Source: Podarcis bocagei (lineage: Eukaryota). Taken from it: a DNA stretch of 64,000 nt. The stretch is from assembly GCA_964188305.1 (NCBI GenBank), contig OZ076894.1; one strand, given 5' to 3'. Under the pieces are notes generated by a model. It saw only the letters and a program-made list of their open reading frames with translations. It was not told where the DNA came from and made no database searches. Each line of letters opens with the position of its first letter. Positions within the stretch are counted from its first letter, which is position 1. Of this stretch, positions 1 through 64,000 are shown piece by piece. The position numbers were made by a program, and so were the translations under genes.

Positions 1-110
1 GCAGGGACCAAGCAACGGGAGCTTACCCCATCGCAGGGATTCGAACCGCCAACCTTTTGATTGGCAAGCCCTAGGCTCTGTGGTTTAGACCAAAGCGCCA
101 CCCGCGTCCC
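1..110 (-). mobile_element. Sauria-type tRNA-derived SINE, 5' portion (cut by window edge)
   Basis: Minus strand begins GGGACGCGGGTGGCGCTTTGG (A box) and has GGTTCGAATCC (B box); matches the full copies at 23611, 57545 and 62347. Confidence 0.85.
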
Positions 111-1138
111 ATATTGTATCACTACATGATATAAGTAACAGGTTTGTTTCCACTACATAGTCCTAATATTTTAAACTACTATAGGCAAACACTTTGTACT
201 GAGAGAACTTGCAATTTTTCAGTATCAGTTTCTTATACTCAAATGACAATATGTAAAATTAGAGATTGTTTTTAATTTCTTAGTTTAAAGGAGTTTCATA
301 GTATTAAGTTAATAGCTGAGAATCAATGGAGGCCAGTTCTAAGCTATAATGATCCACGGCTACACACAAAATGAGCCCCATTGTATTTTAGAACTTAGCT
401 TGAACTTTTCCCAGTCCATTTGTCACTTACAAGATAGGAGCGATAAATAACTCATTGGCTTGACTACAGTAGACACTGAGTCCTTTGGATGCACAAGTAG
501 CCCATCAGGAACAGGACTATATATGAAAGCTACACTTTATTTTTTAAAGCCATGAGTCGAATCCCTCCCCCTTCTGCAGTCCACTTATCTGCACAGCTAA
601 ATGCATATTTCCTTTGGTCACATAGGCTCTGGTTCTGACTTTCTGTTGCCACCAGCACCATTGTGCCTTTTACATAGATGACTGGGAAATAATTACGTAT
701 GCAAGCATTAGATATCACTCCCGACCCCTCATGCACGGAGTATTTACAAGGAGATCAATGCTTGTTTTTGTTTTCAGTTCACCACAGTTTAGTGTTATGT
801 ACAAATCCAGAATTGTGTTCAATCTTAGTTATGGTGTACTAAAATGAAACAGGCTAAGTTTGTAAGCCAAAGTTTAAAGTTGGTTCATTTCCACGGTTAA
901 AATTAATCAGTTTGTGACTAATTAATCAGAGATATGTCAGACTGCAGGCAAAAACTGAACGTTTCTTATGACCTCACAGATGTGCTAGAAGAAAGGAAAG
1001 GGTGCAGCTGATGAGACCAAGACTCATTCATGTAATATCACAGTTTGGTATTTCATCCAGACTAGGTCATTATATTACAGGGGAACCAATTTTACATGAT
1101 GCACTCAAAAAACAGAGATATATGAGAACAATTCTTAC

Positions 1139-2168
1139 TGAGCTTGATCTTTCACAGGTGGAGACAGATTTTTTTCCATTGAGCCAGAGCTGGTCGGAAA
1201 CTTTTCTTTAAATACAGTAGGAATACCACCATGGCTATTTGCAGGTGAAAAATCCTTCCTGTTTCCTATTAGTCCTCTGGACTTTGAGAGGATTTCCAGG
1301 GAATGGCATCTCTCCACATTATTTAGTACTCCTTGACTCTGACTATGGGATGAGCCGGATCTTTCAGAGGAGTGTGCTCTCCTGAGGTAGCGCGAATGAG
1401 GTCTTTCTTCAATCAGCTGCATTGCTCTTCCCCTACCAGTATTTCCCATTTCTTTTACTGGGAGTCCCCAGTTGTTATGGGAACTACTTCCATAGCCAGA
1501 TGAGACTTCACTGGCATTCTTATTTTTAGGAAGAATGGTCATTTTGTTGGGAAGTGGCTGACCCCCTAGAAGTCTTTTCTTCTCCTTTAAGCAGCCACTT
1601 GTACTGACACTGGGAGAGGCAGAAGCAGCAGTAGAAATGGTGGCATTTCCACTGTCCATTGAATCCTCTACAGTTCCTGAATCTTTGCTTCTTGCTGAGT
1701 TACACTTGGACATAAAAGGATGATCCAATACAGACGAAAGGCTTAAACGATCTGCTGGATTTTTGCGAAGCAACTGGTGAATAAGGTCTTGAGCCTCTTC
1801 TGACAAAAACACTGGCATTTCATAATCTGCCAGCACCACTTTGTTCAAGGTGTTCTTTACCGTATCAGTATCAAAAGGTGGTCTTCCGGCCAGAAGAGTA
1901 AAGAGCATGCAGCCCAAGGACCAGACATCAGACTCAAGCCCATGCGCACTTCTTGTGGCTATTTCTGGAGAAATGTAATTAGGAGTCCCACACATTGTGT
2001 AATGCTTTTCATGAGGCATTGTCAGTTGGGTTGCAAGTCCAAAGTCAGCAATCTTGATGTTCATATTGTTGGTGAGTAAAAGATTAGAGAGTGTAAGGTC
2101 CCGGTGTAATATTCCATGGGAATGAAGATATAACATCCCTGTAATAATCTGGTGCATGAAGTTCCGAA
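1139..2168 (-). CDS. PLK4: PLK4 exon 5 (kinase C-lobe, phosphodegron, linker)
   Basis: 1030 nt; TAG acceptor, GTAAG donor; ORF 1135-2157 contains HRD, DFG and activation loop. Confidence 0.96.
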
Positions 2169-5100
2169 CTATATGAAATAAAAAAAGGAAGAGGGGTGTT
2201 AAGAAACATTTTTGCTATTTTGTCTTTAAACATGCTTTTGTCTTTAAGCATGCTTACCACCTACTTCTTGTAACTAATAGATTCAAAGAAATTCATACTT
2301 AAGCAACTAACGAAACTTACAAATGAGTCTACAGTGAGGGGGGAAAGTATCTGAGCCCCTGCTAAATTTGCCTGTTTGCCCTCTGACAAAGAAAGGACCA
2401 GTCCATAATTTTAATGGTAGGTTTATTGTAGCTGTGAGAGACAGAATAATAACAGGAAAACCCCCAGAAACCCAGAAGACAAAAGTCAGAGATTGATGTG
2501 CATTATAATGAGTGAAATAAGTATTTGATCCCCTATCAACCAGCCAGATGTCAGGCTACCTGGTATCTTCACTGTATGTAACGAGCTAAGATTAGAAGCA
2601 CAAAAGACACCTGTCGACAGAAGCAATCAATCCAGCAGATTCCAAAGTAGCCACCAAGACCAAAGAGCTATCCAAGGATGTCAGGGACAAGAATGTAGAC
2701 CTGCACAAGGCTGGACTGGGCTACAAGACTATGGCCAAGCAGCTTGGTGAGAAGGTGACAACAGTTGGTGCAATAATTCGCAAATGAAAGAAACACAAAA
2801 TAACTGTCGGAACCTCCCTCGGTCTGGGGTCCATGCAAGATCTCATCTCGTGGAGTTGCAATGATCATGAGAACGGTGATGAAGCAGCCCAGAACTACAC
2901 AGGGGGGGACTTGTCAATGATCTCAGGGAAGCTGGGACCATAGTCACCATGAAAACAGTTGGTAACACACTACGCCACGAAGGACTGAGATCTTGTAGAG
3001 CCCGCAAGATCCCCTTGCTCAAGATAGCACATGTACAGGCCCGTCTGCAGTTTGCCCATGGGACATCTGAATGACACAGAGGAAAACTGGGTGAAAGTGT
3101 TGTGGTCAGATGAGACCAAAATAATCTCTTTGGCATCAATTCAACTTGCCGTGTTTGGAGGAGGAATGCTGCCTACGACCCCAAGAACACCATCGCCACC
3201 GTCAAACATGGAGGGGAACATATTATGCTTTGGGGGTGTTTTTCTGCTAAAGGGACAAGACACCTTCACCCCATCGAAGGGATGATGGACGGGACCATGT
3301 ACTGTCAAATCTTGGGTGAGCACCTCCTTCCCTCAGCCAGGGCATTGAAAATGGGTCGCGGATGGGTATTCCAGCATGACAATGACCCAAAACACACAAC
3401 AAACCATTTGAGAAGTGCTCAAACACACCCCTAATTTTAGTATAATAAAATTGCATTTGCCAGTCGCTGTCCAAGGAGATGCCACACACAAACATATATA
3501 TATCACCCGAGCCTCTGAGGGCAGAGGAACTACCAACAGTGCCCCCTCTGCTGATCTCAGCACCCAAAAGGGTATGTAAGAAGCATATTACACCCCTTTA
3601 AAATTGATAAATAACTGCACAACAAACTCTACAAGATTGGGTGACTTTCAAAAGCAAGGTCTTACAGACCACTATGTCTAAAGAAAAATAATCTCATTGG
3701 CTATGTCCAAGCCCTGGGTGGATTCCAACCTATTTACTTGATGGAAAGGCTGCTTCAAGGTGCAACAATAAGCAATATTTCAGCCTTACCTTCTTCTTCA
3801 GAGAAACGGGTCTTTCTGTTCTTTAAATATCTGCTCATTTCTCCATTGTGACACATCTCCAGTATCAGGTACACGTAGTTGCTATCTTCAAAGTAGTTAT
3901 ACAACTAGAAAAATGAAAACTAGTTTTAATATACATCAAAGTTTAGTTACCAGCATGTCAAGTTCTTTGTGTAAATTCTTACCTCAAGTATAGAGGGATG
4001 TTTTAGTTGACAATGTATCTTCACTTCATTTTGAACTCTTTGCACCATTCCAGCTTTGTGCATAGCCTTTTTGTCAATCTGAAAAGATTTTCTTTTTAAA
4101 ATTAAGCTCATATACACACACAAAAGTAATGATTTTTTTAAAATAATAATAATTCAGGAATAGATTTAAGCTAAATGAGGGTTGGAAAGAGTTTTATTGT
4201 TACATTTTATACTAATACCATTATTTCAGGTATGTCCAGCTTGCTTTAGTCTCATGTTAAGATAACAATTCTTCAGAAATCTGCTTGACACCAGCCTAGA
4301 AAGTAAGCCCAGCTAAATAAAATGGGACTTGCTTCCAAATAAACATAGGAATGGGGTTTAAATGTTGTATTATATCCCTACAGATATATATTGAACTTTC
4401 TCAACAAATACTGACTAATGGCCAAACTACTACACAGTATTTTAAAAGCATGGTTTACTCTTCAGTTTTGTTTTGTTTTTAATCAGAGGTGGATAACCTG
4501 CAACACTTCAGATATTGAACTGTAATTCCCATCATTCCTGACTGTTGGCCATGCTGACTGGGACTGATGGGAGTTGGAGTCCATAACATCTGGAGGGTCA
4601 CAAATTCAGAATCAGGATTGGGACCATAGTGCAGGTGGATATGTAAAAAGCAAACAAAATTCTTAGCACTTGTGCTGTGATCTTAATTAAAAATGTTGTT
4701 CTCTTGCTGCCGTTGATACCATTTTTTAAAAATCTCCCCTTATACTATGGTCCCAATCCTAATTTCCCCCTCTGCTGCTATTTAATATTTTCACAAAAAC
4801 AAAACATAAGACTCACCACATAGTGTGCAAAAGACACCTCTAATTTCACATTATAATGTGCCTTGACCCTGAAAGCTATTCTATACTAAAAACAATCATC
4901 TGTGCTGAGGAGTTTGACAGATGAAGCACTTCAGATGTTAAGTGCTTAAAAGACTGGACTGGTTTATGTGTTTGCACAGTCAAGTACAGGGCAAGCGCTA
5001 TATGGAGAAAACCTTTGCAGCCTGGAATTCAAATTGAGAGGTGAACAACAGAAATCAGGAACTAACAAGTTGTGGGAACATAAGGAGTAAGTTAGAAAGT

Positions 5101-8100
5101 AAAATATTGCATTTATTAGCTTACCCAGCAGCTTGGTATCCTATATTCTGGCTAAATTCAGTTACTTTGGTATCTGATCCAATGGCAACTTACCATTTTG
5201 ATGGCAACTTCTAGGCCTGTTTTCAGGGATACTGCTCTGTAGACTCCTGCAAAGGAGCCCTTCCCCAGAAGGTTCCCCACTTTGAAATCCTGAAAAAGAA
5301 AAAGCAATGGTCACTGCTCTTACTGCCTCCGCACCTTCCATCTGCACAGTTATGTATCAGCTACTGAGATAGTGTGGGGTGTCAAACATCTAATTGTTTT
5401 AATATGCTACCTGTAAAAAATTCCCTCTGAAATGTTTGCAGAGGAGATGTGATGAAATTTCACCTTGCCTTGTAATTTAAATAGCTGATATAAAGAGTCA
5501 CCTTGATTCAAATTAATCCCTGTTCTGAAACAAAAAAGACTTTAAGGAGAAAACTGTGAGGCTAGCTTGAAGTGTGGGAGGAAAGTACTGCTTCCACTTC
5601 CCAATGCAGTGGGGGTTAGTATGAAAATGCATCTAAAAGGAAAGAGGTTAAGGCTGCTTCTCCCTCCCACCTCCAAAGTTGTTTTTAAAAATGCATCCTG
5701 TTCATACCTTTCACATACCAACTCTCCCCTCATCTACCCTTATCCATGTTTTGCTCCCATCACTCCGCAGTTCCATATTTTACAGACTACTAGAAAGCCT
5801 GCTCTGAAATCCCTCTGGACTAGAGTCATGAATGTAGTATAAGAGGTAGGGCAAAAGGAAGCAAATACAGAGATGTGTCCACACCATACAAGTTCAGTCT
5901 TGCAGTTTCTGACTTTTACACGATACAAAAAACACAGGCTCTTCCACGTGTTTCACCTTTGCCCAGCTGAAACCTGGTTCCCTTGGGCAATCTTCGTACT
6001 TCTCCCCCTCCCCTCAAAAACCATCCTGTCCCCTTTCAGGATGCAGGTGGGAAAAGCACTTCAGTGCCCTGAGGGCCAGTTAAAGGGCGCCCTGGCCGCG
6101 CTCTCGCCCCGACGGCGCATGCTCCGGCAGAGGCGCTCCTCAGCAGAGACCGGCCGGCGGCAGGAGGCGGCTTTACCTGAATGGAGCTCTCCCAAGGCGA
6201 GCACTGGGACATGCCGGCGGCGGAGGCTGCGCCGGCGCTGGGCACCGGAGAGAGCAGGAGACTGAGCAGCCACTGCGGCATCGCGCTGCCAGGAACTCGC
6301 AGCCACTGAGGAGCTCGCAGCGCCGGGGCTCGCGGGCGGCTCTCGCCTTGCCGCGCTCTCTCCCGCTCCCGGGGGAGACGCGGCTTCCATCCCCCGTTGC
6401 CAAGGAAACGACCCGGGGGAGAGACGCCAGAGCGGAGGCACCCCCCCCCCCGCCCGCGCATCCCGCGCGCCGCCTTGCTGTTGCCGCCGCCGAAAACGGC
6501 AATCCTTAGCCCCCCGCCGCCCCCTCTTCGCGCGAGAGGGAGTAAGGTCCCCCGAGCGGTCCGGGGCTCGCTTCCGAGTACGCAGGGACAGGGCTGCACT
6601 GTTAAACTGTTTGCAAACTCATTGGCAAAAGAAAGGTGTCCTGCAGAGGCTTCGCCCCACTTTTAAGAAATACCAGCGAGCTGGGTTTCTCCTTTCTTCA
6701 ACGCAAGGCTCTTGGGGTTAGAAACTTTGCCCTCGTGGCAAAAACCGATTTTGCGTTTTAAGAGCGATGGATGTTTTCTATAGGGCTGGCCTTCCGTACC
6801 TATGTAGCCTTGCGGGTAGTGGAAGTCCAAGAGTTAGTGTCAAAAAACTAACGTCTTAATGTTCAAAGGATTTAGATATCTGCATATGTCACAAAAATTG
6901 TGGCATTTTCAAAACTGCCTGGGGAGTTTAGAAGTTGGCATCTACCTCCCCAATACCTTTCTAGGGGCAATGATTATATCATGAGGTACATGAATTAAAG
7001 CAAATTGTTATATTGCCAGCCTTTAGGGGACCAGCAGAATATTTGGAATTTTGAGTGTTTGATGGGCACCACCCCTTCCAACTGATTTGCCTTTTCCACT
7101 CCATCAACATAAAAAGAAAAGTGTCACCCACATACATTTATTTTCCAAGGGCTCTAGATCAATGTTGGTTCCAGTAGAATCAAAATAGATCCTCTTTCGT
7201 TTGCATGATTTAGCAACCCCCAGACTACCATGATGAGGATGACTGATAATATATTTTACTGTAATTAGTTTGCATATCACCTTATGAAGTTACCTAATGA
7301 TTTGGAAATGATGGGTGGTTTGGAGTTGAAGTAGGAGTGGGGAAACAGAGAGCATGTGCTGGGACTTCTGGAGGTTGTATTCCCCCCTGCCCCCACTGCC
7401 AATGTTTTCATAACTGATGAATATCAAAAAATATCATATTGGCCCGAATATAAGACCCACCCACAAATGCCGCACCTTTAAAATTCAAAGCTCCTCTGCC
7501 CTGGCGGCTCGGGGGAGGCTTGGGAGCAGTGGGCAGGCTGTGCATCGTTGCCTCGCACTCCCGGGCTGCTTCTGGGCGGCGGGGTGAGGGAGCTGCGCCG
7601 TTTTGCCGGTGGCGTAAGGTTACGAATATAAGCCACACTTTAACTTTTCACTGTCAGAATTTGGAAAAAAGTGTGGCTTATACTCAGGCCAAAATGGTAC
7701 ATAAATATTTATTCCTGAAGTAAAACAGGTCAACTTTTCTCAACACTTATTTCCTGTCGTCGTCATCATCAGAATAAACAAACTCTACAGGCATGTTTAC
7801 AGTTGCTTTTCTTGTAGTCCGTCTGTGAGTGTCTCAAATGCTCCCTATTCTCTTCCAAAAAAATTGATCACTAAAACTCAAAGTGACAGCAAACACAAGC
7901 ATATATTCTTGTATTCTAAACCTATTCCCTAACTCAATGAAGTGTTTTTAGTACTCTGATCCTTCAACATAGGAACATAAGAAGAGCCTGCTGGATTAGG
8001 CCAATGGCCCATCTAGCCCAACATTCTGTTCTCACAGTGGTCAACCAAACACCTGGGGGTCGCCCATATGCAGAACCCAGGCACAAGAGGACACTCCCCT

Positions 8101-10793
8101 CCTGAGGTTTCCAGCAACTACTATTCATAAGCATACAGCCTCCAACTGTAGAAGTCAACCATTAATAATCATAATAAAAAATTCCTTCCAGTAGCACCTT
8201 AAAGACCAACTAAGTTAGTTCTTGGTATGAGCTTTCGTGTGCATGCACGCTTCTTCAGATACACTGAAACACTGAAAGTTTCAGTGTATCTGAAGAAGTG
8301 TGCATGCACACGAAAGCTCATACCAAGAACTAACTTAGTTGGTCTTTAAGGTGCTACTGGAAGGAATTTTTTATTTTGACTATGGCAGACCAACACGGCT
8401 ACCTATCTGTAATTAATAATCATGATTATTAATGTTCCCAACGGTGCAGTACATAAAAGGAAAATCCATTATCTGTTTTGTTAGGTTAATTCTTGCCTGA
8501 AATATTAAGCATATTTCAAATGTGTATCAAAAATAAAAGTATAACCTACTGTTGAAACAATCATTTCAGTATAAATCATAATACTTGCCGGGCCATAGTT
8601 TACCATTACACACTTCAGAGAACACTTTAAAGATTAATTCATGTTAACTGCTTACAGCTTGATCCTTCCATGCTCACTTGAAAGTAAGCCCCATTGAGTT
8701 CAGTAGGTTTGACTTTCTAATAAGTGTGCACAGGGTTGCAAGCATGCAGGCTTATCCTACACATATTTAAAATCCCTCTGAATTTAGTGTTGCAGCTGTA
8801 ATCTCTTGAAGGCCAAGGTGAATACTTTTTCACATGATTAAGGGGGGGAAATCTATCACACACTTCCTCCAAAGCATACTTATGGGAGTACCCTAATTAT
8901 GCCTGGCTAGAATCATAGAATCATAGAGTTGGAAGAGACCACAAGGGCCATTGAGTCCAACCCCCTGCCAAGCAGGAAACACCATCAGAGCACTCCTGAC
9001 ATATGGTTGTCAAGCCTCTGCTTAAAGACCTCCAAAGTAGGAGACTCCACCACACTCCTTGGCAGCAAATTCCACTGTCGAACAGCTCTTACTGTCAGGA
9101 AGTTCTTCCTAATGTTTAGGTGGAATCTTCTTTCTTGTAGTTTGGATCCATTGCTCCGTGTCCGCTTCTCTGGAGCAGCAGAAAACAACCTTTCTCCCTC
9201 CTCTATGTGACATCCTTTTATATATTTGAACATGGCTATCATATCACCCCTTAACCTCCTCTTCTCCAGGCTAAACATGCCCAGCTCCCTTAGCCGTTCC
9301 TCATAAGGCATCGTTTCCAGGCCCTTGACCATTTTGGTTGCCCTCCTCTGGACACGTTCCAGTTTGTCAGTGTCCTTCTTGAATTGTGGTGCCCAGAACT
9401 GGACACAGTACTCCAGGTGAGGTCTGACCAGAGCAGAATACAGTGGCACTATTACTTCCCTTGATCTAGATGCTATACTCCTATTGATGCAGCCCAGAAT
9501 TGCATTGGCTTTTTTAGCTGGCTAATAGAGGAAATTTGGGGGAAGATGCTGCAAACCCAATTTGGCAACCAGCCAGACCTTGAATGTAAACAAAGCCTTC
9601 CTGAGAAAAATGTTATAACAGATGCAAGTTTTCAACACTTGTAGCAATTGTAGACCTTTTATCTGAGCTCTGTGAGCTAAAACATAACGATGCAGAATTT
9701 GGTAATGTTTCAAATTATTCATGCTGTTTGTCAAAGCACATTGGTTCACTTATTTATCATAGTAAAAAATTACTAGATACAAATGAGAATTTCTCAGGGA
9801 TAGATGCAGTCTCCTTCTTGAATTACAGGCTGCACAGATGATCATTACAAAGGCTACAATTAAAACCACATAACCATTTGCTTGGTCACCTGTGACTAAG
9901 AAATACCATCTTCAGGCAACTCTGTGTTCAGAGGGAACACCATACAAGGTAGAAGCATGGTGACAGGTATGCAGTACTAAGAATAATGTTGTGAGAGTGC
10001 TAATATGGACCAAAATTCATCCTTTATGAACCTCGTTAACTAGTCCGAAATAGCTACCACACCTTAGTTCTACAGAATCTATACAAACACGGATTAGAAT
10101 TCCCACATCAACCACAGACACACATCCTCGGTTAATGGCAAACATTCGAGTTGTGTAGAGTTCAGCCCTATGAACAACTTGTTCTTTTTAAGTCATACAC
10201 TAAAGGACATTAAATTTAAAGATGTTAAAGTGCAGAGCTGCCTGTCTATTCTGGCAGGGCTTCTGCACCTTGACAAACTGAGATGGGTACAAATTCTACA
10301 GATGGAGACTTCCCATTTTTAACGCCACCGTGATTATTGTGATCCGCTTTGAGCTCAGCATTTGTCGCTGGAAAAGCGGAAGACAAATATCAAAACAAAT
10401 CAAAGGCATTGTAAAAAAAAGAGCATAGGTTGGTTTTCTGCCTGCCACGCAGCTCTTAATGACACTAAAGCAGAGGTAGCATAGAAGCAGGGGACGTGCA
10501 ACCTGGTGCCATCCAAGGAAAAAGGAGGAAAGAGAAGCGACCTCATCCTGAACCAGCGAAGTGGGAGGGATCGAGTGTTTTAAGTCGCTGGTAAGGCGAA
10601 ACCCCGCCCAGCATCACGCCGCGCCAGTCAGCAAGCTGGACGGGAACACCTGTAACAACACCAAGCCCTGCTTCCTCCTCCACTGAGATATGGTTGGGCC
10701 CAGACTCCCCCTCCCCCGAGAATGGCTCGGTCCCCACCCACCCCGTAATGGCCGTTTCCGCACCTCAATCTTGTCGCCGATGCAGGTCGCCAT
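1139..10793 (-). CDS. PLK4: Polo-like kinase 4, 5' part (coding exons 1-5; gene continues beyond window start)
   Basis: Exons 10764-10793, 5194-5289, 3983-4078, 3790-3904, 1139-2168 join in phase with GT/AG: [29 protein letters not shown]...HRDLTLSN...DFGLA...[10 protein letters not shown], plus DSGNAT degron. Confidence 0.97.
2332..3399 (+). mobile_element. Tc1/mariner transposon, degenerate and 3'-truncated (IR/DR type)
   Basis: TA + CAGTG terminus; direct repeat AAGTAT(C/T)TGA(G/T)CCCCT near 2345 and 2519; frameshifted transposase motifs [26 protein letters not shown]. Confidence 0.9.
3790..3904 (-). CDS. PLK4: PLK4 exon 4
   Basis: 115 nt, [38 protein letters not shown]; AG/GT flanks. 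Confidence 0.95.
3983..4078 (-). CDS. PLK4: PLK4 exon 3
   Basis: 96 nt, [32 protein letters not shown]; AG/GT flanks. Confidence 0.95.
5194..5289 (-). CDS. PLK4: PLK4 exon 2 (Gly-rich loop, VAIK lysine)
   Basis: 96 nt, [32 protein letters not shown]; AG/GT flanks. Confidence 0.95.
6177..6212 (-). CDS. PLK4: Candidate alternative first coding exon of PLK4 ([12 protein letters not shown]; in-frame upstream AUG at 6281)
   Basis: gccgccggcATG context, 12 codons, CAG|GTAAAG donor in phase 0 matching the phase-0 acceptor of exon 2. Confidence 0.55.
6396..6409. promoter_or_regulatory. RFX X-box
   Basis: GTTGCCAAGGAAAC, one mismatch from the canonical GTTGCCATGGAAAC. Confidence 0.7.
7434..7697. 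mobile_element. Tc1/pogo-superfamily MITE
   Basis: TA flanks; imperfect TIRs (tcatattggcccgaatataag ... cttatactcaggccaaaatgg). Confidence 0.6.
7966..8155 (-). mobile_element. Old CR1-3'-related SINE/LINE fragment
   Basis: aacataggaacataagaagagcctgctggat...ggcccatctagccca tail typical of reptile CR1-related 3' ends. Confidence 0.5.
8173..8411. mobile_element. Penelope-like inverted-repeat insertion
   Basis: ~95-bp near-perfect inverted arms (8176-8270 / 8278-8372); flanked by 12-bp duplication attaataatcat (8161-8172, 8412-8423). Confidence 0.75.
8910..9517 (-). mobile_element. CR1 LINE, 5'-truncated
   Basis: ORF2 C-terminus [20 protein letters not shown]...LEKRRLRGD; (ATTCTATG)n tail; ctggcta flanking duplication. 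Confidence 0.95.
10764..10793 (-). CDS. PLK4: PLK4 canonical coding exon 1
   Basis: gccgccATGG Kozak; [10 protein letters not shown]|GTGCGG. Confidence 0.95.
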
Positions 10794-10799
10794 GGCGGC

Positions 10800-11180
10800 G
10801 GCGGCGCTCGCTCTTCCCCGCGTCACTCTCTTCCTTTCCTATAAGCTACAACATGGCCGGGTAATGCGCGTCTCTTTCGCCACCGTTGCCGCTCCGCAGG
10901 CCTCTCCCTCCCCGCTACGGGGGTCGGGGAGAAACCCCTTCCTTGAGGGGCTCCATTTTGAAAATCCCGCCCGTTACCAAAGCCGCCTTTGCGTCACTTG
11001 CGCATGACGCCATCGCGCCGTCCCCTCCGCCTATCCTCGGGCTCCTTGGGAGCGGGGCGGGGCGCCGTAAGGCTGTTTGCGGCCTCGGAGAAAAGTAGCG
11101 CAGAAGGGCGCGTGCGCGGTACAAGTCAGTGTTCTCCGCTAGGCTTGCTGAGGAAACCCGCCCTCTAGTGGCAAGGATGC
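10800..11180. promoter_or_regulatory. PLK4 CpG-island promoter with CDE/CHR, CRE-like, NRF1-like and GC-box elements
   Basis: Minus strand GGGCGG-GATT-TTCAAA (10957-10972); TGCGTCA 10990-10996; TGCGCATGACGC 10999-11010; GGGGCGGGGC ~11054; GCGCGTGCGC 11108-11117. The same element classes are known for mammalian PLK4. Confidence 0.8.
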
Positions 11181-14100
11181 GGAACGTCCATGTTTTCATT
11201 TGCTTTTCTTTGTTTGTGAAGAACGTAAGCAGAGCTCCGCTGGGTCTTAGTCATCCCGGCAGCCTTAGCCGACCAGACGCTGCTAAGGAAACCCAGGAGC
11301 AGGGCGTAAATGTCATAGCCCTCCTCCGGTCTCTTCCCACCGCATTGTTCCTTAAATGTACACTACGCAGCTCACCTCTCGCTATGCTGCCTCTTCATGC
11401 TAGCCTCCCTTACGGGGTTGCTGTGAAGATAAAAGAGAAAGAACCACCTGCCCTGCCTCGAGCTTCTTGGAGTAAAGGCAGGACGGAAATAATTCCACAC
11501 AGTCTGTGTCGCGAATTCCATAAGTTGACCATGTGTTGTGCAAAAGTACTTCTTTTGTGTTTCCTGAATCTTTTTTTTAAAAAAAAAGTTTTTCAACTTT
11601 TAACAACAATAAAAACAGTACAGAACTCAACAATGCGCTACCAAGCTGTTCTACAAATTCATGTCAGTATCCATACATAGTTCATTGCCTCAGTTACGGT
11701 GTATTGTTTCTTGCCACCCCAAACTCCCAAGTGATGCGACGTTCCAGGGGTCCCAGATTGCACCAAGCCACTTAATCCTCCTCAATCACCAAGGCTATCC
11801 AAAAACATAAGTTTCCTGAGGGACAGTTCGCGAAACAAAACAAATACAGTACAATAAAAATGAGTGCTGTAAAAACCATTACAAACTAAAAACACAGTTA
11901 AAACCCAAGCTCAAAATTAAGAGGGCTGTGCCATAATGAGACACAAGTTGTTTAAAAGCACTGAATAAACAAGATCCACCTGCAGCATAAAAGAGGGCAA
12001 AGATGAGTTCAGGCAAACGTCTCTGGGAACAGTGTGACGTAACCAAGATGCCACTACTAAAAAGATCCTGTCTCTGGTGGTTACTCAGATCACTTCATTT
12101 GGCAGCAACAATTGGCCTCTGGGGAAGAGAATAAGGTTCAGGTACATAAGTGGGTACATAAGGTACATTCAGGTAACCTGATTTATGAGAAGGAATTGCA
12201 ATCAGCTTTTTTTTCTTCCTCTGAATTAAATAATATTTATGCACTTTGAACAATGCTGTTGCTGTATGAACATCATGAATAAAAAACCCAGCACAGCACA
12301 TTGGAGTGTGAACACAGTCTAAGCCTCATTGATTTCAATGGTATTTCTTGCCAAACAAGGCTTGTAATCCTATTCATGCTTATTTGTGATTAAGCTCCAC
12401 TGAACTTGGAGGAATTATTTCCAAATAAACATTTATAGGACTGAACAAGCAATAAGTACATTTAGGAATGTGGACTTAAATTCACCTGGTTACGATTTTT
12501 GCTTTGGGAAGGGTTGTTTGTACATACATGCATGACCTCAAGGGGGTATCTGAGGGGGGGATTACAAACAAATCTTCAGAGTAAGTGTTTGGTAGAATTA
12601 TGAAGATTTACAGCACAATCATGAGCATGTTTACTCTGTAAAAAAAAAAAGTCTCACTGTGTTCAGCTGGGTTTACTCCCAGGTAAGTATGCATAGGATT
12701 GCAGTCTTAATATAGATAGATGGAATCCTATACATGTCTATGTAATCATATCTAAGAAATAGCAGAGGAGATGCACTGTGTTAATAGATTTTTCTTCTAA
12801 AAATGAGTATTGAATAGAACAGCAGCAACTCAAGGGCAAGACGGCTGGAAGAAATTGCTGACAGATATATTTCTCCCTCATTTGGTGGGCAAGGGAATCT
12901 TTTTTATGTTGTTCAATTTGACCTTTAATCTAGACTCCAGTGTCCTTTTCAGATGGCGTTTAACTGAATAAATGGTGAAGAGTATCTCTCAGCAGCTTAT
13001 CACACACTTGTGATTTCCTTTAGTGGACTTTTTAATTTCTCTTTATGACATGTACTTCTTTATTTTGCTCAGTTAATTTTTAGTGCATAATGTCAAACTA
13101 TCAGTATGAATTAGTGTAACACATTAATCCGTTCCCTTCCTTGCTTAGGCTGTGTACAGCTATTTGCTTGTCATAAATGCATTTGTTCAAGTTTCTTCCC
13201 TGTCAGCTGCTGTTTATTGCTGATTAGATTTCTCGCCGAGCTTGATAAAGAGATGAATCATTTTCAAGCTGTATCATCTTCGCTCTTTAATTTATTACAC
13301 ACATTTTGCCATTCCTGTCTCTTGTACTTAGAGTTAAATGCAGGAGGTCAGCAGCACAGGGCTAGTAGGTGCATCACTTACAATTCCTTTGGAAAGCCAT
13401 GCTGAGACTGTGAATAAGCGCTTCCACTTTTTATGGTCTGTCGTACCGTATCAGCAACAATGTTGAGATTTGTTAATTAGCAAGACGGTTGTGGAAAAAT
13501 TGCCTGTGTCTTTGAGTCTCTGAAAATTGACATTTCCGTTTTATTAGTCAAACCACTATGTTCTATGGAAGAATTTGCTAGCTTTTGTAGAAGCTTCAGA
13601 ACAGAGGCAGCTTTAGCCCAGTGCTCTGGGAAGACCCTCCCACACAGTTAGTATTCAAATAGCCCTTTTCATAAATACTGAAAGCAAGTCACAAATATTG
13701 TCTCAGCAATCTTTACAACATTCTCTAAAATATGCCAATATAAATATCTAGCCTCAGTGGTTTGCTAAAGGCCACACAACATATATACAACCAAGCTGAA
13801 ATTTGTGTCACGAATTTCTGCCTCATATGTCATGTTCTTCATTACAATATCATACCAACTCCACTGTGAATGTATTGGCCCTACAATTGTACGCACACTA
13901 TACCCTTAAAGCACATTCAAAGCACATTTCCTTCCCTAAAGAATTCTGGGCCTTGTATTTTATCTCTCGTAGCAACCCTTAACAAATTACAGTGCCCAGT
14001 ATTCTTTGAGTAGAACCATGTGCTTCAAAGATGTAGTGTGTGGGGAAGGAAGCATGGAACTAAGAGTGCAGATCAGTGGCTGCCATCCTTTGAGGACCCA

Positions 14101-14199
14101 TGGGCACATATACAGACTGAGGAAACTTCTCACTACAAACATTGCAAGTAAGTGCACACCACAACCCATTCTATTGGCTAAATAGAAGGCTTCTTTCAA

Positions 14200-15075
14200 G
14201 TCCAAACCTCTGAATGACCCCACTCAGCAGTTTCATGTAGCTATTAAACAACACGGGAGATAAAATTGGACCCTGAGAAACCCCACATTGAAGACTCCAT
14301 GGAGCTGAACAGTACTCCCCAAACACCTGGAAATGGCCATCCAAGTAGGACCAGAACCACTGCAAAGCAGTGCCACCCACTCCTAACCCAAACAGCCAGT
14401 CCAGAAGGATACCATGGTCAGTGGTATCAAAAACCACAGACAGGTTGAGGGAATTCACAGGGACACATTTCCCCTGTCTCTCTCCTGACAGAGGTCCACA
14501 TATTCAGTGGCGTAGCGTGGGTTGTCAGCACCCGGTGCAAGGCAAGTAATTTGTGCCCCCTAACCTGTGGATTTTAGCAGGGGGTAGAGAGCTGCGAGTG
14601 CGAGCGCCCCCCCAGATGTTGCGCTCGGTGCGGCCAGCCCCCCCTGCACCCCCCACGCTAGGCCACTGCACATATTGGATGGCCAAAACAGTTTCTTTGC
14701 CAAAAATGGGCCTAAACCCCAATGGAAATGGACCTAGAAAATCACTTTCTTCCCAAAGTGCCTGGATCTGGCCTGCAACCACATGCTTGAGAACCTTGCC
14801 CAAGAAAGAGAGATGAGCAACTGGCCGGTAGTTGCTTAGATTTTCCAATTCCAGGGAGGGTTTATTGAGGAGTGGTTTTACCACTGCCTCCTTCAAGCAG
14901 GCAGGGACCACCCCCTCTCTTAAGGAGGCATTAATCACCTCCCTGGCCCAGCCAGCTGTCATCACCCTGTTAGTTTTTATCAGCAGTGAGTGGCAAGGGT
15001 GCACAGTGCAAGTAGTCACCCTGACCCTTCCAAGCACCTTGTCCATTTCCTCGAGGTTTATATCCATGTCCCCTG
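14200..15075 (-). mobile_element. Degenerate L2/CR1-clade LINE reverse-transcriptase fragment
   Basis: NYRPVAHLSFLGKVL, FDTTDHGILL, CGVSQGPILSPVLFNSYM; interrupted by a MITE. Confidence 0.85.
14505..14668. mobile_element. hAT MITE nested in the LINE
   Basis: TIRs cagtggcgtagcgtggg / cccacgctaggccactg; 8-bp TSD cacatatt. Confidence 0.85.
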
Positions 15076-15090
15076 CACCGTGACCTATGC

Positions 15091-15542
15091 CAGTGGTTTT
15101 CAACCAGTGTGCTGTGGCACCCTGGAGCACCTTGAATGATTGTCAGGGGTGCTACGGGCAACACTGGCCTCTGTCCTGCTTTCCTTCCCTCCTTCCTCTG
15201 ATGCCTTCTCGTGTCTCTGCCTCCTGAAGGCTTTCACAGTTGTTTATTGCAGCAGTCCTGGCTATAAGCTCTGCAAGCGAATGGTACCTCTGGGAGACAC
15301 CTCTCTTTGGGGCGGTCAGCTCAGAGACCAGGGACAGCAGCAGCTGCTGCCTGGAACACTCCCGAGGAGAGGGGAGAGGAGAAGAGGCTGAGGGGACACT
15401 CCGCAAGGGAGGGTGTTCGAAAAAGGGTGAGAGGCTGCCAGCTCTGCAGGCAAGGGGTGGCATAACTGGGTTCCTGAGCCTCATACAGGTTGACAGAGAT
15501 TGGATAAGGAAGCCATGGACTCAAAAAGGTTGAAAACCTCTG
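15091..15542. mobile_element. hAT (Charlie-like) MITE
   Basis: TIRs cagtggttttcaacc / ggttgaaaacctctg; 8-bp TSD a(c/t)ctatgc. Confidence 0.75.
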
Positions 15543-17584
15543 ATCTATGCCCACAATCCTCGAAGCATTTGGTGGGCATGAAAATTACTGAAGTCAGTAT
15601 AGGAGCATGCTTGAACTTATTCACACTCTGTATCGTCAAGGAAGCCTGAAACTGTTACTAGCATTAGCAGTTCCTTGTTTTGATGTTGCTGCATTGCATC
15701 ACCATAACAACTTCAGCATTACCAAATACTGTAGTCCTTTCGGATCATAGTTTGCTGGCGAAACAGATTGGAGTGCCCATAAATAAACCTTGCACTGTTT
15801 TCCAAAAGAGGCAAAGTCAGTGCTACAGCAGGTGGGATTGCATCCAGAAAGTGAGTGCTTTGCATATACAATTACTCATGAGAAATAAGTCTGATTTTGT
15901 TCCCGCTTATTTGCACATAGCAACATAACATTTTCAAGCAAAGGCACTGGACCATAAACTCTTGAACAACGAGAAAGATTTATAGCTGACTTAATTTGTT
16001 AGGTTTCCAGTCAGGCAGTAATGCTTCTTTTTCAGTTCAAAATCTGTGTGGATCTTATCTAAAGCTTTAAAAAGTGAGCAAACAACATCTGCTGATACCA
16101 AAGTGGTACTTGTTTTCTATAAACTATCTGTTGTGGGGAGGAATAATTTTTAAAGAAAGGTTTGCACTAGTGATTAAGGAAGCTTGCAAGTGTGTTTACT
16201 GTATTAAAAAGTAATTTCTTTACCAGTGAACAATTAATTGCATTTTCTGTCAATATATGTTCTTAATATTGGTTCATATGTAGCTGCATGTACATATGAA
16301 ATAATGAATTTGACAGTAAAACATCAAATATAGTGAAATATAATGGGAGGAGATAAATGAGTGACAAATGAGCCCACTATGTTCTCTTACCAGGTGCAAG
16401 GAGTTTTAAAGGAGCCCAGTATAAAAAACACTCGAAGTTGTATCTAGACTTATAGTGCAATCCCATCCATGTCTATTCAGTAGCAAGTTCCACTGAATTC
16501 ATTGGGGTAACTTTAAGGGAATCCTTAAATGTTTATGAATTTAACTGCAAACAATGCAGTTAAGCAATCAGGTAATGTGGCTAGGTAGGCAGCAAGTTAA
16601 CTAAGATGCCTTGCTCCTAGGCTACTATCTGGAAATGAAAGTTGTATTGAAAACCAGGACGTTTTCTTCTGAGTAAATATGCTGATTATGACCAGTGACG
16701 ATACTACATTGGCTGCCTATTTGTTTCCAAGCACCATTCAAAGTGCTAGCTTTGACCTATAAAACCCATACTCACACCCACAACACCATACATTAAAAAC
16801 CTTTCCTCAAAGAATCCTGGGAACTGTAGTTTGCCCTGGGCACTGTAGCTCTTGTGGGCAAACTAGTTTTCAGGGGGAGTGTTATCCAGAATGCCTTGTT
16901 TATTCAGATCATCTATTAAGTCCCTACCAATCTGGGAGTGCAATGCACTTCCCATAGAAATCAGTGGCCAAGCTTCCACTGACACAAATGGATACACATT
17001 TACCCAGTTCTATCTTTTCCTCTGATCTATTTCATCATTTAATGCACCACAATCTCTTATTGCCTCACTGAAGTTTCTTAAGCAATGTTATCAATGATTT
17101 TGATCAACAAAATATACTTTGAAAGAGCTTTTCTTGCTAGATTAAAGCAAGCCTCCATGTGAGAGAACAGCATTAATTAATGTCAGTAAGAGCCAAACTA
17201 GATGCAACACAGGAGGTGTATAATCAGATCTCCTGATGTCTTTCTTTGTTGCTTAAGAGCAGCTGTGTGAGAGGAACAGAACTCCGATTTGAGCTGTAGC
17301 ATGACGGAGTGAGGTATTTACGCATCTCTTTGCACTGTTTGTTCACTTTAAATTGTCCTGTAATTAACCAGAGTGCAAGCTGGGAGACCAATATCCATAT
17401 TTTACAGCTACCCATGTTGTACAAAAGAAACGAGTGTATTAAGACTTACCAGCACCACAGAACAAAATATACTGTATATTGTACAATGAGCATACTAAGG
17501 AAAGTAGCTCACAACCCGTACATGTTCCTTTGCCTCAGTTTGTGTGTGTGGCCTTAACCCAAACTTGAATTCTGCTTTGTTTAG

Positions 17585-17773
17585 CTGGAAGAGCACCACC
17601 TAAGCCAAATGTCATCACTTCTCCATCCATCCAGAGTGACAGAAACACCTCACAGAGAGCCACTCCTTTACCTCTCCTCAACAGTGGATGGTCACATCTT
17701 ATGTGTTGGCCAAGATGGATTGGTTTCCATTTGGAGTGCAAACTTAAAACTGAAGAAAACCTCTCTGATTCTT
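17585..17773 (+). CDS. WD40 gene exon A
   Basis: LEEHHLSQMSSLLHPSRVTETPHREPLL...GQDGLVSIWSANLKLKKTSLIL|GTGAGT. Confidence 0.82.
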
Positions 17774-20700
17774 GTGAGTTTAAGAAGTGAGGTATTATTT
17801 AAAGACTGTGATATTTACTGATAATAGGTGTAAGATCTTCCTACTGAGGCTAAAATGAAAAGGAGATTGCTTTTCTGCTGTCCTAACAATCATTATCATT
17901 CTCTCCCAACACATTCACTCATGACTGTATTTCTCAAAATGATGTCAGCCAAGTATAATTGTGATGAAATTAACTCTGACAAATGTATATATGCTTGTCT
18001 CTACACCGAACCAGACAGATTAAAGGATGATATGAGTTATGTGGGTCTATGGTATCGTCTAAGGCAGGCTTTCTCAACTTTTGGTCCTCAGATGTTGTTG
18101 GACTACAGCTTGCATCATCCCTGAGCGCTGGTCATGCTAGCTTGGGATGATGGGAATTGTAGTACAACAACAGCTGGGTTGAAAAAGTCTGGTTTAAGGA
18201 GCCAAAAGGTTGAACTATGAAATAAGAGAAGTATTTTAGCAGACCCTGAATTGGTAAATCCACAAAGGTTTGGGAGCATACCACTTATGTTCTTAACGTT
18301 CTGTCAAAGGATCAAGTCAAACACATGCATGCACAGAGGCTGACATGCAGAAGGGTTTATATGCATGTTGCTAACAAAAGGTGCTGCCTTCATTCTGAAA
18401 ATCGTGGGATAACCAGCCTCATATAACCACCATGCTTAAATGTAATTAATGCATCAAGGGGTTAAGGCCATTGACTAAGTTGTCCTGCCAGACTTAGCTC
18501 ACCTTGGGAGGGACTAGGTAATCAAGCCTTTGTTCCCCCTCACTCTACCTGAGAAGCACAGCATGTGAAGAGGCTTAGCTGGAGCAATCATGGCTCCAAC
18601 AAACCACTCAAGTTCCTATACCAATAATTTAGGAACGTTCACTACTGTAACCAAGCCAAGTTTTACTGCCTGTGCAACTTTTTCTGAATGCTGTATAGAA
18701 AAGTACACGAATCTGACCTTTGGAGAGTTTGTAAGTAAACCATTTATAATTCACCAAACATGTGGTCTTTTTCTATACTAGGGGAAGTTTTGAAACTCAC
18801 AAAAGAATAACAGCCTATATTTTCACACTTTACTTTGCTGCATGTTTTGTGTTTTTAAACTTCAGTTGAGGTTCTGTCACCAAATAATACTTGCCCCAAA
18901 CCTGGACCCTGGCATCCAAGGAATTCTCCTTTATGTATTTATTTTTTCCACAGCACAAAAAAGACAATGGGCATTTGTTTCAGAAGGATTAATAAAAGGC
19001 AGAAAAGAGGAAAAAGTGAGGAAATGGGGGGGAGGGGTGCATATAAAACAGGAAACAGAACAAGAAATTATCTTCAAGATGCATATAAAACAGGAAACAG
19101 AACAAGAAATTATCTATCAAGGCAGAGGCAATTTTTAAAAAACCCAGGGACATTTATTTGGAAATTTCCTGTGCCTTACTTTGAGAGTTCCTTGTTCAAT
19201 TAACATTTTTATGTGCTCATTGGAAGCTGCAACTGCTTTTAACTTGGTTGATGGCTACCACCACACCAACAAATCACACGTTTTTTCATAGGTTGTTACA
19301 TTCAGGGCTTTCTTATTGCTGCTGCTTCCATTAGAACAGCCTCTGGCCTGGTTCAAATATAATGCTAAACCACAGTGTGATTGAGTCAGGGGGAAGAGGC
19401 ATGTTAAAGCACTGTAGTCTGTTAATTTGGCTGTATTTTGGGGAGCGCCGGGCCATTTTTTTCGCTGGATTCTGCCCCACAGCTTATCAGACTCGGCAGC
19501 TGAATGATGCACATCTGCTGATAAATGAGAAGGTGGCAGCACATCCCCAGGCCCCTGCTCCAGTGGCTGACACATGGTTTTAGTAAACTATATTTTATTA
19601 AACCATGACTTTGTGTTCTATGCGAACCTAGCCCAGCGGCTTAACTATGGTTGCTATGTTTCAGTTTAGATCAGACTTTTGACCATGTTCTCTTTTGGAG
19701 TCTAGGATGAAAATGAAAACAAACTACAAAACAGGAGGCTAAAGTGGGTTTCCGACTCTATTTTAATGGCCCATTACAACAAGCTAATTATTGGAACCTG
19801 GTACGTAGTCAATTTCTGGGTTTCTAAGTATGATGGATATGCTACTACCATTTGAAAAGTGTCACAGAAATTTCACAAATTTGTTCCTAATTCTATAAAA
19901 TACGAACATATTTGTATAAAATGTGAACGGCAAACAAGGAAGAGAAAATGGTAGGCAACACACCTTGTTCATGTTGATGTTATCTTGTTTCATTATGGTT
20001 AATGCAAAGTATTTATAGTTTGCTTGGAGTAAATAGGCAGTAAACTATAAGGTGCTGTTCCAGGTACAAGCCACAGGACTCAGCTATACATCTGCGAAGA
20101 AAACGTTTTGAATGTGTTGTAAAGTGCAATATACAATTGTGATACTAGATGGAGTTGGCGAGCTATAGCAAATTCAATGCATTTTTCAAAACGATTAAAA
20201 AAAAAAGATTTTCACAGTGTTTTAAACATGTGTGTAGATTCTACCCGAGCCTCTGTGAGTCTGCTTCAGAATAAGTGGCCTGTAGGTATTTTAGTGTTAA
20301 TTCACTGCAGGAGCATACCTGTGGTGTTAGTGCTGACATTTTGGATTTTTCTGCTTATATGGTTGATTTCAATATGGCAGCACCCATTTCAGAACCATGG
20401 AGATTCAGGAGAGAAATGGTGTTGGAGTCTCTTGGAGTTCTGTGGCAAACCAGGAATCTTTTCTCATCCACACTTCTTGCCCTTTAGACATCTATTATAA
20501 TTCAGCTGATGTCAAGTAAAGAAAACAAATTATTGTTGTTTAATCAGTGCTAAATCTGAATCCACCATACAATGCAAAATGAATCTGTTGAGTTTTGTCT
20601 AACACAAGAACTAAAACAAGCTGTTTTTAAATTAAAGGTGGAGTGAAAATTGTAGTTTATTAACATCAACTGGCTTTTAAAAGCAACATTTACTGGGGAC

Positions 20701-23700
20701 TTCTGGGTTAGCGCCCTTAAAAACCACGGGCGCGGATGCCCGTGGACATGGTGACTCGGCGGGCACCGTTAGCGCCCTCCCGACCCGCGAAGGAGCCTTT
20801 TTAAAGGCTATGGAACGGGGGACGGGGAGCGGCGCGGTGCTGTGAGTCTACTGCTTCCCCTGCCGAGCGAAGCCGCATGCCATTTGCTGGAGAGCGCTGA
20901 CTTCTTCCTTTAAAAAATTTGGACTCAAAACCAAGAACAACAACCCGTGAGTAATTTGGATAATGGACTAAAATTATTTTTTTGTGAATTTGGCACGAGC
21001 GGGGGAGGTGCAAAGAGGAAGTCCGTCTCCCCCCCATTGTAAACAGCTTAAAGCAAGGATCCGCCAACTAAGGTTGCGAGAAGAGCTGTTTTTTTTTTTC
21101 CTGATTGGATAAAAATTATCAATTCCACGGATTCAAAAGTCTAAGTTACTGTGGTGGAGGACAAGAGTTTATTTGCTTTGATTAAGTGCCACTCTTCTCG
21201 AGACCGGGAGTAACCCGTCAAAGGAGCCTGCTGAGGGTTTACAGAAGATCTTGACAGCTGTCAAATTAGCTGTCAAAGTCGGAAAGAACTGAAAGCTTTG
21301 GTTTAGCCGGTTATATTGTTACAAGGTATTAAAAGTAAAGAAAGATTGATACAAATAAATTTGACTTTTGGTTCGGAAGTGAAAGGAATACTAAGTAACC
21401 AGAATCCCTCTAGAGGGGATTCACGGACATTACAAGAATGGAAATAGGTCGGAAAATTCTAGCAGATCTGGATGAGGTCGTCTTTCTCATGGGAAAGCTG
21501 CAAAAGATGTATGAGCAAGACCATGTTTTGTCTACAAGCCCTACAAAACCGAAGTCAACAGTAAATATATCTTCTGAGCTGGAAAAGGACTTGATGTTCA
21601 AAACACAGGCAGCTGGACAAGAAAAGAAACCAAAGACTGAAGAGGAGGAAAAGATACTTGCTGAACAGGAGGAGCAGAAAGGAGGGGCGGCCGAAATGTC
21701 ACAGAAGGTAAATGGGAGCCGGAGGCCTGTCAAGATGGCTTCAAGCTCGACCAAGGTGGAAGCTGGAGTCTTGGGGATACATGGATTTAAGAAACAGAGC
21801 TTGAGCTCCACCTTTAAACAAGTAGGCCTGGCTGGAAAGATCATGGACATTATAGAGAGAGTGCCCCTTCGAGTTTGGGTGTTAACCATAAGGGACTTTC
21901 AAAGAAGCCGGCTGAAAGGGACTGAAAGAGATTTGAGAGCCTCGGACGTAAGGTCACCAGGCTAAATACATGGACTAATGGACTATGGTTTGGGATTGAA
22001 ACCGGGGAGAGAAGGGTGGGGTTTGGAAGTCCAAAGGGGGCCTGATCTTTTTTATGCTGTGTTAAATTTCATGTTGTTTATCATTATAAGAATGGGGAAT
22101 TCGTGGAAGGGAAATAGGGTCAACCTTAGAAAAAGTTTTCTTTACGTATGATTAAGGTATATAAACTAAAAGTTGATTTATAAATTGAACTAAATATAAT
22201 AATGAATTAAGGGTTAAAATCTAATACAAATAAACACATTAACAAATTAAGGTTAAGACATTAGGGATAAAAACTTGCTGAACAAATAATTGGATTTGGA
22301 ATACAAGAAGGGGAGGTGAGGGGAAGTCGTGAAAAGAAGTTATTGAAAATGAGATTTTAAAGGTAGAATTTTTTATTGTGTTTTTCTTTGTCTTTTTGTT
22401 TTGTTTTTTGTACCTTTTGAAACTTTAATAAATATTATTTTAAAAAAATAATAAAAAGCAACATTTACTGGGCTTTAAAAGTGTTTAATTAACATTGTGT
22501 TTTACAGTAACAGAGAGATACGACTCTATGAGCTCTCCAACTTGGAACCGTATTGCCAAATTGTGGCCCTTGAAACAATGCCTCTGTGTTTGGATTACAG
22601 GTACAGTTTGGACTCAACAGTCTTAACCAAATTACATCCACCCACCTCCCAGTTTATATACCTTTCCCGTGAATATAGAAGAAAGAAGACATATAGTTAT
22701 TTTTTATTTTTAACATTTCCTATATTATATTGAGCTTGGATGAGACTAAAACCTATTTAGGAGCAGAAATACAGAATTAACGCCATCTAATTAACTGCAG
22801 TTCTTATTCTGTTCTAATAGCAATGGAAAAACATACAATCCAACTGCCTCTGTTTACCAGGGACAGCCTGTCCTTTCTTATGCCTGTCCCAATTTTCCTC
22901 CTCTTTTACGCTTCTTGGGACTCTTACACAGCTGCAAATAAAATGTTTCAAGTGTGTTGTAAAGTGCAATATACAAATGTGACACTAGATGATGATGGTG
23001 AGGTATGGCAAATTCAATATATTTTTCAAAACGTTTTTAAAAAAAGCATTTTCACAGCTTTTTTTTTAAATATGTGTGTGGATTCCACCATGGAAATGCC
23101 TTGTTTAAAATTTCATTCATGGAAGATCTTCAGGGTTCAGCTCTGCCCTGCCAGCATTTCTAGAAGTTAGACCTCAGAGCGGGGGAATAGACCCATCTTG
23201 GCTTTTGTACACATGTATTTATACATTGTATTTGTATTCTTCTTTTTCTCCAAGGAGCTACTGTATGTATTAGCTATGATCAGGGTAGAAGCTTTATTTG
23301 AACAAATTACAGACAGACTGTATAATGCTTTTTCTTCCTGTTTAAAGTGTTTGGGGAGAAGGTGAATGCGTGATATCATATGGTGACGAGCAGGTATGTT
23401 GATAAGTTTGGTATGTTTTAATTCAGATATAAACTGAGAAAATGGCACAGCTAGAACTTACTGAGTTTTGCAGTTTGTTTCTAAGAAAGGTATCCACAAC
23501 TTGTAAAAATGAAACACACAGAATATAGGTTTAAATATAATCAGAGATATTTTTTGCTGTTGGGCATTTGCTGCAGGATATAGACTACCCTTCTTCTCCT
23601 GTTCTTTTAAAAGGTAAAGGTAAAGGTACCCCTGACGTTAGGTCCAGTCGCAGATGACTCTGGGGTTGCGGCGCTCATCTCGCTTTATTGGCCAAGGGAG

Positions 23701-25799
23701 CCGGTGTTTGTCCACAGACAGCTTCCGGGTCATGTGTCCAGCATGACTAAGCTGCTTCTGGTGAAACCAGAGCAGCGCACAGAAACACCGTCTACCTTCC
23801 CGCCGGAGCGGTACCTATTTATCTACTTGCACTTTTTGGCGTGCTTTCGAACTGCTAGGTGGGCAGGAGCTGGAACCAAACAACAGGAGCTCACCCCGTC
23901 GTGGGGATTCGAACCGCCGACCTTCTGATTGGCAAGCCCTAGGCTCAGTGGTTTAGACCACAGCGCCACCCGCTGTTCTTTTAACCAATAGTTAAAAATG
24001 ACCTTAGGCGTATGTTGTAGTGGTAATAATGCCGATTATAAATCTGGGTACTGATATGGTGGCATTTTGTTCAATACAGGGCTGTGTTAATATCCTGTTG
24101 ATCAGTTCTGTGGCAGAAACACTGAGGTACGTGACAGTTTGACCAGGCCTATGTGGATTTTAACACAAAGTGTTACCCTATTCCCAAGCACTCTTTCATC
24201 ATCTCTGGCATCTCCAGAGATGTGAAAGACTGTAGTCTAAAATGCTGGAGAGCCTCTACCAGTCTATGTGCACAATATTGAGGTAGATACACCATGCCTT
24301 GCTTCAGAAATGGCTTCCCTGTAATCCTTTAAAAAAAATAAAATGGTCATATCCACACCATACATTTAAAGCAAATGACTTAACCTAAAGAACCATGGGA
24401 ACTGTAGTTTCTTAAGGGTATAGGAATTGTAGCTTCAGGAACTATACTTCCCAGGATTATTTGGAGGAGGGGGTCCATGTGCTCTAAATGCCCATTACAG
24501 TGGTACCTCAGGTTACATACGCTTCAGGTTACAGACTCCGCTAACACAGATATAGTGCTTCAGGTTAAGAACTTTGCTTCAGGATGAGAACAGAAATCGT
24601 GCTCCGGCGGCACAGCAGCAGCAGGAGGCCCCATTAGCTAAAGTGGTGCTTCAGGTTAAGAACAGTTTCAGGTTAAGAACAGACCTCTGGAACGAATTAC
24701 GGTAAGTACTTAACCTGAGGTACCACTGTATTTGTGTTTTCAATATATGGTGTGGATGTGACCTTCCACTAACATGGCTGCAATCCACACTGGATGGGTT
24801 TGGATGATGTGGAGTCCTCAAAAAAGCATCACCAGCCTCTGTCCACAGAATGATGTCAAGTTCACTCCTCTCATGTGCACTGGTGGAGGAAGAGGAGTGC
24901 GGGGGCGTGATCCCAGTAGAGCAGTGTTTCCCAACCTTTTTTGGGCAAAGGCACACTTGTTTGATGAAAAAAATCTCGAGGCACACCACCATTACAGCCC
25001 CGTGACGTCAGCGCGCAGCGTCACGCCGGGAGGGACGCACGAAAGTGTAAGTTTCAATTTTTTCCCCTCCCCCTTGCCGGGGAACCTCCAAGCTTTGGGG
25101 GTGGGGGGGGGAGGAGGCAGCAAAGCGAGGCAGGAAGGATAGCGCGGCTTGGCTGGGTGAGCTTTGGCAGGGGCAGGGAATGAGAGCCACGAGGCGGGCG
25201 CTGCGGACGGAGGCGCTGCCCGCGAGCTTGCAGGCAGCCAGGCAGGCAGACGGCGAGAGCCCCGCGCTGGGCGGCCTCTCCTCACCGCCGCCGCCCCGCC
25301 TCTCGCCGCCTGACTCGCCCGCCTCCCTCCAGGCAACATCTCGCGGCACACTAGTGTGCCGCAGAACAGTGGTTGGGAAACACTGCAGTAGAGTACCATC
25401 GTGGCTGCCCCCTGCCTGCGCTGGGTGCCCCGCCCTCACAGGTAGTGCACTCCACCCCCAGGATGCACACCAGCCCCGCCCCCGCCTGCTCTCAACCCCC
25501 CCCCCCGGTGCCGAAAAATGAAGCTCCGCCACTGCTCGTGTGGAGCTCCCAATTCTGCCCACCAAATTGTGGGCAGAAGAATTCCCACCAGCGGTAGCCC
25601 ATTCTGCAGGTAGCAAGAGTGACAGTTATTTGCACATTTGTTGGCATGCTTCCTTAAAGCTCCTTTAAAACAAAACAAAATCTATTGGGGCATTATTGCA
25701 TCAAGACAAAGTTTGCGAGAATAATTTCCTAGATGCTAGTTCAGAATAGTATGTTTGGTGGTGAATCCAGTATTTTCTGGGTTTCATTCTTCCATCCTA

Positions 25800-25851
<52 letters not shown>

Positions 25852-28800
25852 CTGATAGGAATTGGACAAAATATCCACCCGTGGAAGAAATCCCAACCAT
25901 TTCTGCCAATGCTATTTATGAGCAAGAAAATATCACCTTCATTCGCTGGAAGGTTCATAATGACTGGGTTACCAAGGTAAGAGAACTTCAGACATTTGTG
26001 TTGTCTTCTACATGTTCAACTACTATCTTCTTTCTGTTAACTGTGAAGGATTCAGATAATTATTTCCCATGAGCAGGTGGGTGCAGTTGTTTGCATCTGC
26101 TTTGAAGAGGTTTTTGAGGAGTATTCTTATTTCACGATCCCACCATATTATTTGTAAGATCATTTCTGCACAGCACATCTTACCTCACCTGCTTTTGGGA
26201 AGGTTGTGCTTCTCCTTGCTTTCCCCAGATTTGCCTTTGTTGCGCCATGGTATTTGCCTGGGATATCCTTGGGACACTCTGAATTTCATAGGATTTTCCT
26301 TTGCATATTTGCTATTGCAGATTCAATATATCCCTTCTATGGAATCTGTCATCTCTAGTTCAAATGATGATTGCACTGCACTGGTTATAGGTAAGTTGGG
26401 CATTCTCTAGCAGAATAAACATGTCAGAATTTGAAGTTGAAGTAAGATTTAATAAAAGATAGCGGTCATTTCTCCTTCACTTTTTTAAAAGAGGATAGTT
26501 TATTTTAGTTGATCTCATTGTTATCTAGCCTATCTTCCAAGGAGGTCAGGGCAACAGATGTGCTTTCTCCTGCTCACTCTCTATTTTGTCTTTTCAAAAG
26601 CACTTTCTGCGTAGAGTAGCACGAAAGATAGGGACCGACCTAAAGACTGAACCAGAGTCACGTGACTCAAATGGTTGAACAATGTTTTGAACCCAGGTAC
26701 TCTTGGTTTAAGTCCTCATTCCACTATGTTATTCCTCCCCAACAAATGTGCAGAAAATTTGTTCATAGGAGCACAAAGAGATGCCTTATACCAAATCAGA
26801 CACCTGGTCCATCTAGCTCAGGATTGTCAACAGTAATTGGCAGTGGATCTCTATGGTTTCAGGTCAAGAGTGTTTCCCAGCCCTACCTGGAAGCACCCTT
26901 CAGTGAACCTGGGAGTAGAGATGGAAGGATCAGTCAGTTTCATTTCTCTCTGTTTCTCAGTTGCGCACCCCGGAAATGATGTCTTTCAGCTTCTGCCTTC
27001 TGGAAGAAGCTACAGGGTTATAAAGACTAGGACTATGCGCCTGAGAAACAGTTTCTATCCAAATGCAATTTTGGTTTTAAACGCAGTGTAAGGTAGTCTC
27101 TATGGGAGTATCTTGTATTTAATTATGGGGTATCAGAGTTTTTAGAGGGCTGCCCAGGCTGGGATAGCAGGCTTGTTGGTTTTTGAATGTCTGATGTAGA
27201 TTTTTTCAATTTCGTTGTTCTGTATGGGACAATGACAATAAAGATTATCGTATTGTATTGTATCGTATGTCTCCCAATCTTAAATTCAGTTGTCCACATT
27301 TTGCCACAATTTGCAGTTTTCCTTCTTAATTGTTTTTCATGAAAATTCATCAGCATTTTAGTGTGAATTTCTCCTAATAAGCACATTTGAAGTTTTGACT
27401 CGTGCACATTTTTGCAAGCAAGTTCCCTAATATACGGTATGCATTTTTGTAAACACTGGTTGCAGAACTGCATTGGATCAATGCAAATTTTGAAGGATAG
27501 CTGTGTTTTGGCTTGCATATTATTTTGGAAAGTGTGAATTTGATAGATTTGGCTTTAAATGCACACTGAATTGAATTTCTCCTCCCTGGCGACCTGGAAC
27601 TTTGCATGGAAAGCATATGCTCTACCACCTGAGCTTACAGCCCTTTCCTAGGAATGGAATCAATTATCTCTCTACCTTGAGGGCTTTCAGTTTGTCTTCT
27701 GTTAAGTTATGAGCGAACATATCAGACGACACAGCGATTCTTCCAAAGCAGCTCTTTATTTGTAAGCTGGAACAGAACTGAGCTGAGGAGCTCAGTCAGC
27801 CTGCTTATATAGAGCTCCAGAACAATGTACAGTGGTGCCTCGCAAGACGAAAAGAATCCGTTCCGCGAGTCTCTTCGTGTTGCGGTTTTTTCGTCTTGCG
27901 AAGCAAGCCCATTAGCGGCTTAGCGGATTAGCGCTATTAGCGGCTTAGCGGGCTTAGCGGATCAGCTGATAAGCGGCTTAGCGGCTTAGTGGATCAGCTG
28001 TTAAGCGGCTTAGCGGATCAGCTGATAAGCGGCTTAGCTGTTTAGCGGCTTAGGGGATCAGCTGATAAGCGGCTTAGTGGCTTGGGGAAAAGGGGGGGGA
28101 GGAAAAACCCCCCGCAGGAACTCGCAAGACATTTTCGTCTTGCGAAGCAAGCCCATAGGAAATTCGTTTTGCGAAGCACCTCCAAAACGGAAAACCCTTT
28201 CATCTTGCGGGTTTTCCGTCTTGCAAGACATTTGTCTTGCGGGGCACCACTGTAACTGTTGCCATTTTCTAAAACTATCCAATCACTGAACGTCACTTTC
28301 GATCCTTCATTTGCATGCAAACTATCCAATCACTGAACGTCACTTTCGATCCTTCATTTGCATAACTATCTACAGTATCCCCCTGCTGGCCCAGGGTGAG
28401 AACTTCAGTACATAACATCTTCCTTCCCTTCCCATGCAACTCTTCTGTTTTCTTGTCACAGGTTACGTTAGCAGAACAAAAAATGTGAAGCATCGCTTGA
28501 AAACTCTGATGGGTTCCAGCACTGTCAGCCATAACAAATTCGCCCCACCAGCTACTGCTTCTCCAGCAAGGCGCTTTCAGTGTGATGAATCTGTTTTTAA
28601 GGTGCACAAAGGAGTCAAGACCTTTGACTTCTGCAGAGAAAGCAATATTCTTGTGACTGGTGGTTTGGACCGGAATATCCGTCTATGGAACCCTTATGTC
28701 CCTGGGTAAATAAAGCTAAAATGGGTTAAAACTTGCCTATTTCTATCCGTTTGCTAGCTGATGGCTTTGAGGTATTTTTTAAAAGCTATCATTATGTTGT

Positions 28801-31800
28801 TTCAATGCAAACGTTCTTCACAGAAGAGCAAATCTTTAAAGAATTGTTCCAAACCGTAATGTGTATATGTGCATGTGTTTGCAACTGCAGGCTCTTATGT
28901 TTCAGCCCTAGACATATGTAAAAGTGAAAATACTTTGTTGGTGTGAATATAAGCCACCTCCAAATATAGACTTTACCCGTAAAATGAGAACCCTGCTTCT
29001 CTGCCTTAGCCCGATTATAGGGCTTTATACAAGCCACATTGGTGGGGGAGGGAAGTGCAGCCAATATTCAGACCAATATGGTAAGTCTTTTGGATGCTGC
29101 TGTTGTCTATATAGTGTGCATGTTGCCTCTACACAGAGTGCATCAGAACAGGGCCCTGCCCTGAGGAGCTTACAATTTAAATAAAAAGAATAAAAAGTGG
29201 AGGTAGAGAAGCAGCAGGTGGTTGACTCAGTGACAATTAACCTTCCCTGTGACAAAGTGTTATTAGATCGATTTCACACATGCTACCCAAAAGCACTTCT
29301 GAGGCGCTCTCATGCTATTCATGAGCATACATGGCAGACAGAAATGCAGTTTTCAATGCACTCATATTGGGCTTTTAAATGGATTGGTGGCTGGGCAGGG
29401 AGGTGTATTCACAATTGCATTTCAACCTTACTGTGAATAGAAGTGCTTTATCTTATTAATTTTAAAGAAATCTATAGGCTCTCTGATGCTTGATTGCTGA
29501 GCAAACTACTCCTAAGTTAACCAAAAATATGTTTGCCACTCACTAGGTGGCCGATTGCAATACTGCGAGGACATACTTCCCCAATTGGTTTCCTATGCAT
29601 TGCTCACGGCAGTACAAATATTTTCTCAGTTTCTCTGGACAGCACCATCAAGGTAAGGGTTTTGATCGGCATTGAACTGCTTGGTTTATTACTACTAGTA
29701 CAGTTTGTATGCCACCCTTCATCCAAACCCCAGGGTAGTTCACAACAGAAAGATGCAAAATGAGAACACAAAATACATAATACAGTGGTACCTCAGGTTA
29801 CATACGCTTCAGGTTACAGACTCCGCTAACCCAGAAATAGTACTTCAGGTTAAGAACTTTGCTTCAGGATGAGAACAGAAATCGTGCTCCGGCAGTGCGG
29901 CAGCAGCAGGAGGCCCCATTAGCTAAAGTGGTGCTTCAGGTTAAGAACAGTTTCAGGTTAAGTACGGACCTCCGGAACAAATTAAGTACTTAACCTGGGG
30001 TACCACTGTAAAACAAAAACCAATAACCCCGACCCACAAACACATAAAAAAGCCATAGAATGCTCATCAGTCAAATGCCTGGTTGAAGGGAAACATTTTT
30101 GCCTGGCACCTGAAGATATGTAATGATGGCACCAGGCGAGCCTCCCTAGGGAGAGCATTCCATAAATGGGATTTTAGAAGACAGAATGTCACCATATGAC
30201 CACATAGCCTGGATTCTGTGGATTGTCTATAATAAGTGTGTCTAAGTACGGATCTCTGTGTGCTCTGCCACTGAACTATCGTGCCTCCTCTGCTTGCATC
30301 AAACACAGAACAAATATTGCACATCCCTGCAAAGGTTTCTTCAGTGTGGTATCATATACAATTGCCATGGTGTCATATGAAATTGCCAGTCATGCTTGTC
30401 TCGTGTGCCAGGTGGCCAATTCATCCCAAGCAAGGAGTCACTATAATGTCCGGGGGTGGGGGCGGAGATGTCACAACTCGGGCAATCAGACACACACCGA
30501 AATGTAGGTTTGGGCTTTTCTCTCTGTGTGTGGTTTAGATTCCCAGATACAGGATTTTGCAACATACGGTCTACCTAACACCTGAAACCGGAACGGAATG
30601 TTTAGTAGTGTCAGAGTCAGTGATCAGTACTAAAAAGTAGAAGGAAGGGTGGATGGAGATAATGGTAGCCATAGAATTAAACCTCTGCACAAGCAGCTAC
30701 CTCTTCCTAGAGGTACAGTTCACACTTCCAGTATTGCAATATGATTGCTTCTCAATTTGCTAGAAAGGAAGTAACAGCTGGAGGCTTCCTTAGGTGTTCG
30801 GTGAATCCATTTTTCTCTCACACAATTTTATCCGCATGTGTTATTGAACAACCACAAAGTGCTAATAGATCTTATCAGTCACGAAGAATGGCAAATCACT
30901 GTTTTCACTTGTAAGATTTCACTTTTCTGAAAGTTCTGCCTTATGGAACTCAAAATCTTAATGTCTTAATACCTGGGAAAGAATCAGGGGAGATATATTT
31001 ATATATTGTGACAATCTCAGGAGATAACTGGGCTGATCAATTTATTTTTTCAATCATTTACCATGGGACAGTTTTGTGCTATCAGGGCAATAGGTTTGTG
31101 ATATGGGTGACAGCTTTTCTGAACTCGTATATTTCTTCTCAAAGGTCTGGGATATTGAAGACCATTCCTGCCTCCTTACAGTCATGCCCAAAGCCAGCCA
31201 AATCAGAGGGGAGATGGAAGCCTGCTACTTTTCACCCGACTTGCAAGCCCTTTATGTTGCAGCTGAAACTTTTGGGCTCCTACAATTCCAATATAAGTAG
31301 GCAAACAATATACCAATCTGCTGTAGACATTGAGTCAAGCACAATCTATGCATAGTTTCTTCTATGGGCAGTGTGTTTGAATGTTGCTACATAAAATCAA
31401 ATGGGTGGTGACCAATACATTGCTCCATGTAGAAGAGACATCAAAAACACATACGTTATGCGAGCACTAACTTGAACAGCATTTTTTAAATCAAAATTTA
31501 CTATAGAGCAGGGATTCCTAAACTTGGGTCTCCATCTGTTTTTGGACTACAATTCCCATCACCCCTGTCCCGCTAGCTAGGGATGATGGAGGTTGTAGTC
31601 CAAAAACATCTGGATACCCAAGTTTGGAAAACCCTGCTCTAGAGCAAGGCCCCCAACGCCACTGCCTGTCATTCTCGTTTTGACACTCGAAGTGGTCAAA
31701 ACATCACAAGCAAATAAGAAGTCCTGATTATGGCCCCACGTGTATCTCTTTTGGATTTAGATAAAAACAGAGTCAGATATTTTCCTAGTCATGTAGTTCC

Positions 31801-34800
31801 AGTACATGACATTAAAAGAACTCAGTGCCTGCTGTGCAAAATATATTGAGATTAAAACATGTCCATATACAGGCCATTTTCAGATTACTGGTTTGTGAAG
31901 CCATGAAACAGTGCCCTCCTTTACCCCTTCTCTCCTCCTGATGCAAATCCTTGTTTGCATGAAGCCAGAGTTTTCTGTTGCATCTGAACCAGGGAGCTCT
32001 GGGTGAGTGTTAGTATACAAACCAGGAAAGTGAACTGTTACCTGGCATTAAGGCAGAGTGTCCCCAGTTTGGATGTAGCAAGAGACTCTAGTTTAATGCA
32101 CATCAGGAGCTTCACACCAAAGCTGGCGCACAACAGGAAGAGGTCACCTATCCATGGCACTCATGCACAGCTTCATAAATCATAAATCTGAACACAGCCC
32201 CAGTGTACCTCTCCTCTTCGTCATCTTGTGGTGTTATCTTTTTCAGGGAGAATCAGAACCAAGATTCAGGCACATCCCATAACAAGCCTATCTTTTGCTG
32301 CCAGTATAACCAGCAACTGCAGCATGTGATTAGTTGCTCAGAAGACTCCGTAAGTAACCCTGAGACTATGACCCAGTTTGTGTGCAACATTCCTGGCCTT
32401 ACAAACCATCATTTATTAGCCATAGAATTAGTATCAAGTACTGTACACACAGTCCCTCTTCTTTTGCCTTGCCTTCCCCCTTTGTGCTGGCTTCAGAACA
32501 TTGACCCTGGCCTCTTTAAACTACAGCTTCTCACTATGTCCAAAATTGTGGCTTAATATCAAGTTATTAACTAAGCTTTTACAACTGTGGTTTAAGATCT
32601 TGGTTTGTAAACCAGCTTTATGACACAGTGCATCATTTCAGATGTCATGGAGACCTGTAACTTCAGCAGATCAGAATCAAAGTGCTGAAGCTGGCACATG
32701 AAGGGAAGCAGCAGTGGTGGAAAGCATGTGGGCCCAATTCTCATTCCCAGTTTAATAAACTGTGGCTTATTAGTCCAGAAAGGCTGTGTCTGAAAAGGTC
32801 CGCTGTGGCAATGCTGCATGAGACCCCTTAAACAATTTAAAACTTGTTTGGTTTTTTGGGTGACAGAAATACCTGCTCTCCCTATAAGAATTAAACATAT
32901 TAATAGGTGCGGCAGAAATTTCTGGGATTTCTTGCCATACCCAAGTGGTAGCAAGCAGTGCTTGAAAAGCCAGCTTTAGGACAAAGAGGTGGATTCTGAT
33001 GCCTTTACTCCCTGCTGTCCCAGTTCAGGTGAAACTTTTGCATCTTCAACAGTTAATGTTAATTTTATTCTGAATTTTAGAAATAGTTTATAGGCATCTT
33101 TTCTTGTGACCTTTAAGCTTCCTGATTTCCTCGCTTTATGTTTATTTATTTATTCAGCATGAGAGAAGAGAGATCAGTCCTCAGTTCCCCACTCCTATCC
33201 CTTTTATTTCTTCTAATAGGTTATAAAAATGTGGGATCTTAAAACTGGACAGCTGATTGTTAAAGTGCGTGAAGCTCACGGAGGAGCTGCTGTAACTTGC
33301 ATGGCCTTAGATACCATTGGAAAGAGGTATTCAATATCTAGTTATCATCAGATTAACAGAATTACACCTTCTAACCTCCAAAGAGCACACCTCCACCACC
33401 AGGGTTTTGGAGGCAAGGAGGTATAATTTGTTGAGGCTGGCTTGTGTCGTATTTGTTGCTGTTTTCTGTTGTTTTAATTTTGCTGTGTTTGTACCAATGT
33501 CCTAATTGATTGTAGAAATAGGTATTGGTGTGTTTTAATGCTTTGCACACCGCCTGGGGACTGTATTGTGTATGGCAGTCTAGAAATATATATGCACACG
33601 CACTTGCATCCATGCACACTCACATAGATAGATATACAAGAGCAGCCAGCAGGGAGGGGCAGCAGCGCTTACCTGATCTCCCAGGATGTGCGTTGATTCA
33701 GCTTCCCAGAAGGTGGAAGAATAAGGGTGCAAGGAGGTTGAATGCACTGGTACTGCACCAGTCTCCCCACCACTTTGTCCCATTGCCTCCTGGAAAGATG
33801 TGGAGATGCTTCTGGCAGGTAGGTACCACCAGCCACACCTATAGATACAGGTAGAGTTGAGTTGTGTTCTCCTTACTCCTTATTATGATATTCTCCAGCT
33901 GTCAAACTTTGAGCTCTTTCAGAGTTAGTTGTTTTGGAGGGCGGGTGGGTAATAATATCCAGGTAGGAAAATGCTTCTGATGCATTCATGGACTAAGCAG
34001 ATGTTAAGTTTATCAATGTCTGCTCTGTTATCTATGGACACACACACCCCACTCCCCGCCCCCAAGCCTACTTTCTCACTGTTAGCAGGTCTAGGGAGCT
34101 CTTGTCAGCAGGTCCCCTGTTGGGACGGTGAGTCATCAACAGATGCCCAACCATGCCAATACTTGATCCTGAGCATCAGAAGATTGATGTAGATATGTGT
34201 GGGTGGGAAGCATCAACAATGCAGTGTGCACAGCATGATCAGCAGGAGGTACAAAGCCAGTAAGCTGAATAGGCAACAGTTTTACCAACAATTTTCTATA
34301 CTGTCAGTTGTCATTAATTCAATTGCCAGTTTGCAATTCCATTGCAACGAACAGTTTCCCCCTGCTGTCTAGGTTGATCACTGGTGGCGCAGATGGCAGT
34401 CTGAAGAAATGGGATAGCAGCACCCTTGGATACATGCATACCATTAAGCAAGGTAGAGAGCTAATGGCCAGCCTCTTAGTTTCTCTGATATTTTGCCAGC
34501 AACTGCAACATGATCATCATTTGCTCTCTCTTTCAGCTATCAGTTCAGCTGATGAAGTCACTGCTTGCACCTATGCTGATCTTTACGACAACAGGTACAA
34601 AGGATGTTGTTGTTACTATTTTAAAAATGAAAAGTATAAATGGCTAAGAAAATACAAGTAAGCTGGGAAGAGGTCTCTACCGAATGATCTTATAGGAATA
34701 ATTTGGACACCTGCAAGATGGACGTATCAGACAATTCAGCCAGTTGAAACACACACAAACTCTGGAAGCATAGAAAAGTATTGAACCTATCATGGAATCT

Positions 34801-37800
34801 CCTGCGGTTAAATCAAGTTATCCAATAAGTCTTCAGGAAAGACTCTGCATATTTTGTATGCAATTTGCATAGGTGGGGAACCTGTGACCCTGCAGATGTT
34901 GCTAGACTCCATTTAGCATCATTCCTGACCATAGGCTATACTTCCTGGAGCTAGGCTTCAAGTCCAACAACATCTGGGAAGACACAGTTTTCTCCTCCCT
35001 CCTGTGCACACTTACTTGGCAGTAAGGCAAATAAAAAATAGAGTTTTACCTCCGAGTAAGAATTTTATGGGCCATACTTGCAGCTGAGTGTTTGGGTTTC
35101 CAACCTTAGTGTTTTAAACTTACAGTGGTACCTTGGCACTTACAGTGGTACCTTGGTGTCAAATAAATTGGCTCCTGAATGCTGCAAACCCGGAAGTAAG
35201 TGTTCCAGTTTTCAAACGTTTTTCGGAAGCCAAATGTCCAACACGGCTTCTGCTTGAGTCCAAGAAGCTTCTGCAGCCAAATGGAAGCCGTGCCAATTGG
35301 TTTTCAAACAGTTTCGGGAGTCGAACGGACTCTTGGAATGGATTAAGTTCAAGAACTGAGGTACCACTGTAGTGTGTTTATAGCCCTTACACTTGCTGAA
35401 AATAAATGTAACATTTGTGAAGGTGGGTACAGGTAGATTAAGGATGATAAATCATGCCAGTCAGCGCGAAATAAGCCATTGTTTGTTTAGCTTCTGAATT
35501 CTTATATACATATGAAAATCAGTGATGCCACGCTGCTTATGTAGTTTTTTCCTTTTAGGATTCAACACAAAAGGGGTTATATTAGAATTGGCTGTCCTCT
35601 TTAAATAACAGGTTTCAATTTTTTAAAAGATACATCATCTCTGTTGGATGGGGCAGGAAGATCAGTATTTTCCTGGTAAGTATAAATTAATGTTAAGTTT
35701 AGTTGCTCCACTATAAGATGTTGGGAAGGCCAAAAATGGGAAATTTTAGGTGTTCCACAATGAACTCAGTAAGAAATTGGAAGCCCAGAATAACTATACC
35801 AGCATTGTGCACCCGAAAGACAGACAGGCATCTAATATGGAGAATGACTTGTTCAGGATAATGGACACCTGTCGGAGCAGGGTTCTGGAAATTTTTTTGT
35901 CCAATCAATTCATAGAGCTTTTCCTTACAGCCAATGACTTCTTTGAGTAGTATGAACAGTTCCCATTCCCTCTTAATACTGCAGACATGAACAGAAAGTG
36001 TGATGTCTATATGTGCATAAGTATGACTGGTTTATTGGAGGCTATTAGTAATGACAACTACATGTTCAAAGGCAGAATGCTTCTAACAAATGCCAGGGAG
36101 CACAACTGGGAGTGGGGTGTTTCCTTCAAGATATCCCATGTAGGCTTCCTCGAGGCATCTGATGGGTCACTGGAGGAAGTTTTGGGGAATGACTGTAGCT
36201 CAGGGACAGAGCACAGTCTTTATGTGCAGAAGGTCCTAGGTTCAGTCACCAAGTAGGGTTGGGAAACACTTCTGTCTGAAACCAAGGTTAGCTGCTGCCA
36301 CAATACACATCTCGTTGGATTGATTTTGTGACTTGGTATAAAACAGTTTCCTATGCTCATTTCTAAGTATGATGCCAGATTATATGGATCTTTGGTCTAA
36401 TCCAGTTGGCTGTTATTATGTTTCTAATCTCTATTATATGGCTCCCCCACCCCAAATCAGAATTGTCTTGTGTCTACAGCTGATCCTACCTACCCCATGG
36501 ATGTGAATGAAAGGCAAAGTTGTCTGACAATATTTTTCAGTTTCTATAGCTCCAGCATTGCCTTTTTCTAGAAATATGAGTAGTACCAGTAGCACTGCTT
36601 TGACACACATCATTAACCTATGTTTAAGTAAAAAATAAATTTGTTTATCCATGAAAGAATTATGAATCTCTGGAACCAAAGATGGAACTGAAAAGTTTTT
36701 AATTTCAGGATATTGATGATGAAGTCGTTGAAGGCTCATACCCACAACTGGACTGGATTAGAAGTATGGTAAGATATTAACTTGCAGTGAGAAATGGTAG
36801 TTAAACATGAATAAAAGTTGAAAAGATTTCTACATGAATTTGCTTAGAGCAGAGCAGGGCCACCCAAATGTTGCTAAACTACAACATCTGTTATCCCTTC
36901 CCGTTAGCCATGCTGGATGGGACTGATGAGACTTGGGAGACCAATAACATCTGGAGAGCCAGAGATTCTCTACTCTTAGTTTAGAGCATAAGATACACCC
37001 CATGTGTGCTTGATAGGGCAATGACGGCATGATAATGACCACTTTGCCATTGCACCATGCAGGAACAGGGCCACAAGGACGATATTTTATGTGTAGCTTC
37101 GTGTCCTCCACATTTCTTGGCCACTTCTAGTTTTGATGGTGAAGTTCTCATATGGAATCTGGTATCAGGACATCTCTGCAGCCGTCTTCATGCTGTAGAC
37201 AGAGCAGCAAGGGAAGGAGAAACAGGTGAGTAGGATTAGACCTTTTGCTGTGCTAAAATAAATGCTTAAAAGAACTCACACGGTGTGGTGAGAGAAGTGA
37301 AAAACGAAGAATGTACAGTGTCAGTAATGAAAATGTTTTAAAAATGGATTTCCTGTCTGTGCCACCACAAATGGTAAAAAAAAAAGGATCTGTGGTAACT
37401 GGAGTAAATTGCACGGTGGGCTACAACCACTGCACAAATCTAGCTGACCAGGCAATAACCACTTGGAAGACATTTAAATATTATTCTGTGTGACAGCCAC
37501 AGTATGTGCAAATTCCAGCCCCCATTGCTGTTGCTACATATTTTAAAGGGGAAAGTGGCTATGTTGATACACACAGGGTTTTTTTTTTATCTGGGTCTCC
37601 ATTTCCAAGTACAAAATGTTGAGTTAAAAGAACTTAGACTCCCAAGTCATTTGGTGTGTTTTCAAATCACAAGATGAACCAAGTAGATTGAGGAAGCTGT
37701 GAGCAAATTTTACTATGTGACAAGGTGCTACACCTTTACCTGACGTACGGCAACATCCTCCCACACAGAACAATTAAAGCCGCTCCCCAAGGAGTGGTAA

Positions 37801-40800
37801 TCATATGCACAGGTGGCCTCCATCTGCCTCCACTACTGACACCAGTCTCCCTGCCTGCTCACATAGTTGGTAAATGTTAGATGTGCACCATCTCAAGCCT
37901 GGAGTGAGGGTGCTTCCTGTGAGAGTTTATTGTGGGAGCGCAGAGTCCACACAATGGAAATGTCACCCAATTGCCAGCTTCTGTGTACCTGCAGGTATAT
38001 GTACCTGTGCCATCAATTGCGGATAACACCTCATTCATCCGATGAAGTGGCCTGTTGCCCACAAGAACTTATGCTGTAGTAAATTTGCTAGTTTTGCCGG
38101 TGCTACAAGACTGTGTGTGAGAGGAAGTGTCTTGTGGAGTCTCCTGGGTAAGCTGGGCTTGGCTTTACAGATTACAACAGTGAAATGCATTGCTGACAAA
38201 TATCCTGTGCTGGTGTGAGATTGTGGAAATACTTTGTGCTGGATTGTGCTGGAAATGCTTTCATGGTTCGTTTTGTCCCCTCCCAGAGGATTTAACCATC
38301 AATAAAATCATTTTCCTCTTATCAAGGCTGGAAAAGAAGAAAACAGCTGCAATGTTAGTGGCTAGTGGACCCAGAGGTAAAGACAAAAGTTAAATAAATA
38401 AATAGTTAGTTAGTTAGTTAGTTAGTGTGGGGCTGGGGTTCAGAGGCCTGCATATGCTCAGATCCCATATTCTTCTCACGGCTCCAGGTACTCACCAAAA
38501 ACCTGCTCACAGATTGGGGAACCTTTCAAAATGGCTGCCAATGCAGTGCAAGGGCCTGCAGTCCAAAGGGTGTTTCAGGGCCAGGCTAGGCAAGACACTA
38601 TTCATACAACCATCAATTGTGTGAAAGGTTATTTGGGAGGCTGGGGGCTTGCATTCCCGCTGCATTCCTCACACCATATATTTAAAGAACATTGCTTCCC
38701 CACCCCCTGAAATCTGGGAACTGCAGTTTACTCCTCACAGAGCTATAATTTCCAGCACCCTTAACAAACTACAGTTCCTGGGATTCCTTAGGAGAAACAA
38801 AACGTTTTAAATGTTGGTATGGATGTGATCCGACTATTGTCATTGGGAGAAAAAAACTACCATTGCAGCCATTAGAGCTTTCCTCTCAATCCAAATATCA
38901 GGCAAGCAGGGCAGGGAGGTGGGTGGGAACACCCCGATGGCCCCTGAGGCTGTCATAAGTTGCAGCACTTGTGACTTTGATGGTGCAGCACCATGGCCAA
39001 GAGACTGAGCTACGAATCAGGTAGAGCTCCCAGTCCAAAGCTCACCTCCGCCATTAACTCAATGGCTTTAGGTAAGAGTCTCTCCCTCTCTCCTTCAGTC
39101 CCCCCCCCCCATTTGCAATATGAGAGAGAATAATCCTGATTTACATGGTTTCTGTAAGGATGAGTTAGCTAATGCACTGGACGCACTTTGAAGCACCTGA
39201 GAGTGATACCCAAATACAAAATATTATTAACAGGATGTTGTTCAATCATTGACACTTAAGAGGCAATGCCTCTTAAGATTAGCGCTGTTGAAAGAAGCAC
39301 TCAGATCAAACAGGCATTTTAGCAAGGGAGATCCTTTCTTAAGAAATTCAACTCAAAATTTCTTCCTTCTGCCAACTGCATATTGAGAAGAGGCTTTAGG
39401 CCTTGCATCAGTACCTAGATTTGTGGAAGGATGTTACTCTGTAGAAGCTTTCTGAAACAGTCTTAGTATAGAGCCTATTGTGTGACCATTGTAGGGTCAG
39501 AATGAACATTTCAGTACAGAGAAAAAAATTCAGGTTTCAGAGTTTCTAGCAGAAAACCAACACTCCCCAACCACAGGGCAGACTTATACTTTAAGGGGGG
39601 AATGCAGAAAATCTCATTTTCATCTATATGATACTGTTATTGATACCGTGATTGCTGTTATTTCCCAGGTTATATTGCATTCTGGAATATATATGGCCGT
39701 GGGAGCCTTTTTGCTTATTTCTCTAGTGTAAGTGCTGCTCATTTTCTGGAAGAATGTTTTACATGTTGCTAATTTCCATTTGTAAGGCCTCTGTATGTTT
39801 TTATTAGTGCTGTGAGATTCCTAACAGTTTGGAAACAAACAAAATAAGAACTAGATCTTTAAATAATTCATAACTGGAAGTGGCACACATTCATTTAGGT
39901 TGCAATCCTAAACACCAGGGCTGGGTAGCTAGTGGTCCTCCAGATGTTGCTAGACCACAAATCCCATCTTTGCAGACCACCATCCATGCTGGAGTCCAGT
40001 AACATCTGGAATGTCATAGGTTCCCTACCCCTGCTAGCTACACTTACTGGGGGAGTAAGCCCCGTTGCATGTTGTAGGATCGACTTCTGAGTAAATATGC
40101 ATAGGATTGCTCTGTGCATTAGGGCTTTGCCTGTATCCTCTTCTGACTTTTCATATGATGGTAGTCTAAGCATCAAGGTGAACCCAGAGACAGTGCTAGC
40201 CCAGGGCATCTTGTGATCAGAGACAAAGGACAAGATGCCACCCTGCTGCTTCCACATACAGAAGCTAGCTAGACTGAGAGCTGACCCTCAGTGGTATCCC
40301 TCCCTGAGGGCAACAGGTTACTTTAGGAGATACAGAGTGTGGGGCATGCACAACCCTATCCCCTCCAACAACCCTGTTTGCATAGCACAAAACCATGGGT
40401 TGGTATTACATTAGCATCAACCCAATATGTAACATAATGTGCAATCAAAATAAAGAGTAAACAATATCCTATTGATAGTTGGGCTGGATGCATGCATTTC
40501 ACACGTTTGCTTGGCTTAAGAGTCAGGACAGCCTTAAAACGTAGGCACTTCTTGCCTGTGTGTGCCGAAATTGCACTTAAAATCTCACCACATGCACCAA
40601 CTGAAATGCAAAACTATCATTCACCAAAAGTGACACAAGAAACGAAGTGCTCCTAAGAGTGCAAGGAAGCTTCAATCCAACACACCCTTCTAGGCAGGGC
40701 AGGGAGCGAGTTCCATTGAACTTGGTTGAATTTATTTCTGAGAACATCATCACAGAATTATGCTGTTAGTCCTCCCTCTTGAAAGAGAGTAAAAATAAAA

Positions 40801-40914
40801 TAATGCATTGCTTAAAGGACATTTCCGCCGCAACTTTAGTACTGAAGCTTCTACAATCCAGCAGCTAACAGATGAGTTTGTTACATGATTGTATGTATGT
40901 ATGTATGTATGTAT

Positions 40915-40967
<53 letters not shown>

Positions 40968-43900
40968 TCCTTGCTTGCAGTCAAAAGAGAGATCCACAGT
41001 CAGTGACATGGCAGTTGATGACAAGGACTTCCTCTTGTGTGCAGGAGACCAACTGGGCTTTCTCCATATCTGGAACATTGCAGAATATGCCATTAATGGC
41101 CCAGAAGCCAAGCCACCAGTTTGTGAGAGAAACATTTTTATTCAAAACCCAAAAGTTTCATATTTGCTCCTGAGTGTACAGTATGTCCTTACCTTAGTCT
41201 CCCCTCCTTCTTTTTTCAAATAGTACTTCACAGCTGGAACACTCACAACTGCAGCATAACCAGGTAAGACACGCTGAGGAAAACAAGGCCCATGAGGAAA
41301 GATTAGGAGCTGGTGAATCCATTGGGGACAAGCTCCCTTTACTTACATTTTAGGCCACCTTCTCATGGTGCACTGGTGGTGGCAGTGTAGCTCTTTTGCC
41401 TGCACTGCCTGCTTGGTAAGAAAGCACAGACCCTGTAGAAGAGCAGTGGGGAGCTGGATTCAGCCAGAGGATTGGGTGCTTATCTCCCCCTCCCCCATGG
41501 GCCAACTTTGAAAGGCACACAACATCACAACGGCACTTGAAAGGCACATGACACCACAATGTCAATAGGTGATCTGTTTTTCCATAGCACCATTGCAAGC
41601 CACAACAATCAGCACTGTGCTTTGCAAGTCCTGAGCATCAGCCAGTTGTCTGCGCTGGCAAAGTACTGTGTATGGCATGTATCCCCCTTTTGGCTCAACT
41701 GCATCTTTATTTGCCCCACACGTGACATCACATATGATGTCGCATGTTGGGCATGTGGGTATGGTTTGGCATTGAGGAGTTCTACGAGTATTGCCATTCT
41801 AGCTGTGGAAAGAACTTGAGAAACAAGATGTTTAAGAGAGTAAGGAAATTCCGCAGCAGTGCCTATTTTCAGAGCAGTTGTCAATATAACAAACTAAACC
41901 CATTTTCTTTTTCCAATGGAGTAGCATCAGCCTTATGAATGAGCACCAGCTTCTCCTCACTACTTCTTTAGACTACAATGCAAAGTTGTGGAGCCTAAAA
42001 GGGGAATATATAGGTAAGATTTAATTTTAGGTGGAAATACATATACATTATTACACACCACTCCAATCTCCCAGCAGTGTGAGATTCCAGGCTCTTACCC
42101 AGGGTGCATGTTTCCTTTTGGTAATGAGTACAGTGGAAGCTGTGGTCTCTTTGATATATGGTTTATTTACACACATATACAACTTAAGCCTACAGTGGAG
42201 GGGTTCACAGCATCAACAACCCAAGAGAGTATTGTTTCCTCCATAGCAGCAGCCTTGAATTCAAACAGAAATCAAACATCGTGCTCTGCCTTTCTGCTTT
42301 TCTTCTCGGTCACAACACAACCAAACTCAACTCTAAACTCTGGCTTTTGGCGTTCTATCTGTGAGTTGAGGGAGGGGCCCTACCTATTTGCTGTATTGCA
42401 CAGAGCCCCCTTAATCCTATGTTCTCTTAATCTCATCACGAATCTAGCCTGGCTTACATTTTAACACTTGTTGGACCCAGGAATAAGGAGTTGTTGCACC
42501 CACAAACTGATAACTATACACACACTGCATGATCTGTCTGCAATCCACATACCCCTATCCTGTTTTGCCACATCAAACTTTCTCTGATTGCATCTGGAAC
42601 GGAACCATCACCACTGCATCGTCACGGAGCAGAAGTCTTATCCATTGCTACTAACCATGATGGCTACTGCTTGTCCTCCACGGTTGAGGCCGTAATGCTT
42701 TTGCACACGTCTCTGGAAAGCATAGGGCTGGAGATTGCTCTTGTGCCCAGGTCCGGCTTGCAGGTCTCCCACAGGCATGCTCATAGGTGTCCACTATGCG
42801 AACAGGATGCTGGTCTAGGTGGCTCATTGGCCTGACCCTGCAAGCTCTCGTTATGTTCTTATGTGGTTGTTCATTCCCGAGTACTGTAACAGTGGTTTTG
42901 GTTTTTTGAAAGCTTTATTTTGGGTTGTATCCAAGCAAGTTATTCAGTTAGCAGGTCTTCCACCTGCACAATGGGACTTCCTCTTCCTTTACTCTCCTGT
43001 TGTCCTCCCAAATCTGTCCTGTGGTTTTCTCCAACCCTTTGGAGAAGATTGGTTGGGGGAGGAAGGGAGCAGAAATTTCATTGCGCAGGCAGATGTTTTT
43101 ATCTAACAGGACAACTTGGTTGGATATAGTCCTTTGTCTACATGCAAGTAAAAGTTGAATATATGCATAACAGAGAAGATTCTGAGGTAGTCAAGTATAA
43201 CATTTTAAAGTAACTTTACTTTTTTTAAATTAAAAAAGGTACATTTGGTCAAAGAGAACCATGGAACATAAAAGAGAAGTCATCTTGGGGACTATCAGAA
43301 TCCAACCCGAGTTCAGAAAATAGCTCTGACTCTTTTGGACACGAATCTACAAGGACCTTTGACACACAGAAGAAATCCAAGATGGATGCTGAGGTAGGAA
43401 TATTATCATCACTGGGCAGTATTTGAATTTTATTTAGAGCAGACACACTGAAATTAATGAGCATGACTAAGTTAGGTCCATTAATTTCAAAAGGTCCACT
43501 ATGATTAAAAATTAGCTCTCTCCCATTGTCTTTTCTTTATATTAGCATTTGGCTTCATTGCCATCTGGCTCCTGTCCCCAAACCAGGTATATTATATTCT
43601 TGATAATTAAGGATAAAATTTCATGTATCTGATGAAGTGGCCTGCAGCCCATGAAATACTCAACAGTATACTCCCCCTCCCCAAGCTCAATAGCTCTTGA
43701 GATGTGAAACTGCATAGCTTTTTTAATCTGGACAAATCTGCGATTTTTGCAAGTCTCTGATAAGTATAATGAAAAAGATGAAGAATCAGAAAATGGGATA
43801 AAATTTAATGAAGTGTTCATTGAGTACTGTATTGGTCCTCTGCCTTCTTCTCAGCTCTTTTTATGGAAATGAATGCTTTATGCCTGCTTGCCACGTGGAG

Positions 43901-45870
43901 GGACTGGAAAACAGCATAATTTTCAGAATATTTTTTTAAAAAAACTATTATGTTGGTGTCAGGGGTTTAGGAGCAGAGGCACGGGCAAGGGAGGAAACAG
44001 AGAGCGAAGGGGAGGAGGCAGAAGAAAAGATGAGTGATGACGACGACCCGAGATCTCCTAGTCTTTCCAGTGAATCAGAGGATTCACAGAAAGGAGCACC
44101 AGTGGCCAGGGCAAGGGGGGAGTCAAGGGGGGCACCCCAGGAAGATAGAGCCAGAAGGGACTCAGGGGGGAGCAGCTGGAAATCGGGACCAGCGTCACCG
44201 CCAGGAAGCAGGGAAGAGGAAGGGAGCCAGGGGGGAAGCGCTGGCAGCTCACCACAGGAGGGAGGGCATGAGTCAGGAGTGGCCACACCTCCATCGGGGA
44301 GCGAAGAAACGGTTAAGAGGAAGGTGGAAGGTTGGGCGCGCGCGCCAAGTTCAAATGCAGAGGAAGGCGGCGCAGTAAGCAGCCCCGAAAGGGAACCAGG
44401 TCCTAAAGCCCGGCGCAAGGAGGCAGGAGGGTCCGGGTCAGCGTCAGAAGAATCCCGGAAGGAGGAGGCCCCGGGGGGTAGAGGGACCCAGAGGAGGACA
44501 GTCAGGCGGAAAAGGTGGAGCAAGGCTAGGATATTAAGCTGGTGCTCACGGGGCGGAGACTCAGACGGAGCTTCGCCGATATAGCTACTAGACGTAGAGT
44601 TTGCGCGCAGCAGCGTGAGAATGGAAACTGTAATTCAATAAAGACTTTTACTTAATGATCGCTGGCTAGCGTGATCCTCTGTGAGCTAGGATCTTCAAGC
44701 AGCTCTGACAGTTGGCTTATCCTGGTTTTGCTAAAAAAATTTTGCCTGCTCCTCTTAGATTTTAAGAATGAGATGCTAGGTTCCTTACAGTTCAGCAGCT
44801 TCTAGCTCTTTGTAACAAAATAATTTCAAATCAAATTTACTTTTTATTTATGTTCTTTTAACATACCAAACATAATTTAATGGCTAAACACGTTATACAC
44901 AATACTTTGTTACTTTTGGAACCAAAAAATAACATTTGATCTGTAATATATGCTTTATAGAAAGTATTTTACTACCTTGCAACCATTTTACTACCTTTTC
45001 TCAGTCCTACTGCTACTATCGCCCTTTGCTTCAAAGCTAAAATTATACCGCACAATTGTGTCACCAACTCACCCCACAAGCCCTTTCTCCCTTCTGGGAA
45101 AGCATTGTAATTATAGTTGCTGTTTCACCAAAAACCTTTGTTTTCTGGGAAATCATTGCTCCCTGTGTACTTTGAGGGCACTTCTCTACCCAGCCTAAAT
45201 GACTGGTATGTTATCCCATAGATGATTTGGGACACTTGCACTTCAAAGATGGTAATAGATGATGAACTTGCTGAAGAACTGAAGCAAAGGCAGATAGACA
45301 GACTACACAGGTGTGTACAACTTGAATTTAAATCCTCTTTATTCACCGACAACATACTGGCCCATACTAGGTTAGCTTAACAGATATGCAAGTCTTGCAT
45401 GGCGTAATAGAATGCTGCACTCTATAAATACACAGGACAACTGAAAATTAAATTGTGTTGACAGATGAGTCCATACTCAAGTGCAGTCTCTGTGTGCGAT
45501 ACAGTAGCAACATGTATTTCTCAAAGCTGCTTTTTGCATCTACCATTCCCTTTGTGTGCCTTGTTAGAAGTTTCCCAGACTCCTAGCTATCCATATAATC
45601 TATTCTCTCCCCATTCCCTCATCTAATTTCCCAAATTTAAGAAGTCTTAATTTTATGTCATTTGGAAAAGTATCCCTCTTACAACTACTAGCCAGAAAGA
45701 AAACAGCACACCACTTATCTTTCAGATCAAAGCAGTTCCAGTGGAAACCTATTCAACATGATGCAAACCGAATAAATTCTTATCACTCTCTTCCACTGTG
45801 TGAGTTAGCCGACACACAGCTTGCCTTCCACAAACCAAATCTAGCAGCAGAACTTGATGACCCATTTTAG
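17585..45870 (+). CDS. WD40-repeat protein, WDR49/WDR95/WDR64/WDY-like; 25 coding exons, 2586 nt, ~861 aa from first resolved exon (Met at 17609)
   Basis: All 25 exons have AG/GT flanks and join in phase with no stop; many WD repeats (HKGVKTFDF...TGGLDRNIRLWN, LRGHTSPI...SLDSTIKVWD, GHKDDILCVA...SSFDGEVLIWN); true 5' end uncertain. Confidence 0.88.
18065..18191. mobile_element. Short hAT MITE
   Basis: caggctttctcaac / gttgaaaaagtctg termini; TSD gt(c/t)taagg. Confidence 0.65.
19038..19115. repeat. Tandem duplication, ~42-bp unit x2
   Basis: tgcatataaaacaggaaacagaacaagaaattatct occurs twice. Confidence 0.8.
19706..19800 (+). CDS. WD40 gene exon B
   Basis: DENENKLQNRRLKWVSDSILMAHYNKLIIGT; phase 0->2. 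Confidence 0.85.
20696..22453 (+). mobile_element. L1-mobilised non-autonomous retroelement (~1.75 kb) with a single 175-aa ORF
   Basis: 17-19-bp TSD aaaagcaacatttactg(gg) at a TTTT/AAAA site; CpG-rich 5' end; AATAAA 22427-22432 and A-rich tail; ORF 21438-21965; no RT motifs. Confidence 0.8.
22508..22600 (+). CDS. WD40 gene exon C
   Basis: NREIRLYELSNLEPYCQIVALETMPLCLDY; phase 2->2. Confidence 0.87.
23348..23393 (+). CDS. WD40 gene exon D
   Basis: VWGEGECVISYGDEQ|GTATGT; phase 2->0. Confidence 0.8.
23611..23972 (-). mobile_element. Sauria-type SINE, near full length
   Basis: A/B boxes, (ACCTTT)n tail, 12-bp TSD ctgttcttttaa. Confidence 0.92.
24080..24126 (+). CDS. WD40 gene exon E
   Basis: GCVNILLISSVAETL; phase 0->2. 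Confidence 0.83.
24498..24728. mobile_element. Tigger/pogo-like MITE
   Basis: TA TSD; TIR cagtggtacctcaggtta; near-identical copy at 29783. Confidence 0.9.
24922..25385. mobile_element. CpG-rich hAT MITE
   Basis: TIR cagtgtttcccaacc / ggttgggaaacactg; perfect 8-bp TSD cagtagag. Confidence 0.9.
25805..25850. repeat. (GT)23 microsatellite at a splice acceptor
   Basis: Read directly; ends 8 nt before exon F. Confidence 0.95.
25859..25976 (+). CDS. WD40 gene exon F
   Basis: NWTKYPPVEEIPTISANAIYEQENITFIRWKVHNDWVTK|GTAAGA. Confidence 0.87.
26321..26390 (+). CDS. WD40 gene exon G
   Basis: IQYIPSMESVISSSNDDCTALVI|GTAAGT; phase 0->1. Confidence 0.87.
26963..27268 (+). mobile_element. Rex1/Babar-type LINE 3' end
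   Basis: HPGNDVFQLLPSGRSYRVIKTRTMRLRNSFYPNAILVLN, then AATAAA and (gtatt/gtatc)n tail. Confidence 0.75.
27700..28417 (-). mobile_element. Solo LTR with nested MITE
   Basis: TGTTA...TAACA termini; 5-bp TSD tcttc; TATA and AATAAA on the minus strand; internal ~47-bp tandem duplication. Confidence 0.8.
27830..28252. mobile_element. Tigger/pogo-like MITE with internal tagcggct minisatellite
   Basis: TA TSD; TIR cagtggtgcc(t/c)cgcaagac. Confidence 0.88.
28462..28705 (+). CDS. WD40 gene exon H
   Basis: YVSRTKNVKHRL...FKVHKGVKTFDFCRESNILVTGGLDRNIRLWNPYVP; phase 1->2. Confidence 0.92.
29547..29652 (+). CDS. WD40 gene exon I
   Basis: WPIAILRGHTSPIGFLCIAHGSTNIFSVSLDSTIK|GTAAGG. Confidence 0.9.
29783..30008. 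mobile_element. Tigger/pogo-like MITE (second copy)
   Basis: Same family as 24498-24728; TA flanks. Confidence 0.9.
31145..31296 (+). CDS. WD40 gene exon J
   Basis: VWDIEDHSCLLTVMPKASQIRGEMEACYFSPDLQALYVAAETFGLLQFQY; phase 0->2. Confidence 0.88.
31509..31636. mobile_element. Short hAT MITE
   Basis: caggg...ccctg termini; TSD ct(a/c)tagag. Confidence 0.7.
32247..32349 (+). CDS. WD40 gene exon K
   Basis: ENQNQDSGTSHNKPIFCCQYNQQLQHVISCSEDS|GTAAGT. Confidence 0.88.
33220..33326 (+). CDS. WD40 gene exon L
   Basis: VIKMWDLKTGQLIVKVREAHGGAAVTCMALDTIGK; phase 0->2. Confidence 0.9.
34373..34452 (+). CDS. WD40 gene exon M
   Basis: LITGGADGSLKKWDSSTLGYMHTIKQ; phase 2->1. Confidence 0.87.
34537..34594 (+). 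CDS. WD40 gene exon N
   Basis: ISSADEVTACTYADLYDN; phase 1->2. Confidence 0.82.
35123..35369. mobile_element. Tigger/pogo-like MITE with duplicated left terminus
   Basis: acttacagtggtaccttgg twice in tandem; right end gaggtaccactg-ta. Confidence 0.75.
35630..35675 (+). CDS. WD40 gene exon O
   Basis: YIISVGWGRKISIFL|GTAAGT. Confidence 0.85.
36709..36768 (+). CDS. WD40 gene exon P
   Basis: DIDDEVVEGSYPQLDWIRSM|GTAAGA; phase 0->0. Confidence 0.78.
37063..37225 (+). CDS. WD40 gene exon Q
   Basis: EQGHKDDILCVASCPPHFLATSSFDGEVLIWNLVSGHLCSRLH...|GTGAGT. Confidence 0.88.
38287..38376 (+). CDS. WD40 gene exon R
   Basis: DLTINKIIFLLSRLEKKKTAAMLVASGPR; phase 1->1. Confidence 0.85.
39669..39727 (+). 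CDS. WD40 gene exon S
   Basis: YIAFWNIYGRGSLFAYFSS|GTAAGT. Confidence 0.85.
40891..40966. repeat. Compound microsatellite (GTAT)n(TAT)n
   Basis: Read directly; just upstream of the exon T acceptor. Confidence 0.95.
40981..41122 (+). CDS. WD40 gene exon T
   Basis: SKERSTVSDMAVDDKDFLLCAGDQLGFLHIWNIAEYAINGPEAKPPV; phase 0->1. Confidence 0.88.
41224..41263 (+). CDS. WD40 gene exon U
   Basis: LHSWNTHNCSIT|GTAAGA; phase 1->2. Confidence 0.82.
41925..42013 (+). CDS. WD40 gene exon V
   Basis: ISLMNEHQLLLTTSLDYNAKLWSLKGEYI|GTAAGA. Confidence 0.87.
43239..43393 (+). CDS. WD40 gene exon W
   Basis: TFGQREPWNIKEKSSWG...KSKMDAE|GTAGGA; completes the YIGTFGQ motif. Confidence 0.83.
43957..44710 (+). 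mobile_element. Solo LTR (754 bp, probably Gypsy-like) containing a long ORF
   Basis: TGTCAG...CTGACA inverted termini; 5-bp TSD gttgg; AATAAA 44637-44642; ORF 44030-44584. Confidence 0.85.
45222..45310 (+). CDS. WD40 gene penultimate exon
   Basis: MIWDTCTSKMVIDDELAEELKQRQIDRLH; phase 0->2 bridges exon W and the last exon. Confidence 0.7.
45726..45870 (+). CDS. WD40 gene last coding exon
   Basis: SKQFQWKP...SYHSLPLCEL...KPNLAAELDDPF*; CAG acceptor, phase 2. Confidence 0.78.
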
Positions 45871-46113
45871 TTGGAAATTTAACAGCTTCTTGGACAGGCT
45901 GCAGGGCAGAGGCCGCCTTTAAGCAACCAAGCAACTTTTCTCAAATGTATGATGTGTAAAAAGCAAGCAGAATTTATAAAGTGTGCTGATGTGTTTTTTT
46001 CTGACCAAAGAACTTTGATGGCTGTTAAGAGATCACTCCTCTTCGTGGACATTAATCCCATTGGTTAGGACGATTACTGTATTACAGTAGCAGATTAAGC
46101 TGAAACTAGTGGC

Positions 46114-46119
46114 AATAAA
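46114..46119 (+). terminator. Candidate poly(A) signal of the WD40 gene
   Basis: First AATAAA after the stop codon, ~245 nt downstream. Confidence 0.5.
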
Positions 46120-47730
46120 AAAGTCTCAGGGGAACATCACTTCTGGTTCAAGAAGTAGATTTAAATATTTATTATAAATTTTTACACACAATCTCTGGTA
46201 AATTAGTGTTGCCACTTGGAAATCAACTGACATATTCATCCATTTGTGCATGATGTCACTATGAAGGATTCCATCCCTTTACATATAAACACTTTGCATA
46301 CTTAAACACTGCTATAAGGTTATCCAAGCTGAACACACTCCTGTCCCATGGAGACACATTTACATAAGAAAACACTTGCTAAATATAAAATGTCTGTAGA
46401 ACCCTGGCCATGGCAGCTGATTGACTTTAGCTTCAGCTTCCGTTATGGTGAACTGATTTCCCCAATTCACAGCTTCATTTTTCTGTGTTTTGAGGTACAT
46501 GCCTGTTATGAGAAAACTAAATGGAGTCACCTTGCAGCTTACAAGAATTGTACCATTTTGCTATTCACAAATTTATCCTAACAAAATAGCAAATGGTGTT
46601 TTTTTAAATTGGGCAATGCAATTTAGCAAGCCTCTGTCCTCCTCATACATACTAATTTAATATATTCACAGGAACCCATTCCAAATTCCCAACTGTGGAA
46701 ATGAATTTGAAATTGCAAAGATCATTCTTCATAATATGATTTTACACTTCTGACTTGAACTTGCTAGCTGGCAGCCTTGGGTATTCTAACTGCTGTTTAA
46801 AGTAGCTCTTCTGAAGCAAGGCTGGAAATAAAACAGTCTTGTTTTGGAACCTTAGGTATCTCTCTGTGTGTATTGTGTCTGTGTGCAAGAAAGGAAGATA
46901 GCAGGAAAGTTTCTACTTATACAGAAAGGTAACTCAAAAAACGACAACATTGGTCTGTAGGATAACAGCTCTGTAGAGAAGCTTGTACTGTGAATTATGG
47001 CCTATTAATCTGCTGATTTTTGTAAGATACCTACTTAATTTAAGTAGCAATTAGGAATTAAAATGGAGCGGGGGTTTAGATGAAAAAATTGTGGGAAATT
47101 GCAGTCAAACATAATATGCATGATTGCTACTCACTGCATGAATGGGTTAAGAAAATAGACCTGTATTCCCAGACTTGGCTATGTCACACACCCTCTTCTC
47201 TGATGTGCTAGGAAGCAAAGCCTTCTCTTCCTGTTCTCCCTCTGATCAAGGAGCAAGCTTAGGGCATGCGTTTGAAGTTTTCATTCTGTATATTCTGTCT
47301 TCTCCTTGCTGCTGCTTCGATAAATGCATGAATCTGACTTTTGGAACATTTTGTAAGTAAAGCTTTTTAAGCTAACAGTGTGTGGTTTGTTCATTGCCAG
47401 AGGGGTAAAAAGAGAGGAGTGATGTGTGCAACTAAATGGGTTATGAAAAGGGTTTAATAGCCTATATTCCCATGCAATAGTGCTGCTTGACTTTTGTGAG
47501 TTTAAACTCTGATACTGGGGGCTCTCTCCTGCTGGAGAGTTCATTCAGCCCTGCATTTTGAATCCAGGCACACAGCCGATTCTTTCATTCATATCCCCCC
47601 AAGGATTCATACCCCTCCCCCAAACTAGTACCAAGGCCTGCATTCCGACTCAGTTAAATAAATACCTATAATTAAATTGCAGCCAATTTAAATTTACACC
47701 AAATTTAAGTGAGAAACTAGCCGCTTAAAT

Positions 47731-47866
47731 CAGGCATAGGCAAACTCCGGCCCTCCAGATGTTTGGGACAACAATTGCCATCATCCCTAGCTAACAGGAA
47801 CATGGGTTATGGATGATGGGAATTGTAGTCCCAAACATCTGGAGGGCCAGAGTTTGCCTATGCCTG
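47731..47866. mobile_element. Short hAT MITE
   Basis: TIR caggcataggcaaact / agtttgcctatgcctg; perfect TSD gcttaaat. Confidence 0.88.
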
Positions 47867-50800
47867 GCTTAAATCATGGCTGGGTAATCCATGGCCCTTC
47901 AGATCTTGTTGGACTACAACTCCCATCATCCCTGATTTAAATGGTGGGTTCCATTTTTTTTAGGTAAGGGCCTTGGAAGATGAAAGAATAACCAGTTAAC
48001 GTGAGCAGGCATCAGTGCAGAAGGACATGACGTATGGAGTGAAATTATAATTCCTGGTGGCATGAATATGAATAATGAATCTATAAAACTATAATTACTG
48101 GTGTTAGGTGGAGATATATTTCCAAAAGGATTCAAGTAGTGCCCACTCTTGAAAATAGGAGCTGAACAAAAGCAGGCAGTACCACTAATTTGCTGTTGTG
48201 AGATAAGAGATAACTCATGCATATAAGCAACTGGGGGAGTAAAACAAAGTTGCTAATTAATTTCCCCCCATCACTCATGTTCAACATCATCCTCAACCAG
48301 AAGTGGGCAGAAAGTAGACAGGAGGGAAAAAAGCAGACTATGCAAAACTGCTCAGTCTGCCTTCCTGATATTCACTAAGCACTTTGCTCATGTGTTTTTC
48401 ATTCTCAGTAGCATGCAAATACCCCATCCCAGACACATTTAACTACACTAACTACTGAAGTCACAATGAACCACAGGGACATGATGGAGAAGAAATCTAA
48501 TTTATCTCAGATACAAGGCACTATCCTCTATTAAGCCTAAACTGGAGAGGCCAAATCCATTCTTATTGTTTTAAGAAGATACTTAGCTCCACAGGTCATG
48601 TGATAATGTGCCTCATGAGTTCTAGCACCTGTTGACATACCATTGTGACTTAGGGTACATACTGTATCATTCAGTCCATGGTCTAGTATATTAACTCTTA
48701 AAACGTACTTTAAAATTACTCAAAATGCTAAACATAAGCCAAAAGTATGAACAGTACTTTCGTTACATATAGTCTGCAACTTAGAAATAATGTTCACCCA
48801 GAAACAGAAAGGTGTATAAAGCTAAACCCATGCCGTAAAATGTAAAGAGATGCATTGAAAAATCTAGCATTTCTATCCCAAAAAGAAAGAGTCCACATTC
48901 ACCAAGAAGCTTTACATATATGTCACACTTTAATAGGCTGGTTTTGATTTAACAGCTTCCCCTGCAAAGCACTCAAACTACTTTGAAGAAAAAGTATGGA
49001 AAAGTGAAGAAAACCCCTGGAAGGCCAGCTTAGAAACTTTTTGAATGAATTCTGGGCAAACTCCATATGCCTACGCTGCTGGATTACTATTAATACAAAC
49101 AAGGTTCCATCTTTGTACCATTTCATTAAAGGAATATTTTTCTGCAACAAATCATGGGATAAAGAACAATTGCAAAAGTGTACAACCTCCTTTCTCATCT
49201 GAGCAACATTTCCTTAAATAATTTGGTGGGAACCATGCTTCATCCCTGAAGATATGAGCAGGGGGTTTCTAATGCTGTAACAGACCTTTCTTTTCTGCCA
49301 TACTTTTCCACATCAATATTCTAGCTTGGACATTTTATACACAGCTCTCTGTAACCAATAATCACTTTAGTATACAGAATTCATTTGTTTAGAGTAAGTC
49401 ATTACGAAGTCAGCGTGACGTACCAGAAACTGAATTCAGAATATGCTTGAATATGCACATGAAGAGTTTACCTCACCCTGAAGCTGCTGGAAGTCTGGAA
49501 GGAATGGTCTCATCCCATGAATGCCTGTGCTAAACTGACTGCAAGGACATCACTAGTTCCACATATAAGAGAAAAATACAGGTCAAAAGAATGTAGCAAA
49601 ATTGCATAATCCATTATCCTAGGTATTGGTCATAAAAACAGTAATCGGCTGCTTATCTGTGATTTGACTTCCTTTGGGTTATCTATCAAACACTGTAAAA
49701 TAGGGTTATGCTCCACTGGTATCATAAGACAGACTTATGGCAGGGGCAAATAGGAGAAAGTGACTCCTAATCCCTCCCAATAAAGCAGGCTTCCAAGTAT
49801 CCACCAGTGTACAAAGCCTAACACAATAATAAGTTTAATTCTTTCCTTCACATTTTTTGAAAAAACAAGCATTTTATCTAGCTGGCAGATTGGCATAAAA
49901 TGGGGTAAGCACTAAGTTTTCTGCAAGCATCTCTTGGCAAGGAGGTAGGAAATCCACTAAAGACCCAAGTTCAAGAAAGGATCCTGATCCATGGAAGACT
50001 GAATACTGAATGACCCCAGTCTTCTTCTCCCACCCAACCCCGTATATTATTCAGTAACAATGTCTTGAAAGATAGAATCCACAATTACCCTAAATGTTGA
50101 GTAATTTCAACTGGCTTCTTCCAGTTGACAAGGAATTCCACTTGCATGAGCTCTTCTTATGGGGGACAAAGAGAAAACATCTGCACCACTCATTATTAAG
50201 ATGGCAGTAGGTGGATTAGTTTGCTGAGGCATCTGAAAGGGGTGTGGTACACTTGGGTGCTAAGCCTCCTCACTGTACTCAGTAAATCTTAAGAGTGTTT
50301 AAAACAAGCAAACAAAACCCCCTTTTCTTGCATTGTTCTGGTACTTCTAAACAGACCAGATGAAGATCTCTGTTATTCGGCGTCCTGTTTCACAGCCATC
50401 CCAAAATCAACCTATTGGTGTGAAAGTTGCAGAAAGGAGTGTACAAGAAAGCTAGGATTCCACACGTCCAACCTCATAGTCCCAAGGGAAGCTCAGAAAA
50501 TGGCTTAAGCAGCAACATATCCTTCTTTCTGCCCTGAAGAAAGCTAGTTAAAAGCTTGAAAAAGTCGAGTACAGGAATGTCTGGTAAAGTCAACCGAAGT
50601 CAAAGCCTCAGAAAAAACCTGTCAAATCCTGGACAGAGAACTTTGATAGCATTTCAAAAGGGCCTCTTTTTTGTGAAGTCTGCCTATCACCCTGCAATCA
50701 CTTTGGATTAGTACCACAGAAACCCTAGAGAATGGTAAAACATTTAGTAACATTATGGAGATATTGTACATTGCACAACTAAAAGAAATTCTGCCTACAA

Positions 50801-52232
50801 TACTCACTAATCTGTTAAAATCTGAGATTTGGGGAAAAATACAAAACAGAGTGGAGAACCTTTCTGCATGGAACCTGGTGCACAAAAAACTGTAAGAAAT
50901 GACTGAGTAACTTGAAACAAACTGTAATAGAACTTGCATAGTAGTTGTGGAAAAAGAGAAGCAAAACTCTGCTAATGTAACAAAGGCAACATTTAAGCCA
51001 AAAACTGGGTTACTCATGAAGGATGTCTGTTCATTATGAGTTCTTTTGACCCCAATTTGCTCATATTTCAAGGTAGTTGATTTATTATCTCCTTTGATTA
51101 ATTTTTAGGCTTAAAACTGTAATAGTAGAATCAAGTTAAAAGCAATGCAAATTTGGAACATTGGTTGCATGAATGTATCTTTGGGCTAAGTTTTTTATGG
51201 ATGCCAAAGGATGCTTGGGACCATTGCTGACAGATTTTGTGACTTTTGTTGTGTTCCTTTTCTAAACACAGAAACAAAAATAGAAGATAATTTGGCCAAG
51301 AGAAATGGTAGAAGTATTTCAGTAAGGAACACTGACAGAGATCAATTACCAGTTAATGTGTGTATATTTTCCACTTTTAATTCTGAGGAGGACATATTTA
51401 AAGAACATGCATAGGCAGCATTCAAAATTAAGCTAAATTAGCAAGTCTGGAGGTAATTAAGAGAAATGAAAACATGAGTGAGTCCCCGGTTATGGCCTTC
51501 AAACTTTCACTAACGTTTCATACTATTACAACTTTAAACAGTGTCCTCAGCATCAACACAGAATATGATATATAGGACTGTGTGTACACGGAGACCATGA
51601 GCTTTATTTTGAGTCATGTTGCTAAGGCTTATGACAAAGAATGCTGCTGCTATGAGCTCCTTTCAAGCCATGGATGTTTTGTCTACAAGGTTCTTACAGT
51701 TTTCATGGTACATCAACAAGATTAACTAATTTGCCAGCTAACCTCTATTTTAATATTTAAATTAGAACAGTACAACAACTAGAAAAAGGTCAGTGCTTCA
51801 AGTGGCAATATTTAAGCCACATCAAATCCAATATCTTCCAAAATAAAGATGCAGAGATCTAGACTTCAGCATCAGTAGTGCAATACAGTGGCCTTTCCTG
51901 AATAAAGGAGCAGAGGCTTACCCACAATAAAAGCTTTAAATAAGGTAGATTGTTGTCATTTATATAGCAATTCTGCCTATTTGATATAAAATATATCGGG
52001 AAAGCTTAAACTGACTTTTACAATCTACATTCAACTAACGCTCCACATAAGCGGTATCATGGAATGAACAATGGGAATGCACTCAAATAGAAAAACACTT
52101 TCAAACCTACTGCAAAGAACAAAGGACAGAAAGTTGACTAACTGAACATCTGTAGTGTGAATCAGACATAAAAGAAAGATGGACCCTCTGATTACTTGCA
52201 CTGCTTTTAATGGACTGAAAGAAATGCAAAAC

Positions 52233-52415
52233 TTAGTCCACATCCATTTCTTCAGATGATTTAGGCTGCTGGCAACTGTCCTCTGATTTTGTGTCAGCAC
52301 CACTCTGTCCATTCATTGGTCCATTGTGTTCACTAGATTTTGACTGATCTTCAGACAGTGGCTCTGCCTTGGGCTTAGGCTTGTAAATAATAGGGTTACA
52401 TAAACTGTCCAGTTC
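52233..52415 (-). CDS. HSPA4L: HSPA4L last coding exon
   Basis: [20 protein letters not shown]...KSSEEMDVD* (183 nt). Confidence 0.94.
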
Positions 52416-55400
52416 CTGTTATTAAAATGAAGAGGGGAAAAATATGGTAAGTTGGCAAAAAATACGAATGTAATGGATTATGATGTGGTATTTGGGAGGT
52501 ATACCTGGGGGTAATTATTTCACTAAAGATCTGCCCATGACTGAAAGATTCTGGTATTAAGCAACTGTTTACAAATCAGCTTGAAGAGCCTTCAAATAAT
52601 GGAAACTGCTACAAATCTTGTTAGCTACATTATTATCTGCTCCAATTGTTGAATCATCAAGCTTTCTGCAAAGTACGCTAAATGGCACACATAGGAAATT
52701 GCTTCTTGCTTATCCAGAGACAGAAATTATCCATTGCTAGTCAAAATCTGTTTACTGCTTTGCACATTTTCAATCAATCTAAATTGCTGCCAAATATGAG
52801 AACATAGGGTTTTCAAAACAGATATATGGTTTTACCTGCAATATATGCAGGCATGCGCACATACACAAAAACACCTATATACCCTTTATGCACATTTAGT
52901 GTAAGAAAAACAACAGATGCTCCTTCCATTGATGGAGTGAAACTTTAAGACCCAGGCCAAATTCTTCTGCATCAATCAGAGCTTTAGCTGATTTTTGGTG
53001 TCACCATACTCAGACACTGTGATTCAAAGCCCTGTGTCTACAGATGGGTCACCTTAACGGTTATGGTAGATGGAGCTCACCGTGTATAGATGCTAAAGAG
53101 TAACTGTCCTACTGATATCCTTTTTACTAACTTTAATAGAAATGTTTGTTATCCCCTTCTATTACCATACTTGGAATATTCATTTATTTCTTGGTCTATC
53201 CATATTTATATTAATCCCATTTCATTCACAAAAATTTCACATTTACCTTAGATTTTGCTGTTATTTCTGCCACTTTCACAACAGGATCCTGGGTGAGACT
53301 CAGCCTGTTCTGTGCATTCATTTTTGAGTTCAACCAATTCATTGCTTCACTGGTATACTTTTCAACTTTTTCCATATCAACAGGATCAATGTGATCGTAT
53401 TTTTCATCCTAGAGGAGAAAAAAATATTGTAATTATTAATAAGTTATTTAAATTCAGAATTCAGAAAGGTAATGAATACATATGCTCATTTCTGAAGTCA
53501 TTCCAGACTATTATTAAGGAAGCATGACTATGGTTAAGTATGATGTGTCAAGTGATAAATCATGATTTGCTATCAGCAAGCAAATCAGAAAAAATCAGAA
53601 TACCATATTCATGGGCCACATCCAATCTATGAGCCAGGAGTTCCGCATCTCTTCTCTGTGCTACGGTCTTTTCCAAACAGCACAATTTTGCAAACTTGAA
53701 TAATTATATATTAAAAGGAACTCTAGGTTTGGAAATACAATTTGTGAAAAGTCACTCCATCTGATTTACTGATGGATAAACAAAGCTTAGACATAAAATA
53801 TATTATCAATTGTTACATACCACAGAAGAAATGTTTAATTGTGAATATAGTATGTTAAGGATATGAACGAAAAAAAATCAAGACACTACAATATGAAAAA
53901 GAAGACATATTTGTTTCTGTTTAAAGGAGACACATTTTACCCTCTTTCAAAAGATTTTGTTGACAAGTAATTTGTAGAATAGGTAAATTATACAGGAGTT
54001 CAATACAGTACTATTAAAACTATCCTGTAAATCTTATGGACCTACCTTATTTTTGTATCCTTCTACAGCTTTCATAAGCAGCTGGAGTTTCTTTCCCAAA
54101 TCATTTAATGCTCTAGGCCTCTCTTCATGTTCCATGTATCTATCATGAATAGGACCGCCAAATTTCTACAACAGAGGAAGCAGAAGTTGAGATATTTTAA
54201 AATTATTCCCTAAAAACTGGAGAAAGCATGAATAAAGGTTTATTTTTGGAACTATTAAGCAGAATTCCTTGTAAACCTACAGGAAAAAAGAATGGCAATC
54301 TGGGGAAGCAAATGAACTAGTTACTTTGCTGAGGAAACAGAAAAGTGGCTCACATACCAGCATTAGCTCTTCTCTACTGTATTTAGAATCAAAGGGTTGA
54401 ATCCAGAGCTGCAGAGCCAAGCTCTACAACCTGACTGCTCTTGTGGGTGGAAGGGGATATGCCATTTCCCTCCACAATCTGCTCCAGAGTTCAAGGCCCT
54501 CTCAAACAGCACAGGAGGTGCAAACCCCTCCCTACTGCTTACAGGAGTGCCTAGTAGAGTGGGAGCCTCTGCTGGATCAGACTCACTTCTGTGAATAGGA
54601 GGCGGCTTTCTATTCCTAGAACAGCAGGTCTGGAACCAATTCATGAAGTTGGAGACCATCAAATTCCAACTAACGCTTGATACAAGAAATCCAGAGCTAG
54701 TACATCCCCAACTATAATTTCCTCTTACCAACCTTGGTTTGGAAGTGTAGGAGACAAATGCAAGGAAAATGAAATTAATCATCAACAAGTAGCTGTGACA
54801 CACATTATCAGCACCACAAAGTCTTGCTCAGTGAGAGAGTAATACAAGTCCTGCCTAGGTGAAGGTATAGCTGGACAGAACTTGAAAGGGGGCATTTTCT
54901 ATTGCTGCACTGAGATTATGGAACATCTTGCATTGTAAAGTGCAGCTGGTCCCCTCTCTCAATATTTTTCACTGGTCCTTGAAGATAATTTTATTTTGGA
55001 AGGCTATTGTTTTAGGAGGCAAATGAAAACTCAGTTTCAATGTCATGGTAAACCATAAGCCACCTTATCAGAGCCTCTCTGCTCCTTTCCTGGTGCAGGA
55101 GAAACAACCACTGGCTTAGCATTATGTCCACACTGGGAATCAAGGCTTGTTTCAATCCAAGCAAATCATGATCTCTAGCCAAGGTTTTTTGGGGGCTGGT
55201 AGGGAGACTTGCAAATAACTTTGTGCCTCTGGTCCCCTGGTTCTTTTTGCATCTCTACCAGGAGTCACAACAAACAACAGGCTGGGTGTAAGCCTCAGCC
55301 CATGAAGGACTAACTACCTGATTGTTTTTTAATTAATTTTAATTTTATAGTCAGTCACCATAAGGTACTTGGGTTGGCAGGAAGGTATAATATATTTTTC

Positions 55401-58400
55401 TACAAGTGTACAGGTTGAAGGCTTAGTTTTTTTACTGGGAGGTATACTAAAGAAAATGCTGATATCAGTACTCAAAGTCAGTCTGAAGCTATAGTACTTT
55501 CAACTACTCCATTTAATCCACTTTAATTAATGCTCTTGTGACATCTTGAATCTCTTGCTGTCTCTGGTCAAATTTCAGTGGCTTTAAGAAAGCAAAGCTA
55601 CTAGTCCACATATCTACGACATTCAATTATTACACTTCTTAAAATACAGGTCTTACTTTCATTTCCTGAAGTTTTTCCACATATACATGTTTTGGTTGGT
55701 CTTCTCCATCTTCATAAAGCCAGTTTTCTGTGTCCTCCAACATTAAAGTTATCTTTCTTGAATCCTAGAAAAAGCAGTACAAAAAGCCTTGCCATTTTGA
55801 ATGAGTGAAAACAGAAGCTGTCTGTGTAAGAATGCATTCAGCTACAAACACTGATATCCAATACTGACACTATAACAATAATGGAAATTTAATAATAGGA
55901 AATTTAGTTTTACAGAAATTTACATAAAAGGGGGAAATAGTTTCAGCACTTCAGCTATAAGGGCATTAAAAACTAAACTGGAATGCTAACTGGGTCCCAT
56001 GCATTATGCTAAGGTATAGAAACAGCTAGTAGAAATTGAGTTTTGTTACAATTATTCCAAGGGTATCGTGTCCTTGCTTTACCCCTCATAATTTCTGCAT
56101 AAACATCAACAATCTGTGTGACTCAGCCACAGCCTGAATGACAGGACAAGGTAAAGCTAAGTAAATGAAGTCTAACGGTTAATTAGTCAAGCAATGCATG
56201 AATGCTATAATTCCATTTAAGATTCTCTCTCAAATACCCTGCTAATTTATTTTAGTGTTGCTGTAGTTAAAATGTAGTACACTTAAATCTATAGTCATGC
56301 AAAAAGCCACACTAATTTATTTTTTCCCATTCCAATATATATTCATCAAGTAATTTGTGACAAAAGTAGCAATAGGAAATGAAGGAAAGTCAACAAACTG
56401 GGGGGGGGGGGGTGAAATTCTGAAACACTAGCTGAAATGCATATAGGTCAGAAACAATTTTAAATTGATAGGATTGAAAGTTAAAAGCACACCCATATAT
56501 TTTGAGCTTGTTTTGGCTTCAGTATGTTATTATAAAAGAACTGGAAGCAAATATGACATGTGGCTTTTCTCTAAAAATGAAAGATACGTTTATTGATTCT
56601 TTATTACTTCACACTTTCCCTCATATTTCAAAAAGGAACATTTATGTTTTAGGTAATATGCAAATGTATTTACACGGAATCAATACACCAAATTATCTTT
56701 CTTTTAACTAATTACTGTAGTCAACTAAAAAATCAGTTTCTGCTACCCTAAAGTATGCCATGTTAACTTTAGAATATGCTGTACAGATATTGAAAGTTTT
56801 TCTCCAATAGTCCACAAAGTACTTGATCTGAAATATTTGATTGACTTTTCTTCCTAAAGCATACTTCGTATGACTTAAATGTTATATTCAAATTCAATGT
56901 TTTACCTGGAAATGATTATTAGAATATTTGTATATATTAATATTTGTATATATTTTATGACATGATGTGATAATAGGAACTTCACTTACATTACTTAGAA
57001 TATAAGAAAAAACTGAAAGCAGTGAAAACAATAAACATATATGCTTCAGCATGCATAGGAATCTGGGTACGATTCCTGTTAAAATTACAAATTTCATTTG
57101 CCTGCTATTTTATTCATTCAAGTTGTCCTGTTTGATTAGCATTGTGTACATTCATTATGTTACTACTTTTATGCAAAATGGATTTCTCAAAACATAAAGT
57201 CTTGTTATAGTGGGAATTTTAAATATTCTAATATAATATAACTCCAAAATCAATTTTAAGAATTAACTTATGGGACCAGTTTAAACATTACAATCCTATA
57301 TTGGAACTTCAGAAATGCAAGTAAAATGCTGATTTAAAGAGGTGAAGGCAGCTCTGCATGACCTACGCCAGACTAATCGCCAGAACTCTCCAATGTGACA
57401 AAGACTTATGCCTTCAAAAACTTTTCACTTTCTTATCTGTGCTGTTTAATGAAAATACTGTAGGGTGAATTCAATGCTATAGTGCAGCTGCGATTTAAGG
57501 CACACCACTTTTCCAACACCAGCCACCCTCCTTTTCTTTCAGTAAAGGTAAAGGGACCCCTGACCATTAGGTCCAGTCGTGTCCGACTCTGGGGTTGCGG
57601 TGCTCATCTCGCTTTATCAGTCGAGGGAGCCGGCGTACAACTTCCAGGTCATGTGGCCAGCATGACTAATGACTGGCGAACCAGAGCAGTGCACGGAAAC
57701 GCCGTTTACCTTCCCGCCAGAGCGGTACCTATTTATCTACTTGCACTATGACGTGCTTTCGAACTGCTAGGTTGGCAGGAGCTGGGACTGAGCAACGGGA
57801 GCTCACCCCGTCGCAGGGATTCGAACCGCCGACCTTCTGATCAGCAAGTCCTAGGCTCTGTGGTTTAACCCACAGCGCCACCTGCGTCCCTTTCTTTCAG
57901 TATGATTTGCCAATTAAACAGATTCCTCATGTTATAAATACACAATGATTCTTACATCTTCAGTGATGAATTTCTCATAGACACCACAGAGCTTGTCTCT
58001 TAGATCATACACATACTCTTCAACAGCATTTTTGGCATCATTTTTCTCCTTCTCCAGCTTGTCTTGCATTAACATCTTCCCCTGTAAGAAAATTTTAAAT
58101 CATTTAAAATCTTGCCAAGTACAGAGATGTTATTTTTTTTTTCCAAATATGATTTTGGGAATCTTCCACAACAAACCTCTTCAGACTCTGGAATCTGTTG
58201 AACTGAACCAACCACACTATCATGTACTCTAAACTGCGTAAACTTATGAATAAGAAAAAATACAACATTCCATCACTTAACTGTAATAGATTTACTATTA
58301 TAACTCAGTTTCTTCTAATTCTTTTATTTAATCTAGAATTGAGACATCTGCTTTACAGACATGGAATAACTCTGTATCCTTACCTCATTTTCAATGTAGC

Positions 58401-61400
58401 AGTTAATAACATCCTGTCCCACCTGTCTGTATAGGTTAACCTGGATAGGGAGATCAATACTCTTGATCTTTGCTTTACTTTTGCCAGACTGAGCTGTGTC
58501 AATCTTGTCTCCTGAAGCAGTCTGCAGAATCACACATTGAAATATATGTCAACATTCAGAATATTTGAACCCAGTGTACAAAAACATGTCATATAAAGAT
58601 TTGACGCAATACAATTTTAAGATGAAAGATCCACAGAAGGATAATATTACTGTTTAGCATCTGCAGATGCTGCAGGATTTTTTGGATGACACTTAAGTCA
58701 AGTAAGGAAGCTAGTTCAAGCAATGCTTAAATAGAAAATCCTCTTAGAAGCGCTTTAGATTAACAACCAAAGAAGAGCTAGTGCATCAGTTTCTATTGAG
58801 GGTGTGTAAGGCTATCTTAATTCTCTGTGTCACAGGATGCACTTGAAGCCCATTAGCACTTGAATGAGTGTTTAATGCCTAGATAGCAAAACTCATGGCT
58901 ATATTTAAGTAGGTTATTGGAGACTGATCACACAATAGTACAAGGGTATTTCCCCATCAACTTCTTAGCAGTTTCGGACAAGAGCCATTCCTAATCTAAG
59001 ATTTGAGGTCCTCAAACTTATCTTTGCTATTTCATACTGACCTTTCCTTCACAGCTTATATGATCAACTTCCTCGTCGCCTTGATTATGCTGCTCATGTT
59101 GGTTCTTGTGATTGCCATCATCTTGATCAACCTGCATTTTAGCCTATAAAAAAGAAAAGTTTTACCTCCACACTAAACTTTACAGGAAGGTGTACTCTAG
59201 TCATCTACATAGCAGCTTTGTGCAATTGGACAAGATGTATCAGTAAAAAAAGCACTTTACTTAACTAGTGCTTGTTTACTTGAAGTACGTAACTATTACT
59301 CTTAGCATAATGTTTAAGGCTTCTCAAGCCTTATTTGCTTCAACATGATAAAGGCAAGGAAAACATATTCTAGATCATGAAAATCCAAATAGTGGCAGTT
59401 AAGATTACTCCCACAATACTGGAAAACAAATGAAAGAAGACAAGAGGATGGAGTTGATTAACCCCAAATGAAGACAAAACTTTTCAGAACCATGGGTCCT
59501 GAATCCTTCCATATTCTATTAGATTTTGCTCGCTGCTCAGTGGGGTTTAACATACCAACTAGAAGGGCCACCACTGCATCCACATTGCTGGATGTGACAG
59601 AAGAAGGGGACAGGTAGATCTCTGTATAAACCTTGAGATGATGAGGCAATCTGGTCTGGATTGAGCCTGATGCAGCCACATGACAGGAGTGGAACCAGCC
59701 TGGAAACCAATGAATCCCAGGCCAACTCAGTCCCCTCCCATTTCAGGGCTTTCTGCTGGTTTCTGCCTGGCCATTTGGCACCTTCACCCAATCCAACCCT
59801 TTTCTCCTCTCCAACGCCAGTGTAAAGGTTTAAACTGCTCTGCCAAATGCCTATCTATCTTATAAATACAACATTAGTGACAGTAATCTGATTTTTTTGA
59901 CATACACTGTCACAATATATCAAAGCCCAAAAATATAATATAGGAAAAAACAGCATTGCAACTGGGGACTTCCTCTAGCTTACAAAAATAAAAAGATGAG
60001 TAGAAAAATGGGAAGATTTAAACTCAGCTATAGTGGTAAGCAGGAGTACAGCAAGAAACAGATGGTGGAAAGAACCTACGGTATAGGCCCCAAACCTAGC
60101 AAACTAATACAACAAGGAGTCACAGAGGGATACAGAAGCATAAGAACTCAGGGATAGCAGAGCATTCATCCTGTATATGAGATTTTGGTAAATAAGAAAT
60201 TTAGACAAGTATTTTTATACCATTTACTAGTTTTGAGTGTCTACACTGGCATCAATAACATGCTTCATTTAATAATTAGTTTTGAAGCAGTTAACCAACC
60301 ACTAGATGAGAAGTAATTTTTGCTAAAGACATTGAATTATCTTATAGAATATTAAGATGTAAATATCACAATATTAAAACCAAGACTGGTAGTATTTTAA
60401 TTCCGAAATGCATAGCTATTGCCAAGTACTTAAGAACTTCCTTTTCTGAAAAGATTTCTTTCATTTATGTCCCACTTTTCTCAGAAAAGGAACAAACTGA
60501 GGGAAAAATATCTTTGCTATCTTAAAGCAAACTGAATGCTACATATATAAACAAACCTCATCCTCAGAGTCAAGGAAGTCATCCTCAATTATGAAAGCTA
60601 ATTGCTGATATGCATCATAGTAGAAACAGAAGATAATTAGTTGGTACACCACAGAAAACAAGACTTAGACATTAAAAATGTCTACTTTTTATTGAGAAAA
60701 GCATTTTTCTACTTAGTATTCAGGACATTTTAAATTTTAAAAACCAGGTTTAGCAGATATTCAGGTTACTTGTATGCCTCAAAGACAGACAAACACAAGC
60801 ATCAACTGCTCACCTTCAGTAGTAATTTGTTTTAGGAAAATGTTTAAAAACTTCCAGAATAAGGGGATACTTAAGCAAGTAGATTTTTCAGTAGATCATT
60901 AAAAAATAAAGTTTTAGTAAAAATTATGTTCTACTTGTAGTTGTGAGAGGATTTCATAGTTTAACATACCAGCTCCTCTTTGCTTGGATTCTTGCAAGGC
61001 AATTCTGTGTCCATAGCAATATCGCTTGGATCACCTTCTGCATGTTGCTTCTCTATCACAGATGCATTAGCCACACTGAAGATTCCATGGACATTAACTC
61101 GAACTTTCACTTTCACTTTTGAATTGTCACCATCATGTTGGGGTCCAACGTTCTGAATAACAAAATGACCTGAACAATACAAAGCAGACATTGGACATTG
61201 GCTTGTAGACTTGTTTTTTTTTGTGCTAAGCCCAAATTCATTTAGTTACCTCATGATTACTTAGATTTATTTACACATTTTAAAAAGGTAAATGTTAGCA
61301 ACTAGCAACTCCTAGATTACAACTTATTCATAAAGATGTTTTATGAAGGCTACCTCTGATCAGAGGCACCTATATTGCTTCTGTCCCCAACAAGGACAAG

Positions 61401-63482
61401 ATAAACTTTTGAAACAAATCTACAGCTGAAAAGAAGATGGCACAGTAGACAGAGTGGACTCACCAGCAATGTGCATTGTAATGTGATGTACGCTATTTAA
61501 CATTTCAATATTCTACAAACTCGAACCAGAAGATCTATTTTGCCAGTGCTCACTATCTAATTAAATTACTGTGGGATTATAAACACACCGAGTGACATCT
61601 GACTCAAGCTAGAGGACTTTTGCTCTTGAAATGGGTTCTGGCTCTGTATGTATTGGTTCTGTTTCTGCACAGATCAACATTTGGAAACTTCCTGAGCTAT
61701 GCAGAGGCCTGTCCTAGCCTTCAGGGCACATGCACAGAGCTGCATAAGTCCCTGCCTTCCTGGTAAGCTCCTAAGATCTCAAATGTTGATCTGCCTAGGC
61801 ATACAAAAAGACCACGAAGTACTGTCTGTTACTGTGCCCTGAGACAGATGAGTCAGTCATCACATACTCCTGACAGGAACTGACCTTCTAAACTTATGCA
61901 ACTACATTGTAGAAAAGAAAAGCTTTAATTTAAAATAATATCAAGGTACCACTATGATTGTTTAATCTAAAAGCAATGAACCCATGTAGGTAAGAAAAGT
62001 TGTTTCAGCTCCCAATTGTAGCTTCATCCCAGATGGATCCCAATGGTTGCTAGGAAAAAGGAAATACAGCAAGGAAGATATGCCAGAGAAACAGAACACC
62101 TACAGATACAGGGAGAAGTCAAAATGGCCCAGAAGCAAATTAGAACCTCTACCAGCAAAATTACGAGAAATGAGGGAAGCAGCTGTCTGGCATGATGGCC
62201 GTAAGGATGTGCCACTCCACTGCCTTACCCCGCCAAGCCAGAACATATTAATACTGAATGGAAGCAGTCAATGGAGGCCAAACTGTACTTTAAGTGGCTT
62301 CTGCCTTGCAAATGACAGTGTTGTGCCTCTACTTTGACAACTACTAAAAAAAGGTAAAGGACCCCTGACAGTTAAGTCCAGTCGCAGACGACTCTGGGGT
62401 TGCGGTGCTCATCTCGCTTTACAGGCCGAAAGAGCCGGCGTTTTCCGCAGACAGTTTTTCCGGGTCATGTGGCCAGCATGACTAAGCTGCTTTTGGCGCA
62501 ATGGAACACCAAAACCAGAGCAGCGCATGGAAACGCCGTTTACCTTCCCGCCAGAGCGGTACCTATTTATCTACTTGCACTTTTTGGTGTTCTTTCGAAC
62601 TGCTAGGTTGGCAGGAGCTGGGACCGAGCAATGGGAGCTCACCCTGTCATGGGGATTCGAACCGCCGACCTTCTGATTGACAAGCCCAAGAGGCTCAGTG
62701 GTTTAGACCACAGCGCCACCTGCGTCCCTTTTAACAACTACTATATTCATGTTATTTCCCTCTGCCCACTGTAAACTCGCAACTATCATTCCTCAGCTAA
62801 GTATTGCTAGAATTTTGCAGTACGAGTTGTTTAAATTATCTGTTGAAACGCTACTGAGCTTGGAATCCAAAGAGCAACTTTGGGTTCACTCAGAGCCAAC
62901 CTATGGAATCTTTTACTTTTAACTTTTAAATGGCAGGTACTTCTTGCCGTATCAAACTGGTTTTGAAAATTTATCCAACAGACTTGCAATGCAAGCCTGG
63001 CAAGACACTGTTCAAAAAACACTACAGGCGAGACACTGTTCAAAAAACTGAAATCCAAAGCTCCCCTGGGAATGAGGATTGTTACGTAGTTCTTTAAATA
63101 CAGGGGTCTGGATTCAAAGGGAGAGAAATACAGTCTTAAGTAAATGAAGCAGAAAAGCTAAACATTAAATATATTCAAGGACAAAGTGTAAATGAAAGCA
63201 CTGTACGTGAGCGGATTCAAAGACTGATTCTGAGACTAACCATTTCTTAATTTTGTTACACCAGTATTTGAGTTTTTGAAACAATGGTTCCTTCTCAAAG
63301 TTAGAACATACTGTAATGCCATGCTCAAGAAGTAAAGAAACATGTTACCTATTCTTGTATCAGGATAAGGAATGTCATGTGGATGGGTGTAAAATGCTTC
63401 CAGCTCAAAAGGCTCCTTCTTGTGGAAAGTAATAACTTTTGAGAATGGAGCAGCGTGGTTTTTGCAGAACACTTCACATTCA
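52233..63482 (-). CDS. HSPA4L: Heat shock 70 kDa protein 4L (Hsp110/Apg-1), last 9 coding exons; gene begins beyond window end
   Basis: Exons join in phase; [45 protein letters not shown]-terminal [11 protein letters not shown]...HNGPM...EMDVD*; HSPA4L-PLK4 is a known syntenic pair. Confidence 0.96.
53247..53408 (-). CDS. HSPA4L: HSPA4L exon
   Basis: [18 protein letters not shown]...[15 protein letters not shown] (162 nt). Confidence 0.94.
54046..54165 (-). CDS. HSPA4L: HSPA4L exon
   Basis: [40 protein letters not shown] (120 nt). Confidence 0.94.
55657..55764 (-). CDS. HSPA4L: HSPA4L exon
   Basis: [36 protein letters not shown] (108 nt). Confidence 0.94.
57545..57890 (-). mobile_element. 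Sauria-type SINE, full length
   Basis: A/B boxes, ACCTTT tail, 12-bp TSD tttctttcagta. Confidence 0.92.
57956..58081 (-). CDS. HSPA4L: HSPA4L exon
   Basis: [42 protein letters not shown] (126 nt). Confidence 0.94.
58384..58521 (-). CDS. HSPA4L: HSPA4L exon
   Basis: [46 protein letters not shown] (138 nt). Confidence 0.92.
59042..59143 (-). CDS. HSPA4L: HSPA4L exon (acidic loop)
   Basis: [34 protein letters not shown] (102 nt). Confidence 0.9.
60970..61169 (-). CDS. HSPA4L: HSPA4L exon
   Basis: [41 protein letters not shown]... (200 nt). Confidence 0.94.
62347..62728 (-). mobile_element. Sauria-type SINE, full length
   Basis: A/B boxes, ACCTTT tail, TSD acaactacta. Confidence 0.92.
63349..63482 (-). 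CDS. HSPA4L: HSPA4L exon
   Basis: [44 protein letters not shown] (134 nt). Confidence 0.95.
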
Positions 63483-64000
63483 CTACAAAAAATAAAATAA
63501 TCTTTATACACCATACGAAAGTTTGCACACCATACAAGTTACAACAACAATAAAACACCAGGCATTTCAGAGTTTCATTCATGAGTTTCAGAGGTGCAGG
63601 TATTTTTATTTGCAGGCATTTTTATTTGCATGTGTTGACTCAAACTTAAAGAATTCAACTAATTCAACTATATCCTTTTCCCAGTTCTCCTGTAATATTA
63701 AGAGAGTTTGTGGAAAGAAAGAGGAGCAGATGTTATAAGAAAATCCTTGGTAGCTGCCCAAAAATTGTTGTCACTACTAACTTTACCTAGGAGGTGCAGG
63801 ATCTCATCTCAGGTATCATACTGAGATTTGGAGATGCTTGTGGTACATCTCCAAAGTCCAGCACAAGGTTAAGGTCAAGTCCCAATTCTCCTCCTGAGTT
63901 TGGAACCAAGAAGAAAAGAGCTTGGGTGCTCTCTTCCCAGTGATGCTAAGCTTCAGGGGTGCTCCAAGCACCTCTGATGCCCAGCATGGCTGTATTTCCC

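Follow-up and report, generated by a model that had tools for sequence, protein, structure and literature searches.

The CpG island in the first intron of PLK4 of Podarcis bocagei probably represents, in squamate form, an ancient alternative first coding exon of this gene (exon 1b) along with its leader and its proximal promoter. We assign this reading a probability of roughly 0.6, although its parts differ in strength. An alternative first coding exon in intron 1 is supported by the comparison of sequences across species, a separate promoter for this exon is plausible and control by RFX factors with a role in ciliogenesis is speculative. In the following, the window denotes the whole stretch of 64,000 nucleotides that was analysed.

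The coding part of the canonical exon 1a (10764-10793, minus strand) was read from the sequence as a 10-residue peptide followed by the donor GTGCGG, and its leader reaches to about 10941-10968 in the RNA contigs. Exon 2 (5194-5289, minus strand; sequence and RNA contigs) comprises 32 codons ending in AIKM. It starts at 5289, preceded by ttttcag, and provides the acceptor for exon 1a and, as proposed here, for exon 1b; RNA contig pieces cover 5194-5288 and are joined to 10763. A pattern scan of the canonical promoter returned a CDE/CHR-like element, GGGCGG-ATTT-TCAAA (10957-10972, minus strand), with GGGCGG at 10972 and TTCAAA at 10962, and there are CRE-like TGACGC/GCGTCA sites at 10991-11010. 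The CDE/CHR-like element shows 90% identity to birds across 29 nt and is also found in the cat. This type of element is known from mammalian Plk4, where the canonical promoter is activated via CRE and NRF1 and repressed by DREAM via CDE/CHR (PMC3874167). The canonical lizard leader contains upstream ATGs at 10956 and 10854, in agreement with the conserved uORFs reported for the control of PLK4 (PMC9296005), whereas the leader of exon 1b would hold at most a single upstream ATG (6390), depending on where its mRNA begins. A different leader would alter this translational control. Multicopy transposon insertions (7936-9527, no strand assigned) lie between exons 1a and 1b and are recognisable by many variants and by RNA contig depths of hundreds to tens of thousands.

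The island in intron 1 (6036-6620, no strand assigned) was delimited by composition, repeat search and RNA contig depth. With a GC content of 0.706, a CpG observed/expected ratio of 0.89 and 65 CpGs, compared to ratios of 0.16-0.29 in the flanks, it satisfies the usual definition of a CpG island (GC of at least 0.55, observed/expected ratio of at least 0.6, length of at least 500 bp). Exon 1a lies about 4.4 kb upstream of it. The island is single-copy: there is no second copy within 5000-12000, and the RNA contig sets cover it at a depth of 0-2.4 compared to thousands at the transposons 7936-9527. Thus we rejected a multicopy repeat, and the original prediction of a non-transposon CpG island about 4.4 kb downstream of exon 1 holds. 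The island contains GC-box matches (GGGCGG/CCGCCC). Along with the base composition, the conserved motifs upstream of the exon and an RNA contig that ends at 6410, these would be indirect pointers to a promoter. We found no CHR variants in 6100-6700, so that the CDE/CHR test on the island fails. Like the canonical promoter described in PMC3874167 the island is a CpG island with promoter features in the same gene and on the same strand, but it lacks both CHR and CRE, and we detected no similarity to that promoter. The earlier suggestion of a duplicated first exon was not borne out: aligned to the canonical promoter and exon 1a (10700-11400) the island reached a local score of 26 compared to 23.0 ± 2.6 for shuffled sequences, and 29 of the 200 shuffles did as well as this. 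We also discarded a structured RNA or tRNA, as neither an Rfam match nor a tRNA turned up in the window, and a gene of its own for the 187-codon open frame, which is absent from the protein collection and has no homologues. Stop codons are rare in GC-rich DNA.

We compared the region across six sauropsids, namely the lizard, Naja, Erythrolamprus, Lagopus, a Colinus contig and Hirundo. The coding part of exon 1b (6177-6281, minus strand) has 35 codons and finds its homologues in the N-terminus of the Naja model P0447 and in an open reading frame of Erythrolamprus. Its in-frame ATG at 6281-6279 is the start common to the other species. The original prediction had placed the start at 6212, followed by 12 codons up to the donor. 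This ATG is present as an internal methionine (gccgccggcATG, 6212-6210), but the conserved start is the one at 6281 with 35 codons. The predicted phase-0 donor CAG|GTAAAG at 6177, compatible with exon 2, was confirmed on the minus strand; the proposed 5' splice site GTAAAG occupies 6171-6176 (minus strand) and G|GTA is invariant in the six species. With an approximate matrix this donor scored 3.6 and the canonical donor 2.9. Ten GT sites in intron 1 score at least as high as the canonical donor and two of the ten have a phase-0 ATG upstream; taken alone, a donor plus an in-frame ATG is unremarkable. We regard the feature as real because it is conserved with other species.

Upstream of the start, a block at 6282-6402 (minus strand) would be the leader or proximal promoter of exon 1b. 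It is part of a 230-nt match to Naja and holds an out-of-frame ATG (6390-6388), which also occurs in Naja but not in Erythrolamprus or the birds. The cross-species alignment further revealed a conserved motif, TCCCCCGGGAGCGG with the pattern TCCCNNGGGAGCGG (6363-6376, minus strand). The TCCCNNGGGAGCGG motif is found in the lizard, Naja, Lagopus and the Colinus contig, with one mismatch in Erythrolamprus and as a spacing variant in Hirundo.

The similarity is strongest in the snakes. Positions 6402-6174 of the window match Naja naja (L009, 9886-10105) with 75.7% identity over 230 nt (E 1e-36), and the Smith-Waterman score of the block is 169 compared to 19.5 ± 2.2 for shuffles. This is one of four blocks conserved with Naja across the PLK4 5' region, the other three being the canonical promoter with exon 1a, a 68-nt piece and exon 2. 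The similarity between lizard and cobra stops exactly at the 6177 donor. The first coding exon of the Naja model KAG8134628.1 (P0447) is homologous to exon 1b and encodes 34 residues followed by DFKVG; 25 of 35 positions are identical between the cobra and lizard peptides. In the full-length PLK4 of Erythrolamprus a 35-residue exon 1b peptide is located between exon 1a and exon 2. The 'PLK4-like' gene of this species is a truncated tandem duplicate without the block, whereas the adjoining full gene has it.

For the birds we observed the same arrangement with a shorter exon. The RefSeq isoform X1 of Lagopus muta (XP_048799485.1, P0434) starts in an intron-1 exon with MPGTALSGPAALCLRGPECSVR, the PLK4 model of the Colinus contig begins with MPCEALRGPEGSLQ and exon 1b of Hirundo reads MRRGWVCGAAGPRRRALESSVQ, its GAGAGCTCCGTCCAG|GTA being parallel to GAGAGCTCCATTCAG|GTA of the lizard. 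The order 1a, 1b, 2 on the gene strand is the same in the lizard, Naja, Erythrolamprus, Lagopus, the Colinus contig and Hirundo, and each of the six carries the homologous ATG in frame with a phase-0 G|GTA donor, the lengths being 105, 102, 105, 66, 42 and 66 nt. All length differences are multiples of three. The frame thus survives at least four independent length changes, for which we estimate a chance probability of about 1 in 80. The peptide end E-x-S-[IVL]-[QKR] and a Met-Pro start are common to the squamates and two of the three birds, while Hirundo begins with MR. The Naja and Lagopus models (KAG8134628.1 and XP_048799485.1) agree with the lizard in position, strand, donor and start, and they also have the upstream palindrome and the TCCCNNGGGAGCGG motif in common with it; the lizard differs in that its palindrome is shifted towards an RFX-like sequence and that exon 1b has so far no RNA support. 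In the birds the peptides are shorter (14-22 codons) and exons 1a and 1b lie in one CpG island, about 300-370 nt apart. The DNA similarity between lizard and birds is marginal, with 16 of 300 and 21 of 300 shuffles reaching the observed score, and the resemblance is at the level of motifs only. Conservation in related squamates, which had been proposed as a check, extends to the ATG (6281), the frame and the donor in two snakes but not to the RFX-like bases of the palindrome.

The block could instead be a cis-regulatory element, either promoter-proximal or an enhancer, perhaps with a short unspliced RNA. The ATG, the open frame and the donor would then serve no protein in the lizard, and the models of cobra and birds would be prediction artefacts or rare by-products. 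We consider this unlikely, though several observations would fit it. By our own count the exon shows 3 synonymous and 9 non-synonymous codon changes between lizard and cobra, a ratio of non-synonymous to synonymous change near 1. Constraint at the protein level is weak, so the conservation may to a large extent concern the DNA or RNA and not the protein. The best-conserved part is the non-coding stretch 6395-6350 with its palindromic motifs. The frame is open over 187 codons in GC-rich DNA, where stops are rare, and this long frame has no protein homologue. Gene predictors prefer GC-rich open frames, and the support that the cobra and Colinus models lend to exon 1b may be weak. On the other hand, a purely regulatory element would not readily explain why the frame was kept through the length changes described above, why G|GTA is invariant with the similarity falling exactly there, why the squamates and most of the birds have the peptide end and the Met-Pro start in common or why a RefSeq isoform employs the exon. 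A coding signal is further seen in the first 12 codons of exon 1b, where lizard and cobra differ by three synonymous changes alone.

The RNA data bear on the same question. We used three contig sets (runs X1, X3 and X4) of a congener with about 2% divergence. The canonical joint 5288/10763 is present in all three, with depths of 15.2, 2.8 and 139.3. The predicted joint from 6177 to 5289 was not seen in these three sets, all of which assemble the joint of exons 1a and 2; contigs drop rare variants and the missing joint of exons 1b and 2 is absence of evidence. In the set with a depth of 139 on the canonical contig the island has a depth of zero. A single RNA contig of the congener (depth 2.4) covers the island. 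It spans 6166-6410, ending at 6410, and is colinear with the genome for 11 nt beyond the donor and thus unspliced. Both the lack of a spliced joint and this lone unspliced contig are in keeping with a cis-regulatory element. RNA contigs of the same low depth also lie on ordinary intron sequence (6800-7011). PLK4 was not covered at all in the raw-read run X23, which gives no information either way, and the Logan contigs with the big kinase exon are too short to span into intron 1.

Another noticeable characteristic of the island is an X-box-like imperfect palindrome, GTTTCCTTGGCAAC (6396-6409, minus strand), which we identified by motif scan and alignment. It matches the palindromic RFX consensus GTTGCCATGGCAAC at 12 of 14 positions and is the sole 14-mer in the 64 kb within two mismatches of it, where we would expect about 0.2 per window by our own arithmetic; for matches with up to three mismatches the window shows no enrichment. 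Of the two half-sites of the palindrome, GGCAAC is perfect. The strict pattern GTNRCC-N0-3-RGYAAC has no match in the window, as GTTTCCTTGGCAAC has a T at position 4 of one half. Apart from the spacer it fits the nematode-type X-box pattern GTHNYY..RRNAAC. The palindrome occurs at the same position in all six sauropsids and reads GCTGCTATGGAAGC in both snakes, GCTGCCATGGCAGC in Lagopus and Hirundo and ACTGCTATGGCAGC in the Colinus contig; the two identical bird copies were preserved although their flanks diverged. RFX motifs are most constrained at T2 and A13. Among the six species only the lizard has these bases, whereas in the snakes and birds position 2 is C and position 13 is G, and hence RFX would not be the conserved reading. 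The conserved element would rather be GCTGCYATGGMAGC, judging from the alignment, and another factor may be its binder. Thus the 14-bp X-box of the original prediction stands as a palindrome whose position is kept in six species, but it fails the strict pattern, and its T2 and A13 are specific to the lizard among these species.

The original prediction went further and proposed that RFX factors drive exon 1b via the X-box at 6396-6409, so that multiciliated or spermatogenic cells that no longer divide would receive PLK4 irrespective of DREAM repression. The match to the consensus, its uniqueness in the window, the perfect half-site, the fit to the nematode-type pattern, the conserved position and an island without CHR would all agree with this proposal. 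As in RFX X-box ciliary promoters, the site is an imperfect palindrome of 14 bp in which one RGYAAC half-site is perfect, and it is situated in a CpG island resembling a promoter, some 115 nt upstream of an ATG; it differs from them in failing the strict vertebrate pattern and in that its RFX-like bases are not found in the orthologues. No X-box-like palindrome was found anywhere in the PLK4 locus of the cat. We encountered an apparent enrichment of related motifs in the window, with 4 occurrences of GTTTCCTYRGCAR compared to 0.03 expected and 5 of GTTTCCTNNGCA compared to 0.27. The flanks of the GTTTCCTYRGCAR sites are unrelated to one another. The site at 54326 shows a pyrimidine tract and CAG just upstream of the 3' exons of HSPA4L, and the sites at 11145 and 11280 read likewise, for which reason we take the pattern to be 3' splice site-like and not an X-box signal. 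With the mapped extra site at an intron end of the neighbouring HSPA4L we rejected the enrichment as support for RFX. In multiciliated cells the induction of Plk4 is credited to Multicilin-E2F4/5 and not to RFX (PMC4083089), plk4 is absent from the main text of the RFX2 target paper, and the literature searched does not report PLK4 as an RFX target. Taken together, control of exon 1b by RFX seems quite improbable to us.

It is hardly credible that the island is neutral, whether as an orphan or as the decayed remnant of a duplicated canonical promoter and exon 1, with motif, ATG and donor arising by chance: the two comparable intron donors with an in-frame ATG among ten and the unenriched matches at up to three mismatches would allow it, but the conservation at the same position is strong in two snakes and recognisable in three birds, and there is no similarity to the canonical promoter or exon 1a.

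Mammals have an alternative N-terminus of PLK4 of the form M[LSP]S[TA][PLA]D[TAL][CS][CYS][IV]E, which we found in isoform X1 of Sagmatias obliquidens (P0168), in Equus caballus (XP_023492345.1, P0461) and in the cat, where the alternative first exon is located at L008 6528-6560. Like the proposed exon 1b these isoforms have a first coding exon in intron 1 that splices in phase 0 to DFKVG, and their peptides close with small residues before I/V and E/Q, resembling ESSIQ of the lizard. The cat exon differs in lying outside the CpG island and without the palindrome. No homology with the mammalian exon was detectable at the DNA level: a six-species DNA profile of the sauropsid block finds nothing in the cat PLK4 locus and the local alignment is not significant. 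With the pangolin PLK4 representative as full-length protein query, the matches were mammals alone.

If the island is exon 1b with its own leader and promoter, transcription would start inside it, either close to the palindrome (6396-6409) and the TCCCNNGGGAGCGG motif (6363-6376) or a short way downstream of them. Translation would begin at the ATG at 6281, or at 6212 if the start site is further downstream or scanning is leaky, and a phase-0 splice from 6177 to 5289 would join the 35 (or 12) codons to exon 2. The product would carry a different short N-terminal peptide in place of the canonical 10 residues and keep the entire kinase domain, so the main consequence would be regulatory. The exon 1b promoter would have no CDE/CHR and its leader would be unlike the canonical uORF-bearing one. 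In the birds the exon could be reached via an alternative donor from the canonical start site and not from a promoter of its own. In squamates, transposon insertions would have separated exons 1a and 1b by 4.4-5 kb and split an ancestral single promoter island, which would be why a 'second island' is visible in squamates.

PLK4 dosage determines centriole number, and the known controls are one DREAM-repressed CDE/CHR promoter, leader uORFs and self-destruction of the kinase. If true, a second first exon that is conserved and has a CpG-island promoter and a leader of its own would add a further control point. Should it prove tissue-specific, exon 1b could account for the supply of PLK4 in places where the canonical promoter is shut down. 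More doubtful is the wider proposition that sauropsids have retained a second PLK4 promoter over more than 250 million years, perhaps with a counterpart in mammals, and that this promoter, lacking CDE/CHR and the canonical uORF leader, supplies PLK4 outside the cell-cycle and translational brakes (e.g. in germ cells or centriole-amplifying cells) through a palindrome-binding factor, in the lizard possibly RFX; we regard it as improbable in this full form. Even a merely conserved regulatory element would be a candidate intronic control region of a dosage-critical gene. The original prediction knew of no description of this arrangement. Our literature search found no paper discussing exon 1b, but the exon is already in public annotation, as gene-prediction pipelines have it in snakes and birds and, in an analogous form, in mammals. 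For annotation, the squamate 'second island' would be traced to transposons splitting an ancestral promoter island. Within these transposons the 154-aa open reading frame at 8985-9449, inside the repeat, had no Pfam match, and the same was true for large open reading frames elsewhere in the 64-kb window. An inverted repeat at 8165-8383 lies inside the transposon stretch 7936-9527.

PLK4 is read from the minus strand of the window, which holds no runs of N. Its canonical first coding exon (exon 1a) codes for 10 residues and ends at 10764, followed by GTGCGG, and exon 2 (5289-5194) codes for the 11 residues of the original prediction and continues to AIKM. Between them lies a sharp CpG island (6036-6620) with a GC content of 0.706 and a CpG o/e of 0.89, compared to 0.16-0.29 in its flanks. 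The original prediction had placed an RFX-driven second promoter and an alternative first coding exon (exon 1b) here, and we found all listed elements in place: the palindrome GTTTCCTTGGCAAC at 6409-6396, an ATG at 6212, twelve codons and a phase-0 donor, CAG|GTAAAG, directly past 6177. No second copy of the island lies nearby, and its RNA contig depth of 0-2.4, against tens of thousands in the adjacent 7936-9527, indicates that it is not a multicopy repeat.

To obtain full-length sauropsid PLK4 proteins, we searched representative sequences with the large kinase exon and expanded the matching clusters; the loci were fetched afterwards. The Naja naja protein KAG8134628.1 starts with 34 residues before DFKVG, and this stretch is the homologue of the window frame from the ATG at 6281 (35 residues, then DFKVG). 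In Naja, 5.4 kb separate this exon from the canonical MATCIG exon upstream of it, the same arrangement as in the window. The window and cobra share just four conserved blocks over the whole 5' region: the canonical promoter together with exon 1a, a piece of 68 nt, 6402-6174 and exon 2. Block 6402-6174 matches Naja at 75.7% over 230 nt (E 1e-36); the local alignment score of the island block is 169 compared to 19.5 ± 2.2 for shuffles, and the similarity drops off directly past GGTA. The full PLK4 gene of Erythrolamprus reginae has the same exon with 35 residues. Of the codon changes between lizard and cobra exon 1b, 3 are synonymous and 9 non-synonymous; the first 12 codons account for 3 and 0, respectively. 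Protein-level constraint is weak except in these codons and the ESSI[QK] end. The 68-nt piece aligns window 9814-9880 with Naja 7159-7225 (78% identity, E 3e-7), a match absent with a second, shorter query. In Erythrolamprus (L014 10001-17741 and 21814-27741) the 5' portion of PLK4 is partially duplicated in tandem, directly upstream of the full gene; annotated 'PLK4-like' (311 aa), the duplicate keeps exon 1a and exon 2 and lacks the exon 1b block.

Birds have a comparable exon. RefSeq isoform X1 of Lagopus muta starts in an intron-1 exon with MPGTALSGPAALCLRGPECSVR, the PLK4 model of a Colinus assembly contig starts with MPCEALRGPEGSLQ, and at the equivalent place in Hirundo rustica the frame MRRGWVCGAAGPRRRALESSVQ|GTA is open. 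The Colinus virginianus contig (AWGT02002502.1) carries a protein flagged UNVERIFIED_CONTAM by NCBI; its PLK4 5' region is bird-like and closely resembles that of Lagopus. The six-species alignment shows a common order: the palindrome at the X-box position, TCCCNNGGGAGCGG, a GGGCGGC run, CAGTG, ATG and GAG-nGn-TCn-nTn-nAG|GTA. Coding lengths in the six species are 105, 102, 105, 66, 42 and 66 nt, in frame in 6/6, so at least four independent length changes were multiples of three. DNA similarity between lizard and birds is by itself borderline (16/300 and 21/300 shuffles matched the observed score), and the link to the bird exon rests on motif order, position and the common exon end. Judged by this conservation in two snakes and, on those three features, in three birds, the alternative first coding exon is real in the evolutionary sense. 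The original prediction knew of no description of this arrangement; the exon is already in public gene models, though we found no paper on it.

Taken alone, the donor with its in-frame ATG carries little weight. When intron 1 was scored with an approximate donor matrix, ten GT sites equalled or exceeded the canonical donor, and 2/10 have a phase-0 upstream ATG. The exon 1b frame is open over 187 codons; stops are scarce in GC-rich DNA. The X-box-like site is the sole 14-mer in the whole window within two mismatches of GTTGCCATGGCAAC, where about 0.2 per 64 kb are expected by arithmetic.

For expression we mapped RNA runs of organism A, a congener whose DNA runs share 0.52 of the window's 31-letter words (about 2% divergence), onto window 5150-11100. 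The canonical joint 5288/10763 was present in all three contig sets (X1, X4 and X3; depths 15.2, 2.8 and 139.3), whereas the predicted 6177-5289 joint occurred in 0/3. In X1 a single 248-nt contig (depth 2.4) is unspliced, as it is colinear with 6166-6410 and runs 11 nt beyond the proposed donor; contigs as thin also cover ordinary intron (6800-7011). The island had zero coverage in X3, the set in which PLK4 was deepest, and the raw reads of X23 contained zero PLK4 reads. Contig sets drop rare variants, and these come from unspecified tissues. The missing joint is absence of evidence, yet it argues against abundant exon 1b use, and use in the lizard is unproven.

The palindrome reads GTTTCCTTGGCAAC in the lizard, GCTGCTATGGAAGC in Naja and Erythrolamprus, GCTGCCATGGCAGC in Lagopus and Hirundo and ACTGCTATGGCAGC in Colinus. 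It is clearly under constraint, to judge from its identity in two birds with differing flanks. Its position is kept in six species. The lizard site does not fit the strict GTNRCC-N0-3-RGYAAC pattern. In the ancestral palindrome position 2 was C and position 13 was G; the RFX-like pair, T and A, occurs in the lizard only. These positions are among the most constrained in RFX motifs. On this comparison RFX control is possible in the lizard lineage and is not a conserved explanation of the palindrome; an X-box-like palindrome was absent from the scanned cat PLK4 locus. A second conserved palindrome, TCCCNNGGGA (window 6363-6376, aligned columns of alignment A3), presumably resembles an EBF/COE-type site. 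GTTTCCTYRGCAR is apparently enriched in the window, which probably reflects 3' splice site look-alikes. Plk4 induction in multiciliated cells has been credited to Multicilin-E2F4/5 (PMC4083089), a review (PMC10689204) assigns RFX factors to genes for transport in cilia and the anchoring of basal bodies, and plk4 is not named in the main text of the RFX2 target paper. RFX control and a role in ciliogenesis or spermiogenesis are speculation.

The canonical promoter carries a CDE/CHR-like GGGCGG...TTCAAA and CRE-like sites, conserved with birds and also present in cat; the same CDE/CHR element type is described for mammalian PLK4 (PMC3874167). A motif scan found neither CHR nor CRE in the island. 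Upstream ATGs in the canonical leader agree with the uORF control described for PLK4 translation (PMC9296005), and the exon 1b leader has one out-of-frame, unconserved ATG at 6390. Given these differences in promoter and leader content, differing regulation of the two first exons is plausible. A separate exon 1b promoter is likely.

Exon 1b as a duplicated exon 1a was unsupported when island and canonical promoter were compared. In birds the two exons lie 300-370 nt apart in one common CpG island, cat intron 1 measures only about 660 nt, and intron 1 of the window and snakes spans 5.4-5.5 kb packed with multicopy elements. The simplest reading is an ancestral single promoter island split by transposon insertions. 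The multicopy elements at 7936-9527 show very high depth in all RNA runs. Within them, 8165-8270 and 8278-8383 are 97% complementary and form the arms of a near-perfect hairpin, and 8985-9449 is an ORF of 154 aa with no Pfam match.

Among the PLK4 sequences retrieved, nine from mammals (RefSeq predictions and UniRef entries) have a different alternative N-terminus, M[LSP]S[TA][PLA]D[TAL][CS][CYS][IV]E, coded in cat within intron 1 (L008 6528-6560). The 11-residue MLSTPDTC[CS]IE and variants occur in P0168, P0173, P0233, P0248, P0250, P0258, P0266 and P0461. We found no literature on it. The mammalian exon is like sauropsid exon 1b in position and phase, and sequence comparison could not demonstrate homology. 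Elsewhere in the window, interval 11200-51400 has CpG-island-like spots near 20700, 24900-25300 and 44200-44500, and its large ORFs had no Pfam matches. The last HSPA4L exons lie at 54179-51379 on the minus strand, and the HSPA4L-PLK4 gap is about 40 kb compared to a few kb in the two snakes.

Follow-up and report, generated by a model that had tools for sequence, protein, structure and literature searches.

FAP337, an EF-hand and WD protein, is known from the Chlamydomonas flagellar proteome and is absent in a FAP57 mutant (PMC6761771). [quoted passage not shown] WDR64, seen in the 96-nm repeat of bovine sperm (PDB 9fqr chain No), has WDR49/CFAP337 as its epithelial paralogue; proteins of the WDR64/WDR49 family sit atop the coiled coil of CCDC96/113 and there make contact with CFAP57, CFAP58 and CFAP299 (PMC11779644). 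Drosophila WDY (WD40 Y), compared here by name only, belongs to the same family by homology; it is an insect Y-linked gene whose name has been propagated to many vertebrate proteins of the group called clade L below. Mouse Wdr95 also belongs here, and its human counterpart is the pseudogene WDR95P.

An intact WD40 gene between PLK4 and an HSPA4L-type gene

We analysed a window of 64,000 nucleotides from Podarcis bocagei (contig OZ076894.1). Alignment of orthologues to the window with tblastn, followed by splice-site-constrained chaining, gave a WD gene of 25 exons on the + strand at 17609-45870 (Table 1). Every one of the 24 introns has GT-AG ends and a pyrimidine-rich acceptor, the window has no N runs, and the coding sequence of 2562 nt, from the ATG at 17609 to the TAG at 45868-45870, encodes 853 amino acids with no internal stop. 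Including the open leader back to 17585, the frame measures 2586 nt, so that the initial annotation was right in describing 25 exons joined in a single frame of this length. It was also right that they are mostly invisible to an open reading frame track, the majority being smaller than an ORF list would pick up. At 17585 the window has CTG, and geckos and turtles have a start ATG at the same position. The TAG is CAG in Podarcis muralis and in the RNA runs, where the frame ends four codons later.

PLK4 lies head-to-head with the WD gene, its start-codon peptide (10 residues, letters not shown) beginning at 10793 on the − strand and its kinase exon occupying 1138-2214 (Pfam Pkinase 4e-45). The last coding exon of the HSPA4L-type Hsp110 gene, whose P. 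muralis protein has 838 aa, ends at ∼52236. Both neighbours are on the − strand, confirming the proposed location between PLK4 and HSPA4L and convergent with the latter. Minus-strand RNA over exon 25 is probably a long HSPA4L 3′UTR or read-through.

Table 1. Features of the window (splice chain: splice-site-constrained chain of tblastn hits)
Feature	Position	Strand	Evidence and remarks
PLK4, 5′ part	1..10795	-	head-to-head with WD gene; ATG 10793
Open leader LEEHHLSQ	17585..17608	+	in frame, 24 bases before ATG; TAG precedes
Exon 1, 165 nt	17609..17773	+	ATG, aa 1-55; tblastn P0131 98%; donor CTT/GTGAGT
Exon 2, 95 nt	19706..19800	+	tblastn + splice chain
Exon 3, 93 nt	22508..22600	+	tblastn + splice chain
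Exon 4, 46 nt	23348..23393	+	tblastn + splice chain
Exon 5, 47 nt	24080..24126	+	tblastn + splice chain
Exon 6, 118 nt	25859..25976	+	tblastn + splice chain
Exon 7, 70 nt	26321..26390	+	tblastn + splice chain
Exon 8, 244 nt	28462..28705	+	tblastn + splice chain; longest; WD40 repeat, Pfam PF00400 2e-6
Exon 9, 106 nt	29547..29652	+	tblastn + splice chain; WD40
Exon 10, 152 nt	31145..31296	+	tblastn + splice chain; family-specific; query for exhaustive protein search
Exon 11, 103 nt	32247..32349	+	tblastn + splice chain
Exon 12, 107 nt	33220..33326	+	tblastn + splice chain
Exon 13, 80 nt	34373..34452	+	tblastn + splice chain
Exon 14, 58 nt	34537..34594	+	tblastn + splice chain
Exon 15, 46 nt	35630..35675	+	tblastn + splice chain
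Exon 16, 60 nt	36709..36768	+	tblastn + splice chain
Exon 17, 163 nt	37063..37225	+	tblastn + splice chain; canonical WD40
Exon 18, 90 nt	38287..38376	+	tblastn + splice chain
Exon 19, 59 nt	39669..39727	+	tblastn + splice chain
Exon 20, 142 nt	40981..41122	+	tblastn + splice chain; RNA joint 41122>41224
Exon 21, 40 nt	41224..41263	+	RNA joints at both ends
Exon 22, 89 nt	41925..42013	+	RNA; a run X3 contig lacks it (predicted frameshift)
Exon 23, 155 nt	43239..43393	+	RNA joints 42013>43239, 43393>45222
Exon 24, 89 nt	45222..45310	+	RNA joints
Exon 25, 145 nt	45726..45870	+	splice chain, RNA; ends in TAG 45868-45870
Antisense transcription over exon 25	45316..46400	-	stranded run X23; starts just downstream of exon 24
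HSPA4L-type Hsp110 gene, 3′ part	52233..64000	-	convergent (tail-to-tail) with WD gene; reaches window end

The WD locus is an intact, transcribed gene under purifying selection. Its product is identical to the P. muralis ‘CFAP337-like’ protein (P0131) at 843 of 853 residues, and all 24 splice-site pairs are kept in that species. The two coding sequences differ at 19 of 2562 nt, with 8 synonymous and 10 non-synonymous changes and a dN/dS of 0.34, an estimate from 18 substitutions only. The dS, at 0.0147, is near the 0.0164 measured for introns; overall, exons diverge by 0.74% and introns by 1.6%. Introns 20-24 are matched by spliced RNA contigs of a sister species, found in three runs belonging to two studies, and a single 592-nt contig covers exons 20-24. 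Stranded reads assign the WD-gene RNA to the + strand, at a very low level in the one stranded run.

Two orthologue groups in vertebrates

The window protein belongs to the CFAP337 family (FAP337/WDR49/WDR64/WDR95/EFCAB8/WDY) of axonemal proteins, in agreement with the WDR49/WDR95-type assignment made at the outset, and its homology to proteins named CFAP337, WDR49, WDR95 and WDY is full-length. With the Xenopus orthologue as query, 229 relatives were found at E ≤ 1e-20, all with family names. In the main tree (IQ-TREE, LG+G4; 46 rows, 885 columns) the window protein falls with 100/100 support in a group of ∼870 aa proteins without an EF-hand, here clade S, which is gnathostome-wide: its members come from shark, skate, bichir, sturgeon, gar, bowfin, coelacanth, lungfish, amphibians, turtles and lizards. 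A separate clade L (100/100) contains one gene per vertebrate, including D6RIJ3, a fragment of mouse Wdr95, and the proteins that are named ‘WD40 repeat domain 95’ in Peromyscus; the latter share a cluster with the clade-L protein P0211, and the fragment P0062 of mouse Wdr95 matches hamster clade L at 90% identity. Together with lamprey, S and L form a vertebrate-only clade (100/100) that leaves all nine invertebrate sequences outside. The branching within S and within L each mirrors the species tree, and a FastTree of 69 rows agrees on S, L and the vertebrate clade. An exhaustive HMMER scan with exon 10 ranked S, L and invertebrate family members above generic multi-repeat WD40 proteins, and 44 alignment columns show no variation among 40 sequences from S, L and invertebrates.

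These results show that the S/L split was a duplication on the vertebrate stem and that the nearest relative of clade S is the Wdr95 group, although the exclusive sisterhood of S and Wdr95 cannot be shown with tree rows that include no true mammalian WDR49/CFAP337 or EFCAB8. The window gene is not itself the Wdr95 orthologue, as it groups in S, apart from the clade holding the Wdr95-named proteins. Branch lengths of matched species pairs indicate that S evolves ∼1.5 times faster than L.

The gene had been described as kept in lizards and lost in mammals. The lizards are indeed in clade S, along with turtles, amphibians and some fishes, and no mammal, bird or teleost member was found in the collections searched, which were of predicted proteins and not genomes. 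Clade L was found where S was not, in mammals, birds, snakes and teleosts. From these collections we infer a later loss of S from mammals, birds and teleosts, perhaps also from crocodilians, snakes and iguanians. No mammalian gene with a name of its own is probably its 1:1 orthologue. The description ‘unnamed’ calls for a proviso: RefSeq and Ensembl already annotate the gene, under inconsistent names (CFAP337-like, WDR64, WDR49-like, wdr95).

Protein architecture

The 853-aa protein consists of two tandem WD40 beta-propellers and a disordered tail. Pfam WD40 and propeller models span residues ∼260-660, and the AF2 model of P0131 has beta structure over residues 1-745, with pLDDT mostly above 85. 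Its best Foldseek matches are bovine WDR64 (9fqr_No, 4e-40) and then Tetrahymena CFAP337, an N-DRC-associated chain (8tid_Z, 4e-31); generic tandem propellers rank below both.

The same two-propeller body is found in Wdr95 (clade L), with 43% identity to S over 744 aa within Podarcis. However, clade-L proteins are ∼1080 aa long and carry an N-terminal EF-hand pair; Podarcis P0215 has EF-hand_7 at 128-193, whereas P0131 gave no Pfam EF-hand match. Within Podarcis, residue 3 of S aligns to residue 210 of L, and the N-termini of 16 of 16 clade-S orthologues begin just upstream of the first propeller. This shows that clade S is without the N-terminal ∼207 residues, EF-hand pair included, that clade L has. 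The lizard protein, starting at the first propeller, likewise differs from Chlamydomonas FAP337 with its EF-hand and from Tetrahymena CFAP337A/B with their coiled-coil bundle.

Paralogous Hsp110 neighbours

The order of genes is PLK4, S, Hsp110 (838 aa) in Podarcis, PLK4, S, Hsp110 (861 aa) in gar and PLK4, S, INTU in Xenopus. In Podarcis and gar, S lies tail-to-tail with the HSPA4L-type Hsp110. For clade L, the tail-to-tail partner is an HSPH1-sized Hsp110 in tinamou (856 aa) and goat (859 aa). The Hsp110 exons of the window are only about 50% identical (range 36-71%) to the L-side gene; the two Hsp110 neighbours are therefore paralogues. The window gene is not paired with the HSPH1-type gene.

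Since S and L are each tail-to-tail with an Hsp110 paralogue, the proposal that they are ohnologs holds: the split lies at a vertebrate-stem node with the invertebrates outside, and the paralogous neighbours have conserved order and orientation. The WD-Hsp110 pair would thus have been duplicated as a block from one vertebrate-stem ancestor in the early vertebrate genome duplications. In the crinoid Antedon, the neighbours of the one CFAP337-like locus inspected are RING, mitochondrial-carrier and PTEN-like genes, with no Hsp110 gene within 10 kb, so that linkage of the pair before the duplication is not demonstrated.

Alternative explanations

Clade S could instead be a fast-evolving orthologue of WDR49 (CFAP337) or WDR64 that in mammals moved out of the PLK4-HSPA4L interval without being lost. 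NCBI's name for the clade-S genes of Xenopus is ‘WD repeat-containing protein 64’, with no ‘-like’, and our trees are without WDR49 and EFCAB8. However, the Alligator clade-L gene is also named WDR64, and names that cover both clades are unreliable. Bovine WDR64 has tandem WD40 repeats like S, but at ∼19% identity and, by bit scores only, equidistant from S (144 bits), L (154 bits) and amphioxus (143 bits), it is a distant paralogue and not the orthologue. The best mammalian matches of a clade-S query were all Wdr95-type, with no plain mammalian CFAP337 or WDR64 among the best 120, and no mammalian WDR49 was among the best 120 matches of either a clade-S or a clade-L query. As the Hsp110 neighbour kept by both S and L also points to block duplication and not translocation, we consider a relocated orthologue unlikely. 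A tandem or segmental duplication that predates the vertebrates, with the Hsp110 neighbours due to coincidence or later rearrangement, is distinctly improbable: chance would hardly give two independent Hsp110 paralogues that both lie tail-to-tail with their WD gene, 9 of 9 invertebrate sequences lie outside the vertebrate clade by two tree methods, and none joins S. This is despite the best 120 matches of an L query containing nemertean, mollusc and echinoderm proteins but no clade S (S being more divergent from L than these homologues), an unresolved lamprey position in the tree and the crinoid gene without an Hsp110 neighbour.

The window gene could also be a decaying or non-functional copy, transcribed without selection on the protein and heading for loss as elsewhere. 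Its faster evolution, the replacement of the ancestral start ATG by CTG, a stop codon that differs between two Podarcis species, the frame-shifting isoform without exon 22, low expression in the stranded run and the fertility of the mouse Wdr95 knockout (PMC13253961) would all fit. Against these stand an unbroken 853-codon frame over 25 exons with all splice sites kept, the low dN/dS and exon divergence, full-length orthologues from sharks to lizards that match the species tree, and the invariant columns shared with L and invertebrates, which make decay very unlikely.

Proposed function and significance

An intact CFAP337-family gene of clade S, ohnolog of Wdr95, block-duplicated with Hsp110, lost in several lineages and with an axonemal role, is the reading that we consider probable. 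By analogy with its relatives, the clade-S protein would use its propellers to dock onto the coiled coil of CCDC96/CCDC113. It would lie there next to CFAP57 and the inner dynein arms, within the 96-nm repeat of the axoneme in sperm flagella or motile cilia, and might be a version of the Wdr95/CFAP337 hub that is insensitive to calcium. The absent N-terminal domain may, however, be needed for axonemal docking, in which case the function of S would differ from that of CFAP337. On a broader view, to which we give a slightly better than even chance, a fifth member of the CFAP337 family was present in ancestral jawed vertebrates: a sister of Wdr95, without the EF-hand and blind to calcium, placed between the centriole kinase PLK4 and HSPA4L. 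This gene would have been independently lost several times (in mammals, birds, teleosts and perhaps snakes and iguanians) and would form a lineage-variable part of the inner-dynein/N-DRC regulatory hub in sperm or cilia; Xenopus is an animal in which to study it.

No new kind of system is revealed. A muddled family is nevertheless sorted, in that a single orthologue group stands behind the names WDR64 (Xenopus), wdr95 (gar) and CFAP337-like, WDR49-like or WDY-like (other species), and the WD-Hsp110 pair appears as an old linked unit that was duplicated with the genome. The list of axonemal 96-nm-repeat proteins would gain a lineage-variable, EF-hand-less component, which bears on the comparison of sperm and cilia across vertebrates, and the gene offers a testable case in Xenopus.

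Exon structure of the WD40 gene between PLK4 and HSPA4L

Vertebrate DNA was found throughout the window, with no runs of N, and the interval between the PLK4 exons and the Hsp110-type exons contains short WD40-like open pieces on the plus strand across 28 kb. To build an exon model, the proteins of relatives were placed on the window by tblastn and a splice-constrained chain was then made with the public Podarcis muralis protein P0131 ('CFAP337-like') as guide. The resulting gene has 25 exons, with every intron being GT-AG, and a coding sequence of 2562 nt (853 aa), with 843 of the 853 residues being identical to P0131. A further 24 bases are open upstream of the ATG, giving a total of exactly 2586 nt, so that the uninterrupted 25-exon frame of the initial annotation was reproduced to the base.

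Features of the window around the WD40 gene
Feature	Position	Strand	Remarks
PLK4, 5′ part	left window end	−	kinase exon 1138–2214, Pfam Pkinase 4e-45
Transposon-like piece	2596–3431	+
Transposon-like piece	8988–9521	−
PLK4 start-codon peptide (10 residues)	begins 10793	−
Transposon-like piece	14528–15142	−
WD40 gene, coding sequence	17609–45870	+	ATG to TAG
Block missing from P. muralis	20697–22452		1.75 kb
Large ORF	21414–21962		183 aa
Family-specific exon	31145–31297	+
Exon 15/16 junction	35675/36709	+
Introns 20–24, RNA joints	41122>41224, 41263>41925, 42013>43239, 43393>45222, 45310>45726	+	from RNA contigs
Exon 22	41925–42013	+	89 nt
Large ORF	43940–44581
Intron-23 block missing from P. 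muralis	43957–44710		754 bp, GC-rich
Opposite-strand RNA signal	46400 down to ~45316	−	stranded reads
Block missing from P. muralis	45903–47423		1.5 kb
Hsp110-type exons	~52.2 kb to right window end	−

The open frame begins at 17585 with a CTG that is preceded by TAG and is present in both Podarcis species. In geckos, a cordylid and turtles the protein starts at this position with M-(M/L)-E-E-H (ATG in the geckos and turtles). The Podarcis start codon has therefore shifted eight codons downstream, and translation presumably begins at ATG 17609 or at CTG 17585. At the other end, the window has TAG at 45868, where P. muralis and all four RNA runs read CAG, extending the protein by QLEI; the C-terminus thus differs by four residues between the two Podarcis species. 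The public P. muralis protein also has three extra residues (EFQ) at the exon 15/16 junction. In neither the window nor the P. muralis locus (L003) was a canonical GT-AG site found that yields them; ahead of exon 16 the two species share identical sequence, with an in-frame TAA-TTT-CAG.

By eye, a Tc1/mariner-like transposase remnant was seen within an intron of PLK4, and two LINE fragments of reverse-transcriptase-like sequence between PLK4 and the WD40 gene; the tested pieces of these remnants gave no Pfam family at E ≤ 0.01. A C-terminal Hsp110 exon gave no match as a PDB query.

Conservation and transcription

Over 38 kb, the P. muralis locus and the window share 96.8% identity, and all splice sites are retained in both species. 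The coding sequences differ at 19 positions, with 8 synonymous and 10 non-synonymous differences (dS 0.0147, dN 0.0050, ratio 0.34); mismatch divergence in the introns is 0.0164. Two window blocks (20697–22452 and 45903–47423), and a third within intron 23, are missing from P. muralis. The two large ORFs lie inside such blocks and are without a significant Pfam family, and were ruled out as exons; the 183-aa ORF is exon-like on the ORF track only, and the intron-23 block holds a 214-aa serine/glycine/glutamate-rich ORF, again with no Pfam family. RNA-contig depth over the intron-23 block is very high on both strands, with contigs continuing into unlike sequence, and the block is therefore duplicated from sequence that is expressed elsewhere, either a repeat or a retro-inserted piece.

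RNA contigs from three runs of two studies, all from a sister species (95–99% alike), contain the joints of introns 20–24, and a single 592-nt contig covers exons 20–24. In one contig (run X3) exon 22 is skipped, with exon 21 spliced straight onto exon 23, and the reading frame would be shifted as a result. In a stranded raw-read run, the few reads over the WD40 exons have their first mates on the minus strand, so that the RNA from these exons is of the plus strand. The same reads show a much stronger opposite-strand signal, which means that a minus-strand transcript overlaps exon 25 in antisense and stops a little way downstream of exon 24. This is most likely the HSPA4L 3′ UTR, or else read-through or antisense RNA. 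Transcription from the HSPA4L side and the WD40 gene thus overlap 3′ to 3′.

Relationship to Wdr95

Single exons were used as queries, while whole-protein searches and fold prediction used the 99%-identical P0131, and the spliced window protein was used for the frame check, dN/dS and trees. Canonical WD40 exons were uninformative as single queries: all their matches in PDB and Pfam were to generic WD40 proteins. The family-specific exon, in an exhaustive HMMER search, matched 81 proteins; those named by cluster include Varanus 'WDR49 partial', Xenopus tropicalis 'WDR64', Discoglossus 'CFAP337-like', and turtle, coelacanth, skate and other proteins. When the 900-aa Xenopus protein was used as the query of a word search, the matches fell into a distinct top tier of ∼865–890 aa without an EF-hand Pfam hit, from frogs, salamanders, caecilians, lungfish, turtles, five lizard genera, sturgeon, bowfin and shark, and a lower tier of EF-hand proteins of ∼1080 aa. 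A word search with P0019, a poor model of a teleost gene of the longer type, gave only teleost proteins of that type, with no WDR49 or WDR64 among the matches listed. True mammalian WDR49/CFAP337 and EFCAB8 were absent from the matches listed (best 120) in the three word searches.

Trees were made with FastTree (69 rows) and IQ-TREE (LG+G4, 46 rows, 885 columns) from vertebrate sequences of both types, lamprey and invertebrates, and the two were concordant. The vertebrate sequences are all united in a single clade (100/100) that excludes the cnidarian, mollusc, nemertean, echinoderm, hemichordate and amphioxus proteins. Within it are two gnathostome-wide clades (100/100 each), both tracking the species tree; the lamprey sequence is placed in neither with resolution. 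The window's protein falls in the shorter type, clade S, with sequences from shark, skate, sturgeon/paddlefish, bichir, gar, bowfin, coelacanth, lungfish, amphibians, turtles and lizards (geckos, lacertids, a cordylid and Varanus). Clade L, the longer type, is represented by a single gene in each species, from chimaera to mammals, including Podarcis, Zootoca, Anolis, snakes, Xenopus, teleosts, a tinamou, alligator, monotremes, marsupials and many placentals. In matched species pairs, S branches are ∼1.5 times as long as L branches (IQ-TREE).

Mouse D6RIJ3 (UniProt, 'WD40 repeat domain 95') and the hamster clade-L protein share 90% identity, and Peromyscus entries of the same name fall, at 90% identity, into one cluster with P0211, which is itself from Peromyscus and was recovered among the clade-L matches of a clade-L query. 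Clade L is therefore Wdr95, and the proposal that the lizard gene is its sister holds among the tree rows, which comprise clades S and L, lamprey and invertebrates. Within Podarcis, the S and L proteins are 43% identical over 744 residues, with S residue 3 aligning to L residue 210; EF-hand_7 (L residues 128–193) is found in L only, and no clade-S orthologue has coding sequence for this upstream region.

One named candidate, WDR64, was ruled out as the orthologue: bovine WDR64 (PDB 9fqr_No) scores 144 bits against lizard S, near-equal to alligator L (154) and amphioxus (143). True WDR64 is instead a distant paralogue, and by these comparisons the NCBI 'WDR64' labels on the Xenopus S gene and the alligator L gene are misnomers. 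Clade S is also named 'WD40 repeat domain 95' (gar, Ensembl/UniProt) and elsewhere 'CFAP337-like', 'WDR49-like' or 'WDR64-like', while true Wdr95 appears as 'CFAP337' (sharks, teleosts), 'WDY' (many fishes) and once 'TEX26 isoform'.

Synteny and lineage distribution

The order is PLK4(−)/S(+)/Hsp110(−) in both P. muralis (Hsp110 of 838 aa) and spotted gar (861 aa), and PLK4(−)/S(+)/INTU(−) in Xenopus tropicalis. The clade-L gene is followed by a convergent Hsp110 gene in tinamou (856 aa, 3.5 kb between) and goat (859 aa, 4.6 kb between). Identity of the window's Hsp110 exons is 100% with the P. muralis neighbour but just 36–71% with the tinamou neighbour, so that the S-side and L-side Hsp110 genes are paralogues. 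Sister WD40 genes, each tail-to-tail with a different Hsp110 paralogue, are what a block (whole-genome) duplication predicts, which supports the duplicated WD40–Hsp110 pair originally proposed. The opossum and shark clade-L genes (>200 kb long) have no neighbour within 10 kb. The alligator clade-L fragment is the one annotated 'TEX26 isoform'; TEX26 adjoins HSPH1 at human 13q12.3.

The CFAP337-like homologue of the crinoid Antedon mediterranea (L005) has no Hsp110 neighbour and thus offers no evidence that the WD40–Hsp110 pair was linked before it was duplicated. In L005 23115–30859 the genes next in line encode a 310-aa mitochondrial carrier and a PTEN-like phosphatase. SLC25A31, a mitochondrial carrier, also adjoins HSPA4L in human, and the crinoid carrier could be a trace of an older linkage, or chance.

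The exhaustive exon search covered 1.84 billion protein representatives without a length filter, with matches then sorted into S and L. Among these predicted proteins, S-type sequences were found only in the clade-S taxa, and all mammalian, bird and teleost matches were L-type. The suggested loss in mammals thus agrees with the predicted proteins, evidence that concerns protein representatives rather than genomes.

Structure and likely function

The AlphaFold2 model of P0131 (40-row alignment, mean pLDDT 77.9) has confident beta structure from residue 1 to ∼745, forming two propellers, and a low-confidence tail (748–860) in which the alignment has near-invariant positions such as E798 and D854. 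The top two Foldseek matches were bovine sperm WDR64 (4e-40) and the Tetrahymena N-DRC-associated chain 8tid_Z (4e-31), with generic tandem propellers lower. WDR64 is located on the coiled coil of CCDC96/113 and contacts CFAP57, CFAP58 and CFAP299 (PMC11779644); FAP337 is lost when FAP57 is lost (PMC6761771); and Tetrahymena CFAP337 is crosslinked to CCDC96 and in contact with the dynein d stem (bioRxiv 10.1101/2023.05.31.543107). Expression of mouse Wdr95 is enriched in testis, humans lack an orthologue, and male fertility does not require the gene (PMC13253961).

The interpretation in the initial annotation was supported on all points tested, save that the gene is 'unnamed' only in part: automatic annotations already include it, under muddled names. 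It is therefore a new and clearly delimited addition to a known family rather than something of a new kind. By analogy with its relatives, the lizard protein would be a component of the axonemal hub that lacks the calcium-binding module.
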